This document shows positions 1 through 64,000 of a stretch of 64,000 nucleotides of DNA, piece by piece. Source of the DNA: Psammoneis japonica (Eukaryota); contig QPGO01000017.1 in the NCBI GenBank assembly GCA_008632985.1, forward strand, positions 372,001 to 436,000. Direction: 5' to 3'. The first letter of the stretch is position 1; every line of letters starts with the position of its first letter. The notes under the pieces are model-generated. The model had not been told where the DNA came from. It did not search any database and was given only the letters and a program-made list of their open reading frames with translations. The position numbers and the translations under genes were made by a program.

Positions 1-785
1 AAAGTGAGAACACTGAGACAAATTTGGCGTGCCAACATTTGTGCAGGAAATCAACATGATGTTGCTGCTCTCTCTTTCATCATGGATGACAGCACATCAT
101 GTCCTGGTCTTGCCACAAAATGCAGCATGTGTCATCTCTCTCAACTCACAATTGTGAATGGGAATGTCAGCCATTGCCAGTGAGAAAAAGTGATGAAAGC
201 TTGTTGGCGGTGGGAAAGAAGAGCCGGTGCAAAAGAAGCCAAGAGACGAGGCACAAAACAATGTGCTTTTTCAGAGAGAGGCAGAATGTCTTGATGTGGT
301 CTTTCAACAGACTGCACAGTTGCTGAGAGCTTCAAATGCATTGTTGGAAGCTGTTGCTGGTCACGGGTGTTGCCACGTTCTCTTGGCAGATTTTGGGGTG
401 TGAAAGTTTTGTGAGTTGCTGAAGTGCCTTTGCAAAGTCAAAACCCAAAACTGTTGCAGCAGCTCACATGTGGCAGCCAGAAGCACTGGGGTGAGCATTG
501 GTTGCTTCTCAACACGGCCAAGGTTTTGTGCAGCTGCCATGAAAAAATCACGGCAGCAGGTGATCAAATCGTGGCATGCTTTGTGTGGTTGTTCTGAGAA
601 CTGACATTGTTGAATGAAAACTGCTCTCTTTGAATTGACTGCTTTTGCAGGGAAGAAACCACTGGAGAGTGTAGAGGAACTGCCACTGGGGGCCTCAGCA
701 AGATTGTTGGGAGGTCCTCGACAACAACCGAAGAGGGGGTGGTCACCGGTCATCATAGTCCCGCAAAAATTGCAAATTTTCAAAA
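1..785. repeat. Degenerate repeat/TE relic, TpA-depleted (runs off the left edge)
   Basis: Only one TA seen by eye (near 672) in about 780 bp; TG/CA-rich; translated ORFs are Tyr-less and Cys/His-rich. Normal composition resumes at about 790. Confidence 0.7.
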
Positions 786-995
786 CCATGTAGAGATTTA
801 CACATCGTCGTAGTAGGACACATCAATCTATTTATGCCCAAAAACACACGATACTGTACTTCATGACATCTATCCCGAATTGCAATCGGAGATTTTGGGT
901 CGGGAGGCGTTGTTAAAGACATCACACAACCAAACAACTCAGAGAACAGCGCTGCGGGTCAGTACTCCGTCAAACATTTTTCTAATCTAGAAAGT

Positions 996-1448
996 ATGCG
1001 TTGCGAAACAAACCAAACCGTGATTGCCGATTTTCGTGCAGCGTTCCTTTCTGATGAAGATTCATCTATGTCTGATATCTCTGAGAGTTGGATTTGCGAA
1101 ATGTGTTCCTATGATAACGCAGATCCAACCAATTCAATGTGCTCTGTCTGTGGCGTATTGCAAGAATACACCTTGACGACCACCTTGTGTGAAGACGTCC
1201 CGTCTTACGGCGATGGTGACATTTCCACTATGACCGGCATCTCGACAACCAAGTCAAACCGAGAAAAGACCAACGACGCGATTTCAAAGATTCTGTCGAC
1301 GTCCTTCAACGGTAGACGTAGGGAAGAGGACGCAGTTAATGATATGCTCCGCAAAATGTCGAAAAAGAGGCTTCGATCGATCCATCGGAAAAAGGAAAGA
1401 AAAGGACAGCTCCCCCAACACGGCGACGTCAGGCCCCAACAGAACTGA
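996..1448 (+). CDS. Hypothetical protein with RanBP2-type zinc finger (possibly partial)
   Basis: Motif WICEMCSYDNADPTNSMCSVCG matches W-x-C-x2-C-x3-N-x(n)-C-x2-C. Normal TA/CG content. Start and completeness uncertain. Confidence 0.45.
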   Translation: MRCETNQTVIADFRAAFLSDEDSSMSDISESWICEMCSYDNADPTNSMCSVCGVLQEYTLTTTLCEDVPSYGDGDISTMTGISTTKSNREKTNDAISKILSTSFNGRRREEDAVNDMLRKMSKKRLRSIHRKKERKGQLPQHGDVRPQQN

Positions 1449-1704
1449 TGGATCCGAGTCTGATACAAGCATCAAGAGCGAATTGTCGCATTCTTTTTCA
1501 TTCATAAGTTGGCTTATCATCTGTAATTCATGACAAAGGAAGGATATGATTTTCATAAGAGACCAGGTTTTATCAATCATCGTAGAAGAAAACAACGAGT
1601 TCAGAACCAGCATACCATAGTACGATACATTGAAACTGCCTTATCCATCACAACGAGGGTGACCTGAACGAATGAAAAAAAGCGCGAATGCGAGATCCAT
1701 AAGA

Positions 1705-4700
1705 CTAGTATCGATCTGTCAAGAGAAATGGGTGAGAACCAAGGCGATGGACGCAAAGGCGAATTGGAACGCGATTCTCGCCCACACGTACATCGTATCT
1801 CATCCCACATATCGCAGGTGCAGTCTCTTTCAACCAGCCGGCCCTCGGGAGGCCAACGAAGCTCAAAAAGCTCAGGAAAGAAATCTTCATCTATATTTGC
1901 GGGTGACCACCCCACTTCACTTGCCAATCCGGTACCCAATGCCCCGATTTTCTGAGCCTCTCTCACTGCATCGCGGATTTCACTTCTAGTCATTTTTTGT
2001 TCAGAATAGTCACTGTTGCGCCATTGCAGACTCTTCTGAAAAAGGAACTTGCTCGCCAGAAACTTCCTGTCAAGTTTGCTTTCTCGGTCACGCTGAGGAC
2101 CCCTCCGCAGCTCCGTTCGAAAGACGTCTTCATCAGCAACTTCCATGTTCAGTGCCGACAGTGCTCTATCTCGATATGCCTGCTCCCGCGTAGAGAGCTT
2201 ATCGCTTTCCTCTGTATCGTTTTCATCTTCAATATTGTTGTTTTCGAAGTCACTCCAGTAGTCGTATTCTCTATCGGCGACCCAAGGGTTTACGTCATCC
2301 ATGTCACTCCACCTGTGCTCGTCGTCAGCGTGATAATGCCAAGGATTCCATATACGTTGAGAGCCATCGTAGTTTGGGTCTCCATGTGTGGCAAAACTTG
2401 TCCAACGTGCCGACATATCATTTGCCAACGCCTCGTCGGCGTCTTCTTTGAAGTAATCCCCAAAGAAATGGGTAAGGATTCGCTGGAAAGCTTTTGTGTG
2501 ATTTCTGCTCGTTGTGTGCCTCGCCGCTTTACCCCAGTCTGTGTCGTCAGCGTCACGATCGGCATCGAGAGCATCTAGCGCCCCTTGGTAAGCTGCCAGT
2601 ATGTCTGTGTAAGGGTATTCAGGTGCCTCGGGAGCTTCCTTTTGAGCAATCAAGCCTAATGTTGAATAGTTGGACCGAATCACCTTCATTGCTTCGAAAA
2701 CGTACGGTAACTCTGCTGTGTGACACGCCTGTGTCAAGAACAGAAGGTAAAAGTGAATTGATGCACACGCAACTGTGAACGTAAGAAATGTCGCGGTGCG
2801 TACCTTTCCCCAGCACTCCTCGTATCCTGGGATGTGCGTTGAATGACTGAAGCGATAAACGTAAACGTTGCTCGTTCCTCCACGGACCTCGCGTGCTTGA
2901 TTCAATTGATGGGCGTATTTCCAGGACGGACATCGGAAGAGGTAATCGTCTATTATCCGGCTCATCACTGGCCGATAATCAACCACAACCTTTGCAGCCT
3001 CTTTGAGCGCCTTTGCCCTCTGTCGAGCTCTCCGTCTCTCCTCTCTCAACCGAGCGTTTGAGGCTGCTCGATTCTCGGACTCCGAATTACGAGGTGCAAT
3101 CAGATTGAACGGCCATCGCCTTCCCATTGAACGATTCACCAACGGATACAACTCTTCATCACCACCTCCAGTGATGCTCCAAGAGCGAACCAGCGCTTCT
3201 ACCCCCTCCTTTTGGACTCGTTCTGCACGCCTCGTTGCATTGATCGCCAACAACATTTCATATCCCTTATCTAGCTGTTCTCGATTCTCCAGGTAGTACA
3301 ATTTAGATTCCTCTTCTTTTATCTGTTTCCTTGCAAGATCTTCTGCTTGCTGCTCAACTTGATTGACATAGCCACGATAGTGTTTGAGAACGCGAGTTGC
3401 ACTGTCGCGAAAAAGAGCTCCCACGAACATCCAATAGACAGCCTTGGGCATTGGACTGGGAAACGCTGTGTGTACAAACATTTCGCCTTCATGTGCGTTA
3501 CTCCCAATTATGATCGGTATGTCATCAGGGATTAGGTCGATCCCGTTGAGTGGTTGACTCACGTTGACAGCACTCCATCGCGCAGACTCACCGGTACCTT
3601 CCCTAAAGAAATCGGATGTAAACTGGATATTCTCAAGGTTTCTAAGGAGCCGATGCTCGTCTGATCGAGAAATGAAATGAGTAGTTTTTCCCACAGTCAA
3701 CTTTTTCTCTTTTGTCAATGTAGGCCCCCACGTAAAGAAGTCACCAACACTGCGCGGTACACCCATGAGCGACGACTGAGCTCGCATTATTTCTTCCACC
3801 CGTTCGGTGCGGAGGCACTCCAGATCGCGACAATCCACAGCATGTTTCAGGGCCTCACCAATGAAATCCGCAACAACAACAGATCGAAACATGTACCCCA
3901 TGGGGTTAGACTGCATAATGACACGATGAAAGAGCTTGTCCCCTGCACCCTCCATCATTAGATGTAAGCCAATCATGACGGAACCCGCGGAGTTCCCAAA
4001 CAACGTGACGTTATCGGGATCCCCTCCAAAAGCTTTGATGTTCTTATTGATCCATTCTAGAGCTGCCCGTTGATCCATCAAACCAAAATTGCCAAATAGC
4101 CCGTCTGAAGACGAAACCAGGAATCCTAATGCACCTAAACGATAATTGATTGTTACAACGACGACCTCTCGTTCAGCCAGATGCCGTCCGTCAAACTCTT
4201 CTCGGCGCGCACCTCCCTGTTGAAAGCCACCTCCATGAAACCATACCATGACAGGCAAGAGCTTTGTTCCCGTAAAAACTACTCCCGGGCGAGACCGTGC
4301 CGCATGGCCAGCAGGTGCGAAGACGTTGAGATGCAAACAATCTTCGGACATTTTGTTCTCATCCGCACCTGGATTGGCAACAGGGTCAGTTAGTTGCCAG
4401 CAGTCGGGACCAAATTCAGTTGCATCTAGCTGTCCAGGAGACCACGGTGGAGTAGGTTCTGGTGGCGCAAATCTTCGTGACCCAACGGGGGGGGCTGCAT
4501 AGGGAATTCCGCCCCAAAAATCGACGGCCTCTAACCGTTGGCCTCGTACTCGACCGTGGCTAAGTGTCACAGTCACGGGCACGATGCTGTTCGAGCTAGA
4601 CGCAAAGGTGTCCGAAGGTCTCGATAATCGTGACGAGCTTCCCATTCCCCCGCCTCCTCGATTATTCAGCGCAGCGGATAGCCATGCGTCAAAATCTTCG

Positions 4701-4972
4701 TCCACTGAGGGCGATGATGATTCATTCTCGTCGCTTTGCTCTATGCAATCTGCAGCATCAGAATTCAGAAGAGAAGCAATCAACCAGCTGAAAATAAGTA
4801 ACGCTGAACGTGATATTGGTCGCTTTCTTGCTAGTCGTTGACTCATTAGATCAGTGGCAGCGGGTTGTTTCCTGTCGCCATCGCATTGATGTGATGCGTG
4901 GACACTTTCGGTCGTCACGAGCTCCACGACCCACGACTTTTTCTTCGCAAATAGAGCTCTCGCGGGACTCAT
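1705..4972 (-). CDS. Type-B carboxylesterase (alpha/beta hydrolase), 3 exons
   Basis: Motifs GIPYAAPPVG, SEDCLHLNV, PVMVWFHGGGF, NYRLGALGF, FGGDPDNVTLFGNSAG, CHTAELPYVF. Introns inferred at 2729-2803 (75 nt, in frame) and 1716-1791, giving C-terminus ...DEIRYRY*. Start at ATG 4972 or 4846. Confidence 0.9.
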
Positions 4973-5159
4973 TTTACTCACGACTCACTCATTCGCACAC
5001 AACACACAGAGCCCACAGGACACAGCGGCGAGCACGACGAACGACGACGTCGTGTGAGTGTCGAGTGTAGAGTGAGAAAGCGAAGCAACTGGAAACAGGA
5101 GAGCAACGACGTTGTTGTGGTTGTATCGGTATCTTTATGACTTACGAAACTCGAAAATC

Positions 5160-7822
5160 ATGCCGGCAATAAATTTGTTCAACCGTCGTACGATCATGGG
5201 AGGCGACGATCGTCAACCCTTTGCATTGCTGGGGATGATGGTCGGCGCCGCTCAAATGCTGCTGCTTATTGCAATTTGGGTTCACATTGCGATCAGCGCT
5301 AACCAACACGGCGGTTTGATCCATTACATGTGGTATGACCCAAGTAATGCTGCAACTTGTCGTCATTCACATTTCTTTCCTTCGCTCGTGGTATTTTATG
5401 CGGCGTTTTCGACCGTGTTTGTTGTTGTGGGACTGGTAATTGAACAACGCATTTATCACTGGAGCTCGGTAGGTACGCCGACAGAACGAGAACCAAGATC
5501 TTCACGTGTGGAACAATTGCTAGAATTTAAGTTGGTACCGTTGACAATAGCCCAATTGCTTACAGTCCTCACTGGAGCAACGGCATTAGCTTTTGCAGGT
5601 CGATACAACAGTTGTTTGGCACACGCAGAGACGTATGTGGATGATGAGTTTGCAGCTGATCGGGGTTACAGGAAAGAGGATGGATATCGTGATTATCCTT
5701 GGGGGGCAACGACGTGGTGGCTTGTCTGTGGCTGTGGCATACTCCTCTTGAGCCAAGTCATTCAAGTCTTGTCTCGAGTGCAGTACATAGTAAAGCTGTG
5801 GCGAAAGCCAACTCTAGCCGACATGACAGTTACTCAGAGCATGATGCAATCTCAGCAAGTCGACCTCTCTCGTTATAATGAGCACCATGAGTTGGTAGAA
5901 GAAATGTGGGAGACGCGGTGCAGTAACTTCTGTGAATTCTTGAGCTCCATGTCATGCTTTCTCTTTGGTGGGCGAGACCTATCGCTAGGTGACTACGGAG
6001 ACATTGCCCGTGCCCTAGCAGATTATTTTGAAACCGGTGGGGTTCTTGATGTGGTCCCATCAGATGTTGTGATGGGCATGCTACTGTTGCATCGAATCCA
6101 ACGAAGAAGGCTACTAGAAGCGAGACAACAGGTGCAGGAGGAGCGAAACGAAATGCGTTTTAGAGATGATTCAAACAGGGACTCCAGCCACAGTGACGCC
6201 TCCGCTCCTCGTCCAGAGTCCTTGTTGTTGCCAATTGACTCTTCTATGTCCTCCGGTATTGGTGTGGAAGTTAGACAAAGTGGTTTGGGCAGATTTGATA
6301 CTCCGACGGAGCTGGAGGAATTTCATGTGTACTACGAGACACAATCTCGGAAGGTGTTGAGTCGGCGGCATCCATTCGACTTGGAGGTTTTACGGGAAGG
6401 GGCTCATTTCTCAAGATTTGCCTTGGGAATTTACACGTGGATGATGTACGTGTACATGTATCCAATCAAAGGACTCCCAAAGCTTCTTTGGCACTCTTCT
6501 TCTTCACGTAGGACATCCCCTTCGACCGTTCACACCAGCGCGGCTTCGTTGAACCAGTCAGCATCGTCAGAAGAAGGTTGTCATTGTCTGATGGAAGATG
6601 ACAATAGTGGTATTTTGGGGGACAATTGCTGTGACTTTCACCGGTCGGCTCTGCTTTTGCAGTTGGGACTTGACAAGGCCGATCTGGTTTACGCTCAGCT
6701 CCGAAGCAGCTTTTCAGACATACCGTATTGCGTCGTGTTAGATCACCAGTGGAAGTCCGTAGTTGTTGCTATTCGTGGCACGTTTTCGTTGGAGGATTGC
6801 GTAACTGATGTGCTGATTGAACCAGAGCCGTTGGATCAACTTGCGCTGGAGTTTGGATTTGAAGGTCAGGGTGAATGGTGCCACGGTGGTGTATACGCAT
6901 GTGCGCGTACACTCTACAGCGATCTGGAAAGGTAAATACAAAAATCGCCTAGATCACCAATTTTTGCAAATGGATTCAGTAGCTCTCATTTCTTTTTCGT
7001 TTTGGCAGACACGGAATACTAGAACGGCTCTTGTTGGGAGATGATGCGAAGTATCGACACTATCGTCTAAGAATTGTTGGGCACAGTCTCGGTGCAGCAA
7101 CAGCAACACTGGTGTCAATGATGATTCGGCAGAAGTTTCCCAGCTTGCGGTGCATAAACTACAGTCCACCTGGTGGATCCTTCTCTTGGAATTTCGCTAA
7201 ACGCTGCCAAGACTTTTGTACTTCGTTTGTTTTGGATTGTGACTTGGTCCCGCGCTTATCCCTTCCCTCGATGGACTTACTGAAGAATGAAGTATTGGAA
7301 ATCATTGGTCGAGTCAAGGTACCAAAGGCAGAAGCAACGGGGAGAGCTGTCTTCTTGGCAGGTGTTTTCTCTTCAAAGCTGTGTCATGATTTAGATTTGG
7401 AGGAAGACGGTGAGCATTTAGAGCGGACTCTTGCAGAGGTGATGTATGATCTTGATGAAATACCACCAGACTCGGAGTATCAAATGCAGCTTGAGCAATA
7501 CAAAGACATCCAGCAGGAAAGAAGATCACGGCGAGGACACACGCGTGCCGTTTCATTGTATCCTCCAGGAATGATTGTTCACTTAGTGAAAACGGGAGAA
7601 CGCCGATCTTGTTTCAACACAGTTGCGAAGTGTCTCACTCTCTGTACAACAAATGCAGGCTCTGAGTACACACCAGTGTTTGCCAACAATGATGATTTCA
7701 AGGAAATTGTTGTGAGTCCCACCATGGGAACCGACCACTTTCCAAATAGAGTATGTTTAGAGCTTGAAGGGGTGGCTAAGGACTTTGGACTGGATACCAG
7801 CACCCCGGGCATTGATACATAA
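5160..7822 (+). CDS. sn1-diacylglycerol lipase-like (class 3 lipase, N-terminal TM helices), 2 exons
   Basis: N-terminus MPAINLFNRR..GGDD, hydrophobic helices, VVVAIRGTFSLEDCVTD, CHGG, GHSLG nucleophile motif, DLVPR, DHFP. GT-AG intron 6932-7008 joins the two ORFs in frame. Confidence 0.9.
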
Positions 7823-7888
7823 CGTTACAAAAGTTAAAATTGAACTGCAAAATCGTTTTTAACGTGTGATCCATCTTGAATGATGAAG

Positions 7889-8662
7889 CTATCTCTTTCG
7901 CTGCGTTCGTTCTTGCTTTTTTGTACGTCTGGCACGTAACCGAGACGACCCAGGCTTTGTCGGCGTAGTCGTCGAGTTGATGGACAGTGTAACATTTGCA
8001 CCCAATTGAGACGGAGGTAGCGATGCTTTCTCTTCACCAAACGTTGGTGACGATGTTGGAGGAGGGAAGGGTGTGGCAGGAAATCCAATTTGTGTCGACG
8101 AATCGGAGAAACTACCGGTTGCTGCAGCAACACATATTCCAATGATTGCAAACAGGAGAAGTGTTGCCGGCAGAAAGAACTTTTTGACGTTTGTAGCGGC
8201 GCCTCGCTTCCCTCGACATTCTCCATCATTAACGGTGGCACTGTCCTTTGCAGTCGCGGCATCAGCATTTAGATCGCCCATCGTTGGATTTATGGATGCA
8301 AGCCCTCCAGGTGTTGATGTGTTGAGAGAAGATACAGCACTTCCTCCACGCTTGTCCTTGTCTTGGAAAATCGCAACAGGGACGTCGTCTGCCTCACTTT
8401 CTTGTGCGTTCGACTTCTCGTGACTCTTATGAATAGGGTCGCGAGTTTTCGAGCGAACTGTACGCAGTGGAACTTTCAGTTCACAGTTACCGGGATCAGT
8501 GGAAGCCTTCGTGGTGGTTTGGGAACACGAGGACTTTGACTTTTCATCTAATTCTTTCTGCCCGTGTGAAGCAAGTCTTTTTGGCGGTCCAAGCGATACA
8601 ATTCCCCCGGATGCCCGACGTGACGTTGCCGTCGAGGACACCGCCGCATCCTCTTGCCCCAT
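7889..8662 (-). CDS. Hypothetical low-complexity single-pass membrane protein
   Basis: Ser/Thr/Pro-rich ORF with one TM segment (FFLPATLLLFAIIGICVAAAT); ATG at 8662; no recognised domain. Confidence 0.45.
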   Translation of the reverse strand: MGQEDAAVSSTATSRRASGGIVSLGPPKRLASHGQKELDEKSKSSCSQTTTKASTDPGNCELKVPLRTVRSKTRDPIHKSHEKSNAQESEADDVPVAIFQDKDKRGGSAVSSLNTSTPGGLASINPTMGDLNADAATAKDSATVNDGECRGKRGAATNVKKFFLPATLLLFAIIGICVAAATGSFSDSSTQIGFPATPFPPPTSSPTFGEEKASLPPSQLGANVTLSINSTTTPTKPGSSRLRARRTKKQERTQRKR

Positions 8663-9176
8663 GAATGTGCGGAAAAGACAAAAGCTACAGTACCTGTAAC
8701 AATTCCAGAGAAATAATTCGGTGACAATAGTGGAGAACACTGAATACGTGAAGAATTCAAACGTTCCACAAAACGGAGGCTTCGGTCCTTGCTTGGGTTC
8801 ACTTTCCCTCTAGGAACCCTACTCCTACTGTACAATAGACTCTAGAATACGACTCTGGTTTCGCGTTTTGCGTCCAAATCGGTGGTGGGTCGAGTCGACA
8901 AAAACGGCGGAACTTCGTCGACTACTCGCGCGCGCCTGAAATGGTCGCGTTTCATTTTAACGGTCACGATCAAAAAGTACAATTTATATCATACTGTATT
9001 TACAATATTTGCGAATTACAATAGAGTATAGAGGGCGTCGCGCGCCAGCCCACATCAAAAATTCCAAAACGCGCGATCGCCTCCTTTGTCGCGGTGATCA
9101 CCAAAAAAGCAGCAAAGTGCGGAGCTGACAGCTGTCTGTAGTGCCTTGTTCATCCGCTGCTCTCCTTCGACAAGCA

Positions 9177-10194
9177 ATGAAGGCGGTCGTACTTTTTGCT
9201 TTGAGCCATTCATCATCTATCGGCCGAAAATTTGTTACAAGAAACCTTGCTACCATGTCTGTATCCACTGACAAAGCCCTGGTTGTCGATCCGTTTTGTT
9301 TCCGACAATTTCAGGAATTTGAGGGTAGCAAAGGCTATGGAGGAACTGTCTTGTAAGTTTTGATGTCGCGAAATCTTGTTTATAAAAGGAATCATTCGCT
9401 TACCTGCAATCTATCGCTCCTCTCGTTCGTCTAGTGATTTGTCAATCTCCCAATTTGAGAAGGTGGTGAATGAAAGATACGACGAAGCGAACTTGAAGGA
9501 GGGATACGCACCTTTCTGCAAGCATTTGTTTCTCGTGAATGATTTCACTGAAGCCCGCGTTAACGTCCTACCGATTACTCCAGAGAACGAGGGCTTGCTC
9601 CGATCCAAGTACGAGGCCCGAAATGAAAAGGAGGTCAGTAGCAATCATGGCGTGGTAGCCGTTGAAAGCGAAGAAACCTGGGCGCTGACGTTTGCTTCCC
9701 CTCTTTTGTTTCATTTAGCTACCCGTCTTGACTCGCTTTTTCCCTAGTGAGTTGGTGACCGGCCCAGACAAGCCTCTACCAGTAGCAAAGTATCTGGACC
9801 TGATTTTGTATTCTCGAGAACAAATCGACAAGGTGAGCAACGAAGTTCAATGCACTGATCGAATTAACGCGCACACCAACGCTGACAAATTCCTATTGCA
9901 GAAACATCTAAATGCTTGATTTTCGGTTGAGTAAACTAAACCAATGCATTGTTGTCTCTTGTGTCTCATTGACAGGAGAATGCGGCAATGGAAAAGGAGA
10001 AAAGTGCTGAATCTGCTCCTTGGGGTATCGTGAGCATCAAGGCACAGGACGTCGACTATGAACTTCCCATGACGCCAATTACCGCAATGAGGAATGCTCT
10101 AGGAAAGGAGGAGGGTGGCAGCGGCATCCCGATTGACCGCGATTCGTACATGGAGGCTTATCAGTACTGGAAGGACCATGCTACAGTGGCATAA
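9177..10194 (+). CDS. DUF3228-family protein, 4 exons
   Basis: Motifs DPFCFRQF, GYAPFCKHLF, YEARNEKELPVLTRFF, YLDLILYSREQI, WGIVSIKAQ, PMTPITAMRNALGKEEGGSG. GT-AG introns 9353-9434, 9634-9718 and 9833-9975 join in frame. Confidence 0.85.
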
Positions 10195-10312
10195 CCAAAC
10201 CAGTAAACGAAAAGACATTAAGCTTCAAAACTATTTTTTGAGACAACATTGGCTTTCACGATCTATTTGTCTATAATCGCCACTCTCTTTTGTGCGCATT
10301 GAAACGCCGAAC

Positions 10313-11643
10313 TTAGGCGGCGTTCTTGTACTCCTTGATCACATCGCCCGCAATGACGAGATGCTGGATTTCCGACGTTCCTTCGTAAATCTCAGTAATG
10401 CGTGCGTCTCTGTAGTGCCTTTCCGCGGGCATCTCACGGACATATCCCATGCCACCCAGGATTTGAATGGCCTGGTGACTGCACATGGTGGCAGCCTCCG
10501 ATGCTGCGAGTTTGGCCATGGCGGCCTCTCTGGTGAATCGCTCCTTGTTGTCTTTGAGCTGAGCTGCTCGCCAAGTCAAGAGACGAGCCGAGTCACGAGC
10601 CACCACCATTGCACTGAGTTTGTTCTGAATCGATTGCAATTCCGCAATGGGTTTTCCAAATGCTTTCCTTTCAAGAGCATATTTAGCAGCAACATCAATC
10701 GAGGCGGACGCAATTCCAAGTGCCTGGCCTGCCACACCGATTCTTCCTCCGTCGAGCGTTTGCATTGCAATCTTGAACCCTTCGCCAGGCTTTCCCAACA
10801 AGCAGTCCTTCGGAATACGGACTTGATCAAAAATGAGATTAGAAGTGGACGACGCGCAGATACCGAGTTTGTCTTCCTTGGCTCCCAAGGAGAAACCTTC
10901 AGCATCAAGCGGAACGATAAAGGCAGAAATACCCTTGTGTTTCATACTCTTGTCCGTTGTGGCAAAAATCACTGAAGCACCACTCTCATGGGCGTTTGTA
11001 ATCCACGCTTTGGTTCCGTTGATGATCCATTCATCGCCTGCATAAAAAAGAAAACAGCTTTTAGAAGTACTGCTTGACTAGATAATGGTAGGAACACACG
11101 ATCTCGTCTCCCATTGTACGTACCATCAAGCTGAGCCGTTGTCGAGGCGGCTCCAGCGTCACTTCCATTGCCTGGTTCAGACAAGCCAAAGCAGCCAATG
11201 TTGAGCTTCTCTCCGTCGATGCAGGTTGCATAAGGCGTGATCCACTTTTCCTTTTGTTCTGGAGTCCCGAATGCATCAATCGGATAGAGATACAAAGAGT
11301 TGTGAGCCGACATGATAACCCCGACAGAAGCACAGCCGCGACTAATTTCTTCCATCGCAATGGCATAGGAAAGAGCGTCAAGACCTGACCCGCCGTTTTC
11401 TTCGGAGCAGTTGATACCCATCATACCCAGCTCCGCCAACTTGGAGACTGCTGCTTTGGGGAACTCGTGATTCTTATCCCATTCTCCGGCGTTGGGTGAC
11501 AATTCAGCGTCAGCAAAGGATCGGCACATTTCGTAAATCATTTTATGCTCCTCCGGCAATTGAGAATGGGTCGTGTAGCACCGCCGAGACACCTTGGACG
11601 CAGCTGAACGCAGCAGACGACGAGAAGCGGTTTGTAGCAACAT
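10313..11643 (-). CDS. ACADS: Short-chain acyl-CoA dehydrogenase (mitochondrial-type presequence), 2 exons
   Basis: [64 protein letters not shown]. Intron 11038-11123. Arg/Ser-rich N-terminus. Confidence 0.92.
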
Positions 11644-14249
11644 GGTTGAGTGTGACAGACAAAGAACGCTGCAGCAGAGCAAAAAACGAGATCAGACTTG
11701 TGGCACTCCAAACCGACGACGACTCCTCGAAAAATGCGTCGGCTGATTTTTTGTGTCGGGAAGAGATCCGCCGATCCGATGACACCTTCGGAAGATTTTG
11801 TGATGGGTCGCGCGTCGACGTCCACTGCGGGCCAGAGTATGCTTCGATGCGAACACCAATGTCAGCGGCGCTATTGCCCTCACATGCGAGAAACTGCACG
11901 CATTCACCCCCCAGCCAAATGCCTAGTAGAGTAGCATGCAGGCATGCAGGAAGGTCGTTCTCAATGACCGCGGTCAAGGCATGGCTGTGATGCAATGAAC
12001 ACCGGTACAGTGCATGCGATGCGTATGCCACTCCCAACTGGGAGGTCTGTAAGTGGTACGGAACAAGACAGAGACGGTGCAGTGCCACCGTGGTGAACGC
12101 ACAGAGGGACCAGGGGTTGTTGCAAGTGTGCCACTCTGTGTTTCTCGCAACACCACCCAATGACCCCTTCTTCATGGAACCACTGGCCCAGCCACGGGAG
12201 ATGGCTGGGGTGCACCAGAGGTGTGGCACACAAAAACCATCTGTTGTCGCCTGCGAGCTGCTTGTGCCATGCATGCAGTCAATGCGCAGCTGACAAAATC
12301 ATGATGAGGTGGTTGGCCCAAGGCACATGGCAGGGCTTTGCGACATCTTGAGATGACATGCTGCTGTGCAGCCCTGCCTGAGAGAATTTTTGTGAAATGA
12401 TGGCAGAATTTTTCACGATTTCACCGCAGTGCAACTCGCCAAATCAACAGTGTCTACACTCTGTCACCAAAGAATTCTCTGTCACTTGCACTGATGCAAC
12501 ATGGGTGGCACACCATGCCAAGGTCCCAGTTGCTCACAAATGATCAGCGCCAATGTGGTTGAACTTCTGAGGGTGCAAAAAGATGAGCTCTGGCTCTGGG
12601 TGGGACCTTGCACTGCTGAGCTGTGACATCGACAGTTTTTTGGATCGTGCCGCATGTTGTGCACGCACATGGCTGCATGTGATGTTCTTCCACAAAACTG
12701 TTTCATGCTCCCTGTTTTGCAAAGCCAAAGGCTTTCTATTTTCAACATTTGTGAGAACAAAAATGGGCTGGGCACATTGTCAAATGTCTGTGGAACACAC
12801 CTGGGCAAACCATTGATGATGTGCTGCAAGTGTGAAGGAGGAGATGCATTTGCAAAATTGCCTCTTTTCTGTTGGCAATCATTTGCATTTTCATGGCTTA
12901 ATGAATTTGCTGCGGAGCTTGCAGGCAGAATTCTGTGGGCCCAATGTCACATGGAGTCCCACCCAGGACTGAAACCCATCAAAAGCCTGTGCCAACATTG
13001 TGAGCTGCTGCATCAAGCCCAAATGTGGCATCCATTGTTGGGTTGTTGTCAGGTTTCAGATGGGAAGAAAGCACCCACTGCTGGTGCCTTGCGTGCATTG
13101 TTCGCTTCTTGGGAATGGTTTTGAGGGCATTGGTGAAATGGCTGCAGCCACTTCAAGCAGATGGAGAGACTTGGAAACAGGCAGCCAATTTTGTCTTGCT
13201 GTCAATGATGGAAAGCAGATCAAGTTAAAACATTTTCCCAATGCTGGGTGGGCATTTTGCAACATTGCTGCACCCATTGATTCAGATGCTGCCCATCAAA
13301 TGGGGAAAGTGTGTGGCTCTGAGCATGTGCCACTGGAGGAAAAGACTGACAATGCAAACAAGTGCGGATGCATCCAATTTCTGCTTGCCTCCAGAGGGAA
13401 GGTGCAAGCCATTGCCAACTTGCTTTTGTCAGAATGGACAGCTTGCACCATCATCAGGGACTCCATTGAAGAAGAAAACATTGCTGCACAGGAGAACATT
13501 GCTGCAGCAACTGCCAACAGCTGGGCTGGCTGGTTGATGCCATCTGTCATGCAACTCAAACAGAAACTGAGTGCATTGTGCATGGAAACAATCAACAACA
13601 TCACCAAAACTCCAGACAACAATGTGAGGGAATTTGCGCACCTTCCTGAAACTGCATCAGCTTCACAAGGATTCATGGCAAGCACACAACAAATTGCACA
13701 ATGTTTTCCCTGGTCCAAAAAAGGAGAGCAGACATTGGTGACTGTGATTTCTCTGTGCTGCTTGTGGCAAATCTGTGAAGTGTTGAAAGACCATGGAGCC
13801 CAAATCTCCAAATGAAATTCACCCATTGGCCAGAAACAGCTTTCTCTCTCCTGAGGCCAGTGGGAGGACAAGATTTCAAGAGCTGCAAACAATTTGAGGG
13901 TGGTCAGGAACAGATTAAAACCTTTGCAAAAACTCACACAGTCTGACAAGAACTGACTCCATGCCAGGTCTGATGACACTCATTTCTCTGAGTTGACTGC
14001 TGTTTGACTTGGCGAAGTGCTGCAAGGACAACAAGGCTGATGTTCACAAAAAAATCATGGAGTGCATGGTGAAACACATTGCTGAAATGGAGGGTGCCTT
14101 TTTGTCATCATCAGAGGTGAGAGCCAAAGCAGAGCAGTTGGTTGGTGAGCTTTTAGATGCCATCTGTGCAACAACTTCTTTGTCAAGAAAGGTGCAGGCA
14201 AACCAAAACAATGCAGATTCTCCCCTTGACTGATGCAGGTGGCCTTGGC

Positions 14250-15230
14250 GCATTGGCACAAAATTGCAAAGGTCCCAAAATGGCAGAGGGTGGCAAATGG
14301 GAAAGGGCACAAAGTCACAAAGGGCACAAAAAACAGCTGAGGGTGAAAAATTGCAAAGGAGGGTGCAAAATGGCCCAGGGCACAAAATGATGGAAAAGGG
14401 AGCAAAATCACAAAGGGCGCCAAATGGCCGAGGGGAGGCCACAAAATCTGTGCAAAATGGCCAAGGTGCAAAATGGGCAAGTGCAGCCACAGAAGCATGC
14501 ATTGGAAAATGCAGCTTCTGGCAAGAGACCTGTGACAGGCTGCATGAGTTCCACACAACTGAGGCTGGCGTGACTGGCCATTGCCAGAGTGATTCACTTT
14601 GCATGGAGGGTCTGCACAAGATGTGTGCAGCACCAAGTGTGGTTGATTCTGCACAAGGACTCAAGCCCTGCATGTCTTGCTGTTGCAAAATGGTCTCACA
14701 ATTTCACACACAACAGAAAATCTCAGCATTTTGTGTTTGAGCACTTGGACCCCATTTTTGCACAGGGCACAAGGTTGACAAATCAAGAAGGGCACAAATT
14801 TGTGAAGGGCACAATGTGTCCAAGGGCACAGAATCACAAAGATTGCAAAATGGTGCACAAAGTTGCAAAAGATGCCAAATGTCAGCTGAGGGTTCAAAAT
14901 CATGAAGGGCACAAAATGGCCAAGGGTGCAAAATCATGAAGGGCACATTGTGGTGCCTGAGGGTGCAAAATCATGAAGGGCACAAAATGGCAAAGGGTGC
15001 AAAATCATGAAAGGCACAAAAGGGCTGAGGGAATGAAATGGAAAAGGTTGCAAAATCAAGAATGGTGCAAAATGGTTGAGGCAGCAAAATTGCAAAGGGC
15101 ACAAAATGGCCAATTGTTCAAAATGGGAAAGGGCACAAAATCACAAAGGGTGCAAAATGGCGGCTGAGGGTGCAAAATCACAAGGGGCCTAAAATGGCCA
15201 AGGGCACAAAATTTCAAAGGGTGCAAAGCT
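14250..15230 (+). repeat. Degenerate ~33-bp minisatellite (GGGCACAAAATGGCCAAGGGTGCAAAATCATGAA-like), interrupted at about 14480-14760
   Basis: Recurring gggcacaaaat / gggtgcaaaat blocks visible directly. Confidence 0.75.
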
Positions 15231-15445
15231 GGCAACAAGTTTGGCAAGTCTGGCAATTTTGGCAAGTTTTTGAGTTTGTCAAGTTTGTTGAGTTTGGCGA
15301 GTTCAGCAAGTTTGGCAAGCATGCTCCTGAGTTTGTCAAGTTTGTCAAGTTTGGTGAGTTTGGTGATCAAGTTTGTCAAGTTTGCAAGTTTGGCAAGTTT
15401 GGCAAGTTTGGTGATTTTAGCAAGTTGGTCGAGTTTGTCAAGTTC

Positions 15446-16010
15446 AGGCATGCTCCAGTCCCAGGTGATGCACAAGACAACAATCAATTTTGAGTGTAAA
15501 TTGTGCATCTCTTGTGCATGGAGCATTTGAGCATAAATTGCTGAAGCCAGTGTGCTTTTGTGGATGTCAAGAGCATGAACATTTAGTTGGCTTTTTGGTT
15601 GGTGTGAAAGTCCTCATGGGACATGCATCACAAACTCCCTCACCAGCAGACTCAACACGACTGATTGCACATCAACACATTGCATGCAGAGATGATTTGT
15701 CTGCAGGCAGAACCCATGCCAGCAAGCATCACAGAAAAATTGTTTGTGTTGACATCAAAATGACAGCAACAATTTTGCTGAAAATCGTCCATTGAGTTGC
15801 GGCTCGATTGTTGCAACGAAACACATGGATTTCAAAAAAACAATGATGTTGCAACACTGACACGAGTCTTGTCAATGTTGCAAAACATTCAAATTTGGGC
15901 TGGTCCACACTTTTGGTGGAGAAAGCTGGGGCGCGCAAGTCAGAGACCATGCAAAAATTGCAAACTTTGTTTTTGTGCACAGTTTGGTTCATGCGCGGTT
16001 GGAACACGTC
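15446..16010 (+). mobile_element. MITE-like unit, copy 1, within the satellite
   Basis: Aligns with 16224-16759. Ends are degenerate inverted repeats (ggcatgctcca ... tggaacacgtc). Confidence 0.6.
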
Positions 16011-16223
16011 TTTGGCAAGTTTAGCGAGTTTGGCGAGTTTGGAAATTTTGTCAAGTTTGGCAAGTTTGTCAAGTTTGGTGAGTTTGTCAAGTTTGGTGAG
16101 TTTGGCGAGTTTGGCAAGTTTGGTGATTTTGATGATTTTGGCAAGTTTGGAGAGTTTGTTGAGTTTGGTGAGTCTGTCATGTTTGGCAAGTTTGCCCCTG
16201 AGTTTGGCGAGTTTGTCAAGTTT

Positions 16224-16759
16224 GGGTGTGTTCCATCCCCAGGTGATGCACAAAATGACAATCAATTTTGAGTGCAAATTGTGCATCTCTCGTGCATGGG
16301 GAGTGTTTGTGTGTAAAGTGCTTGAGCGGATGTGCTTTTGTGGATGTCCAGAGTGTGCACATTCAATTGGTTTTTTTGTTGGTGTGCAAGTCCTCATGGG
16401 ATGTGTGTCACAAACTTCCTCAGCAGACTCAGCACTGATTGTGCAACAGTGCAATGCATGCAAAGATTCATCTGCATGCAGAGCTCATGCCAGACAGCAT
16501 TGCGTGAAAATTGTTTGTGTTGACATCAAAACAACAGCAACAATTTTGCCGAAAATCACCCGCCGTGTTGCGATTCATTGTTTGTTGCAACAAAAAGATG
16601 GGCTGCACAAAAACAATGACATCGCAGCACTGACATTCAAATTTGTGTGAATCTGTGCTTTTGGTGGAGAAAGCCAGGTTGCAAGTCAGAGACAGTGCAA
16701 AAATTGTGCAAATGTCATTTTTGTGCACCACTTGGTTCGCGTGCGGTTGGAACATGTCT
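16224..16759 (+). mobile_element. MITE-like unit, copy 2
   Basis: Direct repeat of 15446-16010; ends ggtgtgttcca ... tggaacatgtc. Confidence 0.6.
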
Positions 16760-17845
16760 TTGGCAAGTTCGGTGAGTTTGGCAAGTTTGGTGAGTTTGGC
16801 AAGCATGGAGAGTTTGTCAAGTTTGTCAAGTTTGGCAATTTTGGCAAGTTTGTCAAGTTTGTCGAGTTTGGCAAGTTTGTTGAGTTTGTCATGTTTTGGC
16901 AAGTTTGGTGAGTTTGTTGAGTTTGGCAAGTTTGGCAAGTGTGACAAGTTTGTTGAGTTTGGCAAGATTGTTGAATTTGCAAGTTTGTCAAGTCAGGAGA
17001 GTTTGTTGAGCTTGGCAAGCTTGGCAAGTTTGTGAAGTTTGGCAAGTTTGTTGAGTTTGGCATGTTTGTCAAGTTTGGCAAATTTGGCAAGTTTGGTGAG
17101 TTTTGCAAGTTTGGCAAGTTTGTGGAGTTTGGCAAGTTTGTTGGGTTTGTTGAGCTTGGCAAGTTTGTTGAGTTTGGCAAGTTTGTCAAGCTTGGCGAGT
17201 TTGGCAAGTTTGTTGAGTTTGGCAAGTTTGGCAAGTTTGGCAAGTTTGTTGAGTTTGTCATGTTTTGGCAAGTCAGGCGAGTTTGTCAAGTTTGGCAAGT
17301 TTGTCAAGTGTGGCAAGTTTGTTGAGTTTGGCAAGATTGTTGAATTTGCAAGTTTGTCAAGTCAGGAGAGTTTGTTGAGCTTGGAGAGCTTGGCAAGTTT
17401 GTGAAGTTTGGCAAGTTTGTCGAGTTTGGCATGTTTGTCAAGTTTGGTGAATTTGGCAAGTTTGGTGAGTTTTGCAAGTTTGGCAAGTTTGTGGAGTTTG
17501 GCAAGTTTGTTGGGTTTGCTGAGCTTGGCAAGTTTGTCAAAAATGGCAAGTTTGTCAAGCTTGGGGAGTTTGGCAAGTTTGATGAGTTTGGCAAGTTTGG
17601 CAAGTTCAGCAAGTTTGTTGAGTTTGGCGACTTTGGCAAGTTTGGCGAGTTTGGCAAGTTTGTCAATTTTGGCGAGTTTGGCAAGTTTGTTGAGTTTGGC
17701 AAGTTTGGAGAGTTTGTTGTGTTTGGTGATTTTGTCAAGTTTGTTGAGTTTGGTGATTTTGGCAAGCTTGTTGAGTTTGTCAAGTTTGGCAAGTTTGTTG
17801 AGTTTGGCAAGTTTGGAGATTTGGAGAGTTTGGTGATTTTGTCAA

Positions 17846-18186
17846 GTGGACAATTTTTGGCAAAGTCATTGCCGTCATTTGAGTGTCAACACAAGCTGTT
17901 TTTTTGCAATGCTGTCTGGCATGTGGTTTGCCTCTGCAGACAAATCTCTGCATGCAATGCACTGTTGTGCAACCAGCATTGAGTCCGCTGAGGAAGTTTG
18001 TGGCACATGTCCTGTGAGGACTTGCATGCTGACAACAAGGCCATTTGAATGTTCGTGCTCCAAACACCCACAAAAGCACATCCTCTGAAGCACTTCACAT
18101 GCAAACACTTCACACACAAGAGATGCACAATTTGCGCTCAAAGTTGATTGTCATTTTGTGATTCACCTGTGGGGTCGGAACACGTC
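17846..18186 (-). mobile_element. MITE-like unit, copy 3 (inverted, truncated)
   Basis: Reverse complement of the left ~340 bp of copies 1 and 2; ends in ggaacacgtc. Confidence 0.6.
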
Positions 18187-21100
18187 TGCAGTGAGTTTGG
18201 CAAGTTTGGCAAGTTTGCTCCAGAGTTTGTTGAGTTTGTCAAGTTTGGCAAGTGATTTTGGTGAGTTTGGCAAGTTTGGCAACTTTGGCAACTTTGGCAA
18301 CTTTGGCAACTTTTTCAAGTTTGGCAAGTTTGGCAAGTTTGGCGAGTTTGTCAAGTTTGTTGAGTTTGGCAAGTTTGGCAAGTTTGGCAAGTTTGGTGAT
18401 TTTGGCAAGTTTGGCAAGTTTGGTGATTTTGGTGATTTTGGCGAGTTTGGCAAGTTTGGCGAGTTTGCCGAGTTTGGTGAGTTTGCCGAGTTTGGCAAGT
18501 TTTTCAAGTTTGGCAAGTTTGGCGAGTTTGGCAAGTTTGGCGAGTTTGGCAAGTTTGTCAAGTTTGTCGAGTTTGGCAAATTTGGCGAGTTTGGCATGTT
18601 TGGCAAGTTTGGAGAGTTTGGCAAGTTTGGCGATTTTTGCGAGTTTGGCAAGTTTGGCAAGTTTGGTGTTTTTGGTGAGTTTGGCGAGTTTGGCAAGTTT
18701 GGCAAGTTTTTCAAGTTTGGCAAGTTTGGCAAGTTTGGCGAGTTTGGCAAATTTTGCGAGTTTGGCAAATTTGGTGATTTTGGTGAGTTTGGGGAGTTTG
18801 GCAAGTTTGGCAAGTTTGGCGGTTTTGGCAAGTTTGGCAAGTTTGGCAAGTTTGGTGATTTTGGCGAGTTTGGCAAGTTTGGTGATTTTGGTGATTTTGG
18901 CAAGTTTGGCAAGTTTGGTGATTTTTGCGAGTTTGGCGAGTTTGCCGAATTTGGCAAGTTTGGCGAGTTTGGCAAGTTTGGCAAGTTTTTCAAGTTTGGC
19001 AAGTTTGGTGAGTTTGGCAAGTTTGGCAAATTTTTCAAGTTTGGCAAGTTTGGCGAGTTTGGCAAGTTTGTCGAGTTTGGCAAATTTGTCAAGTTTGGCA
19101 TGTTTGGCAAGTTTGGCAAGTTTGGTGTTTTTGGCAAGTTTGGCGAGTTTGGCAAGTTTGGCAAGTTCAGCGAGTTTGGTGATTTTGGTGAGTTTGGCAA
19201 GTTTGGCAAGTTTGGCAAGTTTGGCGAGTTTGCCGAATTTGGCAAGTTTGGCGAGTTTGCCGAATTTGGCAAGTTTGGCAAGTTTTTCAAGTTTGGCAAG
19301 TTTGGAGAGTTTGTCAAGTTTGTTGAGTTTGGCAAGTTCGGCGAACAAGTTTTCAAGTTTGGCAAGTTTGGCGAGTTTGGCAAGTTTGGCGAGTTTGGCA
19401 AGTTTGGCAAGTTTGGTGATTTTGGCGAGTTTGGCAAGTTTGGCAAGTTTGGCGAGTTTGGTGACTTTGGCAAGTTTGGCGAGTTTGCCGAGTTTGGTGA
19501 GTTTGCCGAGTTTGGCAAGTTTTTCAAGTTTGTCGAGTTTGGCAAGTTTGGCAAATTTTTCAAGTTTGGCAAGTTTGGCGAGTTTGGCAAGTTTGTCGAG
19601 TTTGGCAAATTTTTCGAGTTTGGCATGTTTGTCGAGTTTGGCAAGTTTGGCAAGTTTGGCGAGTTTGGTGATTTTGGCAAGTTTGGCGAGTTTGCCAAGT
19701 TTGGTGAGTTTGCTGAGTTTGGCAAGTTTTTCAAGTTTGGCAAGTTTGGCGAGTTTGGCAAGTTTGGCAAGTTTGGCAAGTTTGGTGAGTTTGGCAAGTT
19801 TGGCAAGTTTGGTGAGTTTGGTGAGTTTGGCAAGTTTGTTGAGTTTGGCAAATTTGGCGAGTTTGGCATGTTTGGCAAGTTTGGCAAGTTTGGTGTTTTT
19901 GGCGAGTTTGGCAAGTTTGGCGAGTTCAGCAAGTTTGGTGAGTTTGGCGAGTTTGGCAAGTTTGGCGAGTTTGCCAAATTTGGCAAGTTTGGCAAGTTTT
20001 TCAAGTTTGGCGAGTTTGTCGAGTTTGTCAAGTTTGTCGAGTTTGGCGAGCTTGGCAAGTTTGGCAGTTTTGGCAAGTTTGGCAAGTTTGGTGATTTTGG
20101 CGAGTTTGGCAACTTTGGCGAGTTTGCCGAGTTTGGCAAGTTTGGCAAGTTTTGCAAGTTTTTCAAGTTTGGCAAGTTTGGTGAGTTTGTCAAGTTTGTT
20201 GAGTTTGTCAAGTTTGGCGAGTTTGGCAAGTTTGGCAAGTTTGGTGATTTTGGCGAGTTTGGGGAGTTTGGCAAGTTTGGCAAATTGGCGAGTTTGGCAA
20301 GTTTGGCAAGTTTTTCAAGTTTGGCAATTTGGCGAGTTTGGCAAGTTTGTTGAGTTTGTCAAGTTTGGAGAGATTGTTGAGTTTAGCAAGTTTGTCAAGT
20401 TTGGCAATTTTGGCAAGTTTGGCAAGTTTGTCAAGTTTGGTGAGTTTGTTGAGTTTGGCAATTTGGGCAATTTTGGCAAGTTTGTCAAGCTTGGTGAGTT
20501 TGTTGAGTTTGGCAAGTTTGGCGAGTCTGCAAGTTTGTCAAGTTTGTTGAGTTTGGTTGGCAAGTTTGGCAAGTTTGCTCCTGAGTTTGTCAACTTTGTT
20601 GAGTTTGGCAAGTTTGTCAAGTTTGGAGAGTTTGTGGAGTTTGGCAAGTTTGGCAAGTTTGTTGACCGAGTTTGGCAAGTTTGGCAAGTTTGTTGACTGA
20701 GTTTGGCAATTTTGGTGAGTTTGTCGATTTTGGCAAGTTTGGCAAGTTTGGCAAGTTTGGTTGGTTTTGCAAGTTTGGAGAGTTTGGCAAGTTTGTCAAT
20801 CAAGTTTGGCAAGTTTGGCAATTTTGTCGAGTTTGTCAAGTTTGGCAAATTTGGCAAGTTTGGTGAGTTTGGCAAGTTTGGTGAGTCACAGACCCAAACA
20901 CTTCTGCCGTCATTGCTTGCAACTCTGGCTTGCCCAGGTGCCACCAAATGTGCGCAGCTCTTTTGCCCAGCACTTTTTGGCACAAGGTGGCTGACTTTGG
21001 AATTGCCAGGTTCTCTTGGAGCTGTGCTGCAGACACACCAAGTCCATCCTGTGGCGCGAGCAGTGAACAACATGGCTGCAAAGCTGTGTCAAAGCACCAG

Positions 21101-21839
21101 CAGCCAGATGTCTCTCAACAAGCTCTGGAGACAAGCCTCCCAGCAAGGAACAACACTTGCCACAAGCACCCAAGGAGGAGCAAGAAGTTGCTGTCAAAAC
21201 CACAACATTTTCTGTTTGGCAGATCTGTGGCAAGCAGCACTTGCCACAGCAACCAAGCTTGTGCCACACTTTGAGGCATTCTTGACAAGCAAAGCAGGAA
21301 AAAAGAATGGCTGTCAATGGCGCCGCCCAATGCTCATGGTGGAAATGACAGCCATGATGCCGAAAAAAAAACGCTGTGGACAACTTTTGTGTGACTGGCC
21401 TGTGAGCCAGAAGCAGCTCTAAAAGTGTGATTGCTTGTGCAGCATTGTCTGCAAAGAATGGCTTCCACTCTCATTGAGAATCTCAACAAGAGCTGCAAAT
21501 CTCAATTTTGCATCTGTGATCAACGCTTCCACAGGTGTGGTGGCTGGTGGGGGGCAGCAATTGACCTGGCTTTTTTTGTTGCTGATCAATTTTTAAATGA
21601 TCGCACAAATTTGACTCTTTGTTTGCTGCTGATCTGCCATGGCCATCATCATCAGTTGGTTTGAAAGACAGCTGCATGGGTGGTGCACACTGCTTGTGAC
21701 AATTTCTTTGCTTTGTTGTCACAATCTTGTGGAAAATGGACAGCTGCACAATGACAACCTTTGAGGCAGAGAAGAGAAGAGAACTGTCACACACACCTGC
21801 AAGCCACAACTGTGCCATGGCAACCCACCTCTGCTCTCA

Positions 21840-22470
21840 AATCAACTGTTGCTGGGGCAATGCCAAGGGAGCAAGAGCATTGACATGAAGCAGCACAAGT
21901 GCATCATGTGCAACAGTGGTGTTTGTTTGTTTGTTTGTTGGTGTCTTCTTAAAAAATTCTTGTGTGTGCACTCCATTAGATGGACAGTGTGTTTTGTGGC
22001 TTTTTTGTGACTCAGCCACATTGACAAAGCAGCCATCACTGGGACAATGTCACGTGGTTAAGAGCACTGACACAAGGCACTGCAAAGATGTTGAGCATGA
22101 TGGGGCAGCACGTGTTTGCTGGCATCTTTCGAAGTTCTCACATTTGCACTCCTCCACTTGCTGAATGGGGAGTGTGTTCTGTGGTTTGTTTGCAACTTGG
22201 CTGCATTGACAAAGCAACTGTTGCTGGGCTGACATCAAATGGTTGAGACCATTGATGCAAAGCAATGCCAAGAATGTGACAGCAAGCATGACAGCAGTGC
22301 TTGTTTGTTGGCATCTTCTGACATTCTCATGTTGGCACCCCACCCACATGCCCACATGGACAGCACATTTTGTGGTTTCTCTCTGTGACTTGGCTGTGCA
22401 CCCACAAATCAACCATTGCCAGGACAATGTCTTGCATGATCAACAGCATTGATGCAAGGCAATTTAAGCA
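21840..22470 (+). repeat. Degenerate ~185-bp tandem repeat (3-4 units)
   Basis: Recurring cattgacaaagca..ctggg and gcattgatgcaa blocks at roughly 185-bp spacing. Confidence 0.55.
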
Positions 22471-24399
22471 TGTTGCGTGCACAACAACAGTCTTTCTTTT
22501 TTGGTGTCTTCTGATTTTTTTGTGTTTGCACTCTGCTCAGATGCACAGTGTGATCTGAGTTTTTTCTGCCACCAACAAGATCACAGCAAACAATCAACCA
22601 TGCCAACAGGGACCATGGGGACATGCCAAAAATTCCTTGATGGTGGGTCAGTCAAGAGCAGAGCAGAGTGCACAAATGCGCTGCTGCACTTCTGCAGCTG
22701 GGCGCAACACTGCAACAGGAAGGATTTGCTGTTGCAGACCTTGTGAGTTGACAACATGTGATGACAAAGCAAAAGATGCAGCAGGTGCTGCAGATGTTGC
22801 TGGGCTGCAAAATGTGGCCAAGCAATGACAACAACAACAAACAGGGGTTGAGAGTGGACACAGCAGCAGTGGCAACAAGAGACTGTCTTGATCTTGACTC
22901 AGAAACAGTCTTGTTTTTTGCCCTTTTTTTTTGCCTTGCATGCTTTTGACCTGTTTCAACCACTGACCATTGCTTGTGGTGGCATGGGGCAGATCTCACC
23001 CAGATGCTCCACTGAAATGTGCTTCCCTCATTTCATGCTGAGCTCCATTTGTTTGATGGTGGGAATTCCAGGAAATGGGGCGACCTGGGGTGTCACCTGC
23101 AAGAGCTTCAATCTGTTGCCACAGCTGGGCTTTTTGAGTTCTCTTGTGATGGTCACACACCTTGACACTCATCTTGGCAAAACACCTGAGTTTTCACATC
23201 TGTTGGTGAGCTTTTTGTGATGGAAAAGAAGATGTGGCTCTTGTGGACAACCATGCCAGCAGCAAAGTGTCAACACAACAAATTAAGTTTTGTGCCCTGG
23301 TCTCAAAAAGCACTCTTGTTTTCATTCAACAACTCCATCATTTGCTTGAAGGTGCAAATGCTGAAGCATCTGTGCACCGTTTTTTCAAGATGTTGTGCAC
23401 CCAGTTGCAAGGGAGTTAAAAAAAGATGTGGGTGGGAGGAACAAAGATGGGGCAAACCAGCCAATGCCACTGGCAATTGCTGCCTCTCTGTCATCAAAAA
23501 GAAGAGCCAGCTCACCATGCTCCACCAAAGAATGAGATGGAGGTCTTGCTCCTGAGCTTCATTGCAGCAAGAACAAATGCAACTCCAAGCCAAGCAAGAA
23601 GAAAGCCAGGGCTGACTTTGGGTTCTTGTGCCACTTTGTCCTGTCAGGGTGGTGCTTGTCATGCACAACTGGCCTGGCTGTTCCTGTTGACCTCTTCCTC
23701 AAATTCAACCCCCAAGTTCATCATCTGAGTTGCTGCCTTTGCTGCTGCAAACAGACCACTCAGCAGAAAACTTGCCAGAGGAAATGGAGTCCTTGTCATC
23801 AGAAACTGTCCAAAAGCTGCCATGGGTTCCAAGCAAGAAGCCAGCATTCTCAGAATCAGAGGCTTCATTGCTGGACTCAGAGGCACCGCTGCTCCCCCAC
23901 TGCTGCTGCTCTGCTGTAGGATCAAATGCTGGTCTGCCCCCAAGATCATCCATGAGCAAATTGCTCCCCTTGTTGCCTTGCTCCATTGGCTCCAAGTCCA
24001 TCCCCAACTCATTGCAGTTGGCAGCAGCCAGAACCTTGCCAGGAGTTGCATGACCATGCTCCCATCCTGCTCATTCTCAACTTTGATTTGTTGCCACTCT
24101 TGCTCAGTGCTCAGTCACTGGCCTGACCCACTCTTCATCCCCACAAAAGTCAGCTTCCTTTGCAATCTTTTCCAACTAAACAGTTGTGACAAAGAAAAGA
24201 AACAAGCAAACAAGGGACTTGCAGGCCTGCTTCACTGCTCATGAAGGGCCACAGAGACCTCATCTGCCAGGGCCTGAATGTGGTCCAGACCATCAATGCT
24301 CCAAGTTGGAAAGCTCACTCATTTTTCAATCTGCAGCTGAAACAGGCCTGTCAAGCTTTTCTGTGGCTTCACATCTGCAAAAAAAAACCTGCACCCTGA

Positions 24400-25360
24400 G
24401 GCTGCAATTGTTGCACTGGTTGGTGCCATCATGGTGTCCTTTCAGCATGGAGTTGGGGTGTTCAAGTCTCCTTGTCACATGATTCATGCATGGATGAAGT
24501 GACACGGGGCCACAGCTGTGCCAGGGTTGCCTTGAAACTCTCTGCCACAGCTCTCAAAGTGTCACCCAGGGTCCACCAAAGACCCCCAATGTGCTTCAGC
24601 TGCAGTTGTTGGGTTGGTTGGCACCACTGTCATGCTGTTGTTTCACTGCAAAGTTGGAGCTGGCTTCAAGGAGCCTCATCATGCTTTTGGGAAAAAGTGA
24701 CTGGGGGCACAAACATGCAAGGATGGCCTTGCAACCTTCCACCACAGTTTTTAAACCATTGTTTGGGGCATGCCAAAGACCCCCAATGCTCTCAGGCTGC
24801 AGCTTTTGGGTTGGTTGGTCCCATCATCTTTTAACTGTGTGAAGCTGGGGTGCTCAAGTCTTGCCCTTTGTGGGTTGGCAAAGTGACTGGAGGTCAAATT
24901 GCACAAGGCCAAGGCCAGGGCAGGGTGGCCTTGCAACACTCAGCCACAGTTCTCAAAGCACCACCTGCAGCCCTTCTTCATTGACCTCTGGTGCCCACAA
25001 GCTGTGGCTCTTGGGTTGGCCAGCCTCATCATGGTGTCCTTCTTTTGCTGTGCAAAGCCAGCTGGGGCAGCGTTGAAGTCTTGCCATTCTTGTGAGGACA
25101 AAGTGTTGTGGTGAGGCCTCAGCTGCACCAGATGGATCTTTCAATGCTCAACCATGGCTCTCAAAGTGCTCCCTTGTGCTCTCTTCCAAAGGGAACTTGT
25201 TGGGAAAGTGTGCTCTCTTGCTGGCGTGGACAAGGCAACACAGGGTGTGCCACAACTTCACCAGGTTGGCCTTGCACTGTTCAGCCATGGCTCTCAAATT
25301 GTTGCCTTCTCTTGTGTCTGCCAAAGATTCTCAGTGCTGCCTCCTGGGCTGGCCCTGTGT
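24400..25360 (+). repeat. Degenerate ~200-bp tandem repeat
   Basis: Recurring ggccttgcaac..ccacag..ctcaaag..ccaaagacccccaatg..gggttggttgg blocks near 24520, 24720, 24920 and 25260. Confidence 0.6.
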
Positions 25361-25809
25361 GAGTTGCACATGAACAGCTTTGTGGCCACACCAAGACAGC
25401 CAGCTTGTTCCTGGACACCACCTGCTTGAGACTCGTTCCAGCCCCAGATGGGAGCTTGCAATGCTGACATGTGACACAATTGTTTTTTGTTGTCCGATGC
25501 ATGTTTTGAGCACACATTTCTGCATGTGATCTTCCAAAAAATTGTTCCAGACTTGCTGTTCTGCAAAACCCCAGATGTTTTGTTTGACAAAATTGTGGGA
25601 GCCTCATTTTCTGTTGGCAATCATTGATGCATTCATCACCTCACAATTTTGCCACGGAGCTGGCACGCAAAATTCCATGGCTGGGCCCAGTGTCACACAG
25701 ATTTCCACCTGTGTCTGGAACACGTCTTGACCACCTCCTCCACAACTGCCTTCACAGCCTGAGGCAGCCTCCTTCCAATGAGCTCCAGCCATGACAAGAG
25801 TGCAAAAGC

Positions 25810-25811
<2 letters not shown>

Positions 25812-25853
<42 letters not shown>

Positions 25854-25866
25854 GGGGGGGGGGGGG
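25812..25866 (+). repeat. (TG)n microsatellite followed by a poly-G run
   Basis: Directly visible; about 40 bp upstream of the Ngaro left end. Confidence 0.95.
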
Positions 25867-27389
25867 TGCACATTGGCTGCAAAAACTGGCTGCAAAAGCA
25901 GTCTTTTTGTTGGTCCTTGGAGTCAGAGCAGTGAGTGCATGTGGCAGGCAAAATTCAGACGGAAGGATGACCAGATGGATTTGTTGATTTTTTGGCTGCA
26001 CACATGACAATTGGCAAATTTGGCTTCGCACGCTGATGGTGAACAGTCATTTCATCATTTCTCAATGACTTTGGAAGTCATTGACAATGCTGTGACAATT
26101 GTTGTCAGGCATCGCAAGCTCTGTTGAGTTGTTTTGGTCTTTCAAATCTTTCAAAGACAACAACTCATGCACCATGTTGCTGGAAAACAGCTGGAAGAAC
26201 TTCTTCTTGAGCTGACTGCAAGCAACAATGCACGCTGCATGTTGGGCTCTCTGCAAAAGATTTCACACAAGCCTCCTGCAGAATCAAGTCATTGAGCACA
26301 TCTCAAAGGAGGCACAGTTTTCCTTGATGCATGTCAAGCAACAGGGAACCCCATTTTGCTCCATGGCCATGCTGTCATTGGAGGCACAAGACTCCAACTG
26401 GGAATGTTCCATGTGATGTCAGTTGGAATGGGCTCACGTGCATGCCCTGCACAAGTGGACCCAGACAATTTCTTCAAGATGATGGAGCTTGACACCCCAA
26501 CCTGGAACAACATGTCAAGAACCTGGAATCAGCCAATGAAGCAGACAAGATTGCCCCTCCGACTTGATTGGAGTCAGCCGCCAAAGCCACTTTCCATCCA
26601 ATTGCCCCTCTCCCTCCATTCACAGTGAGCCAATTCACAGATGAAGATGACTGGCCCACATCCATCCTGCCAATTGCCACCCTGTCAGCTGTCAATGTCT
26701 GCAATCAAGCTTGTGACAGTGACAAAAACTGTCCCAGCACCACCAAGGACCTTTGTTGGCTTGCCGCTTTCCTTTGGGCCATTGCCCACGACAAGATCCC
26801 AGCCTTCACCCAAAGTGCTGTCACCAATGCTGCAGCTCTGCAATGCTTCAAAGAACTTCACATGTCTTCCATTGCATCAAATGACATTGCAACAAACCCC
26901 CCAGGTGTCACCTCTGATGCAATGCTGCAAGGTGTTGCCTCAAGCATCGCTGAGCTCACAACACACCTGCAATCCAAACGATCATCTGGAGAACAAGACA
27001 AACAACTTTGAGAAGTTGGCAGCCCACTCCTGACAAATGATTCCATTGGAATTGTCTTAAGATGGCAACACTGCACCTGCCAGCCTGTCCAACCTTGCGT
27101 CCTCATTCTTCAAACAACCAACATCTGCTGCAGCCAGAAACTGGGCACAACACACCCTCAAGAACAAACTTGGATGCCTCGTGGTCACCAAGCAAGGAAT
27201 TGCCACAGCAACACCAGCTAGAGAATTCCTTTGGGACAGAGATGACCTCCCAAACAACTTCAGCACCTTCTTTGCAGCACACCCACCAACAACTCCCCAA
27301 GCAGCAATGACGACAAGACAGCATCAGCCTCTGTGATGCGTTGTCTTCACCTGCAAGTCAAAGAAGGAAAAGGGTTGTCAGACAAAGAC

Positions 27390-29885
27390 TTACGGACTAG
27401 CAATGTTGGGACAATCTAACGGATGTCTAGGACAGATGATAATCGTGCACTAGATGAGAAAGAAAGTGAGCAAAGGAGAGATCATCGGATCTCTCCATGC
27501 AGTCTATGCTAGTCTGTCCGACACAAGGGAGTGTACTCCCCATCTCGGATGTCTGTCACCCTCCCCTGATGAGCAATGCAATGCTCAACAAGAAAGAAAG
27601 AGACGATCCGAATAAAAAAAGAGGACCAGAATAGCAGAACAAAGAAGAGCACCAAAAGAAATGGCCAAGACTTGGTCCGTAAACACGATAACAATCAACG
27701 ACAACATCCCATCAAGGGACGAGCATGTCGGGAATAAACATCCATCCCGCGCTCAACGCATCGGTCTTCGACAAAAAATATCAAAGGTAGTTCCCAATAA
27801 ATCTTTTGGATAAATTGAGTCGTGCACCAGAGAAGAATTTTGTCAATCCATAAATAATCGACCGCAACGAGACATTCTGGCGAGCCATCCTGTCGCCAAA
27901 AATCATCGGAAGAGATGGGGCCAAAAATTGGAAATCCACCATGGACAGTGATACGTTGAAAATGAAGCAATAGCATCCCACCTGATAAACCAATACTTCT
28001 ACCACACTTTGTGTCACCCTTGAAAAACATATTGGAGAAACAAAATACATCATAAAGTCGCTCAACGTCGGAAGAACAGTGACGTATCAGAGGTGAGCAT
28101 CGCACGTCGTTCAAAAAGTGATCGTCAAGTAAGGTATCTTGGCCGAAGATTGAGTTCTCAATGGCCTGATATGTTTCCTCTGCGCTATAGGAATCCCTCC
28201 CCTGATCAAAAAATGTAGGATCATCATCGGCAATGGTGGATAGGTCCGGAGTACCGTGAAAAGTACAAATAGACGCGACAACGGTCCTGACAACAGAGGA
28301 AAGAGATGAAATAGCGAGAGGTAACGAGACTCGGTGGCCCTCTTTCAGGGTTACCCCGCTTTCATTGGTCTTGATGGGATAAGAGAAGGAATGGCAGCAT
28401 CGTATATCCGAAATTAACGACGGCCGAACCAAAAATCCGAATTCGAATCAACTTGACAACCAACGAAGCACTGGCGGCGTCCATGAGTAACAGACGACGG
28501 CGGCGCACAGGTGGTAAGCAACTCGGGTGTAACCTTGATAATAGAGGATAGTCCATAACTGGGGTGAATATGGCCATCTTTACATGGAACAATAGAATGG
28601 CCAGAAACAAAAAACTTCGGGGTCTCGAGTAGGCAGGAGCGGACTTCGGCAGGAAGTACCACCGATTCGGTAGGAATTGCAAGGGATCCCGCATCAATGT
28701 CTGTAGATTGCTTACCCGTAGATTCCATAACAGACACAGTAGACTTGATAGTCAAGGAATTAGCATCCATAGGATCCATCCGAGCATCCATAGCGAGTGC
28801 ATCTTCAACACGAGATACAACAGCAGTGTTGTAGCTACTGGCAGCAGAGGCGGGATCTGGGCACAACTTGGACTCAGCACATGCATGAGAACTTGAAATG
28901 CTCTCCAATCCATTAGTCATGGCTTGCCCACACTCGTTTGGACCAGGTGAATGAGTTGCTAAGGCCTCAGCAAAGTCTTCAGGAGTGGGACCTGCAGTGG
29001 CAACCGGCGGGGATGCAGAACTTGAAGTGGACGGTGGGACTGGATGCGGATCATCTGAAATGTCATCCCAGCAATCGCAATGCTGGAAACCAGGACAGAA
29101 ATGGAAACGTAAAGTGCCAACACACACCTTTGTGGTGCTGTCATTCTCTGTGATCGCTTTGACCATTGCGTTCTGAAGAGCACTGAGGTTCAGACGAACC
29201 GGGGAGCCTTGAGGGGTGGCCACAAAGAGAGGGGCCTTTTCAATGATCGGTCCGATTCGTGTGAGATCTTCAGTCAGGGCAGCTTCAGGGATGACAAGAT
29301 TCTGAATGATCTCGCGATGGAGAACAGTGACAGCATCGCACTTGAGGCCTTGAGGAGCAAATCCATCCAAAAGATCTTCAGGAGCAGGGATCGCGTCCGA
29401 ACAAAGGGTGTTCAGGAAAACATGGGCATCGGGTGAGCGATTGTGTGGGCTGAATTCAACCCGCATTGTCTTGATCTTGGTCAAATCGACGGCGTTTTGA
29501 TTTTTGTTCACCATGGTTGCGCAGGAAAAAAATCAAATTCCTGTGCAGAGCTCTGGTGTGTGTTCCACGGTGGTCGTTTGATCACAAATCGAGAGGTGAA
29601 AAAATGGCTGTGACAATGATGACGATTTCAACGAAGAAAAGGTCGCCAAATCACACAACAGGCGCTGCAGTGGAGGAGCACAGAGGAAGAGGAACAGCGC
29701 ACTGCTGCTCACAACCTTGCAGACTGGCAGCATCAGGACAACCCAACGGACATCTAGGACAGATGATGATCGTGTGCTAGATGAGAAAGAAAGTGAGCAA
29801 AGGAGAGATCATCGGATCTCTCCATGCTGTCTGTGCTAGTCTGTCCGACACAAGGGAGTGTGCTCCCCATCTCGGATGTCTGTCA
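27390..29885 (-). mobile_element. Non-autonomous Copia-like LTR retrotransposon (2.5 kb)
   Basis: 169-bp LTRs at 27390-27558 and 29717-29885; 5-bp TSD AAGAC (27385-27389, 29886-29890); PPT AGGGGAGGG (minus strand, 27559-27567). PBS GGTTGTGAGC follows the 5' LTR and is one TA->TG change from the copia/Ty5-type half-tRNAiMet PBS GGTTATGAGC. No RT or integrase motifs recognised. Confidence 0.88.
28414..29514 (-). pseudogene. Internal ORF of the LTR element (probable truncated gag-like region)
   Basis: 366-aa ORF starting about 200 bp after the PBS on the element's sense strand. Identity inferred from position only. Confidence 0.5.
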
Positions 29886-31399
29886 AAGACATCAAGAAGA
29901 TCACAGAGCAAGAGCTAAAATCACCTGCCACAGCCGATGCTCCATTCTTCCAAATCCAAAACTTCATGAGCCCACATGCCACTGTCATGGGTAAAAACTC
30001 CCCAGCAGCCCAAAACCTTGTGTCACCAGGATTTGCCACATCAAGAAACACTGCAACTCACATGACAACCAAGGGGCCAAAGACCCAAATGTGCTCAACT
30101 CCAGTTGCAAGACTGCACCAATGCAACACTCTGCAGTGATGTGGATGACTCGCTCATCTCTTTTGCCAACTTCCAGCAAGAGACAGTCCCAGCCAGAACA
30201 CTTCACTTGATCCACCCCAGTCTTCTTAGCCACAAACTCCAATGATGACAAGCCAGGAACCAAATGCAAAAAGGCAAAGACAAAGCCAACCAAGACAAAC
30301 TGGTTTGCAATGACAACTTGCTTCCCATTTGGAAACTCAAACAAGGCAAAGACTGTGTGGCAAAGTCTTCCACCCAAACATCAAGACCCTCCCTTTGTTC
30401 AAAGGTGTCCAACTCTGTGGCAAATGCCACGCAAAAGATTGCTGCGCCACCATCTGCTGCAAGTGCAGCCACTCTGAACTCCGTGGAAAAGCCATTGAAG
30501 ATGTGACCAAGTGGGTCTCCTTTTGCCGTGAATGCTCTCCCTCTGCCAAAGATGATGACCAAAAACAGGACGCATGGTCATTGCTTGGCAGTGGCGACCC
30601 ATCCAATGGCAAATGCTTTTGTCCACCACCCAAGCCTCCTCATGACACACCAATGCCAAGCAACACATGCATGCAAGCCAGGCTGTCAAACAAGAAAACA
30701 AGAAATGCCCGACAGAGACAAGAGGATCAAGTTCCATCCTGCACTTCCCCACCCATGTCAGATTGCAAGGATCAAGTTCCCTCCTGACCAATGACCTCCA
30801 CCTGCTCACAACAGACAACAACCCCTTCAGCCCCAGACACAATGCTGTGAACCACCCAACAAGAAAGCCTGGACAGCACAGAGAAACGAGCATTTGAGCA
30901 ATGAGAGATGATTCAGGACATGCTCAGCAAGCATCACACTGACCTGATGGGAGCCATTGAGCAACAGGATCAAGACCCTCAAGACCCAACAGCAACAATC
31001 CCAAGCACTCCAAGAGATGGACACATCCTCCATTGTTTCACAACAAACAAACCTGAGCCACCCAAATCCAACAGTCTCCCTCCTGGGATCACCTGGCGGA
31101 GCCCGCCAAAATGCCTTTGGGCTCAGCAGATCCCAAGGTCCTTGAATCCAAACAGCACTCTCCTTGGAAGTGTCTGATGGAACCTGCTGAACAGTCATCT
31201 TCCCAGGCTGACCCAGCAGCTCCCTCTCAGGCACCAAAATCCAAAAGTTCTTCCTCCAAGGTCAACCCAACAGAGCCTCACATGGAGTTGCATCTCAGCA
31301 CCAACTCATGCACCACCTTGACTGCTCCAGCTCCTCAGCCAAGTTGCTCAAAAGCTCTGTCCAACAAAGCCCTGCTCCAGCTGACAAGCCACATCACTT

Positions 31400-33450
31400 C
31401 ACAATCTCCTCAACTGCCATCAAAACTGATCTTCTCTTTTGAGCTTGCAAAAGAAGCAGCCAAGCAAAACTGGATGATCGTTTCTCAACGTTTCAACCTC
31501 AATCTTGAGAGAGCACTTCAAGCACAATGAACATCCATCCCAGGCTGCGGCTCAGAATTCCGTTTGATTGATGTGCTGCAACCCCTCCTGCATTGTCATC
31601 CATCATGGGACAAAGTTGAACAAACATTGTCCCATGGAGCTGGGCATCCTCTTGAACCAACAGAGGAGACAGCAGCATGCCAAGACAACATGTGAGAAGA
31701 GGTCAATCAAGGGAATCACAAGTCAGCAGTGCGACATGCATCAATCTTGAGAGAGAAACTCCATGACAAAGTTTGCAAAGGCAGGGAACTGCCTTTGCCC
31801 AAAGACAAGATCTGCCATCTTCCCAAAGCCCTGGCGGCCCCACTCAAAGTTGCAGAACAAGACACAATCAATGAACAAGGGGAAGCAGTCCCTTCCAAAT
31901 GTGCCACTCATGAACAATCTTGCAGATTCCATTCAGGGACTTCAGTGAATTCTAGAGTCATCTCAGAAGAACTCACACACTCCCTGTGTGCACAGAAACA
32001 TGCTTTGCTGCCTGATCCATTGCATTGTTTCAATTCAGCTGCGTCACCACAAACCCGAGTTCCAATCCAGAAGATTGATTGTGAGTCAGCCTGCTGTCGT
32101 GGCCACTCAAACAGCAACACCGCAGTTCAGTCGATTGTCACTTGTGATGATCCAGCCCTTCTGGCCCTCTGTTTCACCTTTGGAGGCAAGCCAAACCCAA
32201 ACTTGTGGGGCAACATTTCTGAATCTGTTTGCAACCCGTGTCCAACAACATCCTCCAATGCAAGTCCTGGGACCCATCCACTTTATGAAACCCAGCTCAA
32301 GACCACCTCCCCCTTCCTCACTGCAAAAACAACAATGCGCCATTTGCCCCAGCTCTTGAACTCACAGTTGAGATTCCCCCAACAACAATGGCATCATTGA
32401 TGTCTGCATGGATGACACAGTCACAGTCACACCCAACCTGAATGACAATGTCAAACAAGGAGAAGCGGCAGTGCTGTCAGGGATTCATCCTGTTGGCTGA
32501 CCGGTTCACCCCAAAGAAGACCTCACACAAGACAATCTCACCTGTTTGAAGAAACTCTGTGCCAAAGGATGACTTGAAGAATGGCAGCACTTGGTTGGTT
32601 GGTTGGACACCTGTTGCATGAGCGTCTGTTTGCCAGAACATAAATTTGTTGCTTGGTCCAACCAACTCCGATCCCTCATCAAGAAAGAAGGGTGAGCTTT
32701 CAAAGAAATTGAGCAACTTGTTGGTAGACTCAACCATCTGGGCTGCATCGTGCCACATGCTTGCCATGTTCTAAGTCACCTTTGTCAACTTATGATGCAC
32801 TCCAAAAACAGGAGATGGTGTGAGTTACGACCATCAGAGATCAAAGATGCAAGACTCTGGACAAGATTTCTCAAACAAGCTTGAAATGGTGTCAGCCCAA
32901 ACCTCATCACTTGCCACAAGCCAACACACATCTGTTGATCCAATGCATCAGAACATGGCATTGGTGGCTGCAACATTGCAGCTGGACAGGCTTTCTGATT
33001 TGAACTCCCACAACACCTGGCACATGGTCTTGCAATCAATGCGAAGGAGTTCTTGTCCAGTGTCACATGTCCTTTGATTGATTCCATCAAAGGCAACCTG
33101 CCACCGCTCTCATGTGTCCTCTTCCAAGGTGACAGTGCCACAGCCTCCAGCTGGCTGCAGAAATCCAACTTCAATGAAGAAACTGATCCAGAGCAAATGG
33201 AGATTGCACCCGTCAATTTGCGTTCATCATGCTTGACACTGAGAGTCAATCCTTCAGCCAATGGTTCCCTGGAAAGAAGAACATCATCAGTGATTGCTTG
33301 TCTTGAGACAGAAACTCATCCAATGACACACTCACCCATTTGCTTTGCCACAGTGCACCCAAGCAGGTTTCTCAAAGCTTTCACATCTTGCCACTGCCCA
33401 ACAAAATCATTTCTTGGTTGACCTCCTTGATGCCAAAGACACTTGTCAAC
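31400..33450 (+). pseudogene. Ngaro reverse transcriptase / RNase H remnant
   Basis: AEQDTINEQGE..THEQS, KIDCESACCRGH (K-x-D-x-x-x-AYRR), TFGGKPNP, DVCMDD (YxDD; 32405-32416), INAKEFL, GDSATASSWLQKSNF, QWFPGKKNIISDCLS. Multiple stops and frameshifts. Confidence 0.88.
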
Positions 33451-34520
33451 AAGCAAATGCCAAAGAAACCAACAAGAAGCAAAACACAGTTTTCACCTGC
33501 TGGGAGAAGTTTCTTGGCAAGATTGGACTCAGCGACAACCTGTTCATGGATGAACTCACCATCACCCAACCACACTGCACCCTTGGAGCCTTTGCAGCAG
33601 CCATCAAGAGGGATGTTTCTCAGCAGAACAATTTGACACATGGGTGGCAGGGACCATTGGAGCTGCTGTGGACAATGTGGCATTGACCTTTGGGTCTTGC
33701 AACAGGAAGGACCCAAGGTTGGATGAGGATTGATGGACCTTGCACCTTTTGCTCTGCCAGTGTTGAGGCTGCAAAAACCACAATGGACAACAGAAGCAAC
33801 AGAAAGCAATCACCACCTCACTCCTCTGTGCTTTGTCCCAAAATCAAAAGATGTGCAAAGATGTCACCACAAGCCAACTGACCATCAGAGCTTGGTTCTT
33901 TGCCATGTGCTCTTGCGAGTGCTCCAAGACCAAAGGTGACTGACACAAACCAAACTGCCAACCCTCAAGAATCTCCACTTGACTTCTTCCAAGACAGTGC
34001 CAAACTGCAGCACAAAGACCCAGACTTTGCCTTGGCTGACACCATCTCCATCACCTTCGAATGCCAAAAGAATGACAAGTGATGTGACACCATCACAATG
34101 TTTTGCACCGGGGACAACCTGCTCTGTCCAGTCCATGCATGGGCAGCAGCAGCCCATCATGCACTGTTCCACCCAGGCTCTGTCTCAGACTCCCCAGCAT
34201 GCACCATTGGCAAAAACAGAAAACTGCACTCTCTCTCCTCTTTAATCATCCTGAGATGCAAGCAGCAGCAGTGGCAGCAACAGCAATCGGTGAGAGGACA
34301 AGTTGGGGTGCAAAGCTCATGAAATCAGAACACACTCTGTTTGCTTGGGAGCAGCTGTGGCAATGCATTTTGTGTGCACACCTGTCCACTTGATCATGTT
34401 GATTGGCAGATGGTCTTCAGACGCCTTTCCCCAACACATCCAAGAACAAGTTCAACAATTTGGTGTCAACGTCTCTTCACAAGTGATCAAGCACCAACAC
34501 TTCTTTGCAGTTCCAGACTC
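33450..34520 (+). pseudogene. Ngaro tyrosine recombinase remnant
   Basis: FFAMCSCECS (FFAMRSCEY), ITFECQKND, LCPVHAWA, THSVCLGAAVAM (HSxR), IMLIGRWSSDAFPQHIQEQV (catalytic Tyr position now CAC, 34435-34437). Confidence 0.9.
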
Positions 34521-35243
34521 TGGCCCAGAAGATCCCAGAATCCACAATCATTGTGAACTCCAAGCCACTTGCGCAAACAATGGTCGACGTCAAGCTCAGT
34601 TGATGGCACAACTGCCATTGTTTTGCTCTCTTCACTTGAGTGTCACAGAGCTCAGCAACCAGATTGAAATTTTGCAGGCGAGTCATGATGGCACATCAAC
34701 TGCAGCACTGTTGGGTCCCTGGGGGGTTGTTCACTTCAGGAATGAAAATTTCCTGGGCCAAACCATCAGGCTTTGTTGCCAGACCATTCATGCTCAAGAT
34801 TGGAGTCTGCAACCTGTGGTGAGGACTTGGTTTGATGGGTCATCATTTGTTGGTCCTTGGAGTCAGAGCAGCAGTGAGTGCGTGTGGCATGCAAAATTTG
34901 GATGGAAGGATGACCAGATGAATTCATTGATTCTTTTGGCTGCACACACGACATTTGGTGAATTCAACTTCACGTGTCAATGGTCAACAGTCATTTTTCA
35001 ACAGCTTTGGAAGTTGTTGGCAATGCTGGGATGATCGCCATTGTGTGTCACAAGCTTTGTCAAGTTGTCTTGGTTTTTAAAATTCCCCAAACCCACCACC
35101 CTTCATGAGCTGTGGCACTGCCAGGTCCCTGGGGGATTGTTCACATTGGGAATGAAAATTTCCCAGGCCAAACTGTCAGGTTTTAATGTCAGACTGTTCA
35201 CACTCAAGATTGGAGTCCGCAGCCTGTGGCAAGGACTTGGCTC

Positions 35244-37030
35244 AAACAAACTGCATGGACCAGCACAAGTGTGAAAATTTTGTTCTCAATGACAGCACAT
35301 TTGCATCAAATTGTGGTCAACTTTGACCTGACAAAAGACTCATTTGGGTCAACTCAAATCATTCAAAAATTCACAAGCAGATGTGATCAAATTTTTTCAA
35401 AATGGCCACTTACAAAATGGTGCAGACAATGATCACCCAGGCCAACTGGCTTGGCTGCAAAGCAAGAAAAGATCTTTGCCACCACACAAAATGACACAAA
35501 TTGCAGGATGTGTCCAAGCACAACACAAACAATGACAAAGTTGCAGGAAAACACCATCAACGGCCCGGGAATCCAGACACACCAACAAAGAAAAACTGTG
35601 GGAAAGGTGAGAGATCAGAAGTGCCACGCAGGAGCAGGCTGCTTGGCTTGGACCAAACCACAACAAACCAGTGCACTTGCACTGCAACTTTCTGTCTTGA
35701 AACTCAGACACACATTGACAAAAGCAGCCAAGGATGATTGCAGCTGCTGAGACAATGCTGCAAACATGCAAGTCAAAACAAAAGTGTTGTGTGGAAGTGA
35801 GCTCCTTCCAGCAAACCACAACAAGCTGATGCTTGCACTGCAGCAACTTTCTTTCTGGAAACTGAGCAAGACAAAGTGAAAGAAGCAGGGCCAAGGAAAA
35901 AACATTGTGCCAAGCTCAGCACTTGCCAAACAACACAGTGCCAGCTTGCCATTTCTTTGCTCTCTGCCAACCAGAATTGCTGCCCCCACTGACAAGACAA
36001 GCACAATGACAAAGGACCAGTGGACATTGGCTTCAAGAAACAGAGAGACTGTGGGCAACAAAATGACAAACAAGAAAAGACAGCATGTGACAAACACTGC
36101 ACAATGGAAAGCAACATCATTGGAGCTGACAACAGAACAATTGTTGTCAGATCACACACAACAAGCAGCGACCATCAACAAGAATGACTTGGATGTGCAG
36201 AACCAAGGCCAAACATCTCAATGAATGAGCACTCATGGGCACTTGTCAAGAGCCAATGTCACTTGACAAGAGCAATTTGATGAAGGCAGCCAGACTCTGG
36301 AGCTGCTGTTTCTTGCTTTGCGCAAGGGAGTGGCTGTTGATGGTGTTTCATTTGCTGTTGTTGCAACACAATGAAGTGCAAGAATCAGCTGCAGAACCAA
36401 GCATTTTTGGCATCCTTTCCTGCTTTGCACAAGGGAACAATTTTGTCAAAAAGCCTTCATCAACTTGACAAGAACACTGGGTGGATCACATTTTTCCAAA
36501 ACCCCAACACAAAACTTGTGCCTGTTTTGTTGGTTGTGTTGTCATTGCATGTTCTTGTCCTTTCTGTCATTTGCAGTGCACTTTTTTGCCATTTTTTTTT
36601 CACTTGTTCAACATCAGCCACGCATGCTGCCACACAGAGCCAGCCAGCAATTTGATGAGAGAGCACAAGTCAGCCCCAACACAACTTGCAGAAGCAACAA
36701 CAATGTCCACTGCTGCCAGCCACTGTCCCCAGCAAGAATGTCACTGTGGTGTGCCTTGCTTTTCACTGGAAAGAGTGCAGCTCTTTTGCCAGCTTCGCAG
36801 TTGCTCCACAGACATGTTTTCCTGTGCTGCACTTGTGCTGCAAAATGCAAGGTTCTTGACCTCCATTGATGTTCACCCTCCATTTGAAGAGGATCATCCA
36901 GGGACTGTCTTCCCCCCTGTCCCCAATTGGCCAAACAAAAACGTGAAGGGGGTCATGATGTGTTTTGCGTGTGTCGGGGTGTCTCCACACATCCTTGCTT
37001 TTTGCCCACATGCAGCCGTCTGCCAGTCAG
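35244..37030. repeat. Unclassified TpA-depleted repeat relic
   Basis: Same composition as the adjacent element; no recognised domain. Normal composition resumes at about 37035. Confidence 0.6.
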
Positions 37031-37248
37031 CCGGTAGGCCTCTGGTGATGACGTATCTACTGTATCTCCGACGCACGCACGCCATAGGCTCTTGAACTTG
37101 AGCCTATGCGCACGCCGCTTCATTTTATTTTTGTGTGTGTGCAAAAATATGTGTTGAGTGTTGAACCCTCGTTTGATGAACCCTCGCAGTCTATCTACGA
37201 TCTACCTGAGTGAATGAACTTTGTTCTCATTTTTGAGTGTAGTTGAAA

Positions 37249-39060
37249 ATGGTCCCCAAAAGAATACCGGCCATGACGGCGTTGCTGCTCTTATCTTTCT
37301 CGATATCGGGACAAAGTGCGTTTTCGCCTCGACCAACGTTTCAGTCCGCCTGCAAAACAGTCTCGACCAGGTCATCGCCTCTTTCGTCATCAAGCAATAG
37401 CGAAGATGCTACGGATGGAAACGATGATGGACCGCACTCAGCAGAGTCTGTGCCCAGAGGTGGGGGCGAATCTACAAGCCTGCCGCGATCACTTCCAAGC
37501 ATGCCAACCATGGCACAATATCGAAAGTTTGCCTTGCCTTGTTTGGGGCTGTGGGTCTCGGGACCTCTTCTCTCGTTGGTAGACACGTCTTTTGTCGGTT
37601 TGTCCGGGGCGTCTGGCTCGTCAGCCACACAATTGGCTGCTCTGGGACCAGCCACAACTTTCTTTGACGGCGCTACCTATCTTTTTGCTTTTCTAAATGT
37701 AGCCACGACAAACTTGTATGCTTCTGCGAGAGCGCAGGCGGGTGAAGAAAGCGCCAAGGCAGAAGGGGTCGTTCGGACAGCGGCCAAGGTTGCGTGTCTC
37801 TGTGGGCTAGGGCTATTTGCATTTTTAATGGCCTTTACGCGGCCACTCTTGGCGTTGTATATTGGTACGTATAAAGCTTGTTTCTCGAAGCATATACGCC
37901 GAGAGAATGGCAACCTCTTACAGTACTGTTGTATCAATAAAATAGGGAAAAAGGCTGCTGAGACACCAATGTTGCTGGATTCCGCTGTGGACTACGTTCG
38001 AATTCGAGCGTTGTCCATGCCCACGTCTCTGCTGATGGGAGTTCTGCAGGCCGCTCTACTTGGTTCGAAAGACGCCGTAACTCCGTTGATTGCTGTGCTT
38101 TATGCGACCTTTACCAACTGTTTGGGTGACTTCCTGTTGATTAACAAGCTCAAAATGGGCTTGAAAGGAGCAGCTATTGCTACCACTCTTGCACAGTGGG
38201 CATCGACATACGCAATCATTGGTCCGTCAAAGAAGAAACTATTGCATGGAAAGTCTTTCTTTCTTCCTCGCGACGAATCCAATCAACTGAAAGAAAAAGG
38301 AGGGACTTCATCTCGATCGTTCTTGGCGTTTGCTGCTCCTGTCTTGACACTCATTTTGGGAAAACTCGCTGCTTTCGGGTTCATGACGCATGTGGCGGCT
38401 GCCTTAAAAGGACAACCCACAACGCTGGCTTCGCATCAGATTATCTTGTCACTCTTCTTCTTCGTCAGTCCCTTTATGGAAGTAATAAGTCAAACCGCGC
38501 AAACATTTTTGCCTCCGTTCCTTGCACCAGTAAATGATTACATTGCCGGTATGACAAAGAGAAACGCGGATTTCGATATCGATAAAGACGAGAAGGCAAA
38601 GGAGTGGCTCTCAGCGGCGTATTCCGTCTCTACGAGCCTTCTCGGTATTGGATTAATGTCCGCATCAGTCGTTGCTACATTAGCGTCATTAATACCAGCT
38701 TTTTTTGCCGGTACACTCACCTCGGATGAGACCGTCAAGACGGCCGTGAAACCGCTCGCTCGCTATTTGTGGGCGGGAGCCTTTTTGACTGCTCCCGTTG
38801 CAGTATCAGAAGGTGTGCTGCTCGCACGAAGGGAGCTCAAGTACCTCGCCACGGTCTACGTGGTAAGCACTGCATTGCTTCCGACTGCCCTTTTACGAAT
38901 CAAACATCAAGGTGGCCTCGTCGTTGAGGTGTGGGCATGCTTTGCCGTCTTCCAATTGTTTCGCACCGTTTGTTTCGCAGGGCGAATCTGGGGTCCGAGT
39001 ATCTTGAAGAAGATCGGCGGTATATTCAAGAAAGAAGGCGCATCCGTTAAGGCGTCGTAG
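37249..39060 (+). CDS. MATE-family transporter with probable plastid-targeting presequence, 2 exons
   Basis: [59 protein letters not shown]. Signal peptide followed by QSA|FSP. In-frame 81-nt intron 37865-37945. Start 37249 or 37273. Confidence 0.9.
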
Positions 39061-39670
39061 CCTTTGTCGACTTTTTTAAAATAGAGAAAGGGTATGCAGT
39101 CTCGAAGAGTGCTGTTTTGACGAGAAATCAAAACCATTCTCCGCTCACTTTTGCTCGCCAAAGAGCGTACTGTAGTGAGAGAAATGTTGAAAGCTCTACT
39201 TATAGGTGCATGGCATATTTTGGTCGAGTCGATAGAGAGGGAGAAAGTATCAGAGGTAGCTTTGCGACGTTAATGAAATCCACGGCATTTACTTGCGATT
39301 TCAAGACAGATTTAAGATTTAGACGGAAGATATTCACCGAGTTTCAAGGAAGCCCGCGTCTGCTCAAGGCAGAATAAGGATGACTAGATGGTTGAAGATC
39401 ATGAAAAATTAAGCTTTTCAACAAGAACGCAGCGAGTCAACACACGTAAGACTGACTGTACCTCAGGATAAATGTGAAGAAAAACGGCTTTACTCATAGC
39501 AATCTCGTAAATATTATTATGTTGAGCGTCTTCATCCGTGAAGGTCGTGTTGCTTCTGCAACAATTGCGATGTCGGTATACTACTCTCCAGTCGTTCGGG
39601 TCCACCGTAAAGCACATTCAGGATCAAGTTGCATTTGTCGAAAGTCACTCTTTCCGGCAGGTCTCGCATC

Positions 39671-40426
39671 CTAAAACTTAAATTTAACGCGCGGATCGCG
39701 ATCAATGTTTTCGTAAAGAACATAGAGCATTTCAGCGCTCTTGACTGGCGCCTTGACAGTGACTGAAGTCCATTTGCCCATGACACGAGTGGTGTAGCTA
39801 ACGGTCTTCGAGCTAACCTCACAGCTCTCTGCAACTACTTGAACAACATCAGTGACAAAGGATCCCTCATTTGCTCCAACGATTTTCATCGTAAAGTCAC
39901 AAGGATATTCCACTAACGCCTCAAAAACGCGTTTCTTCTCTCCAGTCTCTTCGTTCGTGTAAACTGTATACCCTTGATCGTCGTATTCTGGGTTGCTAAT
40001 GTCGTTCACTGGTTTGTCAGGCACACCTAGGCTGACAAACGGTTTTTTCTGGGCTGGTGGCTTCGATCCTTTTTGAGGTTTTCCAAACCCGATCGCCTTT
40101 GTCGGAACTCCGTTGATAGTTGATGGGGTCGATGCCTTTGGGGGCGCTCGTCTTTGGCGAATGAGCTCCTGTACACTCTCGTCGAAATCGAAAGCATCGC
40201 CAGAGCTGTCACTTGAACTACTAGCTTCTGGCGAATTCTCTTCCTTGTCATCATCGTTATTTTCTGGAATTGGATTGAAGAAAGAACCTGCTACGCCGTC
40301 ATTGGATGCCATGAACGGCCCGACAATTTTTCGTCGCGACGTGGAGGTACTTGACGTGAAGGCACCAGCGGAGCTCAAGAGGCCCAGGAGGACTACCGAA
40401 ATTGATATTGTACGCCACCAAGACAT
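39671..40426 (-). CDS. DUF493/YbeD-like domain protein, probable plastid presequence
   Basis: C-terminal LVEYPCDFTMKIVG..GKWTSVTV..VKSAEMLYVLYENIDRDPRVKF; signal peptide followed by AGA|FTS. Confidence 0.85.
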   Translation of the reverse strand: MSWWRTISISVVLLGLLSSAGAFTSSTSTSRRKIVGPFMASNDGVAGSFFNPIPENNDDDKEENSPEASSSSDSSGDAFDFDESVQELIRQRRAPPKASTPSTINGVPTKAIGFGKPQKGSKPPAQKKPFVSLGVPDKPVNDISNPEYDDQGYTVYTNEETGEKKRVFEALVEYPCDFTMKIVGANEGSFVTDVVQVVAESCEVSSKTVSYTTRVMGKWTSVTVKAPVKSAEMLYVLYENIDRDPRVKFKF

Positions 40427-40739
40427 TGTCGTTGCTTTCAAGAAGGATTATTGCATAGAAAGAAGCTGCGGTGTACTGTAGCGTCCTGTCCGAAAGCGAT
40501 GTTTTAAGTGTGCACAGCAGATGAAAGACAGCAGACAGCAGGTGGATGGGTGGTTGAAATTCCGATGTGCAGAATTTTCGAAATAAATCGCAAACCAAAA
40601 CGCCACGACACGTCACATCAATTACCGTAGCCTAGGCACCTACGGTAGCGATTGACTGGCGTCATTCAGTCACTCGTTGATTTCCACGAGTTCCCTTCCC
40701 ACGACCGACCCAGCAATGTCTACCGGTGCCGGTACGACT

Positions 40740-43700
40740 GACATCAAACCGCGCGAAACAGCATTGGACAGTGTTGTTCCATGCGGCGCGCTTGCGCTTG
40801 CCATTGATTTTTCTTGATTGCACCACAGGAGAGCCAGAGTTGCCATGTCAGTCAATTTGGTGAGCTTGAGCTGACAAAAGCCTTTCAGGACCAGGCATTC
40901 TTGATGGTCAATGGCTCTCTTGCTGAGTGGCTTTTTTGTTGCTTTTGCTGCCTGAACGAAGCCCTGCCCCCACCCCAGCTGGGAAGTCTGCAAGTGGCAC
41001 TGAAGAGGGAAAGAGAAGACCTCCCATGGGTCGCAACACATCACTTGTTCGGTGCCAAGACAGTGGGCCCAGCACAAGGAGAGGACACCTTGTGGGTGGC
41101 TGTGCTCTCAGTGGAATCACCACGCAACGCGACAGCAGCGCACAGCATGAGGCAGACAGACGAAGGACGATGATGAGAGGCTGCCCCAGTTCCCCCCATT
41201 GTGTTTGACAGACTGCTGGTGATGATGGGATTGGTTGCATCAACCCAACATGGCCCAACGGTGCTGAAACATTGCTCATGCCGAGTGGCATGCCTCGTGC
41301 AATTGCCCACAATGTGCATTGTGCCAGTTGGTGCAGCGGGCTGGCTTGATCATCTTGATGTCAGCGCCTGTGACACCACAATTAATCAGCCATCATCTTG
41401 GGTCTTGAGAGATTCCACAAGCCAAGCTGATTGCTCATAATGCCTGTGCCACTCTTGCTGCTTCTGACTTGTTTCATCAGAGTGCGAAAAATGCAGTTCG
41501 GCGATTTGTTTTGGCAGGCTGGGAACATTTCCTGCCACCACAAATGCACCCTCTTTGATCACACTGGATCCAGATGGCCTCCACATGCCAGTTGATTGGA
41601 GCCACAGTGAGATCAACCTTGTTTCTCTGATCTAAACATCAGAATGCAAGCCCACTGTCAAAACAGCCTGACACTGTTCAGGTCCATCTCCCTGCAACTG
41701 TCAGGTTGCTCTGCAAATTGGCCTCTGCATCGCATCTCTCTCTTTCTTCTCATCCGCCATTTTGCAGGCATCAGATCTCACATCTGTTCAACATGTGTTC
41801 ATGAAGAAAATTCATTGTGACCATTGCAACAGTTTCACATGAAACATTTTCACGCCACATTGTGCTCCAAACATGCTCTGTCTTCAGATGTTTAAGAGAG
41901 GACATTTCTCCTCACAACCATCTTGACGAAATGCCACACACAAACTCTGATGTCACTTTGTGTGCATCTTCAAACATGTCTCTCAGATCCAGGAGTTTCT
42001 ACAAATGTTTGATCCCTGATGCAGCTGGCAGTTCATCCACACATTCTGTGGTCCCCTGCGGGAAAAATCGCAACCACAACTTTCTGAGATTTCAAATCTC
42101 TCAGGACAGAACCATGTTTTGCCTCCATTTTCTTTCTGTTCATCAAAATTTTGAACTGCTCTGCACAGCTCTCAGTCTTGCAAAGCCTTGATCACATGAC
42201 TCTGATCATGTGAGGCCATTTCCTCAGACTTGCTCTAACTTTCTGGCACAATTTCTGTGGCATTTTATGCCGAATCTCTCATCGCAAACCTCATGAATTT
42301 CTCTCCCACAAAACTGCAGTTTTGCCTTTTTGTTCACCTGCCTTTCAAGCCTTCTCTCTGTCTCCCATCCTGCCATGGCTGCCAATGTGCTTGCCACTGT
42401 CAAGCATGGCAAAGCCTCCCCCCATCAAGCGTCACTCCAATTTTGGTCCATTGAGCTTTGGGAGCCTGAGATTCAAAGAGGACTCCAGCTGCACTCGGAT
42501 TCTCCAGGCCATGTCATGATAAATTCATTGGAATTTGTTGTTTCCATTCTCATCCTGGCTGGTGTTGTCACCTTCATGGAGTCCATTGATGAACCACCAG
42601 ACCCAGATTTGGTCATGGCTCTCTTCTCCCATGTCACCACCCCAGAGAACTTGTTTGTCAGGATGCAGAGCAACAACATTGTCAGCATTGTTGGCTGGCA
42701 AAACAGACACACTGCAAACTCTCTCCAAGGCCAGCAGCTTCTGCAAATTTGGCATGCATTGTGCACTTCTTGTGTTTGCCTTGGTCTCTGTGCTGGAGGC
42801 ATTCACTGGTCTGGCAACCAAGTGCAGCTGGCGGACAACACATCTCAACTGTTTGACCCTCACCTGCTTCATTCTGTCTGTGTTGCTCAGCATTGCAAGC
42901 ATCCTTTTCTGAGGACTTGGACCTTTTTCCAGCCAAGTCAAGAGCTGCTGCAACTGCTCTACTCTCATCTGTTCTCAGAGTTGCAGCCAGTCCCTGCAGA
43001 GACAACACAATGCTCAGGACAGCTCTCACACAAGATGCACCCACTGTTTCAAATTCACCAAGGACATCAAATGGGGCGCAGAGGGATGACCCAGAGATTC
43101 TCATGGAAAATCTTCTGGAGTGCCATTGCCAACTGCAACTTGCCATGTGTGCTGCTGTGCATGTTGCAACAGAAAGCAACTCCATTTTCTGCAAACAACT
43201 GAAAGCTGACTCTGTGTTTGGCCACACAAAAGATGTCGCTTCATTTGTCAAGTTGTTTGGCCATGGCCATGACTGTCATGATCACCCAACAGACACCAAG
43301 TGGGGCAAGTTGTTCCAAGACATCAAACATCAAGAAGGAACTCAAGTGATGTGACAAAGCTCTGAAGCATCATGAAGGACACAGTGGCAAGATGCTCCAG
43401 GAATCCAAGGCACATGTGGATGCAGCCCATGCTGAGGACCCTGACAGGCTTCTCTTTTCTGTTGCTGATTGGCATCAAGTGTGCCCATTTTGTGGTGCCC
43501 ATCTCCAAGAGTGGGTGCAGACACAGGGAAAATCCAACCCAGCTGGTCTCAATGTCAAAGGTGGCACTCATGCCTGGTGCCTCAACGATGTCTTGAGTTG
43601 AGACAACAAACTGTCAGCATCTCACTGGTGCTGACATTTTGTCAGCTCCAGTCTCCTCTGTCACCAAGATGTGGGTCCAATGGTGCACACAGAAGATTGG

Positions 43701-46700
43701 TCATTTTGGTGAGGAGAAATTGTTCCCTTTGAACCTTTGGATGGGCGGCCTTGACTTGGTCAAGCCCACGCACCATGTTGTTGAATGGTTTGTTCACATT
43801 CATGGCAAGGATGACACCACTGCTCCTGCTCTGTCCATCTGCAAGCCAGCTGGGCAGAACAAACTTCTCATTGCATCCAAAGAAGTTGAAAATGACATGC
43901 ATGAAGTCACCTCAAAAGTCCATCACCTCCACCCTGTCAGGGATGAAGAAGCACTCTTGCATTGGTCAGCTCATTCCCTTCACATTGGAGCCTGCATGGT
44001 GCTCCACCAAATGAATTTCAGTGCACAGTCCATCTGACAGATGCTGCAATGGAGGTCCATGGCTTTCTTGGTCTGCCTTGGGAATTCCACTCTCTTGGTG
44101 GATTGCCAACGCAGAGCTCTTGACTGCTCTACAGCCATGCCTCACCTTTTGTAAATTTTTTGAACTGTGTTTTAAAAAAAAATTGTTTGTTTGTTTGTCG
44201 TGCATGATGTGTTGATGTGGTTTTGATTCTCTGTTTTATCTGTGCTGACATCTGTCCTGATTGTGGTCTGCCTGTTGTGTGCAGATGCTGCTTCTGTGGT
44301 GTTGTTCCTGCCTGAATGTGATGGGGCAATTTGCACTGGTGTGAATGTGAAGAAGCCTCCACATGAGAAAGCCCCAACTAGATTGGTGGGTTTGCTGATG
44401 TCACGTGCATTCTTGAAGATGGACATGTCATTTACAACTCAGTTTGAGCTGCTCAACTGGTCTTGATTTTGGCTGAGCACCCACTGTCTCTTGTGGTTGG
44501 GTGTTCCAGCTCTGGTTTCAACTCCATTTTTTCTTTTTTCTGGCTGGCTCTGATGCCTCTGATGACACGGCACATGCGTTGCACTTCACACAATGCGTCG
44601 GCAGTGAGATGGTCTGTTGACACAGTGTTGGGGAACAAAATGGATGTAGCCAGATGTGCAGATTTGTTCAATGTTTCCTGGCTGCTGTCTCTCAGCAGCA
44701 CTGCACAAACACACATGCTGGTGTGTGTTCTTTCCACACATTGGACACATTCATGTGTTGATTGTTGTGGCCATTCAGCAGCTTTCACTGTGTCATGTCA
44801 TTGGGGTTGCAGCCAAGCCAAGGCAGTGGTAGCAGGAAATCTGCGACTTGCACCAGTCCAACTCGCAAAGCTTGAAAAATTGCACCATGCAAATTTTTGG
44901 TTCCTGGCAGAAAAACAAAAAATCCACACAGAATTTGTGCAGCCACCATGGCGAATTTGCATCGCATCCACCGTGGTTCTCACCATTTTTCACAAGGTGA
45001 GTCACTCAGGACTCAGGGTGTTGTTGGCACATTTGTCTGTGGCACCATCATGTGTTGGTGCAATTTTGACAAGTGCTGCTCCATGCAAGAAAATTGATTT
45101 TGATTCCTTTGGTGTGTGAGTCTGCTGTTGTTGTTGTCGTTCCAGGTTCCAGCATGTTTTGACAAGTTTGTCATCATTTCCCTCCTCTCAGCCCTTGACC
45201 TGTGTCTCACTCAACAAACATGGGTGAAAGGTGCTGATGTGTGGGGCATGCCTTTGGAGTGTTTGAGACAAGCTCTGGATGTTGCGGCTTGTGGTTGGTG
45301 TGTTTCCACAAGATGTTGGTGGTCCGGCACTTGTTCTGTTTGTTTCTTGGTCCACACACAGATTCTTCCCCACCAAAGGGCCTTGCACTCTACTTTGTCA
45401 AATGCGTTGATGATGACACAAGCAGCGGAGTTCATGGAGGTTGTTCTTTTTGCTCTTGTCCTTCCCAAGCTGTGACAATTAAAAAAAAAAAACAGGACAA
45501 TGACCACCATTTGGCATCCTTGATGTTCTGTGGTGGAGCGTTGTGTTGAGCATCCTTGCCACATTGTCTCACCATGGGCAAGTGCCATCATGGATCCAGC
45601 AATCACACCATCCATTTCATTCACCCCCCATTGAACCATCTCTTCCAAACTGCAGAGCATCCACAGGTGTGCCCTTGGGATGCTGACGTTGTCCAGCATG
45701 CAACATTTGCAAACTGCCAAGATCCAAGCATTGCAACTCATGCAATGTCTGTGTTTCTCATGATTTGATCAGCATGCACATCTCATTGTTGGGGTCTGGC
45801 TTTTGCAAATGACAATGTCTCCATGCATTTCATTCAGTCATTTTCTCTTTTTCTTGCAGTCACTGTCCTTGGGTTGGCAACTGCACCTGTGAAAGCAATC
45901 ACCAACTCTTGTTTTTCTCTTTGTAAAATGTCCATTCTTGGAGCTGACCATTCTGGTTGGGACTTCACACATTCAGGTGTTGCTGGATGCTTTTGAACAA
46001 GAAATGGCAGAAAGCAATGGAGGGGCTGGGACCGGCGCCCTGAACACTGACACCTCGGATGGCATCAATTCTGGCACATTGTCTTGTCCATGCCACCAAT
46101 GGTGTTGCATGGGGTTTTGCCATGTGCTTTCTTTCTGCTGCTGCAGCAGAGTTGGTCGCTGCTTTTCAAATGTGCTTGCAATTCTGATGGTCTGCACGGT
46201 GGTCTGCCTTGTGGTTTTGCTGGCAACATTTGATTTGGAGAAGATTGGTGGCAGAAAGATCACCCCTGTGGGAAAGCCAAAGAGTCTTTTCACATTTTTT
46301 GTCTCTTTTTTAAGATTGGGCTCAGCTTTTTGCTTGTTTTGTTGTCTTTCAGACCTCCTTTTGACTTCAATCTTGTGGTGTTGACTCGCACTGAGTTTCC
46401 GGAGTTGTCACACTTCACACCAGTGTCAAGAGAACAAAAGCTCTGAAAGAGACCTTTCTTGTCTCTTTTGTCTCAATCATTTTTCCAGTTGAAAGAGATG
46501 GGTCCATGTTGTTTTGGATTGGCAGTGAGTGGGTGTGGCACTGAATGAAGTTCAAAAGCATGAAGCGATGAACCTTTGGCAGGAGTGTCCCTTTGTAACA
46601 TTGGGGTAGAGGGCAGATGTTTTGCACCAGGGCCACAGTGTGATTTGTGCAAGGCACACAGAAATCATGTAGAAATCTGTCTGTGCACCAGTTGGAACAA

Positions 46701-48460
46701 ATCTTTTGCAGCAGTTAAGAGTGAGAGCAAGAGCTGCTGGTGGTGCTGCTGCTGCTTTGACTGTGTGTGTGGGGAGCACTCCTGCCTCTTCTTGCGCAAG
46801 GCTTTGATCTTTCCACAACTGTGCTCAAGGCTGAGTGAAAGCTCTCTGTGTGGAAGAGCTGCTTGCAACTTGGAGCCATCTGGTTTCCCCATTGTTCCAG
46901 AGTGGTTTGATCCTCAGCTTGACTCCAACAGATCTTTAAAAAAGAAAATCTTTTGTGCTGCTCTGGAGACAAGTCTCAACTCAAGAACACTGCTGTTTGT
47001 TGCCTTGAGTTCATGTGTTTTGTCTTGCAGTTTTTGACCCTCATGGCTCAAATTTAAAATGAAAAGTGTGCCTGAGGTGCCAATGTTTGTTCCAGAATGC
47101 AATGGTGGTGCAACCTCATTGCTTGCACTTGGGCAGGTACAACAAAGGCTCTGTCAAGCATGCTGTTGGACAAAGAAATGGCACAAGCAGTGCAGCTTTT
47201 TTGTTGAGCATTGGCATGGATGCTCCTGGTTCAAGGGTGGTTTGGTTGTTGAAATGTTTTGACTTTGGGTTCTTGTGCTCTTGTTCACAAAGGTCTGGAG
47301 CTCAGCAATCAAGTTCCAGTCCATGGACAACTCCAACCATGGCTCTCCTTGCAGCCCAATTTTTTTGTTCAGGAGACATCAGAAAGGTGCAGAAGGAAAA
47401 GACAGTCAGAGAGGAGCAGCGGGTGCCAGAGGCACAACCAGAGGCACCTCACCTGACTGGACTCTCTTTGCAGCCAACTGAAAACATGTGTTTTCTTCCC
47501 ATGGAAGGGTTGGCACCTTCTTTTCCAACCAGAGCAAAAGGAGCCCATCTGTTGTGATGGCAGTGGGCAGAGCACTTGTGCAGCAGCTTGTTGCCAGTGA
47601 TCCATCAATGCTTCTTGTGCAAAGAAGCACTCAATCTGTGCAGCACACTTTGTGCTTGCAGCTCAAAGAGTTTGTCCTTGGCTCTCAAAAAAGCTTGATG
47701 TTCTTCTCAGCCAGCTGCTTGGTCACCTTGTTGGAAAGTTGTGTGCAGGCTTTCTGCCATTGCCCAGGCAGCAGCACTTTGCATTCTTTGGTGAGGGCGG
47801 CCCTCATCTCTCTCTCTCATTCTCCACACCTTCCAAGCTTTTTTTTCTTTGCACAAGAAAGGTCTGTTTGAGCAAATAGCTCATGTCAACTGCTGTGCTC
47901 CTGCACCACAGTGTTCATGTGTGTCTCAAGCAATGTTCTTGATCTCCAGACTCAAAGCCTCTCTGCATGAAGTGTTCTCAGTGTCTTGTCTCTCTTCAAT
48001 TCAGTGGTGGTGGTGGAGCTCATGCTGCATGGCAGCCATTTTGCTGGCAGAGAACAACACACAATGCCAGCTGATTTTTGCTCTTGTCCCCCATGCATGT
48101 GCCATGGCGAAGTTTCCTGCAGCACCTGTTGTCTCCCACCCCCACAACTCACATCTGTTGGGCCACCAAAATTGTCCACATCATGTTCAAGGTGTTGATC
48201 TCCATTCCAGGCTGGTCAACCAGATTGGATGAGATCAGCCAATGCACAACACACAAAGGTTCAGTTGTGCTAAATTGCAATGTCCTTCCTCAAAAAAGCA
48301 GTCTCATCATTTGAAGCATGGTGTGGACGGCGTCGGATTGTGGTGCAAAAGCGTCTTAATCTCACTGATGGAGTGATGTGCCACCTGCTTTTTACCCTTC
48401 CACCTAAGAGTGAAGAATGCAGGTCAAGAAAACAAAACTTCTTGCTCTCCAGACACACCT
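40740..48460. repeat. Hypermutated repeat domain (YR retroelement relic plus unclassified relics)
   Basis: TA nearly absent, CG low; mostly Tyr-less overlapping ORFs; abrupt return to normal composition near 48460. Confidence 0.8.
42330..44130 (+). pseudogene. Second DIRS/Ngaro-like relic: RNase H and tyrosine recombinase
   Basis: INSLEFVV (RNase H); LAMCAAVHVATESNSIFCKQLK, VADWHQVCPFCGAHLQEW (GxRxxE), WCTQKIGHFGEEKLF, WSAHSLHIGAC (HSLR), LQWRSMAFLVCL (catalytic Tyr position now TGC, 44074-44076). RT and termini not recognised. Confidence 0.82.
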
Positions 48461-48800
48461 GCCTAGATTACAGATCAGTCTATTAAACCGGAAGTTCACC
48501 ATCAAGACGCAACAGGCTCGAACTCAAAATGAATCAATCAAAAGAAACCCTCGACATTGACTTTACTGATTTATAAGGACACTGCAAACCTAAACTCGAC
48601 AGATACCTTTACTTCCCAACTACTATCATTCAATTGAGTGCACTGAAGGACCACCACAAAGTGTCTCATGAAACAAAGGCACTTCCAGCATCCAGTACAC
48701 CCAACAAAACACCGGCGATTCGAGAACGACACAAGTTGTGCATTGTCCCCTGACCTCCTGCGATAAAATGATCCAGAGAAACGAAGAGACGTTGAATAGT

Positions 48801-49862
48801 CTAGTCCTCCAGTTCCCTCGCAATTTCCGCCTCCAATTCATCCATTTCTGAGTTGCAGTCCGAGTTGGAATCGTCCTCTGCTCCAGGTACGAGTTCAAAG
48901 TCTGTCGCACTAAGCGCATCTATAGCAGTAGATGGATCTGGTGTTGTCGCTCCCGCTGTGATACCCAAATCAGAGTCGGTCGCCTCCTTCAATTCAACAG
49001 GAACCGAAAACAACGCCTCCGTTGTAGCTCCCTCCTTCTTGTTTGCCTTGTCCGCAGATTCTACGGGTTCAAAGGTGATCTCATCCGAACCCGAATCATC
49101 GGCAACTTCTCCCTCTGATTTGAGATGCTCCGTAGTGTTGGGTTGATCAGACCAAATCTCATCAATCGAAAGTCCGGCTTCGTACCGTGTCCAGGCACAG
49201 TGAAAAAAGTAGTTACGCCAGAACGTTTTCTCTTTCTCACCGCCACCTATGGTAAGCGAAGGAGTTTTACGGTATCAATGCGTAAGTCCAGACTGTAAAG
49301 CTAGAGCATCATGGGAACTTCAAAACAGTGAGTTTGTACATCCCGGTAGTCACTTACCTGAAAGTCTTGATTGCATCTCAACTAGCTTGGGGTCAAGGTC
49401 AAGAAGTCTCTGAATTAATCCGACATGAGCATCAAGGTCAAACTCCCCAAGAAGAGGTGGAAGTGGCTCCAGCTTCGAAAGTCTTGCTAGCGACTCTTCC
49501 GTTGGTGCTTGGTAAGGAATTGTATCTCCATCGTCGTCTTCTTTCTCTTGCTGTGTGGGTTTCGGCATGGCATAAGGTCCCGTGAATGTCTCTTCTTTGC
49601 TGCTCAAAGTGAGGATCGCTTCCTTGCATTCCTCTACAAGAATATCACGTTCCGTATCTCGTGTCTCCCATGGAAGCATCCCAGAGAGCGAATCACGAAC
49701 CCTCTCTTTCCTCTTTTCTTCCTCGTCAATTCGCTGTCGTTCCGCTGTAAGTTCCGGTGTTGTCAGAGTCAACTTCTCTAGCATTTCACCATCGATCGGA
49801 ATCGCCGCCTGGACCTTATTCTTCAAGTCATCAATTGCTTCAAGGTTGAACCACGACGACAT
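48801..49862 (-). CDS. BSD-domain protein, 2 exons
   Basis: LPWET, FDLDAHVGLIQRLLDLDPKL..EKTFWRNYFFH. Intron 49247-49357 joins in frame to an acidic C-terminus ending ELED*. Confidence 0.85.
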
Positions 49863-50246
49863 GATGCTTGTTCGTGATCACTTCTGGTTGCAATAAAGTA
49901 CAAGGCGCTGATAGAAACACCTGCAGTGCAGTGTGCAGTGTTCGTTCTTTATGTCCGGTGTTGTCGTGTTGCATGCTTCCAAAACTCGTTCGTCGTTCGT
50001 TCGTCGCTCGTTTCGTCGTGTTAGCCAGCGCGCGCAGCGTACGTACCGTAGCGCAAACATACCGGTACCGTTCGTACGTCCTCCGTTGGTGCGTAGGATT
50101 CATACTACGTCGTACGGCACCATGCTCAATGCTTATCACGATGCGAAGGATCAGCAAGAAACGAGATGATTGATTCGAGAAACAGGAACTGAAGAGCCAT
50201 CGCCATCGCCATCACATTGACACCGTGTTGTGTTTCTCACCATACC

Positions 50247-51302
50247 ATGGCCTGGGCTGTGAAAAGTCAGCGCAACAAAGAACTAGAAAACGGAGGGGAA
50301 CAACCCATAAGTACCAATGGATCGACGAGAGGTCAAGACAGGTCAGAAAAAAGCAAAGCAGGTGTGAATTCAGGCTCGAAAATATCTGGTCTCATCAGCC
50401 CCACGATTGCTCGTCGAGGTGGTGGGGGAAAGCCTCTAATTGTCAAGGAAAAACTACTGACTCGAGCTAGTTTTCGTTCACTAAGACAAGTGAGAAAGCG
50501 ATCCAACTCTGCTCCAGCCAAGCCAGACAGACACCGGCTTTTAGAAGATCATTATCTCGTTGACAGGAAAGAGCGGGTCGTGCTTCCCGGTGTTCCCAAA
50601 CACGGCGACGACTTTCATAGAGACTTGCACGACTATTTCAATCTAATCATTTTGGTACCTGTAGTGGTTCTGAACATGATGAACTGGAACTGGGATATCC
50701 TGTTGCATTCAAAAAACAAAACAATCAAAGATGCTTGGACCGGAGAATGGTGGTGGCAGTTCTTCTTTGTCACTGTAACCTACTTTGTCGTGGACCTTTG
50801 CTGGATTTTGGCGATACCATCTGCGGTTCGAAGCCCGATAACAATTGTTCAGCATCATATCGCCACGTTACTTTACTTGACGATACCATACTTGAGACCA
50901 GAGTATCAATGGCTGATGGGGGCGTGCATGAGTGTGGAGATCAATACGTGGTTCTTGATTTCACGGCGAGTCTTCAACAAGCAGGGTTTTCCTCCGTGGA
51001 TTATTGATTTGCCTCCATTCTTCTCGATCAGGATCAAGCTAATATCGGTCTTTTTCTACTTGACCTGGATCTCCATTCGATGCATATTATATCCCTATCT
51101 GCTGGTTGAATTCATCAACATGTGGCAAGCACTCTCGCGCAAAGTCGGAACCAAGCTAAACCTTTTCGCCATTGTGATACCTTTGCATTTCCTCTTTTGC
51201 ATCCTCAATTTCAAGTGGACTTATGACTTGATCATGTCCAAAATACGATGGTTTACAAAACGAGGGATCAAACCTCAGCAAGATGTCTCGAAGGGTCTGT
51301 AG
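50247..51302 (+). CDS. TLC (TRAM/LAG1/CLN8)-like membrane protein
   Basis: YFVVDL, IVQHHIAT, VEINTWFLISRR, FYLTWISIR, LNFKWT; multiple TM segments. Confidence 0.8.
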   Translation: MAWAVKSQRNKELENGGEQPISTNGSTRGQDRSEKSKAGVNSGSKISGLISPTIARRGGGGKPLIVKEKLLTRASFRSLRQVRKRSNSAPAKPDRHRLLEDHYLVDRKERVVLPGVPKHGDDFHRDLHDYFNLIILVPVVVLNMMNWNWDILLHSKNKTIKDAWTGEWWWQFFFVTVTYFVVDLCWILAIPSAVRSPITIVQHHIATLLYLTIPYLRPEYQWLMGACMSVEINTWFLISRRVFNKQGFPPWIIDLPPFFSIRIKLISVFFYLTWISIRCILYPYLLVEFINMWQALSRKVGTKLNLFAIVIPLHFLFCILNFKWTYDLIMSKIRWFTKRGIKPQQDVSKGL

Positions 51303-51364
51303 AAGTAGTCTGCATTCTGACTACAATAGAATAATTTTCATTTTTATAGTGCATTGCTGCTATA

Positions 51365-53065
51365 CTATGTAGAAGACCCTTTGTTCAACTTCGCTACAAG
51401 CTTGTTGTTGACTTTTTCCCACCTCTGGATTATTGACTTGGCTTCATCGAGTTCCGCCTGTAATCGCAACACCTCTCGATTTTGTTCTTCGAGTTGGGAG
51501 GCAGCTGTATCATTTTCAAGGGAGATTACTTCGTCGTCGTCGTGATTTTCAGGCAAGTTGTCGGCGTCTGCTCGATCTGGTTCTGGCATGGGAGCGAGTT
51601 TCCGTCGCTTTGCGCTCGTTGCGTCAAACCGTGATCGAAGCGACTTGACACGAAGTTTTTCCGATGCATCGAAACTGATTGGCTGTAAGAAAGGTAGAGG
51701 TGTCCATAAGAGCGCATTCTCTTGCGTTTCCCCAACATTCTGCTTAAATTTCTGGAGCGGTGTGACGAGATCGGCAACACTTTTCAACGTCTTTTTGGAT
51801 TCACTAGAAGTACCGAAATCGCCAAGGGCGGGCCGCTCTTGATCTGCATCGTCTCGTGACACGACAAGAATGGAAGTGACGGGATGACTGCTACTAGAGC
51901 TAGCTGAAGGCGTAGATGATGCCTTTGCATTTGATGCAGATGTCGTTGGTTGGGCGGAATGAGACCAAGGTTCCATGATTCGTGTACAACTACGAGATTC
52001 CAAATCCCAAACACGAACCGAACCCCCTTCGTCTCCACTTACAAGCAATTCCAATGAGTTTCCCTTTATCACGACCAATGATGTTATTGGCCTGCTATGT
52101 CCATGTAGTTCTGATTTGTACGATTGACTTGTGTCGTTATCATCCCCGAAAACCTGGTCCTCGTTTGTTTTGTCAACATTCGGTCGTTTCACAATGACGC
52201 CCATCTGCGACGTTTGATGCATTGCATGAACCTCAAGATCAATTGTATAAATACTTCCTTGTCCCGCACCAGCAAATAAGCGACCAGCCGAGTATTCTAA
52301 CACACGTATTGAGTGCGGCATTTGAACAGTCAAAACAACTGCGTCTGAAAAGAGCTCGATGATTGAAACCTTGCAGTCGTCCGAAGCTGTCGCCATTCTA
52401 TCCCCGGGCAACGCCTTGAGTGCCGTCACCGACAAGTGGTGATATGACCACGTACGAAGTGGGGCAACCGTCGTCCCATCTGAAGTTTCCAAGTCGACAA
52501 GATCCATCAGCGAAAAAGCATGAACCATACCGTCTCCACCTCCTGTGACGAGATAGTGTCCACATGCACTCCACGCCAGGGCCGTCACTGATCGATAATG
52601 CGCACGAACAGTGCGAAGCAAGGACCCTCCCAACGCACTCCACACATAGCAGACTCCCGAGCTTCCACCTCCCGCAATGTAATTGCCGCATTTCGAAACG
52701 ATAAGGCCTGCAGATAGATTTGATTCCGGTAGTCGACACTTCCAATGCAAAAACGGTGTTAGCGGTGCTCGACGTAGTGACAACAGCATGCCATAGGTAT
52801 CGTCCTTTCTTTGACCAGCGCCGTAGGATAATACAAGAGTTTGCGAACTGTAGGAAGAGAAACTGCTCGGAAAAGAAGAAAGATGCGATATCCCCAAAGC
52901 AGATTTACTCGCGTTGCCGTCAGCTCCACGTGCTGTCCGAAAAGATGACAGAACAGAGCCCGTGTGCGGACAGAGCAACACAACGGATCCTCCCCCACCT
53001 CCAGCCGTCAATGAAGTTGTTGGCTTTGAGGTCGAAACGCAAATGGCAAATTGATTCAATGTCAT
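51365..53065 (-). CDS. WD40-repeat protein, WDR18/Ipi3-like
   Basis: YVWSALGGSLLRTVRAHYRSVTALAWS, WSYHHLSVTAL, LHGHSRPITSL..LVSGDEGGSVRVWD, C-terminal coiled coil. Start uncertain (53065 or up to 53200). Confidence 0.82.
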   Translation of the reverse strand: MTLNQFAICVSTSKPTTSLTAGGGGGSVVLLCPHTGSVLSSFRTARGADGNASKSALGISHLSSFPSSFSSYSSQTLVLSYGAGQRKDDTYGMLLSLRRAPLTPFLHWKCRLPESNLSAGLIVSKCGNYIAGGGSSGVCYVWSALGGSLLRTVRAHYRSVTALAWSACGHYLVTGGGDGMVHAFSLMDLVDLETSDGTTVAPLRTWSYHHLSVTALKALPGDRMATASDDCKVSIIELFSDAVVLTVQMPHSIRVLEYSAGRLFAGAGQGSIYTIDLEVHAMHQTSQMGVIVKRPNVDKTNEDQVFGDDNDTSQSYKSELHGHSRPITSLVVIKGNSLELLVSGDEGGSVRVWDLESRSCTRIMEPWSHSAQPTTSASNAKASSTPSASSSSSHPVTSILVVSRDDADQERPALGDFGTSSESKKTLKSVADLVTPLQKFKQNVGETQENALLWTPLPFLQPISFDASEKLRVKSLRSRFDATSAKRRKLAPMPEPDRADADNLPENHDDDEVISLENDTAASQLEEQNREVLRLQAELDEAKSIIQRWEKVNNKLVAKLNKGSST

Positions 53066-53579
53066 TGCGACTCTATGTTGTCCCGGTAGGATGATGTGTG
53101 GTGGTACCTCTGGTGGGACTCCCTCATTTGCGTTTGTGTGGATGGCGTTTGATTGTGACTTCCTTTCAGGATGACGTACAGACATTATAATATATACCAT
53201 TCAGGCCCGGAGCATTTTATGAAACTCTTTAGTATCCCATTTTAGAAAGCTGTGACTATCCAAAATGTCACTCAGAAAGTGAAGAATAATATTTATTTAT
53301 GAAGGCGGAATATTATGTAAATCTTGTCTAAGAGATCTAACCGTTGCAGAACCATGACTTTCTAACGGCTACTTACCAACGTGACTAAACAGTTAAATGT
53401 GGTGCTAAGTATATGATTAAGTTCATAAATTTTTATATGGATGAAGTGAGCTTTTATTATTCTCCTTTTCTCATAGTGAGGGTGTTTGGCGAAATTTAAA
53501 GTATTATGGCATTTGATTTGGCAAATCATGTGTTTCCTTGCGAGCTCGGTGAACTTGCTCGTTGAAAAAAAAGCGCGCC

Positions 53580-55361
53580 ATGCATGTCACACACTCTCGA
53601 AAAAAAAAGCCAAAAGAAAAATACCGTCGAACGACTGAGTGGCAGGAGTGGAGAGTGGAGCAAACGTTTCACGTTGGGCGGGCACAGAAAGAAGCAGAGG
53701 CAGAGACGATGTCTTCTGTTAGTCTCAATCGAACGGTTGTTGATCATGAAAGTGTGGAAATTATTCCGCGAAGACTGCAGCAGTCACAGGAGACATCTTC
53801 CTTGGGACACAGTGTGGTAATTTCGAGAAAGGAGCGGGATGGTAGTTTGGAGCTTTCTCTGACGAGCAACTCTTCCGCTGTAGGTACGGATCCACCAAAA
53901 AAGAAGTCGGACAGCAATTCTTCATCAAGAAAGAAGGAAGGGCGGCAAAGCGGAGTTCTCGGAAAGTCGCGAGTGAAATCAAGCAGCAAACGTGATGATC
54001 CTCGCAAGGGGTCTCTGACTGGAGACGACCCTGCCTGTCAGCGCAAGGTATCGACCCACAAGGGACACATACTGCACCCTCATCACAACGCACACAAATC
54101 AGGCGTAGCTGGGACAACCATTTCGAAGGGAAAATCAACTAAAGATACCTTGACTAATGAGAATGCGCGTGGCACCAAGAACTCACGGCCTCCCGTACCG
54201 AAGGGTAAGAAGGGGTCGCGGAAGAAGTTTCAGATCTTGCGTCGCAAGAAAGACAAATCGACTCAGTTTAGTGTGGATAAGAAGACTCCCAGGTTAGGTA
54301 CGGCGACGAAGACGAAGACCCCACAAGCGAAACACGTTATTTCGACCGAAGGGGCGCGTGATTACCCCAAACTTTCGCGAAGCACACCGGTCAGTGTTGC
54401 GCCTACGTGCTCCACATGCTCAATATCCGCACCTTCGTTGGGAACAAAGCCTACCACAAGTGACAGCTCCGAAGAAGACTCTCTTCGTGGGGGACCCCCT
54501 GCGGACGTCACGTTCCATTTTGGCGAAGTGCGCGGAGGCACCAAGCAAACTATTCTTGCCAGAAACGATCATGGGGAAGCAGCTAGTGTTGCTATACAGG
54601 CCATTAGGCACGGAGGTAAATATGACGAAGCTGAAGCAATCGGCATCCTTCCTCCCCTTCCTCCCTCTAAGAGCCAGAAGAAAGTGGCAGGGAAAGTGAT
54701 GCCGGCTGCAACGGGCGTAGAGAGAGAAACGGACGGTGCAAGTCATGCCAAGGATGAATCTCCAATGGTTGAATCCATTGAAGTAGATATGCTGTCTTCC
54801 AAGGTATCCAATGTAGTCATCACTTGTACGGATGGCTCGCGCCTATCGCCGACTCCCGCTGACGAAAGCCCGTCATGTAGGAACAACGTTCGTTCCGACA
54901 AGAAAATCGGCCAAGTCCCAGACGGATACTCTCCCGGATTTTCGGACGCTTCGTCTCTGTTTGGTAGTCCATCAAGTAGTGAAGATTACTCTGTCGATAG
55001 ACAATCCTCCATGTCTTCGAGATCAAGTTGGTCGACGGATTTGAGTTATTCGCCCGCATCGGCGACTTCAAACAAACGAAGCGTTTCCGGCGAGACTGCG
55101 CAGAATCGCGTATTGACAGGAATGGATCACTTCAAGTCAGGATTCAACGCGATGAAAGAGGAACTTGGATACCTCACTGATGAGTTAAGAGGCTCGTCAC
55201 CAGAGAAGCTCGATGATGATTCTGCCTTTTCTGATTCTTCGTATCTTTCCGGCTCCACGATAGGAACCGACACTTTGAATCCGGCAGCTTCAGGTGAGAC
55301 GGGTTTGCTCGCTGCCTCGACCATTGATTCGTACGGTGACGATGACTCGTACTACGAGTAG
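53580..55361 (+). CDS. Hypothetical Ser/Lys-rich, probably disordered protein
   Basis: About 590-codon ORF with normal composition; no domain recognised. Confidence 0.6.
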   Translation: MHVTHSRKKKPKEKYRRTTEWQEWRVEQTFHVGRAQKEAEAETMSSVSLNRTVVDHESVEIIPRRLQQSQETSSLGHSVVISRKERDGSLELSLTSNSSAVGTDPPKKKSDSNSSSRKKEGRQSGVLGKSRVKSSSKRDDPRKGSLTGDDPACQRKVSTHKGHILHPHHNAHKSGVAGTTISKGKSTKDTLTNENARGTKNSRPPVPKGKKGSRKKFQILRRKKDKSTQFSVDKKTPRLGTATKTKTPQAKHVISTEGARDYPKLSRSTPVSVAPTCSTCSISAPSLGTKPTTSDSSEEDSLRGGPPADVTFHFGEVRGGTKQTILARNDHGEAASVAIQAIRHGGKYDEAEAIGILPPLPPSKSQKKVAGKVMPAATGVERETDGASHAKDESPMVESIEVDMLSSKVSNVVITCTDGSRLSPTPADESPSCRNNVRSDKKIGQVPDGYSPGFSDASSLFGSPSSSEDYSVDRQSSMSSRSSWSTDLSYSPASATSNKRSVSGETAQNRVLTGMDHFKSGFNAMKEELGYLTDELRGSSPEKLDDDSAFSDSSYLSGSTIGTDTLNPAASGETGLLAASTIDSYGDDDSYYE

Positions 55362-55535
55362 CCAGGTTGCACGAATCGAGATGTGTTTCAAGGAATTAGC
55401 AAACAGACAATTTAGTTGTAGACGCCACGAGCGCATCCATTACATAGTTCATGATTTGCATTTCAAAACAACATAGCGTTAGTCTCCCCAACTTGCGTTT
55501 ACCTACACGTACTGTGTACATTACTACTACGTACG

Positions 55536-57014
55536 CTACCCCCTTGCTGCAACTTCATCGGCAGCTGGCTGGTTCGTGGAAAACTCGTCTGACCCAAACG
55601 AAACATAATCTGGGCGTTCACAAGCTCGATATTCGTCCACAAGGTTTTGAACTGTTTCCCTGGCGCTGTCAAACTCGTCCAAAGAGCTTTCAAACATTGG
55701 CTCCCTCCTGTAGTTGTCCAAGAAGGCGTTGCGACTTCTTATCCGATCGTACTGCTTCAGAAGGCGGTCAAAAAGGTCTGACATACTGGTATGATTGGCA
55801 AGCATAAAGCCACTCACTTTGTTTTCTGTCTCTACATAAGGAGATTTTCTTGCAAGAGCAACTTGAATAGATGCCGGGCCCCAAGGAATGAAGGGAATAA
55901 GCTGACGTTCGCGTATCCGCTGCAAGGCTTTATGGATTTGGCTCGGGTCCACATCATTCCCTTGGATAATGTTTAGCATTGATATGTAACACCCAGACCC
56001 GGACCGGGTATTGGCCGATACCATGAGATTTTTTGGTTGTGTGAGTCGTCTCATAACGTCCAGAACGGTTGTCTTGCGTACCCCGACGGATGCGTGGGCA
56101 TCAGGTAGAGCAAGAGGCGTGTAGCCCGTCATTAGAAAATGGCATCTGGGTGTTGGAATCAAAGAAGCCAATAGCCCAATAAGATCATTGTTCATGTAGC
56201 CTGGATAACGTAGCGTGGTAGTGCTGGCCGCCATGATTGTCGCCACTAGACTGTTCAAATGATCAACGGTAGGATTGCTGATGCGGAGTCGGTCCACGGC
56301 GATTCGGTTGAGAGCCGTGTTGTCGAGAACGACGACGGCATCTGCGTTTAGTGTGAGCCTCTTGAGGGACAAGACAGAGTTGTATGGCTGAACAACTACA
56401 TCCGACTGGCTTTGATCCCAATTCGGGAATACAGAATATGTCTGAACTAGTTTTTTCGGATAGTGGTCATTGAGTTTCTCCAGTAGATAAGAACCCATGC
56501 CGCTGCCGGTCCCACCAGCAATCGAATGACACAGGACAAAACCCTCCAACGAATCTGAATTGTCGCTCTCCCGATCGAGCATATCCAATACTTGTTCGTG
56601 GTGTTCCTCTCCCTGTCGAAAGCCACTCGCCCAGTTGTTCCCCGCCCCTCCCCCGTCTCGTGCAACAAACTTGTTTTCTGGATTGAAAAGATTCTTGTAG
56701 TCACCGGAATAAAGCTTGTTTACCACACGAGGTTCTAGATCAATCAGTAAGGCCCGAGGAACGTACCGATTGTCGTCACTCTGATAAAAGAAGACATCCT
56801 TGCGATCGTCGAGACCTGAGTGGTGGTTGGTGGTGGTGGAAGACCACGGCTCAGATGCGACGGTGCTGTGGGTTGTTGGGATCGACTGAGCACCGCAGGT
56901 CTTGAGAGTCCCATCGGGGTTTATGCCGTGCTCTCGACATAACTGTTTCCAGAATTCTCCACCAATCTGGTTGCCGCACTGACCGACCTGTAATGTGATG
57001 ATCTCGCGTGGCAT
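55536..57014 (-). CDS. TUBG1: Gamma-tubulin
   Basis: [74 protein letters not shown]; no intron apparent. Confidence 0.97.
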
Positions 57015-57597
57015 TTCTTTAGGATATGGAAAGAGAGATGAGGTCAATGAATACAGTAGTGCCCTCTAGGTAGACTAATGCTGCAAGCCGTCAGCAACAA
57101 TTGTTTATGGGTTAGGGAAACTACCCAATCTTCATCGGGATGCATGAAGAAGTGCGAAGTGGCCAGTGGCCAGATCTAACACTGTTGGCAATGCTACTGT
57201 AGAAACCTACAGTACTGTACGTAAATTTAGTAAGGGATACGGACCAAAGACGGACGCTCGTCATTAGCCAGCACCGCACCGCACCCACGAGAAGCTCCTT
57301 GGGTGCAGGGTGCAGCCACCACTTCCTCCACCAATGCCACAACTGTCATCTTGTCCATCAACCAAACTGGAATCTTCCTCCTCCCCTTCACCTTCGACCA
57401 CCTCGAAGGCATTGGCTGCCACTTCCACACCTTCTTTTTTGGCAAAACCTCACATCCCTCGTCTTCTCTGGTGTCCCATCTTCCCCACAATGCCGTGCTT
57501 GGCACCCTTGAAAACCCCCAGCACCTTTTAAAAAACCACCCGAAAAGTCAGCACCTTTGTTCATTTTCAGCACCTTTTAACCCTTCAATCACCAGGG

Positions 57598-58063
57598 GAG
57601 CAAATCTCCACCCGTGGAGATTTGCTCTGCTTGAGGATTTGTGTCGTGTCGCGCACTTTTGTGGTGAATGGCGCAACGCACGCAGTGCAAAAATGTCATG
57701 TCGCGCACAATCTGCGCAAAGCACACCACGTGCATTTGCTCATTGGGAGCAAATCTCCACTGGTGGAGATTTGCTCCAAGGGTGTGGCATCATTGCTCTG
57801 TTTGTGACAGCAACTCATGACAACCTGCATTGTCACAGGCTGAGATTTGGCTCCTCTCCATTCACAGATGAAGCATGCAAAAAACCTGGTGTTCAAAGTC
57901 GACATTGAACTTTCTAAATTGCAAAAAGATTTCCCCCAGATTTTTGGCAAATGCACATTCCAAAACAAAATTGCATGAATTGAGCGTCACTCACATCTGA
58001 AATTACTTCATGCGTTGTGTTTGTGGCGCAAGCGAGCAAATCTCCACCCGTGGAGATTTGCTC
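57598..58063. repeat. Three copies of a 30-bp palindrome GAGCAAATCTCCAC-nn-GTGGAGATTTGCTC
   Basis: Located at 57598-57627, 57747-57776 and 58034-58063. Confidence 0.92.
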
Positions 58064-58160
58064 AAGTGAGGTGGTTGAAGGGTCAAAAACGATTTAAAAA
58101 TCCAGCACCTTTTTTAAAACCAAGCACCTTTGCAAGTCAGCAAATGCCTTCATTTTATGT

Positions 58161-60051
58161 GCATGTGTTGAAAGCGCGCCAAACAAGAAGCCACAGTTTT
58201 TCTCAATTGCGAGTCATTTGTGGAAAAAACCGCCATGAGCGTTTGCACTCACCGTGCGAACGCCATCACCACAATGGCACAAATGCTGTTCATTGAACGC
58301 AATGCAGGATGCATGGCATCTGATTCTCTTTGCAAGTTTGTCAAATGTGGCAGTCGAGATGATCTTGTGAAGAGACTTTGACGATGCACCACCTCCATTG
58401 CACCCAACGAACGGCATTTGTGCTGTGGTCATGTTGTTGTTTCATTGGGTTCTGAGCACAAGCAGTGCCACAAATTAGTTGGAATGGAGAAATTTTTCAA
58501 GGTGCTGAAAATTTAAAAAGGTGCTGATTTTCTTTTGAGGTGCTGATTTTCAAATGTGCCAAGTGCAAATTTGTCGTCCCCTCCCCCCCAAGAACACAAG
58601 CCACACTGTGACCACAACCCCCATTGGCTTCAGCGGTTCCCACCCATCATTCAAAGCTTGCCGCACATCTCTCCTGGCACCAACTGGTGTCCTCTCACAA
58701 GCCAACACAGCCTGGAAACAAATGTCCTCTGACCACAAGCAGTGTCATGCTCAATTTGTCTGGGGCAGAACCGTTGAAAAATTGGGTGAATGGATGTGTT
58801 TCAATGATCATGATGTCTCTCCCTCAAACACTGTCATGCAAACAAACATCAGTGTCTTGCCCCCCTTGTTTTTGCACACAAGGAATTTGCTTCTGCTGAT
58901 CCATTGCCAGGAACAAGGAAGAGACAGCCAATGACTGTCTCGAGCTCTTTAAATGCCTTTCCAAACATTTTCACCACAACATTGAACTTCATGGCCAGTG
59001 CTTCCAAGCCTGCACCATTGTCACACAGTTGTCTTTCCAGCATGGCAAAGGCTTGTTCAGCACAGCAGACAAATGTGGAGTTCTGCAGAAAACCGCCGAT
59101 TTTGAAGAACTTTCCTGCATGTGTTGAAAGCGTGCCAAACAAGAAGCCATGGTTTTTCTCAATTGCGAGTCATTTGTGGAAAAAACTGCCATGAGCGTTT
59201 GCACTCACCGTGCGAATGCCATCATGACAATGGCACAAATGCTGTTCATTGAATGCAATGCAGGATGCATGGCATCTGATTCTCTTTGCAAGTTCGCTGA
59301 ACATGACAATCAAGACAATCTTGTGAAGAGACTTTGATGATGCACCACACCTCCATTGTGCCCAATGAACGGCATTTGTGCTGTGGTCGTGTTGTTGCTT
59401 CATTGGGTTCTGAGCACAAGCAGTGCCACAAATTTGTCAGAATGCAGAAAGTTTTCAAGGTGCTGAAAATTTAAAAAGGTGCTGATTTTCTTTTGAGGTG
59501 CTAATTTTTAAATGTGCTAAGTGCAAATTTATCGCCCCCCCCCAAAAAAAAACACAAGCCACACTGTGACCACATCCCCGATGACTTCGGTGGTTCCCAC
59601 CCATCCTTCAAAGCTTGCCGTGCATCTCTCCTGGCACCAACTGGTGTCCTCTCACAAGCCAACACAGCAAGCAGTGTCATGCTCAATTTGTCTGGGGCAG
59701 AACCATTGAACAATTGGGTGAATGGATGTGTTTCAATGATCATGATGTCTCTCCCTCAATCACTGTCATACAAACAAACACTCAGTGTCTTGTCCCACTT
59801 GTTTTTGCACACAAGGAATTTGCTTCTGCTGATCCATTGCTGGGAACAAGGAAGAGACAGCCAATGACTGTCTCAAGCTCTTTAAATGCCTTTCCAAACA
59901 TTTTCACCACAACATTGAAAACTTCATGGCCAGTGCTTCCAAGCCTGCACCGTTGTCACACAGTTGTCTTTCCAGCATGGCAAAGGCTTGTTCAGCACAG
60001 CAGACAAATGTGGAGTTCTGCAGAAAACCGCCGATTTTGAAGGACTTTCCT
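58161..60051 (+). repeat. Tandem duplication, units 58161-59116 and 59117-60051
   Basis: Collinear alignment from gcatgtgttgaaagcg to aag(a/g)actttcct, with small indels. Confidence 0.9.
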
Positions 60052-62199
60052 CTTCCAAGTGCTCTTGTGAATGATGATTTGCAAGTGAGCAAACAGCACT
60101 CTTTTTGTAAACCAGAGCATTTTTTTGTCATGTGTCATGCCCCAGCATGCTGTGTGTGTGCCAAGCACCTCTGTTGCTTGAACCTTTTTTTGCCATCATG
60201 CTTTGTGCGCACATGCACAGCAGCCCATGTGCAGTCTCTGTGCTGCAACATGACATGAGCACAATGAGACAGGTTTGGTGCATTTTGTTGATTCAGCCAT
60301 TTTTGTTAAAACCACCAACACCGGGGACAAAGGCAGGCCCAGAACAGATCCACATCATGGCCAGACAACTTGACTTTCCCACAGCTTCCTGCACATTTTC
60401 TGCTTGCAGCATGCACACCCATGTGCTGCTGCAAAACAGGAGAGATGATGCAAAGCTTGTTGATCAGCCAGAGTCTGTCCCATCATGCAGACAGATGTCC
60501 CTCACATGCTGACTGCCAGACCCATCACTCATGACTCTGGCTCCAATGTGGTCACTCAGCAGCACAGGCATTTCAGCAACAGGCGCTGACCCAACTGCAA
60601 CAGCAGTGGCAAGCCCTGGCCCAACTGCCTCAACAGGCTGCTTAAAGCCAACTGCCACTGGCACAGCAGGCCCCACCTGTGGCAGTGCCACCTCAGCCTC
60701 AGCCAGTTTTTGGGCCTGCAGCACTGGGTCATTAATCTGTGCCTTGCTGACAGCATGTTTTTGATGCTGTGAAGGACCCTCATCAAGATCAGTGCATTGC
60801 TGCTTTTGCCACATGCGCGCCATTTTGTCTGTGATGCCAGCAATGCAGACACCCCTTGCGCCTCAAGTCACATTGGGAGCAGACCCCAGGGAGCCAGCCA
60901 GCAGCCAGTCATCCATGAGTTTTGCATGGATGCCACTGGATTTTCCAGTGCCTAACTTGTCTTGGCATGGCAGTGCTGCCCTTTGATGGCAATGCCTGTG
61001 CCTTTGTGAGTGATGCATGCAACAGGTGAGCACCCCAACATGCAGCATGGCCCGACAATGCCTGCTGTGTGGCTGCCAATGCTGTGTGTGTCCCTTTCAC
61101 CCAACTCTTGGTCAGTTGTTTGCAGCCAATCTGGCAGCACAAACAGTGAGGCCCTTTGCCCCCAATTGCCAACACACCAAGGTCATGTGTGCTTGTTGGG
61201 TGGCCACATTCCTGTGAAACAACAATTGCTGCATCACCACGGTGCTTGGCAGTAGACTGTCCCCATGCAACCCTTGACTGAGGACATGGGGAGCTGCAGC
61301 AAATAAAAGCAAGAAGAACATTGATCGCTGTCCTCTCACTGTGACTGGCTCTGTCAGACTTTGATGTGGCAGGGGCCCAACCTCTGCCATCTTGTCTCAA
61401 CCACCCAACTTGGCACCCATTGTGCCCCCAAGATGCGCAGATGTTCCAGGTGCCCCAGCGCTTGCTTGTTCTCTGAGACCTCCTGCCTGACTTGGCAACA
61501 ATGCCGCTTTCAGCAGGAGCACAGCACATTGTGGCTAGCTTCAACACCTTGGTCACCCACAAATGCACAGCATGCCAGGAAGACCAGCAACATTGTGACC
61601 CTGAGAAGAGCTGAGTGCCGGCAGACTGCTTTGGAGCCAACTTGCAGAAGCTGATGCAGTGCTGCAAAGCAGCACAAGAGCAGGACCTGCCCCCATTGCA
61701 AGAGCTGCACTTTGTGTTTTGCGTCATCTGGAATGCACCTCCATGTCTTTTGCTCTTGCTTTTCTCAAGAGTCATGAGCACTGCATGTGCAGAAAAGGGG
61801 CTCACCCCAGTGACGCCACCAAATGTTTTTGTTCTTTTGGTGTCCAAGGCCATTTGCATTGTCACAAGATGGACTTCAATGTTGTCCCAGCAGAGTGTTG
61901 CAATGGACTCTATTTGCCAACAGGCACGCGTCCATCCATGCCGTCTGCACAGTCTGCGGATCATTGCATGGTCTGCGGATCATTGCACGAGAAACACAGC
62001 AGAAGCCTCCCCCGTGTGAGCCAAGTTAATCTGTTTGTTTGGTTGGATGTGACTTCTCTACAAATTGTCACTCATGCTGCTGTGAATTGTGCTTGCATCT
62101 CAAACATCGTGTTCAAAGCCACTTGACATTCTCGTCATTTCATTCTGTGGTTCGATGGACCTGGTCATCCCGGTGAAGATGGCAGAAGATCTCGCCGTC

Positions 62200-64000
62200 C
62201 TTCACCGATCTTTTGCATGAGCGTCCTGTTTTGGTTTTGCCGTGACAACGTCCAGTCGGAATGGGAGACACTGCATCGTTCGGCTCCAAGTCAGCGTTGC
62301 TGCCTTGTTGGCCAAGGCCTCGGGCTTCTTAGATTTTGCAGTGGCGGAGGCTTCTGTTGAATCAAGAAAGGCAGATGATGTTCAGTGAATCACAGCCCAC
62401 ATGTGGCATTCATCAAATGCCGAATGCACCAGAAGGAACCCTTTCGTTCTTGCTAATCGTTGCTGCCTTTGCCTTCGAAATGCCATCGCAGAACTGGTCT
62501 TCCGTGATTTGGCCAGTGGAGCATTCACGGGTCATTTGGTTTTTGAGAATCATTGAGCGGAGCGGCACGCAGAGACCCTTGAGCACCACAAAGTCAGACT
62601 CTGGGGTGACATCTTCCATCAAGATTTGAAAACCCTGCTCTGTGGCAGCGCGACAAATCTGAAACAGGCACTTCAAGTCGTCACTGTCACCCACCTTGAA
62701 TCCGTCCAAAGCCAAGCTTTTGAAGTGAGCGTGCTGCATCCCTTGCATGCATGAGAAATTTTAGATTGGGGCATGAACCAATGAAATGAACCGAAATGCG
62801 ATGTCCACTGCCCGTGTCCTCCTTGCTGGGATCGCCAGTGCCATTCCGGATAAATGCAGGGTCGTTGGTGAAGCACTCACCTTCATCCGAGCATGCGCAC
62901 TCTTCAAAAATGAGGGTGCACCTCGAGCCCATCAACGGGCTGAAAATTGCATCTTCAATTATGAGCGTCTTCGCGAAGATAAGGTCAGGAAAATCGTGGG
63001 ACTCAGCGCATCGTTTCCCACAGGTGCGCATTGCCTCTGGCGTGACAGCAGGAAGAGGCTTGTTCTTCTTCGTTGTGACAGTTAGCTCGGATGCTCCGGA
63101 GACGTGTGCGAGGCCCACCAATGCAGTGGACAGCATGTCTTTCATAGCATCAGTTCCTTCAATGCTGACGACTTGGAGAATGTGGCTTTGCCTGTTCCAA
63201 ATGTGATGTGGATGTCTTGCGACTGGGTCAATCCCAGGCCGGGGCCCCACACAGTTCCATGTCTTCTCCGGTGACGTAATCATCGGAACCGATTGACTCG
63301 TCATCACATGACTCTGTGTCACTGGAATCATTCTTTCTGTTGAATGGATTGTCGATGAAGAAGGCTGCCGGCTTGTAATCGCTTGCGAGGATGATCTTGG
63401 TGCTGATTCCGACGAGATCTTGACCGTCCGTTGGTGCGTTCAAGCTAGCTTCGATGAGGGAGGGAACTTGTTCGGCAATGTTGCACACAACGATTGCTCC
63501 GGGGCATTCAGAATCCATGTCGTGAGCATACTTCCAATCGTCGTCGCTGACACCGTTGATGCGCATCTGATGGAGTTCCTTGAGAAGGAGGGCATCCGAC
63601 ATCGGATATCTAGAAATGGGAGAAAAACAAAGAGCTTCAGTGAGTAAGATGCATGAGGCAACACAGAATCTTTAAAATGCTAAAAAACTTACTGTTCGAT
63701 ACGTCTCGAGCCTGCTCCTCCAGAGGCAGAAGGGGTTGTAGCCGCCGGCTTGTTATCGTAACTGCTTCCATTGTCTCTGTCGTGGACGGCATCCGACGTC
63801 GGATATCTGGATATGGTAGCAACACAAAGAGCTTCAGCGAGTAAGACGCATGATGCAACACAAAATCTTTAAAATAATAGACAACTTACTGTTCGATACA
63901 TCTCGAATCTGCTCCTCCAGAGGCAGAAGGAGTTGTAGCCGCCGGCTTGTTGCTTCCATTGTCTCTGTCGTAGAGGGCATCCGATGTCGGATATCTAGAA
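62200..64000 (-). pseudogene. Intron-containing gene of unknown function (5' end beyond the window) with tandemly duplicated exon+intron units; 3' part disrupted and partly TpA-depleted
   Basis: Units start at 63591, 63788 and 63976 (197 and 188 bp), each with a GTAAG...YAG intron on the minus strand. Exons splice in frame into ORF 63228-63602. Downstream ORFs 62687-63331 and 62413-62748 are in other frames and lack Tyr. Confidence 0.6.

What the first reader, a model, noticed from the sequence alone, without database searches (positions are those of the whole stretch)
11950..37030. Repeat-restricted TpA->TpG/CpA hypermutation: candidate RIP-like genome-defence system acting on adenines
Seen: all repeat domains (1-785, ~12.0-27.4 kb, ~29.1-37.0 kb, ~40.7-48.5 kb, ~57.3-62.2 kb) are almost devoid of TA, low in CG and saturated with TG/CA, while neighbouring genes and intergenic DNA have normal TA. 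The Copia LTR pair gives the direction (27390-27558 vs 29717-29885): ttac/ttgc, actag/actgg, ctaa/ccaa, ataat/atgat, ctat/ctgt, gtac/gtgc. The PBS GGTTATGAGC has become GGTTGTGAGC. Established: 5mC deamination explains CG->TG/CA but cannot remove TA, and fungal RIP runs the opposite way (CA->TA). Inference: a process converts the A of TpA to G specifically in repeats. Candidates are a TadA/ADAT-like deaminase acting on DNA (engineered TadA editors favour TA) or error-prone repair synthesis of the Pol eta type (WA->WG). I know of no described system with this signature, but cannot search to confirm novelty.
Basis: partly seen in the sequence, partly recalled or inferred. Interest (0 to 1): 0.95.

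Follow-up and report, generated by a model that had tools for sequence, protein, structure and literature searches.

The report
TpA-erasing hypermutation in diatom silent DNA
Large gene-free blocks of this diatom chromosome have had almost every TA step (and, more slowly, every CG step) rewritten to TG or CA, the same enigmatic TA-specific DNA hypermutation that was first seen experimentally in 2026 in an unrelated alga, so the enzyme behind it may be widespread.

Summary
Five sharply bounded, gene-free blocks (31.6 kb pooled) have TA obs/exp 0.05 and CG 0.19. TG and CA are at 1.8. Neighbouring genes have TA 0.56 and CG 1.02.

It is not intrinsic composition:
- The two LTRs of one element differ at 6 sites as TA versus TG/CA, always in the same direction.
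- Old paralogues differ by CA<->TG double changes in 31 of 57 adjacent double mismatches.
- Other genomic copies of the element carry CA/TG where this copy has TA.

Contigs of a public run reproduce the TA-free sequence.

New detail: TTAA is spared. The target is T-A-B (B = not A) on either strand. TA loss is complete at block edges where CG is still largely present. I therefore read two processes: fast TpA hypermutation and slower CpG decay.

A 2026 preprint shows the same TpA->TpG/CpA hypermutation in Bigelowiella natans. The enzyme is unknown there too.

Not shown here: "Copia", "repeat-restricted", and "acts on adenine" rather than thymine. Pol eta is disfavoured because AA is not depleted.

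Verdict: a new member, in a diatom, of a very recently described kind.

The parts
1..756 (.). TA-free block running off the left end of the window
   Evidence: 1-672: TA 0, CG o/e 0.26, TG 1.83, CA 1.82. TAs resume from 756.
11950..16758 (.). TA-free block, left part, with 17/34/51-bp satellites at 14.9-15.2 kb
   Evidence: 12455-16750: TA 13 (o/e 0.04), CG 0.20. Tandem arrays. At the edge 11950-12454, TA is 0.15 and CG 0.51.
16759..20881 (.). 9-bp satellite (TTTGGCAAG), about 450 copies, inside the block
   Evidence: The TA-free gap runs 16314-20384.
20882..27389 (.). TA-free block, right part, up to the LTR element insertion
   Evidence: 20890-27057: TA 12 (0.03), CG 0.11, TG 1.89, CA 1.84. 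X1 depth is mostly 77-190 against 64 for single copy.
27390..27558 (-). 3' LTR of a minus-strand LTR element; the less mutated copy (9 TA)
   Evidence: 169-bp ungapped repeat with 29717-29885, 18 mismatches. X1 depth in this bin is about 4000.
27559..27568 (-). Polypurine-like tract (GGGGAGGG on the minus strand) directly upstream of the 3' LTR
   Evidence: Read from the sequence. Structural inference only.
27695..29532 (-). Internal ORFs of the element (372 aa and 250 aa), family unknown
   Evidence: No Pfam hit. No homologue at E<=0.001. 27390-29110 has normal TA (73, o/e 0.64) and CG 0.85.
29111..29754 (.). Part of the same element that has lost all TA but kept CG
   Evidence: 644 bp: TA 0, CG 29 (o/e 0.72). 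At 29566 all other copies laid have TA where this copy has CA.
29707..29716 (-). PBS-like word GGTTGTGAGC next to the 5' LTR
   Evidence: Single match in the window. 29 of 100 shuffles give at least one match, so it is not significant by itself.
29717..29885 (-). 5' LTR; the more mutated copy (3 TA, all CTAG)
   Evidence: 6 sites are TA in the other LTR and TG/CA here, 0 the reverse. There are 4 CA<->TG doubles.
29886..37034 (.). TA-free block ending 200 bp before the MatE-like gene
   Evidence: 29900-37034: TA 14 (0.03), CG 0.16, TG 1.96, CA 1.64. The first TA is at 37035.
40734..48270 (.). TA-free block
   Evidence: 41383-48270: TA 29 (0.06), CG 0.13. At the edge 40734-41382, TA is 0 and CG 0.46.
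57266..62761 (.). TA-free block with a tandem duplication (58160-59116 / 59116-60051)
   Evidence: 57915-62000: TA 24 (0.09), CG 0.26. The duplicates have 60 mismatches, 46 of them transitions, and 8 CA<->TG doubles.
62762..63500 (.). TA-poor but CG-normal fringe containing an unknown ORF (62687-63439, minus strand)
   Evidence: TA o/e 0.21, CG 0.86. No Pfam hit.

Best explanation
The window is nuclear DNA of a diatom. Between ordinary, nearly intron-free genes lie gene-free, presumably silenced blocks. They hold decayed low-copy repeats, satellites and a young LTR element. Two context-specific transition processes have acted on the DNA of these blocks in place.

1. A fast TpA-specific A:T->G:C hypermutation turns TA into TG or CA. 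It hits both strands equally and each site independently, and it stops within tens of bases at the block edge. It obeys a three-base rule: T-A-B becomes T-G-B (B = C, G or T; equivalently V-T-A becomes V-C-A). TTAA is therefore immune.

2. A slower CpG->TpG/CpA decay, of the kind expected from cytosine methylation of diatom repeats.

Together they drive all pyrimidine-purine steps to TG/CA.

Shown here: the composition, the in-place origin, the direction, the three-base rule, and TA loss outrunning CG loss.

Inferred:
- The process is the same kind as the TpA hypermutation measured in Bigelowiella natans mutation-accumulation lines.
- It is guided by silent chromatin rather than by repetition as such.
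- The chemistry is enzymatic deamination of adenine in DNA (A->inosine, read as G). I give about 0.4 to this last step alone.
For: Composition and edges.

Only transitions are needed. The total of pyrimidine-purine steps per base is unchanged: 7605/31624 = 0.2405 in the blocks and 5660/23702 = 0.2388 in normal DNA. The TG+CA gain (0.226/bp observed) matches normal TG+CA plus the lost TA and CG (0.225/bp). Both figures are arithmetic.

In-place origin:
- LTRs are identical at insertion. Here they differ at 18 of 169 columns, and 15 of those lie in TA/CG/TG/CA events. There are 6 TA-versus-TG/CA sites, all with TA in the same LTR, 4 CA<->TG doubles and 1 CG/CA.
- In six paralogue pairs inside the blocks, 31 of 57 adjacent double mismatches are CA<->TG. 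In a control repeat in normal DNA the figure is 0 of 2.

Direction:
- At 27440/29767-8 one LTR has TA, the other TG, and most other copies CA.
- Among the 40 differences to other copies that displays (560 more are not shown), 13 are transitions with TA in the window and CA/TG elsewhere. Two single sites (29566, 29744) are the reverse. One adjacent pair (29767/29768) is TG here against CA elsewhere.

Three-base rule:
- 35 of the 100 surviving TAs are TTAA, with survival 0.85 against 0.00-0.18 for the other contexts.
- An additive per-strand model gives rates of 0.16, 2.05, 1.27 and 2.59 for a following A, C, G and T. The likelihood-ratio statistic is 150 with 3 degrees of freedom.
- NTGA/TCAN are the least enriched products, at 1.17-1.39.
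- 6 of 6 one-sided sites gave the predicted product (NTAA->NCAA four times, TTAC->TTGC twice).

Two separable processes: 29111-29754 has TA 0 but CG o/e 0.72; 62000-61 has TA 0.08 and CG 0.68; 40734-41382 has TA 0 and CG 0.46.

Not an assembly artefact: X1 contigs agree with the assembly.

Precedent: in B. natans, 230 of 231 single-nucleotide mutations in the two hypermutable regions are A->G or T->C, all on TpA, at about 1000 times the background rate. TpA-depleted, CpA+TpG-enriched 1-kb windows form clusters in that genome.

Diatom repeats carry cytosine methylation and H3K9/H3K27 methylation (passages read).
Against: - No whole genome is held. There is therefore no family consensus, no genome-wide map and no proteome search.
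- Only 40 of 600 differences to other copies could be seen.
- Within 29.1-29.7 kb few displayed rows show TA in other copies. That part may have been TA-poor in the family's master copy.
- One LTR site (ATAA->ATGA) breaks the three-base rule.
- The 'ancestral' NTAN frequencies were taken from mostly coding DNA, so survival values are approximate.
- X1's library type is not on record and it may be the assembly's own sample, so independence is not proven.
- No deaminase candidate was examined.
- No recognisable transposon or viral protein domain lies in the TA-free DNA, so 'foreign DNA' is not demonstrated.
- A test for strand-coordinated runs of TG versus CA was negative, with z between -1.1 and +0.65. 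A processive single-strand deaminase might have left such runs, although the test is weak at saturation.
Confidence: 0.8

Rival explanations
1. The signature is the same, but the chemistry acts on thymine. An oxygenase of the TET/JBP type makes 5-hydroxymethyl- or 5-formyl-uracil at V-T-A in silent chromatin. These bases mispair with G or are misrepaired, which gives T->C.
For: TpA is its own complement, so every datum fits V-T-A->V-C-A as well as T-A-B->T-G-B. From recall, not from any call: 5-hydroxymethyluracil in dinoflagellates is enriched at TpA, and base J sits at T-A steps of trypanosome telomere repeats. My search for a citable source found no paper.
Against: No modified-base data are available and no gene was examined. 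The B. natans authors favour adenine deamination, without proof.
Confidence: 0.2
2. The process is truly repeat-induced and homology-dependent, like fungal RIP but with another target. Duplicated segments are recognised, perhaps during the sexual cycle, and only the duplicated part is mutated. That would explain the razor-sharp edges.
For: Edges are sharp to under 50 bp. One edge lies inside the LTR element, at about 29110. The element's ends are at about twice the depth of its middle, 3550-4000 against 1360-1800. Other copies of the element are TA-depleted relative to this one. Diatoms have RID-related DNMT4 genes of unknown function (passages read).
Against: Most TA-free DNA is at 1-3x depth at 85% likeness or more. 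A 20-60x element copy keeps TA o/e 0.64 over 1.7 kb. The 197-bp tandem repeat at 63.6-64.0 kb has normal TA. In B. natans the main target is single-copy.
Confidence: 0.2
3. Error-prone repair synthesis of the Pol eta type (WA->WG) in heterochromatin.
Against: AA/TT is not depleted but slightly enriched, 1.27/1.24 against 1.16/1.13. The target needs a T before the A and a non-A after it.
Confidence: 0.04
4. RNA editing (ADAR- or ADAT-like) of transposon transcripts followed by reverse transcription, so that edited copies were inserted.
For: ADAR-type editing prefers U before the edited A (Discussion of the preprint).
Against: TG and CA are equally enriched, 1.84 against 1.79, and are randomly interleaved. 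Satellites and non-coding flanks are affected. The two LTRs diverged after insertion. One edge lies inside an element.
Confidence: 0.03
5. Intrinsic composition or selection against TA, or a sequencing, polishing or base-calling artefact at modified bases.
For: The library type of run X1 is unknown and it may be the assembly's own data. Part of the LTR element (29.1-29.7 kb) may be TA-poor in most copies.
Against: CA<->TG double differences between paralogues and the one-directional LTR differences need real, independent mutations. Contigs at about 64x reproduce the sequence. Edges are unrelated to any read or contig structure.
Confidence: 0.04

Closest known systems
TpA hypermutation of integrated giant-virus and virophage DNA in Bigelowiella natans (Mettrop et al., bioRxiv 10.64898/2026.01.13.699255; abstract, Results and Discussion read)
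   Same: Exclusive A:T->G:C transitions at TpA giving TpG/CpA. They are confined to particular silent regions. The long-term footprint is TpA depletion with CpA+TpG gain in clustered 1-kb windows. The enzyme is unknown, and an ADAT2-like deaminase is proposed.
   Different: - Host: a diatom (Stramenopiles), not a chlorarachniophyte (Rhizaria).
- Degree: here the footprint is saturated, with TA o/e 0.05 over tens of kb, against 0.45 in the B. natans virus region.
- Targets: decayed repeats, satellites and an LTR element with no recognisable viral gene.
- It is coupled to CpG decay, which the preprint does not mention (0 occurrences of 'CpG').
- The T-A-B rule and TTAA immunity are not in the preprint's main text (0 occurrences of 'TTAA' or 'trinucleotide').
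- No de novo mutations were measured here.
Repeat-induced point mutation (RIP) of filamentous fungi
   Same: In-place, irreversible transition hypermutation confined to non-genic or repeated DNA, with sharp edges. It co-occurs with cytosine methylation.
   Different: RIP turns CpA into TpA, so it creates TA and lowers GC. Here TA is destroyed and GC is unchanged (0.480 against 0.483). Dependence on duplication is not shown here.
CpG decay by 5-methylcytosine deamination in methylated repeats
   Same: This explains the CG->TG/CA half of the pattern. CG o/e is 0.19, TCGA is the most decayed context and GCGC the least.
   Different: It cannot remove TA. It is also slower here than the TA loss.
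ADAR / ADAT A-to-I editing and engineered TadA base editors
   Same: A->G with a T/U before the target base.
   Different: Those enzymes act on RNA, or on single-stranded DNA held in an R-loop. The preference for the following base found here (T>=C>G>>A) differs from the G-favouring preference I recall for ADAR. No enzyme was identified here.

Membership tests
B. natans-type TpA hypermutation | Mutations are A:T->G:C transitions on TpA, giving TpG or CpA | tested here: met
   LTR pair: 6 TA-versus-TG/CA sites and 4 CA<->TG doubles among 18 mismatches. 13 of the 40 displayed copy differences are transitions at window TAs.
B. natans-type TpA hypermutation | Long-term footprint: TpA depletion with CpA+TpG enrichment in clustered windows | tested here: met
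   TA o/e 0.05 and TG/CA 1.8 in five blocks of 0.8-15 kb.
B. natans-type TpA hypermutation | Elevated de novo rate measured across generations | not testable with these tools
   This needs mutation-accumulation or pedigree sequencing.
B. natans-type TpA hypermutation | Target is foreign (viral or transposon) DNA | tested here: inconclusive
   One LTR element and several satellites are present. None of the 150 ORFs (>=90 aa) in the blocks has a transposon or viral Pfam domain.
Fungal RIP | C->T at CpA, creating TpA | tested here: not met
   TA is destroyed, not created.
Fungal RIP | Only duplicated sequence is mutated | tested here: inconclusive
   TA-free DNA is mostly at 1-3x depth. A 20-60x element copy is largely unmutated, but other copies of it are mutated.
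Fungal RIP | Requires a RID/DNMT4-type methyltransferase | not testable with these tools
   No genome is held for this window.
5mC-driven CpG decay | CG->TG/CA in methylated DNA | tested here: met
   CG o/e is 0.19. There are many CG-versus-TG/CA differences between duplicates and between copies. Methylation itself was not measured.
5mC-driven CpG decay | Accounts for the whole pattern | tested here: not met
   TA loss is independent of CG loss and faster.
RNA-editing-derived retrocopies (ADAR/ADAT) | Changes on the transcribed strand only, acquired before insertion | tested here: not met
   TG is 1.84 and CA 1.79. The runs test gives z from -1.1 to +0.65. The LTRs diverged after insertion.
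Pol eta WA->WG signature | A after A is mutated as well as A after T | tested here: not met
   AA/TT o/e is 1.27/1.24 in the blocks and 1.16/1.13 in normal DNA.
   The 169-bp LTR pair and a GGGGAGGG tract are present. The PBS-like word is not significant and no tRNA match was tested.
   The internal part is only about 2.1 kb. Its ORFs have no Pfam hit and no homologue.

The most novel reading that the evidence does not exclude
Diatoms and chlorarachniophytes share an old, chromatin-guided enzyme system that acts on double-stranded genomic DNA and irreversibly rewrites T-A-B to T-G-B in silenced or invading DNA. In effect it is a natural A-to-G (or T-to-C) DNA editor. It works beside cytosine methylation as a second, mutational layer of genome defence across the SAR supergroup.
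Probability: 0.3. Interest if true: 0.9.

Novelty: new member of a known kind. Interest (0 to 1): 0.72.

Why it matters
A TA-specific A:T->G:C hypermutation has been reported once, in a 2026 preprint on one rhizarian alga, with no enzyme identified. Finding its saturated footprint in a diatom places it in a second, ecologically dominant and genetically tractable lineage. That makes phylogenetic profiling for the responsible gene possible.

The data here add three constraints that any candidate enzyme must meet:
- It obeys a T-A-B rule, with TTAA immune.
- It acts on both strands, site by site.
- It stops within tens of bases at a domain edge.

The data also show that this process can outrun CpG decay. 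If the enzyme proves to be a DNA adenine deaminase, it would be the first natural one used for genome defence.

Tried and rejected
- Whole genome: none is held. Genome-wide maps, family consensus sequences and a search for deaminase or TET/JBP genes were therefore impossible.
- Pfam scan of 150 ORFs (>=90 aa) in the TA-free blocks. There were no transposon or viral domains, only two weak irrelevant hits: Drf_FH1 (E 7.7e-4, in the satellite) and Amidohydro_3 (E 0.0064). ORFs shorter than 90 aa were not scanned.
- Homology search with the LTR element's 372-aa ORF: 4134 candidates, none at E<=0.001.
- tRNA genes as possible boundary elements: 0 found.
- Metagenome scan with three units of the 9-bp satellite. 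It returned 23 loci, all with ordinary TA (o/e 0.31-0.91), so they are unrelated matches.
- Expression: no RNA holder is listed among the runs found, so nothing can be said about transcription.
- Runs X2 and X3 covered little or none of the TA-free DNA.
- Strand-coordinated clustering of TG versus CA: none detected. The test has low power because about half of TG/CA is ancestral.
- Earlier findings of this scan: nothing for this genome or sequence. The word search returned only prokaryote and phage findings, none bearing on this case.
- Literature searches for the signature in diatoms or stramenopiles found only the B. natans preprint. A search for 5-hydroxymethyluracil at TpA found no paper. 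One search was rejected for syntax.
- bioRxiv supplements are closed, so the flanking bases of the B. natans mutations (its Table S2) could not be compared with the T-A-B rule.

Full report
**What the window is.** The long ORFs outside the flagged blocks encode ordinary eukaryotic proteins: a carboxylesterase, a class-3 lipase, a MatE-like transporter, DUF493, a TLC-domain protein, a WD40 protein, gamma-tubulin and an acyl-CoA dehydrogenase N-terminal domain. The gamma-tubulin's best named relatives are diatoms, for example Chaetoceros neogracile at 80% identity, then Cyclotella, Cyclostephanos and Discostella. The best unnamed hit is 85%. I read the window as nuclear DNA of a diatom whose own proteins are not in the protein collection. 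No whole genome is held.

In 1-kb bins, TA obs/exp falls to 0.00-0.13 and CG mostly below 0.45 (0.59 and 0.87 in two bins of the 9-bp satellite). TG and CA rise to about 1.5-2.4. This holds across 12-27 kb, 30-37 kb, 41-48 kb, 58-62 kb and the first 0.75 kb. Genic bins have TA 0.44-0.73 and CG 0.84-1.22. Pooled counts are in the table.

| Region | Size | TA | CG | TG | CA |
|---|---|---|---|---|---|
| Blocks | 31,624 bp | 100 (0.05) | 349 (0.19) | 3485 (1.84) | 3671 (1.79) |
| Normal DNA | 23,702 bp | 895 (0.56) | 1409 (1.02) | (1.14) | (1.13) |

TA counts per 1-kb window do not overlap: 24-58 in 84 normal windows and 0-8 in 103 block windows. Edges are razor sharp. The first TA after a 1624-bp gap is at 37035, and TAs then follow every 10-20 bases. 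The last TA before the next block is at 40733. Normal DNA has a mean TA spacing of 26 bp and a maximum of 237. The stretch 16.76-20.88 kb is a 9-bp satellite, which is uninformative by itself.

**Not an assembly artefact, as far as can be told.** One public run (X1) holds 93% of the sampled words of 29.0-39.0 kb. Its contigs, at about 64x where single-copy, reproduce the TA-free stretches with 0-5 differences per 0.6-6.3 kb piece (table 8). The run's library type is not on record and it may be the assembly's own sample. This excludes an assembly or consensus error. It does not exclude a chemistry-level misreading, which I consider unlikely given the next paragraph.

**The TA-free state arose by mutation in place.**
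1. 27390-27558 and 29717-29885 are a 169-bp direct repeat. They flank 2.1 kb with minus-strand ORFs and a GGGGAGGG tract directly upstream of the 3' repeat, which is an LTR-element layout on the minus strand. LTRs are identical at insertion.
2. These two LTRs differ at 18 columns, 15 of which lie in pyrimidine-purine events. Six sites are TA in the left LTR and TG/CA in the right, and none is the reverse. Four are CA<->TG doubles and one is CG/CA. TA counts are 9 against 3.
3. A CA<->TG double is what independent conversion of one ancestral TA (or CG) gives in two copies. Within six paralogue pairs inside the blocks, 31 of 57 adjacent double mismatches are CA<->TG (8/13, 10/14, 8/10, 2/9, 0/7, 3/4). 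A control tandem repeat in normal DNA gives 0 of 2.
4. The element is a 20-60-copy repeat, with depth 1360-4000 against 64 for single copy.
5. displays 40 differences to other copies and does not show 560 more. Thirteen of the 40 are transitions where this copy has TA and the others CA or TG. Two single sites (29566, 29744) are the reverse, and one adjacent pair (29767/29768) is TG here against CA elsewhere. Eleven are CG against CA/TG in either direction, and 9 lie outside pyrimidine-purine steps.
6. At one site the three states TA (left LTR), TG (right LTR) and CA (most copies) coexist. That makes TA the ancestral state.
7. The total of pyrimidine-purine steps per base is unchanged (0.2405 against 0.2388). 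The TG+CA gain equals the lost TA plus the lost CG (0.226 observed, 0.225 expected). Both are arithmetic. Transitions alone therefore account for the composition.

**A three-base rule.** Of the 100 surviving TAs, 35 are TTAA. Survival relative to normal DNA is shown below.

| Context | Survival |
|---|---|
| TTAA | 0.85 |
| CTAA/TTAG | 0.18 |
| GTAA/TTAC | 0.08 |
| CTAG | 0.07 |
| GTAC | 0.01 |
| ATAC/GTAT | 0.005 |
| ATAT | 0 of 53 |

- A model in which each strand's A mutates at a rate set by the following base fits all 16 contexts. The rates are 0.16, 2.05, 1.27 and 2.59 for a following A, C, G and T. The likelihood-ratio statistic against a single rate is 150 with 3 degrees of freedom.
- The alternative, that the base two positions before matters, predicts NTGA products. 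These are the least enriched, at 1.17-1.39, against up to 2.55 for GTGC/GCAC.
- In the copy comparison, 6 of 6 one-sided sites gave the predicted product: NTAA->NCAA four times and TTAC->TTGC twice.
- One LTR site (ATAA->ATGA) breaks the rule.
- The reference frequencies come from mostly coding DNA, so the numbers are approximate. The ranking is robust.

**Two processes, not one.** At block fringes TA is gone while CG is largely kept:
- 29111-29754 has TA 0 and CG o/e 0.72.
- 62000-62761 has TA 0.08 and CG 0.68.
- 40734-41382 has TA 0 and CG 0.46.

Block interiors have CG at 0.11-0.26. TA loss is therefore faster than, and separable from, CpG decay. The CpG decay fits the cytosine methylation of diatom repeats (passages of PMC9998398 read). 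TG and CA are equally enriched and randomly interleaved, with runs-test z from -1.1 to +0.65. Both strands are hit site by site.

**What is targeted.**
- TA-free DNA is mostly at 1-3x depth at 85% likeness or more. The exception is 24.3-25.7 kb, at 5-26x.
- It carries no transposon or viral Pfam domain in 150 ORFs of 90 aa or more.
- A 20-60-copy LTR element copy keeps TA o/e 0.64 over 1.7 kb.
- A 197-bp tandem repeat at the right end has normal TA.

The blocks do contain satellites and 74-80%-identical old paralogues. They are best described as old, gene-free, presumably silenced DNA into which a young element has inserted. 'Copia' is not supported, since the element's ORFs have no Pfam hit and no homologue. 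The word GGTTGTGAGC is at 29707-29716 (-), but the supposed original is not in the window.

**Comparison with what is known.** Searches for the signature found one report, Mettrop et al., bioRxiv 10.64898/2026.01.13.699255. I read its abstract, Results and Discussion.
- In Bigelowiella natans mutation-accumulation lines, 231 of 302 nuclear single-nucleotide mutations fall in an integrated giant-virus region and a virophage region.
- 230 of those 231 are A->G or T->C, all on TpA, at about 1000 times the background rate.
- The authors propose DNA adenine deamination by an ADAT2-like protein, without proof.

The present case has the same signature in a different supergroup lineage. It is at saturation, coupled to CpG decay, and comes with the T-A-B rule. 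Other comparisons:
- Fungal RIP runs the opposite way.
- Pol eta is disfavoured because AA/TT is not depleted.
- RNA editing followed by retrotransposition is contradicted by the strand symmetry and the post-insertion LTR divergence.

I found no report in diatoms. PMC9998398 (passages read) notes only that diatom DNMT4 is RID-related and of unknown function.

**Mechanism and odds.** I give 0.8 to a real, DNA-level, in-place TpA->TpG/CpA hypermutation of the B. natans kind, acting beside CpG decay. Within that, the chemistry is open. I give about 0.4 to adenine deamination at T-A-B, about 0.2 to thymine oxidation at V-T-A, and the rest to unknown routes. Targeting by silent chromatin seems more likely to me than targeting by homology, but the sharp edges keep a RIP-like homology rule alive at about 0.2.

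**Verdict.** This is a real and striking feature. It is not categorically new, because of the 2026 preprint. It is a new member of that kind in diatoms, and it adds mechanistic constraints.

Noticed in passing
window 16759-20881; also 15236-15444 and 16011-16225: A 4.1-kb array of a 9-bp satellite (TTTGGCAAG, about 450 copies, 72% matches). Smaller arrays of the same unit lie upstream. CG-containing variants (TTTGGCGAG) are common.
   Followed up: partly
window 14886-15227: Nested 17/34/51/85-bp tandem repeats (unit about AAGGGCACAAAATGGCA) inside the TA-free block.
   Followed up: no
window 63587-64000: A 197-bp tandem repeat (2.2 copies, 85% matches) running off the window end. It has normal TA (15 per 250 bp), so a repeat can escape TA loss.
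   Followed up: partly
window 62000-63500: A fringe that is TA-poor (o/e 0.08-0.21) but nearly CG-normal (0.68-0.86), with an unknown 250-aa ORF (62687-63439, minus strand). It may be a recently targeted sequence.
   Followed up: partly
TA-free blocks, pooled: The CpG decay depends on context. GCGC survives best (0.50) and TCGA worst (0.086).
   Followed up: no
window 21373, 26703, 35218, 35412, 35626: At single-copy depth the run's contigs differ from the assembly mainly at CG/CA/TG/TA steps (5 of 7 such rows, classified). These may be allelic variants produced by the same two processes.
   Followed up: no
window 24335-25668: Inside the TA-free block, these two bins have 5-26x depth in run X1 (343 and 1661 against 64). 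A still-recognisable moderately repeated family lies here. It shares 74-77% identity with 12601-12963.
   Followed up: no
window 25812-25851: A perfect (TG)20 microsatellite inside the TA-free block.
   Followed up: no
window 1601-11700 and 37243-57065: Genes appear as long uninterrupted ORFs (up to 1127 aa) packed a few hundred bases from the block edges. TA-free blocks end within about 200-250 bp of neighbouring ORFs; for example, a block ends at 37034 and the next ORF starts at 37243.
   Followed up: no

Follow-up and report, generated by a model that had tools for sequence, protein, structure and literature searches.

TTAA-sparing depletion of TpA in gene-free DNA of Psammoneis japonica

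Depleted domains and repeats in the window

The window analyzed here is a 64,000-bp stretch of Psammoneis japonica DNA. An HMM assigned 34,259 bp of it to depleted DNA and 29,741 bp to normal genic DNA. In the depleted segments, the o/e ratio was 0.02-0.08 for TA, 0.15-0.23 for CG and 1.6-2.1 for CA/TG; genic DNA was also mildly short of TA (o/e about 0.5). All large gene-free domains of the window were near-saturated for TA loss. The HMM placed the depleted domains, which have no strand, as follows.

1..718: depleted domain truncated by the window start; 1 TA (o/e 0.02), CG o/e 0.23, CA/TG o/e 1.8
12099..27390: depleted domain 1; 28 TA in 15,292 bp (o/e 0.03), CG o/e 0.22
29874..36941: depleted domain 2; 14 TA in 7,068 bp (o/e 0.03), CG o/e 0.15
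40796..48327: depleted domain 3; 30 TA in 7,532 bp (o/e 0.06), CG o/e 0.15
58262..61910: depleted domain 4; 18 TA in 3,649 bp (o/e 0.08), CG o/e 0.19

The left edge of domain 1 was sharp, at about 12,100-12,200, and both the right edge of domain 2 and the left edge of domain 3 fell within 200 bp. Between 29.9 and 32 kb in domain 2, CA was more frequent than TG (60-70%). None of the 117 ORFs had a match at Pfam's own score cut-off; there was one weak match, and no viral or transposon protein could be recognized. Domain 1 contained satellites and hidden tandem arrays, and a tandem duplication lay further downstream.

14886-15227: 17/34-bp repeats
15236-15444 and 16011-16225: arrays related to the 9-bp satellite
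16759..20881, forward strand: 9-bp satellite TTTGGCAAG, present in about 450 copies and left out of the context statistics
21820..22573, forward strand: tandem array with a unit of about 190 bp, obscured by transitions
24361..25466, forward strand: tandem array with a unit of about 198 bp, obscured by transitions
58160..60051, forward strand: tandem duplication, two units of about 950 bp

The satellite TTTGGCAAG causes a strong skew of G over C and of T over A, and its unit variants show mostly CG/CA/TG differences. The two hidden arrays were detected by self-BLAST in purine/pyrimidine space (decoy maximum, 102 bits), with 506, 308 and 148 bits for the array of about 190-bp units and 381, 256 and 127 bits for that of about 198-bp units. 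The nucleotide identity between units was just 66-67% in the former, and the latter gave no match in nucleotide self-BLAST. The two units of the duplication were 90.5% identical in nucleotides and 95.4% in purine/pyrimidine space; their 60 mismatches comprised 46 transitions and included 8 CA<->TG double differences. Each copy had retained the unit's two TTAA sites.

Next to domain 1 lies a multi-copy element of mostly normal composition. This element and three zones that had lost TA with CpG wholly or partly kept are listed below (no strand).

27376..29885: multi-copy element bordered by direct repeats of about 183 bp (27376-27558 and 29703-29885), which have TG...CA ends
29000..29700: TA-only depleted block inside the element; 1 TA and 34 CG per 700 bp, versus 3-9 TA per 100 bp in 27400-28999
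57400..58261: margin zone that has lost TA and retains part of its CpG; 7 TA left, 4 of them TTAA, with a TAA strand in 7 of 7
61911..63400: TA-depleted, CpG-normal zone; 1-3 TA and 7-12 CG per 200 bp

The element holds 76 TA. Its word depth was 800-7,500, versus about 60-130 in flanking DNA, and its copy number was 15-100. Searches with its ORFs found nothing in Pfam or the Atlas and no homologue, and no target-site duplication was seen. In 61911-63500, a TAA strand was present in 10 of the 14 TA. The flank rule for CpG was opposite to that for TA, TCGA being the most lost and GCGC the least. According to these three zones and the opposite flank rules, TA loss and CpG decay are separable.

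Mass balance, direction and strands of the changes

The frequency per kb was compared between normal and depleted DNA. TA fell from 35.3 to 3.0 and CG from 57.8 to 8.6, while CA+TG rose from 144.6 to 229.2; the normal reference in this comparison is mostly coding DNA, and the composition that the depleted DNA had ancestrally is an assumption, backed by the mass balance. Indeed, the loss of TA+CG (81.5) was matched by the gain of CA+TG (84.6), so YR steps as a whole were kept (240.8 in depleted versus 237.7 in normal DNA), as was each xYRy flank class (0.87-1.27). AA/TT showed no depletion (82.9 versus 76.3 per kb), and the GC content was the same (0.480 in depleted versus 0.485 in normal DNA).

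Eight pairs of paralogues gave the direction of the changes. Transitions made up 389 of the 510 mismatches. The eight pairs together showed 65 CA<->TG double differences, and TA<->CG differences were absent; these double differences therefore correspond to independent hits on an ancestral TA or CG. Their share by flank class (14.0%, 11.4% and 6.1%) followed the predicted trend, which was nonsignificant (p=0.48). Site 27440 occurs in three states: the left repeat of the element has TA, the right one has TG, and other copies have CA. TA is thus the sole possible single-step ancestor. CA was about as frequent as TG in 45 of 53 bins of 500 bp (p>0.05), and hence both strands were hit about equally.

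Other genomic copies of the element differed from it at 143 places (A>G, 38; T>C, 36; C>T, 20; G>A, 27; transversions, 22). Within the element, and among the 40 of these 143 places that were listed, TpA was the site of 15 of the 16 T>C changes and of all 4 A>G changes. At half-protected sites, all 7 read variants among the best-supported 40 of the 143 changed in the predicted direction. The variants between element copies point to recent or ongoing activity of the putative mutator.

Surviving TA sites and the flank rule

In the untrimmed depleted DNA, 91 TA were left. TTAA accounted for 31 of them (34%), versus 39 of 1,036 (3.8%) in normal DNA. The start positions of these sites, which have no strand and together span 12898..60735, are as follows.

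First half: 12898, 13225, 13915, 21593, 21949, 22058, 22464, 23283, 23416, 24751, 24831, 27057, 34242, 35077, 35183
Second half: 41382, 41892, 44172, 45479, 46310, 46715, 46936, 47054, 58513, 58949, 59471, 59508, 59882, 60306, 60642, 60732

Many of the 31 lie in T-run/A-run junctions such as TTTTAAAA. A preliminary description of this DNA had pointed out that the rare remaining TA are often in TTAA, and all 12 positions that it named were among the 31. It had also placed most other survivors in TAA or TTA, which was borne out, as at least one TAA strand was present in 70 of the 91 TA (77%), versus 409 of 1,036 (39%) in normal DNA (p=4e-13). The other survivors were CTAA/TTAG (19), CTAC/GTAG (13), ATAA/TTAT (10), GTAA/TTAC (10), CTAG (4), ATAG/CTAT (2), ATAC/GTAT (1), GTAC (1) and ATAT (0). 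Thus, its statement that GTAC, ATAT and CTAC sites were nearly gone holds for GTAC and ATAT, and for ATAC too, but not for CTAC/GTAG, the third commonest class (13 of 91), whose retention (0.077) matched that of ATAA and GTAA.

For the context statistics, 300 bp was cut at each boundary and satellites were removed, leaving 25,436 bp of depleted and 27,041 bp of normal DNA. In this trimmed set, TTAA made up 30 of 77 TA (39%) in depleted DNA, versus 32 of 955 (3.4%) in normal DNA. The overrepresentation of TTAA, which the preliminary description had proposed to check after normalization, stayed under all five nulls (all p <= 3e-11), namely, the share in normal DNA (p=3e-24), mononucleotide composition (7e-16), a T-run/A-run Markov model (3e-11), back-mutation from CA/TG (8e-16) and the T_YR_A flank share (2e-15). 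When normalized by flank class, retention in the trimmed set was 1.15 for TTAA (95% CI, 0.77-1.63), 0.087 overall for sites with one TAA strand (classes, 0.07-0.13) and 0.033 overall for sites with none (classes, 0-0.08). Sites with one TAA strand (28 on a base of 320) survived 2.7 times as often as those with none (19 on 580; p=7e-4).

A two-strand multiplicative model gave a per-strand survival of 0.94, 0.24, 0.13 and 0.07 with A, G, C and T as the 3' base, respectively. Its AIC was 56.7, compared with 66.7 for a TTAA-only model and 178.4 for a flat one. The data thus support the earlier reading that TA is hit unless A follows, on either strand. CTAC/GTAG survivors were 2.5 times as many as this model predicted (12 versus 4.8). 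The products were also as anticipated for a TAA>CAA outcome, with CA:TG at about 0.6:0.35 in the x_YR_A flank classes of depleted DNA where x is not T. TCAN was the least enriched of the NCAN classes (1.19-1.41 versus 1.34-2.23). The changes ctaa>ccaa, ttac>ttgc and ataat>atgat, previously described in the LTRs, were all recovered in alignment A2.

Protection is graded rather than absolute, and it reaches positions -2 and -3, favoring T-run/A-run junctions. Survivors were enriched in T at -1 (57% versus 22%), -2 (54% versus 26%) and -3 (40% versus 25%). VTTAAB had a TA share in depleted/normal DNA of 0.032/0.053; the share was 0.075/0.059 when one flank extended the run and 0.256/0.122 for TTTAAA, each of the subclass differences being nonsignificant (Fisher p=0.28, 0.54 and 0.16). 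Among the TA<->TG/CA differences between paralogues, 7 of 15 were of a protected type (TAA>TGA or TTA>TCA), in a sample whose ascertainment favors slow sites; some of these may be regained TA that last only in protected contexts.

A candidate mutator and its alternatives

We consider it likely that a domain-targeted DNA transition mutator acts on both strands at TA, with strong protection by a 3' A, weak protection by G and an additional effect of T/A runs. Gene-free nuclear DNA would be hypermutated in place on both strands, TpA becoming TpG or CpA by a single transition, and the process would be nearly complete, with about 91% of the expected TA gone. It would act on chromatin-sized domains whose edges, sharp to about 200 bp, lie a few hundred bases away from the neighboring genes. 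The step on each strand would be A>G in 5'-T-A-N-3', equivalent to T>C in 5'-N-T-A-3' on the partner strand, with an efficiency that is high when N is T or C, weaker for G and nearly nil for A, more so within longer T-run/A-run junctions. TTAA is thereby protected on both strands and keeps its normal frequency, while xTAA becomes xCAA and TTAy becomes TTGy. The CpG loss in the same domains (CG>TG/CA) is a separable process lagging behind TA loss, for which decay of methylated CpG would be the simplest explanation. The data establish the composition, mass balance, direction, flank rule, two-strand action and separability. We infer that one sequence-specific enzyme is responsible; our leading guess, and the most likely candidate, is a polynucleotide adenine deaminase that works on the DNA in silenced chromatin. 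Targeting would depend on the chromatin state, and the role may be defense against selfish DNA. The TTAA-sparing loss of TA could serve as a sequence fingerprint for this candidate DNA-editing activity.

In double-stranded DNA, A>G with a 3' context is indistinguishable from T>C with a 5' context, so the context data fit adenine and thymine chemistry alike. T in TpA might be oxidized or otherwise modified (for example, to 5-hydroxymethyl- or 5-formyl-uracil by a TET/JBP-type dioxygenase), mispair with G and give T>C. In that case protection would come from the 5' T instead of the 3' A. The same enzyme acting on 5-methylcytosine in CpG could cover both depletions (5-methylpyrimidine-purine steps), in line with the loss of TA and CG in the same domains. 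5-Formyluracil is mutagenic and the hydroxymethyluracil of dinoflagellates is TpA biased, which also speaks for thymine chemistry. Against it are the three zones with TA loss but no CpG loss; a single recognition mode is, moreover, at odds with TTAA being kept and TCGA being the most lost. We regard thymine chemistry as unlikely. It is possible, though doubtful, that TTAA is spared by local DNA structure or protein occupancy, not by base-specific contact of an enzyme; T-run/A-run junctions could be rigid, nucleosome free or bound by an AT-hook type protein. The T enrichment out to -3 and the growth of the TA share with run length agree with this, but the subclass differences are individually nonsignificant, and the graded effect of the +1 base (A, G, C, T) and the strand-specific xTAA>xCAA resemble nearest-neighbor specificity. 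Error-prone patch repair triggered, as in somatic hypermutation, by T:G mismatches from deaminated methyl-CpG could in principle yield TA changes as a by-product of a polymerase eta-like enzyme with WA-motif A>G. DNA polymerase eta does have a WA hotspot with A>G, and TA and CpG are lost in the same domains. However, a WA mutator should erode AA, which is undepleted, TA loss precedes CpG loss or occurs without it, and the 97% loss of one dinucleotide far exceeds a by-product spectrum, making this route very improbable.

That modified bases of heterochromatin were miscalled, true TA and CG being written as CA or TG, is extremely unlikely, even though the sequence is known from one sample only. 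A strand-specific miscall would give a mixed consensus including TA and CG, not clean CA or TG; TTAA is spared, and the domains have sharp edges. In a public run, k-mer contigs (eight listed; depth, 58-78) reproduced the depleted DNA with 0-4 differences, but this read support is not independent, since the only run with this sequence is probably the assembly's own sample. Illumina-based mutation-accumulation data from another SAR alga show the same TpA change as real mutation (10.64898/2026.01.13.699255). The preliminary description had favored an enzyme over drift or GC-biased gene conversion. The latter is excluded, because CpG was lost simultaneously and GC was unchanged, the opposite of its expected effect; the enzyme is what we infer. 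An origin with no targeted mutator at all, by drift, such conversion or selection on nongenic composition, could appeal to the mild TA underrepresentation everywhere, yet it is barely conceivable given the sharp boundaries and the 65 cases in which the same site was CA in one paralogue and TG in the other, which indicate neutral-looking independent mutation rather than selection for a motif.

As in RIP of Neurospora, the transitions here are dinucleotide specific and saturate in selfish or repeated DNA, with genes spared. Classical RIP converts CpA to TpA. The direction here is the reverse, TpA being destroyed and CpA/TpG made, so that no TAA/TAG stops are created and GC is not lowered. Unlike in RIP, a nearly intact copy of the 15-100-copy element persists inside a depleted domain, and the process is therefore neither continuous nor simply triggered by repetition. 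Bigelowiella natans offers the closest precedent. De novo TpA>TpG/CpA hypermutation was reported in its mutation-accumulation lines (Mettrop et al., bioRxiv 10.64898/2026.01.13.699255), with integrated giant-virus and virophage DNA as the target and an ADAT2-like adenine deaminase as the candidate. The likeness extends to confinement to particular silent or foreign regions and to TpA-poor, CpA+TpG-rich clusters elsewhere in its genome (10.64898/2026.01.13.699255). B. natans is a rhizarian, whereas the present window is from a diatom-like stramenopile, and TA in B. natans is only partly depleted (Rho 0.45 in the viral region), compared with an o/e of 0.02-0.08 here. The words "TTAA," "trinucleotide," "flanking," "context" and "CpG" are absent from the main text of that report, so the flank rule and a co-located CpG loss are not described in that main text. 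In Fusarium graminearum, the tRNA deaminase Tad2/Tad3 (ADAT2/3) performs A-to-I editing of mRNA (PMC9600606, PMC11087585). It likewise converts A to a G-like base and nearly always requires U/T at -1, the same target dinucleotide, but it acts on RNA hairpin loops with A/G enriched and C/U depleted at +1, whereas here a +1 A protects and T/C are the best targets (PMC9600606). Judged from this one characterized ADAT-type editor with T at -1, the opposite +1 preference would count against a deaminase, and the about equal hits on both DNA strands are not expected from an RNA route.

Methylated-CpG decay in transposons, by deamination of 5-methylcytosine, resembles the CG>TG/CA change in gene-free DNA here; it would cover the CpG half only, leaving TpA untouched, with methylation presumed in this window. 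CpG methylation of transposons has been described in diatoms, which also carry DNMT4 enzymes, relatives of the RIP factor RID (PMC9998398). A RIP-like TCG hypermutation has been reported in Pucciniomycotina (PMC3318451), and the CpG part of the loss here, strongest in TCG(A), recalls this basidiomycete TCG signature.

Depleted domains and the conversion of TA

A two-state HMM on TA+CG density was used to separate depleted from normal DNA, and 1-kb profiles showed these two kinds. Five depleted domains were called, amounting to 34,259 bp, and the other 29,741 bp of the window was normal.

Depleted domains called by the HMM
1-718
12099-27390
29874-36941
40796-48327
58262-61910

Observed/expected ratios (o/e) of dinucleotides
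TA: depleted 0.02-0.08, normal 0.29-0.61
CG: depleted 0.15-0.23, normal 0.79-1.09
CA and TG: depleted 1.6-2.1, normal 1.08-1.37

The domain edges were sharp, within less than 200 bp (at ~700-800, 12,100-12,200, 36,900-37,000, 40,800 and 48,200-48,400), and the nearest long ORF lay a few hundred bases away from them. Genic DNA had a TA o/e of ~0.5, and the short intergenic spacers in the interior of gene clusters were unaffected. The genes were long ORFs on both strands, mostly without introns, encoding a carboxylesterase, a class-3 lipase, an acyl-CoA dehydrogenase, a MatE transporter, a DUF493 protein, a TLC-domain protein, a WD40 protein and gamma-tubulin. The gamma-tubulin was 76-86% identical to its aligned relatives, of which the named ones were, with one exception, diatoms (Chaetoceros, Cyclotella, Cyclostephanos, Cylindrotheca), and 79% identical to a Parmales sequence. 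On these identities, the host was treated as a presumptive diatom or close ochrophyte relative.

Because TAA and TAG were almost absent, the six frames of the depleted DNA (12099-61910) contained long stop-to-stop ORFs, 117 of them of at least 90 aa and the longest of 356 aa. None of the 117 reached Pfam's own score cut-off; the sole match was a weak one to Amidohydro_3 (E=0.006, 16.4 bits vs a cut-off of 29.7), and no recognisable transposon or viral protein was found among these ORFs with Pfam. A homologue search with the longest ORF (60912-61979, minus strand) found none. Annotation of such domains calls for caution, as gene finders would over-call these spurious ORFs.

We then compared dinucleotide counts per kb between normal and depleted DNA. 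Normal DNA had 35.3 TA and 57.8 CG, and depleted DNA 3.0 and 8.6, respectively, which is a combined loss of 81.5. CA+TG stood at 144.6 in normal and 229.2 in depleted DNA, 84.6 more. The total of pyrimidine-purine (YR) steps was 240.8 in depleted and 237.7 in normal DNA, and the 16 xYRy flank classes were each conserved (0.87-1.27). Therefore, TA had been converted and was not simply absent. Among the A/T dinucleotides, TA alone was affected, AA/TT standing at 82.9 per kb vs 76.3 in normal DNA, and GC was 0.480 in depleted vs 0.485 in normal DNA. The composition of the depleted DNA is thus that expected if ~91% of the TA and 85% of the CG steps of ordinary DNA had each undergone one transition.

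Repeats were searched by masked self-BLAST and by BLAST in purine/pyrimidine space with a reversed decoy. Most of the depleted DNA had no second copy detectable in the window, even in purine/pyrimidine space, but the latter comparison revealed tandem arrays at 21820-22573 and 24361-25466 (decoy maximum, 102 bits). Eight paralogous pairs within depleted DNA gave 344 mismatch columns, including 257 transitions; a transition-tolerant alignment of the 8 pairs gave 510 mismatches, including 389 transitions, over 3,417 columns. Identity of the pairs was 93-94% in purine/pyrimidine space vs 79-80% at the nucleotide level, and their divergence therefore consisted mostly of transitions. CA<->TG differences were found at 65 sites in the eight pairs, and TA<->CG differences at none. 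Such adjacent double transitions would be expected when an ancestral TA or CG is resolved independently in the two copies. At site 27440, the left terminal repeat of a multi-copy element (27376-29885) had TA, the right repeat had TG, and other genomic copies had CA; therefore, single steps connect these three states only if TA was ancestral.

Flanking bases of surviving TA

TTAA accounted for 31 of the 91 TA sites surviving in depleted DNA (34%), compared with 39 of 1,036 (3.8%) in normal DNA. A further 39 of the 91 had A following the TA step on one strand (one TAA strand; TTAA has two). The preliminary description had noted that surviving TA lay mostly in TTAA, and all 12 of the TTAA positions that it named were among the 31. 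For the context statistics, 300 bp was trimmed at each boundary and satellites were removed. TTAA made up 30 of the 77 survivors in the remaining 25,436 bp of depleted DNA, with which 27,041 bp of normal DNA was compared. The over-representation of TTAA withstood the normalisation which that description had set as its test: each of five nulls (the share in normal DNA, base composition, a T-run/A-run Markov model, back-mutation from CA/TG and the T_YR_A flank share) was rejected at p ≤ 3e-11.

Retention of TA by flank class (share of an xYRy class still present as xTAy, depleted over normal)
TTAA: 1.15 (Poisson 95% CI, 0.77-1.63)
CTAA: 0.13
CTAC: 0.077
ATAA: 0.074
GTAA: 0.070
CTAG: 0.069
ATAG: 0.020
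GTAC: 0.010
ATAC: 0.008
ATAT: 0

A model with independent strands gave survival of the A by its 3' base as 0.94 for A, 0.24 for G, 0.13 for C and 0.07 for T (AIC 56.7). When the number of TAA strands (0, 1 or 2) was used instead, survival was 0.033, 0.087 and 1.146, respectively (AIC 57.6); a TTAA-only model and a flat model had AICs of 66.7 and 178.4. Sites with one TAA strand survived 2.7 times as often as those with none (p=7e-4). Protection by a 3' A, as previously suggested, was thus upheld, with refinements. Protection extends past the nearest neighbour: after strand symmetrisation, T was found among survivors vs normal DNA at 57% vs 22% at -1, 54% vs 26% at -2 and 40% vs 25% at -3. Within TTAA, the TA share grew with run length, an effect that is suggestive only, the subclass tests not being significant. 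CTAC/GTAG was over-retained in this analysis (12 observed vs 4.8 expected); with 13 sites in all, the earlier view that CTAC-type sites were nearly gone does not stand.

The protection by TAA is relative, as 7 of the 15 TA<->TG/CA differences between paralogues were of the protected type. These are due in part to ascertainment, since only slow sites still show TA; others may be TA sites regained by ordinary C>T or G>A change, lasting only in protected contexts. The outcome proposed for xTAA, namely, xCAA, agreed with the CA:TG ratio of ~0.6:0.35 in x_YR_A classes (x not T) of depleted DNA. TCAN was the least enriched of the NCAN classes (1.19-1.41 vs 1.34-2.23 for the others). Both the ratio and the TCAN deficit fit a conversion of xTAA to xCAA and of TTAy to TTGy. 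CA<->TG differences tended to be rarer at half-protected flanks, a trend in the predicted direction that was not significant (p=0.48).

CpG (o/e of 0.15-0.23 in depleted DNA; 32 CG<->TG/CA differences between paralogues) followed a different course. In three zones, TA was lost and CpG was kept.

29000-29700: 1 TA, 34 CG
57400-58261: survivors with a TAA strand, 7 of 7
~61800-63400: survivors with a TAA strand, 10 of 14

No reverse zone, with CpG lost and TA kept, was seen in the window. CpG retention by flank rose from 0.052 for TCGA and 0.083 for ACGA to 0.27 for GCGC, the opposite of the TA rule. The TA-only zones and opposite flank rules are therefore most simply explained by two processes acting on a common target domain, with TA loss being faster or earlier.

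Copies of the multi-copy element and mechanism

One public sequencing run (X1), probably from the assembly's own sample, contained 86% of the sampled words; runs X2 and X3 gave no contigs on this stretch, and no RNA run was listed with it. X1 was thus the only run with the stretch. Its contigs, at a depth of 58-78, were 0-4 letters off the depleted DNA in the 8 pieces listed. The normal-looking island at 27336-30007 had a word depth of 800-7,500 and is therefore a multi-copy element, with very roughly 15-100 copies, of which a little-mutated one persists in the window. Its two ORFs had no Pfam match, no homologue and no usable Atlas match, and no target-site duplication was seen; "LTR" is only descriptive for its terminal repeats. 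In the X1 contigs, 143 places carried variant letters, of which 22 were transversions and the others A>G (38), T>C (36), C>T (20) and G>A (27). Among the best-supported 40 of these, TpA was the site of 15 of the 16 T>C variants in the element and of all 4 A>G variants (together 19 of 20). The half-protected sites among the same 40 changed as predicted in 7 of 7 cases (xTAA by T>C, 5 of 5; TTAC by A>G, 2 of 2), a count that may be biased, as the best-supported places favour variants common to many copies. These variants suggest that other copies of a living repeat family have probably been hit at TpA recently, or are being hit now, while the window copy is mostly intact. Single-copy depleted DNA within 26000-35999 held 11 of the 40 listed contig differences, including 4 CpG transitions and 1 A>G on TpA (35412), and these may represent allelic differences gathered at the target sites still present. 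Together, the copy variation and the possibly allelic A>G at 35412 hint at recent activity.

The process is a TpA-specific, both-strand, domain-limited transition with a nearest-neighbour rule, behind which we infer an enzyme. GC-biased gene conversion, drift and selection were excluded, in keeping with the preliminary description for the first two: CpG was lost together with TA, GC was unchanged, and paralogues were split between CA and TG. A polymerase-eta-like mutator of WA motifs is disfavoured as AA was untouched, though the motif predicts its loss, and a modified-base artefact is unlikely. CA and TG were about equal in most 500-bp bins, deviating at p<0.05 in 8 of 53 and at p<0.001 in 2 of 53. 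This near-equality speaks for action on chromosomal DNA rather than on a single-stranded RNA intermediate. RNA-level A-to-I editing of retroelement transcripts (ADAR/ADAT), which predicts TA>TG on the sense strand only, was rejected on this ground, as was strand-coordinated (RNA-like or processive) mutation for most of the depleted DNA, there being a moderate CA excess at 29.9-32 kb. This stretch (29874-32000) was the sole depleted part with clear strand asymmetry, where CA made up 59-70% of CA+TG, C exceeded G and A exceeded T; it might reflect a strand-biased episode or an old oriented element.

Substrates of ADAT/TadA enzymes have a U33-A34 geometry, with which the T at -1 in the window agrees. 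Fungal Tad2/Tad3 mRNA editing has U at -1 and at +1 prefers A/G and disfavours C/U (PMC9600606); the -1 position agrees with the window, and the +1 preference is reversed. A polynucleotide adenine deaminase acting on DNA is the leading candidate, as proposed for B. natans. A thymine-directed route, in which oxidised T mispairs with G, is inseparable from the adenine route by sequence alone, and we consider it improbable. The defined context turns a "mutational bias" into testable enzymology of candidate deaminases or dioxygenases.

Defence of the genome by targeted DNA hypermutation is firmly documented where cytosine is the target, in fungal RIP and animal APOBEC. Classical RIP changes CpA to TpA, leaving in Neurospora an excess of TpA and a lower GC, whereas the window had a TpA o/e of 0.02-0.08 and unchanged GC; it was rejected, the direction here being TA to CA/TG (site 27440). 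Methyl-CpG decay, on the other hand, resembles the CpG half of the pattern, with CG going to TG/CA and a CpG o/e far below 1. According to Hoguin et al. (2023, PMC9998398), many diatoms have DNMT4 enzymes of unknown function that are relatives of the RIP factor RID; these offer a lead for the CpG half only.

For adenine/thymine hypermutation at TpA as a defence, the literature searched yielded one 2026 preprint only, on a chlorarachniophyte. In that preprint (April 2026; 10.64898/2026.01.13.699255), two integrated viral regions of B. natans mutation-accumulation lines carried 231 single-nucleotide mutations, of which 230 were A>G or T>C, every one of these on TpA; the words TTAA, trinucleotide, flanking, context and CpG are absent from its main text. 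As in the window, TpA transitions lead to TpG or CpA and are confined to particular regions, the genic DNA of the window being normal. The B. natans targets are integrated viral DNA; the features seen here that bear on a foreign origin were one repeat-bounded multi-copy element, several tandem arrays and one weak Pfam match. The same chemistry is thus found in a diatom-like alga, saturated across every large gene-free domain of the window. In the literature searched, no report of this signature in diatoms was found. We also examined 524,623 bp from 80 metagenome loci surrounding relatives of the gamma-tubulin; no segment co-depleted in TA and CG with raised CA/TG was found, the contigs being short and gene-dense and giving little power. 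Low-TA segments occurred in GC-rich loci only (0.57-0.71), without the combined signature.

The phenomenon belongs with this very recently described genome hypermutation, and the flank rule is its new, testable part. Relative to the literature searched, the new elements are the neighbour rule (TTAA immune; +1 ranking A, G, C, T; defined outcomes), the separability of TA loss from CpG decay, with opposite flank rules, and the evidence for recency from copies of a living repeat family. We tentatively give a little less than even weight to a "reverse RIP" in diatoms, in which a chromatin-domain-targeted DNA base editor would erase TpA from all silenced DNA, hitting TAB and sparing TAA and T-run/A-run junctions, independently of cytosine methylation, and would continue to act on a living repeat family; it would perhaps extend to all SAR, because a rhizarian shows the same TpA chemistry. 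If so, TATA boxes, AATAAA signals and TAA/TAG codons would be erased along with TpA, and the flank rule would serve as a biochemical fingerprint for finding the enzyme. The pattern bears on any use of dinucleotide signatures in algal genomics.

Satellites and other repeats

Several repeats were found besides the tandem arrays.

14886-15227: tandem repeats of 17, 34 and 85 bp (unit AAGGGCACAAAATGGCA), immediately upstream of the 9-bp satellite
16759-20881, also 15236-15444 and 16011-16225: 9-bp satellite TTTGGCAAG, ~450 copies
16301-16508 and 17901-18110: inverted repeat of ~208 bp interrupting the satellite, 79% nucleotide and 94% purine/pyrimidine identity
58258-58442 and 59214-59400: ~185-bp segment that in purine/pyrimidine space matches its reverse complement (166-177 bits)
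63587-64000: at the window end, tandem repeat with a 197-bp unit and normal TA-rich composition (2.2 copies, 85% match)

Unit variants of the 9-bp satellite (GGCGAG, GGCAAG, GGTGAG, GTCAAG and GTTGAG) differed mainly at the CG/CA/TG step, and its CpG o/e, up to 0.87, was above that of the surrounding depleted DNA. The ~185-bp self-complementary segment was present in both units of a tandem duplication. In copy B of this duplication, four TA were kept within 30 bp (59500-59530), where copy A had TG, CA, CA and TG; therefore, small tracts can escape, or mutation comes in tracts.

Follow-up and report, generated by a model that had tools for sequence, protein, structure and literature searches.

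In ascomycete fungi, repeat-induced point mutation (RIP), which has a premeiotic, duplication-sensing step, creates TpA from CpA and TpG through C to T changes at CpA (TpG). DNA hypermutation from TpA to TpG or CpA has so far been described in a single 2026 preprint, on Bigelowiella natans (Mettrop et al., bioRxiv 10.64898/2026.01.13.699255), which reports that silent integrated viral DNA of mutation-accumulation lines acquires such mutations de novo, and cites ADAT2-like deamination of A and C in DNA for amphioxus and trypanosomes. In a diatom, blocks of repeats as long as 30 kb carry CpG methylation (PMC5124317). Descriptions of Ngaro elements (PMC8547959, PMC9210276) define them by split direct repeats ordered A1-[ORFs]-B1-A2-B2, with A1 equal to A2 and B1 equal to B2 (PMC9210276, there citing Goodwin et al. 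2004). The window analysed here, a 64,000-nucleotide stretch of Psammoneis japonica contig QPGO01000017.1, contains an old, dead copy of a Ngaro-like retrotransposon, and the sister repeats of this one insertion provide a built-in before/after control.

Reciprocal sites in the sister repeats

The split direct repeats stand in the complete A1-[ORFs]-B1-A2-B2 order of the Ngaro (DIRS order) layout, all on the forward strand. The 5' repeat A1 (25906..26147) is 76% identical to A2 (34846..35083), and B1 (34694..34830) is 80% identical to B2 (35104..35240), which forms the 3' end of an element measuring about 6.8 kb once a nested insertion is subtracted. Read depth across the element reaches 120-410, where single-copy DNA has about 60, indicating that a few further copies exist. 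In a public run, contigs whose depth corresponds to a single copy (about 60) span A1 (25876-27015) with one differing letter and A2-B2 (34816-35450) with three; this run may derive from the assembly's own sample, and the agreement therefore lends no independent support.

Alignments of the sister repeats, identical when computed with our own aligner and with MAFFT, revealed a marked excess of sites at which CA in one repeat faces TG in its sister. The A1/A2 alignment (234 aligned bases; 48 mismatches, 42 of them transitions) contains 12 such reciprocal sites, evenly divided between the two orientations (6:6), and the B1/B2 alignment (137 aligned bases; 27 mismatches, 24 transitions) contains eight (4:4). 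Together they amount to 20 sites in a 10:10 ratio, against 2.6 expected by chance. Random placement of as many transitions and transversions as observed gave a mean of 1.71 reciprocal sites for A and 0.90 for B, with a maximum of six in each, and none of 5000 trials matched the observed counts. The orientations form eight runs among the 12 sites of A (7 expected) and six among the eight of B (5 expected), the expectations being hand arithmetic on the observed order of states, and strand-coordinated runs are therefore absent. The initial annotation had pointed to repeated CA versus TG differences in both pairs, and all seven examples that it quoted were recovered in the alignments. A diverged repeat pair (12601-12963/25449-25709) presents three further reciprocal sites.

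Since they are located between sister repeats of one element, the A and B differences arose in chromosomal DNA. A reciprocal site requires changes on opposite strands, whether its ancestor was TA or CG, and editing of single-stranded sense RNA is hence excluded as its source. The alignments bear out the proposal of post-integration mutation on both strands, in which a CA/TG site represents a top-strand hit in one copy and a bottom-strand hit in the other. The accompanying argument against RNA editing and reverse-transcriptase error held for the sister-repeat differences; it does not extend to changes shared by a whole family, as in the nested element, which may have a pre-integration component. 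Overall, these results show that the changes erasing TA and CG were made in chromosomal DNA, on either strand about equally, site by site and near saturation. Any candidate enzyme is thereby constrained to a duplex DNA substrate, a symmetric target and a lack of processivity.

Ancestral states and coding relics

The 84 aligned pyrimidine-purine sites of A and B include no CG/CG and no TA/TA pair, nine sites with CG in one copy only and one with TA in one copy only, the latter being the single TA in both copies of A and B (742 bases). A model using the ancestral composition of unmutated DNA predicted 13-17 reciprocal sites, fewer than the 20 observed, and assigned 36-54% of them to ancestral CG, 37-58% to TA and 0-18% to CA or TG altered in two steps. 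In the fit, TA loss would proceed about 2-3.6 times faster than CpG loss; relative to background transitions (16 in 185 non-YR positions), TA loss would be about 110-170 times and CpG loss about 45-50 times faster, these ratios being our own, taken from two model fits with a non-zero background. By our estimate, about half of these sites were formerly CG and roughly two fifths to half formerly TA, with a few possibly representing two-step CA/TG flips; no A or B site is polarised directly, and the TA share rests on composition, on the model and on the coding part of the element.

This coding part comprises two relics on the forward strand. A tblastn search with homologues P0001-P0150 located a pol-like (RT/RNase H-like) ORF at 31222..33600, frameshifted, interrupted by ten stops and about 35% identical to these 150 homologues over three frames; they are the listed members of a matching family of 5442 proteins (E up to 0.001). 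Pfam searches of the relic and of eight homologues returned nothing, nor did one of 22 homologues run at a threshold as loose as E 10; a PDB profile search gave no hit. The consensus contains what we read as YIDD-type motifs, and an atlas feature search gave RVT_1 clusters (0.94, 82% RVT_1) and RVT_1+Dam clusters as neighbours of homologue P0016, which we regard as a lead only. The second relic (33432..34635) was identified through protein P0151 (47% identity over 114 aa) and resembles a tyrosine recombinase. P0151 itself matched Pfam Phage_integrase weakly (E 0.0015; 18.7 bits, under the cut-off of 27.1), a PHROG integrase at E 0.00093 and Cre at E about 0.5. Under our own placement of the motifs in P0151, the presumed HxxR arginine of the relic is now TGC (34342) and the presumed catalytic tyrosine CAC (34435).

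Codon usage in both relics mirrors the loss of TA and CG. Across 740 codon columns compared with the 150 homologues, the pol-like relic has no Tyr where 13.8 would be expected, 35 Cys against an expected 12.3 and 22 Arg against an expected 44.8, besides its stops. The nine columns in which Tyr is commonest among homologues now encode Cys (5), His (1) or Phe (3), and the 17 conserved Arg columns read CGT (3), AGA (2), TGN (8) or CAN (4). In the recombinase relic, Tyr has become Cys twice and His three times, and Arg has become TGN five times and CAN eight times. Summed over both relics, Tyr to Cys (7) and Tyr to His (4), like Arg to TGN (13) and Arg to CAN (12), indicate changes on both strands, although changes in the coding region are undatable relative to integration. 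Confinement of the TA-derived changes to the sense strand, which the initial annotation had named as contrary to its reading, is thus not observed.

The mutated domain and competing explanations

Dinucleotide counts outline a gene-free domain of about 25 kb (12200..37000) around the element, nearly stripped of TA and CG and enriched in CA/TG. TA/YR drops from about 0.15 to about 0.01 (range 0.00-0.03), and CG/YR from about 0.25 in gene islands to about 0.03 (range 0.00-0.14). The edges at 12.2, 37.0 and 40.8 kb span no more than 200 bp; on crossing position 37000, counts per 200 bp rise from 0 to 10 for TA and from 3 to 13 for CG. The mutated tracts, 32 kb in all, hold nearly equal numbers of CA (3622) and TG (3643), with O/E values of 0.01-0.13 for TA and 1.4-2.0 for CA/TG. 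TA was lost with CG kept only at 28961-29754 and 62.0-63.6 kb, which indicates that the two losses are separable processes. Within such domains, insertion dating by terminal-repeat divergence fails, as does the recognition of coding relics by Pfam.

The losses also affect non-element flanks and a forward-strand 9-bp satellite, TTTGGCAAG, with about 450 units at 16759..20881. In 207 parsed units, its second pyrimidine-purine site reads CA 146, CG 40, TG 21 and TA 0 times, and its first TG 202, CA 3, CG 1 and TA 1 times. A forward-strand tandem duplication at 58160..60051, with copies (58160-59116/59116-60051) 90.5% identical, presents the pattern at an unsaturated stage (CA/TG 8, CG/x 14, TA/x 5, CG/CG 10, TA/TA 2). 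Its eight reciprocal sites were reached in none of 5000 random trials, in agreement with what had been proposed for this duplication.

The nested insertion (27389..29885), delimited by depth, TA and CG counts and repeat alignment, is a high-copy element (depth 1400-7900 against about 60 for single-copy DNA) with direct repeats of 150-170 bp (27389-27558, 29716-29885). It has normal TA and CG up to 28960, followed by the tract at 28961-29754. Its repeats hold four reciprocal sites, a number found in none of 5000 random trials. One of these (27407-8/29734-5) is TG/CA where the family majority has CG, which polarises it directly, and two further sites (27440-1/29767-8 and 27534-5/29861-2) are TA/TG where the family is at CA. 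At 14 sites where the window's copy has TA, a single state (CA at 11, TG at 3) accounts for 85-100% of the family depth. These shared states count against the explanation that we favour, because independent hits in each copy would not yield them.

The explanation that we consider probable is that an old Ngaro-like copy came to lie in a silent, gene-free domain in which two context-specific transition processes hit duplex DNA after its insertion. One of them would be ordinary methylated-CpG decay, from CpG to TpG or CpA. The other would convert TpA to TpG or CpA by A:T-to-G:C changes, with adenine deamination as the leading candidate chemistry. Both targets are self-complementary; TG would result from top-strand hits and CA from bottom-strand ones. 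Near saturation, every site of each repeat copy would have been resolved separately, and because of this independence roughly every second site that was once CG or TA would be CA in one sister and TG in the other. Rather unlikely, in our view, is a single machinery hitting both TpA and CpG of duplex DNA in silent chromatin, site by site and on either strand, for instance an ADAT2-like deaminase acting on A and C in DNA. The common, 200-bp-sharp edges of TA and CG loss fit such a machinery, and the tracts with TA loss and intact CG favour two processes or two rates; if real, it would constitute a "reverse RIP" genome defence turning transposons, satellites and duplicated DNA into TG/CA.

Composition bears on whether methylated-CpG decay at saturation could by itself have made all reciprocal sites, leaving TpA loss uninvolved in the terminal repeats. 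The pair table alone is compatible with an all-CG origin at about 10% survival (own arithmetic), with nine of the ten half-resolved sites being CG/x; furthermore, at three of the 20 reciprocal sites all of three bases differ (TTG/CCA or TGG/CAA), which looks like descent from CCG/CGG, and the polarised site of the nested pair was CG. This origin would nevertheless require 50 of the 84 sites to have been CG (2x20+10), or about 43 if two-step flips are allowed (CG/YR 0.51-0.60), together with no TpA. Among 961 unmutated 371-bp stretches of the window, CG/YR peaks at 0.405 and never reaches 0.43, and TA/YR has a minimum of 0.033 and never falls to 0.02 or below. An all-CG origin, the other outcome named as contrary in the initial annotation, hence lies beyond the range of any unmutated stretch in the window, and, with the Tyr codons of the same element gone to Cys and His and the repeats virtually devoid of TA, we regard it as very unlikely. 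It is even less probable that most sites were ancestral CA or TG, flipped by an ordinary transition to TA or CG and then by the fast process. The frequent background transitions and the upper model share would accommodate some such flips, but none is seen in 21 conserved His/Gln/Cys/Trp columns of the pol-like relic, 19 of which keep their residue, and the TG site of the satellite is almost invariably still TG.

An origin before integration, through RNA editing (A-to-I, C-to-U) or reverse-transcriptase error later fixed in the copy, would fit the preference of ADAR-type editing for U 5' of the edited A, as discussed in 10.64898/2026.01.13.699255, and the one-sided states (11:3) common to most of the nested family. 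We deem it extremely improbable for the sister repeats, given that both strands changed at every reciprocal site in balanced orientations, and that the same loss affects flanks, satellite and tandem duplication in a domain whose edges do not follow element borders. The remaining explanation holds that A1/A2 and B1/B2 were never paired, and that the copy is a recombinant or assembly chimera of two separately diverged family members. The elevated depth of the element and certain contigs connecting A1 to A2 coordinates would allow for this; the single-copy-depth contigs over A1 and A2-B2, possibly from the same sample, and the full repeat order speak against it, and mutation of DNA on both strands would be needed in the two ancestors regardless. 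We consider a chimera highly improbable.

Comparison with known systems

In its repeat order, in its length of about 6.8 kb minus the nested insertion, and in having a putative pol-like ORF upstream of a tyrosine-recombinase-like one, the element resembles the Ngaro of Cafeteria burkhardae (PMC8547959). It differs from described Ngaro elements in being a dead copy, with a pol family lacking Pfam RVT_1 or RNase H matches and a recombinase below the Pfam cut-off. The mutations recall ADAR hyper-editing of repeat-derived double-stranded RNA, in which A changes to G and a pyrimidine (U) precedes the edited base, but ADAR acts on RNA and fails to explain sister-repeat differences in two orientations or the loss in satellites and flanks. 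RIP likewise spoils repeated DNA after insertion by dinucleotide-specific transitions at the DNA level on both strands; its direction is opposite, since here TpA is destroyed and CpA/TpG created. The raised TpA and lowered CpA/TpG that characterise RIP were not observed, TpA being 5- to 50-fold lower in the tracts and CpA/TpG higher.

Methyl-CpG decay in silenced repeats shares with this locus CG changes that hit either strand and leave TG or CA, in repeat-rich blocks with gene islands spared, as seen in the CG/YR values and Arg codon changes above. Such decay, which we infer here, cannot remove TpA nor convert Tyr codons to Cys and His. The system of the B. natans preprint and this locus agree in A:T to G:C transitions at TpA, giving TpG or CpA by strand, in acting locally on silent foreign DNA, and in a long-term trace of clustered low TpA with high CpA plus TpG; changes at TpA giving TpG or CpA are found here as TA/TG and TA/CA differences in the repeat pairs. 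According to the same preprint, B. natans shows de novo mutations, almost only A:T to G:C and no G:C to A:T, with a Rho(TpA) of 0.45 in its hypermutable region. Here the process is deduced from fixed differences, TpA O/E is at saturation (0.01-0.13), and most tracts also lose CpG within common edges, which we read as a second process beside TpA loss. In this different lineage, the process covers entire gene-free domains as well as retrotransposons, a satellite and a tandem duplication, extending a signature hitherto printed for Bigelowiella alone to the retrotransposons and satellites of another eukaryote.

Reciprocal CA/TG sites in the sister repeats

The element at 25906-35243 carries paired split direct repeats in a Ngaro-type layout, with A1 at 25906-26147, B1 at 34694-34830, A2 at 34846-35083 and B2 at 35104-35240. 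In Ngaro elements A1 equals A2 and B1 equals B2, according to the passage of PMC9210276 that cites Goodwin et al. 2004. Alignment of A1 with A2 revealed 48 mismatches in 234 aligned bases, 42 of them transitions, and that of B1 with B2 revealed 27 mismatches in 137 aligned bases, including 24 transitions; both alignments were reproduced identically by MAFFT. At 12 sites in A (orientation 6:6) and 8 in B (4:4), CA in one copy faced TG in the other. Random placement of the same substitutions yielded 1.7 and 0.9 such sites, respectively, and none of 5000 trials matched the observed counts. All seven CA/TG examples listed in the initial annotation were recovered in these alignments, and the like pattern that it had reported for the 58-60 kb duplication was confirmed by 8 reciprocal sites in 58160-60051 (0/5000 random trials). 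The direct repeats of a nested element (27389-29885) presented 4 further reciprocal sites (0/5000 random trials).

Three of the 20 reciprocal sites in A and B are three-base differences (26025-26027, 26106-26108 and 34711-34713, plus their partners in A2/B2), with TGG or TTG in A1/B1 and CAA or CCA in A2/B2. They look like former CCG/CGG, with the outer C seemingly lost too. Outside pyrimidine-purine dinucleotides (YR: CA, TG, CG and TA), the 185 positions of A and B showed 16 transitions and 2 transversions, a high transition excess.

Two broken plus-strand frames lie within the element. The pol-like frame (~31222-33600) is spread over three reading frames and shows ~35% identity to 150 homologues (P0001-P0150), the listed members among 5442 relatives of this segment at E <=0.001. 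The recombinase-like frame (33432-34635) is 47% identical to a single homologue, P0151, over 114 residues. This homologue matched Pfam Phage_integrase (E 0.0015, below the cut-off), PHROG integrase (E 0.00093) and Cre (E ~0.5) weakly. Pfam searches did not return any match for read-through translations of the element or for its pol homologues, those tried from P0001-P0150 lacking one even at E 10, and a PDB profile search with the pol family returned 0 matches. In an Atlas feature search the pol family adjoined RVT_1 and RVT_1+Dam clusters, and we take it to contain a YIDD-type motif. Given that enzyme-domain matches are weak for the recombinase and absent in Pfam and PDB for pol, the label rests on architecture, by which 25906-35243 is filed as a putative Ngaro-like element. 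At 25815-25866, ~40 bases upstream of A1, a (TG)n stretch precedes a run of ~17 G.

Restriction to gene-free tracts and timing of the mutations

The window consists of gene islands alternating with gene-free tracts. The sum of the four YR dinucleotides is unchanged by the mutations considered, and expressed against it TA and CG amount to ~0.15 and ~0.25 in gene islands, versus 0.00-0.03 and 0.00-0.14 in gene-free tracts, where O/E values for CA and TG reach up to 1.4-2.0. The Ngaro-like element is contained in the tract at ~12.2-37.0 kb. The process is domain-restricted. The boundaries of depletion (12200, 37000, 40800, 48400 and 57500) coincide with gene-island borders; they are sharp to ~200 bp, and TA and CG shift jointly at most of them. 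Across position 37000, for instance, counts per 200 bp rise from 0 to 10 for TA and from 3 to 13 for CG. Depletion is equal in the element flanks and in a 4-kb satellite of the 9-bp unit TTTGGCAAG (16759-20881, ~450 units). In 207 parsed units, the variable site of this satellite reads CA in 146, CG in 40, TG in 21 and TA in 0, and the adjoining TG site is TG in 202. Related arrays are present at 15236-15444 and 16011-16225.

Surviving TA dinucleotides (n=91) in mutated tracts (13001-27300, 29900-36900, 41001-48000 and 58001-62000) are preceded by T in 55% of cases and followed by A in 59%, versus 21% for each in unmutated DNA. Contexts of the TTA/TAA type seem to be protected or regenerated in these tracts.

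The proposal that mutation followed integration was upheld: sister repeats differ from one another, the edges of depletion ignore element borders, and the satellite and the tandem duplication show a like loss, which together locate the process in chromosomal DNA. The nested element (2.5 kb, direct repeats of 150-170 bp) is younger than the Ngaro-like element and mostly unmutated, apart from a 0.8-kb tract at 28961-29754 with 1 TA in 794 bp and normal CpG. TA is similarly scarce (1-3 per 200 bp) at 62.0-63.6 kb, again with normal CpG, and CpG in these two tracts amounts to 7-16 per 200 bp. TA loss can therefore proceed without CpG loss, and it appears to be the faster of the two. A four-state substitution model fitted a TA rate 2-3.6 times the CG rate, and survival in the 58-60 kb duplication, from pair counts, is 0.44 for TA versus 0.59 for CG.

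The nested element encodes two long minus-strand frames (372 and 250 aa); neither matched Pfam, and a homologue search with the 372-aa frame found none. Its depth in a public sequencing run whose contigs were compared with the window is 1400-7900, versus ~60 for single-copy DNA, indicating a high copy number. The comparison with this run covered 40 listed places of 1938 variable ones, mostly within the nested element. Among these listed places, 14 that read TA in the window copy are opposed by a single common state across 85-100% of family depth (CA at 11, TG at 3), which is not the mixture expected under independent hits. This suggests that a master lineage was hit before amplifying, or that there is a strand-biased component acting before integration.

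Ancestral states and strands

Metagenome contigs were scanned with degenerate patterns for further copies of A and, separately, of B, with 0 matches in either scan, and tblastn of the 151 homologues against the whole window found no second family copy in it, but further copies of the Ngaro-like element do exist among the contigs of the public run, compared at 80% likeness. Flanking-base context, considered as a classifier of TA and CG ancestors, separated the two too poorly to sort the sites. The shares of TA and CG at the 20 sites are hence estimates, drawn from composition, the model, coding relics and nested repeats.

The 84 aligned YR sites of A and B comprise 31 TG/TG, 23 CA/CA, 20 CA/TG, 9 with CG in one copy, 1 with TA in one copy, and no CG/CG or TA/TA. 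Reciprocal sites make up half of the doubly resolved sites at saturation, implying that ~43-50 of the 84 were once self-complementary. An exclusively CG ancestry would require CG/YR of 0.51-0.60 and no TA, yet among 961 unmutated 371-bp stretches of the window CG/YR never exceeded 0.405 and TA/YR never fell below 0.033; the two combined reached at least 0.51 in 45 of them. With the composition of unmutated DNA as ancestor and a background transition rate taken from the 185 non-YR positions, the four-state model under-predicted the reciprocal sites (13-17 expected, 20 observed), and attributed 36-54% of them to CG, 37-58% to TA and 0-18% to two-step CA/TG flips. Two observations count against the TA share: nine of the ten half-resolved sites retain CG, and three reciprocal sites resemble former CCG/CGG. 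Among the variable places listed for the nested repeats, the reciprocal site formed by 27407-8 (TG) and 29734-5 (CA) has CG as its family majority, and two sites present TA in one repeat and TG in the other, with CA in the family.

Coding relics also bear on the ancestors. Over 740 codon columns, with 10 stops, Tyr was absent (13.8 expected from homologues), Cys rose to 35 (12.3 expected) and Arg fell to 22 (44.8 expected). The nine columns in which Tyr is commonest among homologues read Cys (5), His (1) or Phe (3) in the window, and 17 conserved Arg columns read CGT (3), AGA (2), TGN (8) or CAN (4). Conserved His/Gln/Cys/Trp columns kept their residue in 19 of 21 cases and were flipped in none. 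In the recombinase relic, whose N-terminal alignment is weak, Tyr became Cys at 2 and His at 3 positions, and Arg became TGN at 5 and CAN at 8; the affected codons are read as including a putative catalytic Arg and Tyr pair. These data show that both TA and CG ancestors were present in this locus, and define the context and direction of the mutations.

The inference that both strands were hit holds for any ancestor, as in every CA/TG pair one copy must have changed on its top strand and its partner on the bottom strand. The expected strand symmetry was observed, with orientations of 10:10 over the 20 sites, and TA-derived changes were not confined to the sense strand, Tyr having become Cys 7 times and His 4 times. 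With regard to strands and INDEPENDENCE, half-resolved CG sites read CA at 4 and TG at 5. Arg codons of both relics went to TGN in 13 and to CAN in 12 cases, and 32 kb of mutated tracts contain 3622 CA and 3643 TG. Consecutive reciprocal sites follow one another as by chance (8 runs over 12 sites in A, 6 over 8 in B), so the hits are independent single-site events and not strand-coordinated clusters.

Candidate processes and known systems

The CpG component would correspond to ordinary decay of CpG, presumably methylated in these tracts. The part of PMC5124317 concerned with a diatom describes CpG methylation filling blocks of repeats as long as 30 kb, with gene blocks spared. The TpA component, a conversion of TpA to TpG/CpA, may rely on a chemistry and an enzyme like those proposed for Bigelowiella natans, and could be active still. 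Fungal RIP operates in the opposite direction: it produces TpA, whereas the tracts of the window lose it.

Among the titles and abstract openings listed by literature searches, none gave a fitting account of TpA loss in diatom repeats or of genomic A-to-G hypermutation of retrotransposons, the Bigelowiella preprint being the sole fit. It describes de novo TpA to TpG/CpA mutations in two silent viral insertions of that alga, and its authors suggest that an ADAT2-like enzyme deaminates the adenine (10.64898/2026.01.13.699255). The TpA part of the window pattern matches these mutations. The signature itself is already on record for another alga, in a single preprint of 2026, and what the present locus adds is a clean internal control, in the form of sister repeats, together with quantitative constraints, rather than a new kind of system.

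Follow-up and report, generated by a model that had tools for sequence, protein, structure and literature searches.

The window, by which we mean the whole 64,000-nucleotide stretch of DNA that was analyzed, contains an LTR-type element of 2,496 bp at 27390..29885 whose sense strand is the minus strand. The features of the element and its borders are given below in window coordinates.

27385..27389, no strand assigned: target-site duplication AAGAC, left copy, read from the sequence
27390..27558, minus strand: 3' LTR in the sense of the element (the window's left LTR), 169 bp, with 9 TA and 6 CG
27390..28836, no strand assigned: non-erased part, with o/e values of 0.70 for TA, 0.95 for CG, and 1.10 each for TG and CA
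27559..27567, minus strand: presumed polypurine tract AGGGGAGGG, read from the sequence, adjoining the 3' LTR and fixing the orientation of the element
27695..28432, minus strand: ORF2, 245 aa, TTG start
28414..29514, minus strand: ORF1, 366 aa, ATG start, crossing the border of the two parts
28837..28913, no strand assigned: border between the TA-bearing and the TA-erased part, less than 80 bp wide, placed by TA positions and 100-bp bins
28837..29885, no strand assigned: TA-erased, CpG-retaining tract, with 6 TA and 41 CG
29515..29716, minus strand: leader, from the 5' LTR to the start of ORF1, with 0 TA
29717..29885, minus strand: 5' LTR in the sense of the element (the window's right LTR), 169 bp, with 3 TA (all CTAG) and 5 CG
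29886..29890, no strand assigned: target-site duplication AAGAC, right copy, read from the sequence

ORF1 and ORF2 gave no Pfam match at E up to 1 and had no homologs in two protein libraries, and neither a reverse transcriptase nor an integrase (gag/pol) was found in the ORFs of the element by Pfam. An RNA family search of 26500-30900 gave no match, and no recognizable tRNA-complementary primer-binding site was seen by eye in the leader next to the 5' LTR. Because the internal region is only 2.16 kb, the element is at most a non-autonomous LTR retrotransposon. The open frame of ORF2 may be due only to the rarity of TAA and TAG on the minus strand. It is apparently one copy of an abundant LTR retrotransposon that is non-coding or orphan-coding. 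Apart from the element's own two LTRs, neither the element nor the host flanks have a second copy in the window.

The element is inserted in repeat DNA that is old and fully scrubbed, in the genome of a diatom or close relative. An earlier note on this DNA held that the host around the element had lost both TA and CG, and we found this to be so: the o/e values were 0.01 for TA and 0.16 for CG in the flank 25000-27389, and 0.03 and 0.17 in the flank 29886-32500. The note had also called the host an Ngaro, a name that we could not confirm. A Pfam scan of 109 ORFs of at least 80 aa from the repeat blocks gave no match and thus no reverse transcriptase or RNase H, domains that heavy decay could hide, and neither a Ngaro/DIRS-type RT/RNase H nor split direct repeats continuous with the insertion site were found. 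What we did find, 4.4 kb from the element, was a tyrosine-recombinase-like ORF (34294-35031) with no Pfam match even at E up to 10 and with 12 homologs, none of which has a Pfam domain on record. Its alignment contains H-S-x-R ... G-R-W-S-S-D-A-F-L-R-Y, which we take to be the recombinase C-terminal motif. When 47 aligned codons of the host were compared with an outgroup, three conserved Tyr had become His (TAY→CAY), Ile and Met had become Val after a T, and at CpG sites Arg had become Cys once and Gln twice, and Ser had become Leu. This shows that the change in the host element was a loss of TA.

Repeats make up about half of the window. The TA o/e was 0-0.15 in the repeat blocks at 12.2-37.0, 40.8-48.2, and 57.4-63.6 kb, compared with 0.5-0.7 in the genes between them; the block borders were sharp to within 200 bp, and GC was unchanged at about 0.49. 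Between genes (23.5 kb) and old repeats (28.1 kb), the loss of TA and CG amounted to 84.3/kb and the gain of CA|TG to 85.7/kb. A rule by which T changes to C after a purine predicts gains of +32.0 for RCAR|YTGY and +13.6 for RTGR|YCAY, and the observed values were +33.6 and +13.4, the reverse of what the opposite flank rule predicts. These data show that A changes to G in 5'-TAY-3' (on the other strand, T to C after a purine) and that TTAA is spared. Consistent with this, TA survival in the old repeats was 0.94 in TTAA, 0.19 in CTAA/TTAG, and at most 0.08 in the remaining 4-mers, with at most 0.01 in RTAY. We dropped first-order kinetics drawn from the old repeats, where the residual TA is probably at the mutation floor. 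The GT-rich satellite at 16759-20881, TA-free and CpG-bearing, was likewise withdrawn as evidence of erasure; it is uninformative because its 9-bp unit, TTTGGCAAG, was without TA from the start. The TG/CA skew, which ranged from -0.38 to +0.44 in old repeats and from -0.11 to +0.24 in genes, does not settle the strand coordination of tracts, nor does the tandem pair 58160-59116/59116-60051, with 7 TG/CA doubles among 61 mismatches, settle whether direction is fixed by context.

Within the element, no TA and 25-30 CG had been reported for 29112-29754, along with abundant TA and CG in 27560-28860. Both counts held. The 643 bp of 29112-29754 contain 0 TA, compared with 39 expected from base composition, and 29 CG (o/e 0.72), and 27560-28860 contains 62 TA (o/e 0.70) and 67 CG (o/e 0.98). 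The TA-free gap measures 645 bp, between the TA at 29110 and the TA at 29755. For a stretch of 643 bp to contain 0 TA, the Poisson probability is 5e-14 if TA is as dense as in the left part and 4e-11 if it is as dense as in the window's genes. The depleted tract is wider than had been described, however, and extends over 28837-29885 (1049 bp), with o/e values of 0.10 for TA, 0.61 for CG, 1.49 for TG, and 1.53 for CA. This erased right 1.05 kb comprises the 5' LTR, the leader, and the start of ORF1 as far as roughly codon 220. The left part (27390-28836, 1447 bp) contains 70 TA and 72 CG. The border is bounded by the TA at 28836 on the left and that at 28914 on the right, and the 100 bp of 28737-28836 contain 8 TA. 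The TA surviving in the tract are TTAG at 28914, CTAA at 28960, GTAA at 29110, and CTAG at 29755, 29778, and 29837; the Y-TA-R class accounts for 5 of these 6 but for 7 of the 71 in the left part (Fisher p 2e-4). This bias, together with TG and CA raised to an o/e of 1.5, supports the view that the TA-poor kilobase carries a signature of mutational erasure and is not a compositional quirk.

TA loss is clearly ahead of CpG decay in this tract and in a second one at 62200-63600 (TA o/e 0.15, CG 0.82). Margins in which TA is gone and CpG kept lie at other block edges as well (62.2-63.6, 57.4-58.4, and 41.0-41.4 kb). The earlier claim that TA loss is faster than CpG decay and separable from it is thus valid for the rate only (o/e 0.10 for TA vs. 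0.61 for CG): in place, the two losses are co-located and not spatially separable, because CpG is lower inside the tract too (0.61 vs. 0.95). The border, less than 80 bp wide, is abrupt.

The two LTRs of such an element are identical at insertion, and differences between them therefore arose later. Here, 151 of 169 positions are identical (89.3%), and the 18 differences consist of 17 transitions and 1 transversion, with 12 of them in the first 45 bp (U5 end). With this identity, and with 3 of the 18 differences outside TA/CG-type sites, the element is young only in a loose sense. The left LTR has 9 TA; the right LTR retains 3 of these, all CTAG, and has TG in place of 5 and CA in place of 1, in agreement with the earlier count of 5 TA→TG among 6 clear changes. 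The hint of single-strand tracts that had been drawn from this count is weak and was not supported, for whether TG or CA results is set mostly by the flanking base; 3 of the 6 changes run as the flank rule predicts, 2 are neutral, and 1 runs against it. Moreover, at three further LTR sites one LTR has TG and the other CA, all in the R__Y context, which is the fastest-erased class. The LTR pair thus shows that some of the erasure post-dates insertion. At 27440/29767-8, sister copies have CA in 95-99% of depth but the right LTR has TG, and therefore the common type was not the source of its erased state.

Sister copies were examined by aligning 1,494 contigs of sequencing run X1 to the element, with 40 of 671 differences listed. 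The summed depth in X1 was 900-6,500 over the internal region and 11,000-18,000 on the LTRs, compared with about 55 for single-copy pieces, and loose contig ends showed other flanks, as in a dispersed multi-copy family. This abundance shows a family of tens to hundreds of copies in run X1. Runs X2 and X3 contained next to nothing of the element; a metagenome scan with an LTR word gave no match, and a scan with ORF1 gave 35 pattern matches, of which 0 were confirmed. Among the differences listed, 16 of the element's TA sites are CA or TG in 76-100% of sister depth, and 12 of 12 sites of the RTAR/YTAY class differ in the direction that the rule predicts. In the internal tract, the listed differences include only one site, 29566, with a majority TA where the element has CA; T-A-C is kept there in 29 of 29 contigs, which is odd if most sisters are erased. 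They include no CpG in the internal tract that the majority kept and the element lost. In-place CpG loss is therefore shown for the LTR only, where the sole such listed sites on the tract side, 29729 and 29735, are found. With 40 of the 671 sister differences listed, the comparison does not demonstrate conversion of the internal kilobase in this copy as opposed to a tract that was TA-free at insertion; change after insertion is shown by the LTR pair only.

It is possible, although we think it rather unlikely, that the internal tract was TA-free before insertion or was pasted in later, and that only the LTR changes took place in this copy. The family's 5' region could descend from a copy that was erased earlier, a half-converted master; an erased and a non-erased sequence could have recombined to form the family; or the right kilobase could have been replaced through gene conversion by an erased sister. 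Among the differences listed, 14 of the 25 in the internal left part are TA sites, compared with 1 TA-related difference of 6 in the internal tract, and non-TA differences are alike in both parts, at about 0.8% (left) and 0.6% (tract). The TA kept at 29566 (29 of 29 contigs) and the CpG kept at 28089, 29729, and 29735 in 86-97% of depth suggest that most sisters are not old decayed copies and yet are apparently TA-poor in the tract, and the sharp border and the unlike base composition suit a junction of two histories. However, a half-erased ancestor requires the same tract-wise erasure one step earlier, and the right LTR adjoining the tract changed after insertion, to TG at 29767-8, a state found in at most 5% of sister depth. 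In addition, AAGAC is intact on both sides, which excludes recombination between two insertions, and that the sisters are TA-poor is itself read from 40 of the 671 differences. An artifact of assembly or polishing, in which reads of erased and non-erased copies were joined or the consensus was pulled to the common type in a high-copy repeat, seems to us very improbable. The copies do number tens to hundreds, at depths of 1,000-18,000 vs. about 55 for single-copy DNA, 0.64 of the element's sampled words are present in the X1 contigs, and no contig among those listed spans the whole element. But the right part is unlike the common type, with TG at 29767-8 (CA in 95-99% of depth) and T at 29837 (C in 92%), and at 29077 and 29315 it retains CpG missing from 88-100% of sister depth. 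The same 5-bp duplication stands at both ends, the flanks are alike in composition and skew, and ORF1 is continuous across the border.

The polarity could also be the reverse: a family natively poor in TA throughout, with C→T at R-C-A (G→A at T-G-Y) having created TA in the left 1.45 kb of this copy and of a minor sub-family, as in fungal RIP or cytosine deamination of retroelement cDNA. We consider this improbable, though the abnormal TA context of the left part fits TA gain at R-C-A. The contexts on the plus strand of 27560-28836 are RTAR 39, RTAY 15, YTAY 5-6, and YTAR 2, so that 54 of 61 are R-TA. The R-TA share of TA is 0.87 in the left part and the Y-TA-R share 0.03, whereas 67 gene windows gave at most 0.78 and at least 0.07, respectively. 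TAR accounts for 7 of 61 TA on the sense strand, compared with 0.34 in 12 genes (p 1e-4). The left part's 1.6-2.3 Y-TA-R per kb equals the 1.9/kb of erased repeats and lies below the 6.3/kb of genes. Outgroup parsimony with the sister majority makes TA derived among the differences listed, and RID-related DNMT4 genes of unknown function are described as widespread in diatoms in the available part of one source (PMC9998398). We discarded a stop-codon polarity test (P about 0.009 against TA gain) because T-G-Y→T-A-Y never yields a stop codon, and for the same reason the open frames are no counter-argument. Comparing the two parts cannot give the direction of change either, because their base compositions differ beyond the TA changes: ATA, at 26.6/kb in the left part, reappears in the right part as neither ACA nor ATG, and an apparent plus-strand TG excess was dropped since the parts differ natively. 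Against TA gain, it would require a second, unseen process with a context exactly mirroring the independently established erasure rule, and there is no TA gain elsewhere in the window, where old repeats have a TA o/e of 0.01-0.03. The left part is gene-like (TA 0.70, CG 0.95, TG and CA 1.10) and the right part looks erased; the three LTR sites with TG vs. CA are impossible by C→T alone, and the R-C-A rule fits only 3 of the 6 LTR sites. TA density peaks at the internal border and drops towards the polypurine tract, opposite to the gradient expected, as in retroviruses, from exposure of single-stranded cDNA. Assuming that the listed differences are ordered by share, more than 24% of sister depth has 47 of the 61 internal TA in common with the element, and these would then not be a private burst.

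Taken together, conversion in place after insertion is the most likely explanation, with the change of the internal kilobase in this copy as its inferred part. To the fuller account, that the right kilobase was converted where it lies as the targeted state of the flanking old repeat reached into the insert, through a fast TpA and a slow CpG process, we give about an even chance. Silenced or repeated DNA would be hit by two transition processes, both ending in TG/CA: a fast, TpA-specific one that would change the A of 5'-T-A-Y-3' to G and spare TTAA, and the slow decay of CpG. In the right 1.05 kb, the fast process would be nearly complete and the slow one slight, and the left 1.45 kb would be untouched beyond a sharp border; the tract would be the margin of the old repeat's targeted state extending into the new insert. 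The unequal reach of the tract, 1.05 kb on one side vs. about 50 bp on the other, counts against this in-place reading. TadA and ADAT2-ADAT3 have as their natural target A34 within U33-A34-C35. An ADAT2/TadA-like enzyme that deaminates adenine in DNA may drive the fast process, since the tRNA target U-A-C has the same flanks as the T-A-Y of the proposed DNA change, although TadA/ADAT2-ADAT3 is known as an RNA enzyme. CpG may be lost through deamination of 5-methylcytosine in methylated repeats.

In the available part of a preprint on Bigelowiella natans (Mettrop et al., bioRxiv 10.64898/2026.01.13.699255), experimentally measured changes in integrated viral DNA are almost only TpA→TpG/CpA transitions. 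Hypermutation there strikes particular foreign or repeated regions, shifts them towards GC, and leaves a footprint of TA depletion and CA+TG gain; an ADAT2-like adenine deaminase is proposed as the agent, and the process is ongoing at about 6e-7 per site per generation. The same text cites work on the DNA activity of amphioxus and trypanosome ADAT2. The window is similar to this in that its changes are TpA→TpG/CpA, confined to repeats, with neighboring genes spared. It differs in that the host is a diatom-type stramenopile rather than a chlorarachniophyte, that the targets are transposon-type repeats with a TA o/e of 0.01-0.03 rather than an NCLDV insert at Rho 0.45, and that CpG is lost along with TA. 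In a term search, the available text of the preprint proved to mention neither CpG nor flanking context, and neither tracts nor strand coordination. A full-text literature search found no report of TpA-specific hypermutation in diatoms or other groups, this 2026 chlorarachniophyte preprint being the sole report.

Fungal RIP is also a repeat-directed, transition-only, context-specific mutational defense with sharp borders and partly mutated young copies, but in RIP the change is C→T at CpA and TpA increases (PMC2621366, available part), whereas here TpA is removed and GC is rising. Fungal-type RIP was rejected on the repeats' TA o/e of 0.01-0.03 and their unchanged GC of about 0.49. Decay of 5-methylcytosine turns CG into TG/CA in the same blocks, and diatom transposons are CpG-methylated according to the available part of one source (PMC9998398), but such decay spares TA and is slower here, with a CG o/e of 0.61-0.72 in the tract vs. 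0-0.10 for TA. Editing by ADAR, which prefers a 5' U (bioRxiv 10.64898/2026.01.13.699255, available part), or by APOBEC before insertion also produces clustered transitions in a retroelement. It would, however, give identical LTRs and one-strand changes, whereas here the LTRs differ and changes run in both directions, and non-retroelement DNA at block margins is hit too.

We tentatively propose that diatoms may have a chromatin- or RNA-guided defense by deamination of adenine in DNA, specific for T-A-Y and leaving TTAA untouched, that would act in sharp-edged domains, reach 1-2 kb from old repeats into adjacent or new DNA, and run ahead of cytosine-methylation decay. The element would then be a moving front caught in one copy. 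Beyond what the available text of the preprint discusses, our data add the flank rule (T-A-Y, TTAA spared), which suggests an ADAT/TadA-like enzyme; the finding that TA loss, clearly the faster of the two, occurs in the same places as CpG decay; and the sharp edges of the tracts. The half-converted element captures one moment of the process, and comparison with other copies of the family could reveal in what order events occurred, how long tracts are, and how they are targeted. The same footprint, far deeper in a diatom-type genome, would make the process a widespread defense rather than a curiosity. If the guided-deamination reading is true, the process is common to stramenopiles and rhizarians and might be ancestral to much of the eukaryotes.

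The LTR element at 27390-29885 is 2,496 bp long and consists of the following parts:

27390-27558 and 29717-29885: LTRs, 169 bp each
27385-27389 and 29886-29890: target duplication AAGAC, flanking both LTRs
Adjoining the left LTR, minus strand: purine run AGGGGAGGG
29514→28414, minus strand: ORF1, 366 aa
28432→27695, minus strand: ORF2, 245 aa

Because the purine run is on the minus strand and long frames were found on that strand only, the sense strand of the element is the minus strand of the window, and the part depleted of TA, 28837-29885 (the tract), thus comprises the 5' LTR, the leader and roughly 220 codons from the start of ORF1. ORF1 and ORF2 matched no Pfam family and had no homolog in two very large protein libraries, and no RNA family matched the element; it is at most a non-autonomous LTR element. 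On the sense strand of 27560-28836, TAA and TAG are rare in all three frames (a purine follows 7 of 61 TA, vs a fraction of 0.34 in genes), which keeps several overlapping ORFs open on the minus strand; ORF2 is possibly not a genuine gene. The family is abundant: 1,494 contigs of one sequencing run aligned to the element, with a summed depth of 900-6,500 inside it and 11,000-18,000 on the LTRs, vs about 55 for single pieces.

The earlier note had described 29112-29754 as free of TA with roughly 25-30 CG, and 27560-28860 as rich in both. We counted 0 TA, where base composition predicts 39, and 29 CG (observed/expected, o/e, 0.72) in the former and 62 TA (o/e 0.70) and 67 CG (o/e 0.98) in the latter, as described. 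The TA-free gap is bounded by the TA at 29110 and 29755, and such a gap would arise by chance with a probability of 5e-14 if TA were as dense as in the left part (27390-28836) and of 4e-11 if as dense as in the genes of the window. This core was placed properly in the note, but its extent was drawn too narrowly, since depletion reaches from 28837 to the end of the element at 29885. These 1049 bp hold 6 TA and 41 CG, and their o/e is 1.49 for TG and 1.53 for CA; the 1447 bp of the left part hold 70 TA and 72 CG, with TG and CA both at 1.10. The border is abrupt, with eight TA within 28737-28836 and then just those at 28914, 28960 and 29110. Five of the six TA left in the tract are Y-TA-R (TTAG, CTAA and three CTAG; R purine, Y pyrimidine), whereas the left part has 7 among 71 (Fisher p 2e-4). 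Because TG and CA are raised and the surviving TA are mainly Y-TA-R, the tract bears the signature of erasure (TA changed to TG or CA) and not a native compositional quirk.

CpG o/e is mildly lower in the tract, 0.61 vs 0.95 in the left part, and since the lowering is only mild, TA loss is far ahead of CpG decay. The proposal that TA loss is faster than CpG decay and separable from it therefore stands as to speed; as to place it fails, for the two losses coincide. A second tract in a like state covers 62200-63600 (1.4 kb; 12 TA, o/e 0.15; 76 CG, o/e 0.82), and shorter margins with TA lost and CpG kept were found at 57.4-58.4 and 41.0-41.4 kb. The second tract has TG and CA raised to 1.39 and 1.44, borders on normal DNA at an edge of an erased block, and contains a frame:

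62690-63439, minus strand: orphan ORF

A GT satellite at 16759-20881 (4.1 kb; 9-bp unit TTTGGCAAG, about 450 copies at 72% match), strongly GT-rich on the plus strand and with CpG from unit variants, was dropped as evidence of erasure, as its unit holds no TA.

Erased blocks at 12.2-37.0, 40.8-48.2 and 57.4-63.6 kb make up about half of the window, with TA o/e of 0-0.15 and CG o/e mostly of 0.05-0.4; the genes between them have TA at 0.5-0.7 and CG at about 1. Block borders fall within 200 bp, as seen for TA at 36800-37000, 40600-40800 and 57200-57400, and at some edges CpG returns to normal 0.4-1.8 kb before TA. The genes are almost intron-free; carboxylesterase, lipase, MatE, TLC, WD40 and γ-tubulin genes are single ORFs. 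Two genes were placed as follows:

55539-57011: γ-tubulin gene, 75-85% identity to best matches
10316-11691, minus strand: acyl-CoA dehydrogenase gene in two ORFs, about 80 nt between consecutive profile positions

The gap of about 80 nt is probably a short intron. All named entries among the top 120 γ-tubulin matches are diatoms (including Chaetoceros, Cyclotella, Cylindrotheca, Nitzschia and Seminavis) or Parmales, save one camel entry. The window thus belongs to a diatom or a near relative of diatoms.

Set against 23.5 kb of genes, 28.1 kb of old repeats have lost 84.3 TA plus CG per kb, which is matched by a gain of 85.7 CA plus TG per kb. The changes followed a flank rule: where a purine stands before TA, its T changes to C, which on the opposite strand is A→G in 5'-T-A-Y-3'. 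For two diagnostic classes the predicted gains are +32.0 and +13.6, and those observed are +33.6 and +13.4; the opposite rule predicts the reverse. Relative to genes, TTAA survived at 0.94, CTAA/TTAG at 0.19, all other classes at no more than 0.08 and R-TA-Y at no more than 0.01, and TA beside a 5' T or 3' A on both strands seems to be immune. TTAA is undepleted in the repeat blocks at 12.3-16.4, 21.5-27.4, 29.9-36.9, 41-48 and 57.9-62 kb. Within an erased block, 58160-60051 is a tandem pair of copies, each about 950 bp long and 90.5% alike, and their 61 mismatches include 14 CG↔TG/CA, 5 TA↔TG/CA and 7 TG/CA doubles.

The old repeat around the element (the host, called Ngaro in the earlier note) contains a decayed frame:

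34294-35031, plus strand: tyrosine-recombinase-like ORF, with 12 unannotated homologs

Over 47 aligned codons, three conserved Tyr have become His (TAY→CAY), Ile and Met have become Val after a T, and CpG changes turned Arg to Cys once, Arg to Gln twice and Ser to Leu. With these homologs as outgroup, the direction of change is set independently. The ORF has a tyrosine-recombinase-like C-terminal motif, and the presumed catalytic Tyr is among the three now His.

The LTRs of one copy are identical when inserted. This pair now differs at 18 of 169 positions (17 transitions; 12 within the first 45 bp). At left-LTR TA sites the right LTR has TG five times and CA once, and keeps three CTAG; the count of five TG among six changes in the earlier note was thus correct, but its hint of single-strand tracts is mostly explained by flanks, three sites being as predicted, two neutral and one against. 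An excess of plus-strand TG obtained by comparing the composition of the two parts was unreliable because the parts differ natively. At three further sites one LTR has TG where its partner has CA; each of these sites is in R__Y context, in which both strands are open to the change. Both LTRs were thus altered after insertion, and the right one was erased nearly to completion.

We then compared the element with its sister copies, using the 40 differences listed out of 671, for which the ranking rule was unstated. The right LTR was not copied from the common type, since at 27440/29767-8 it has TG vs CA in 95-99% of sister depth. Among the differences listed, 16 are at left-part TA sites, where CA or TG makes up 76-100% of sister depth; by these differences, most sisters lack TA at many TA sites of this copy. 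RTAR/YTAY sites went in the direction predicted by the rule in 12 of 12 cases, and informative R-TA-Y sites towards A before C in 3 of 3. The sole TA-related site listed inside the 880 bp of the internal tract, 29566, is TA in 29 of 29 sister contigs and CA in this copy. We give conversion of the tract in place about an even chance. That it was already TA-free at insertion, or was pasted in, is possible but rather doubtful, and an assembly artefact is very unlikely.

The change might also be read in reverse: C→T at R-C-A would then have created the TA of the left part. The TA context there is indeed odd: of the 61 on the plus strand, 54 have a purine before them and just 2 are Y-TA-R, a context more extreme than in any of 67 gene windows and unlike that on the sense strands of 12 genes (p 1e-4). 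However, such gain needs a second, unseen process mirroring an independently derived erasure rule, and it is the left part that is gene-like in all four dinucleotides and the right part that looks erased. LTR sites with TG in one copy and CA in the other are impossible by C→T alone, and R-C-A would fit just 3 of 6 LTR sites. Furthermore, TA density drops towards the polypurine tract, opposite to a cDNA-exposure gradient, and many left-part TA seem common to other copies. We therefore consider TA gain improbable. A stop-codon test against it was powerless, because T-G-Y→T-A-Y never makes a stop. The feature is real and informative: one contiguous kilobase of this LTR element, be it a single copy or a lineage, is TpA-erased with CpG largely kept.

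tRNA adenosine deaminases target A34 in U33-A34-C35, and this flank, T-A-Y, is the same as in the rule of the window. Exactly the spectrum inferred here was measured, in a 2026 preprint, in mutation-accumulation lines of Bigelowiella natans: two integrated viral regions acquired 231 new mutations, at a rate of about 6e-7 per site per generation and in some lines only, of which 230 were A→G or T→C changes, each of them at TpA, and an ADAT2-like deaminase was proposed (bioRxiv 10.64898/2026.01.13.699255). By term search, the text available mentions no CpG, flanking context or strand coordination, and its "cluster" refers to TpA-depleted genome windows only (bioRxiv 10.64898/2026.01.13.699255). 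A full-text literature search found no report of the process in diatoms or other groups. The wider result is a TpA process that obeys a T-A-Y rule and spares TTAA, seen here in a diatom-type genome and of a kind known until now from one recent preprint only.
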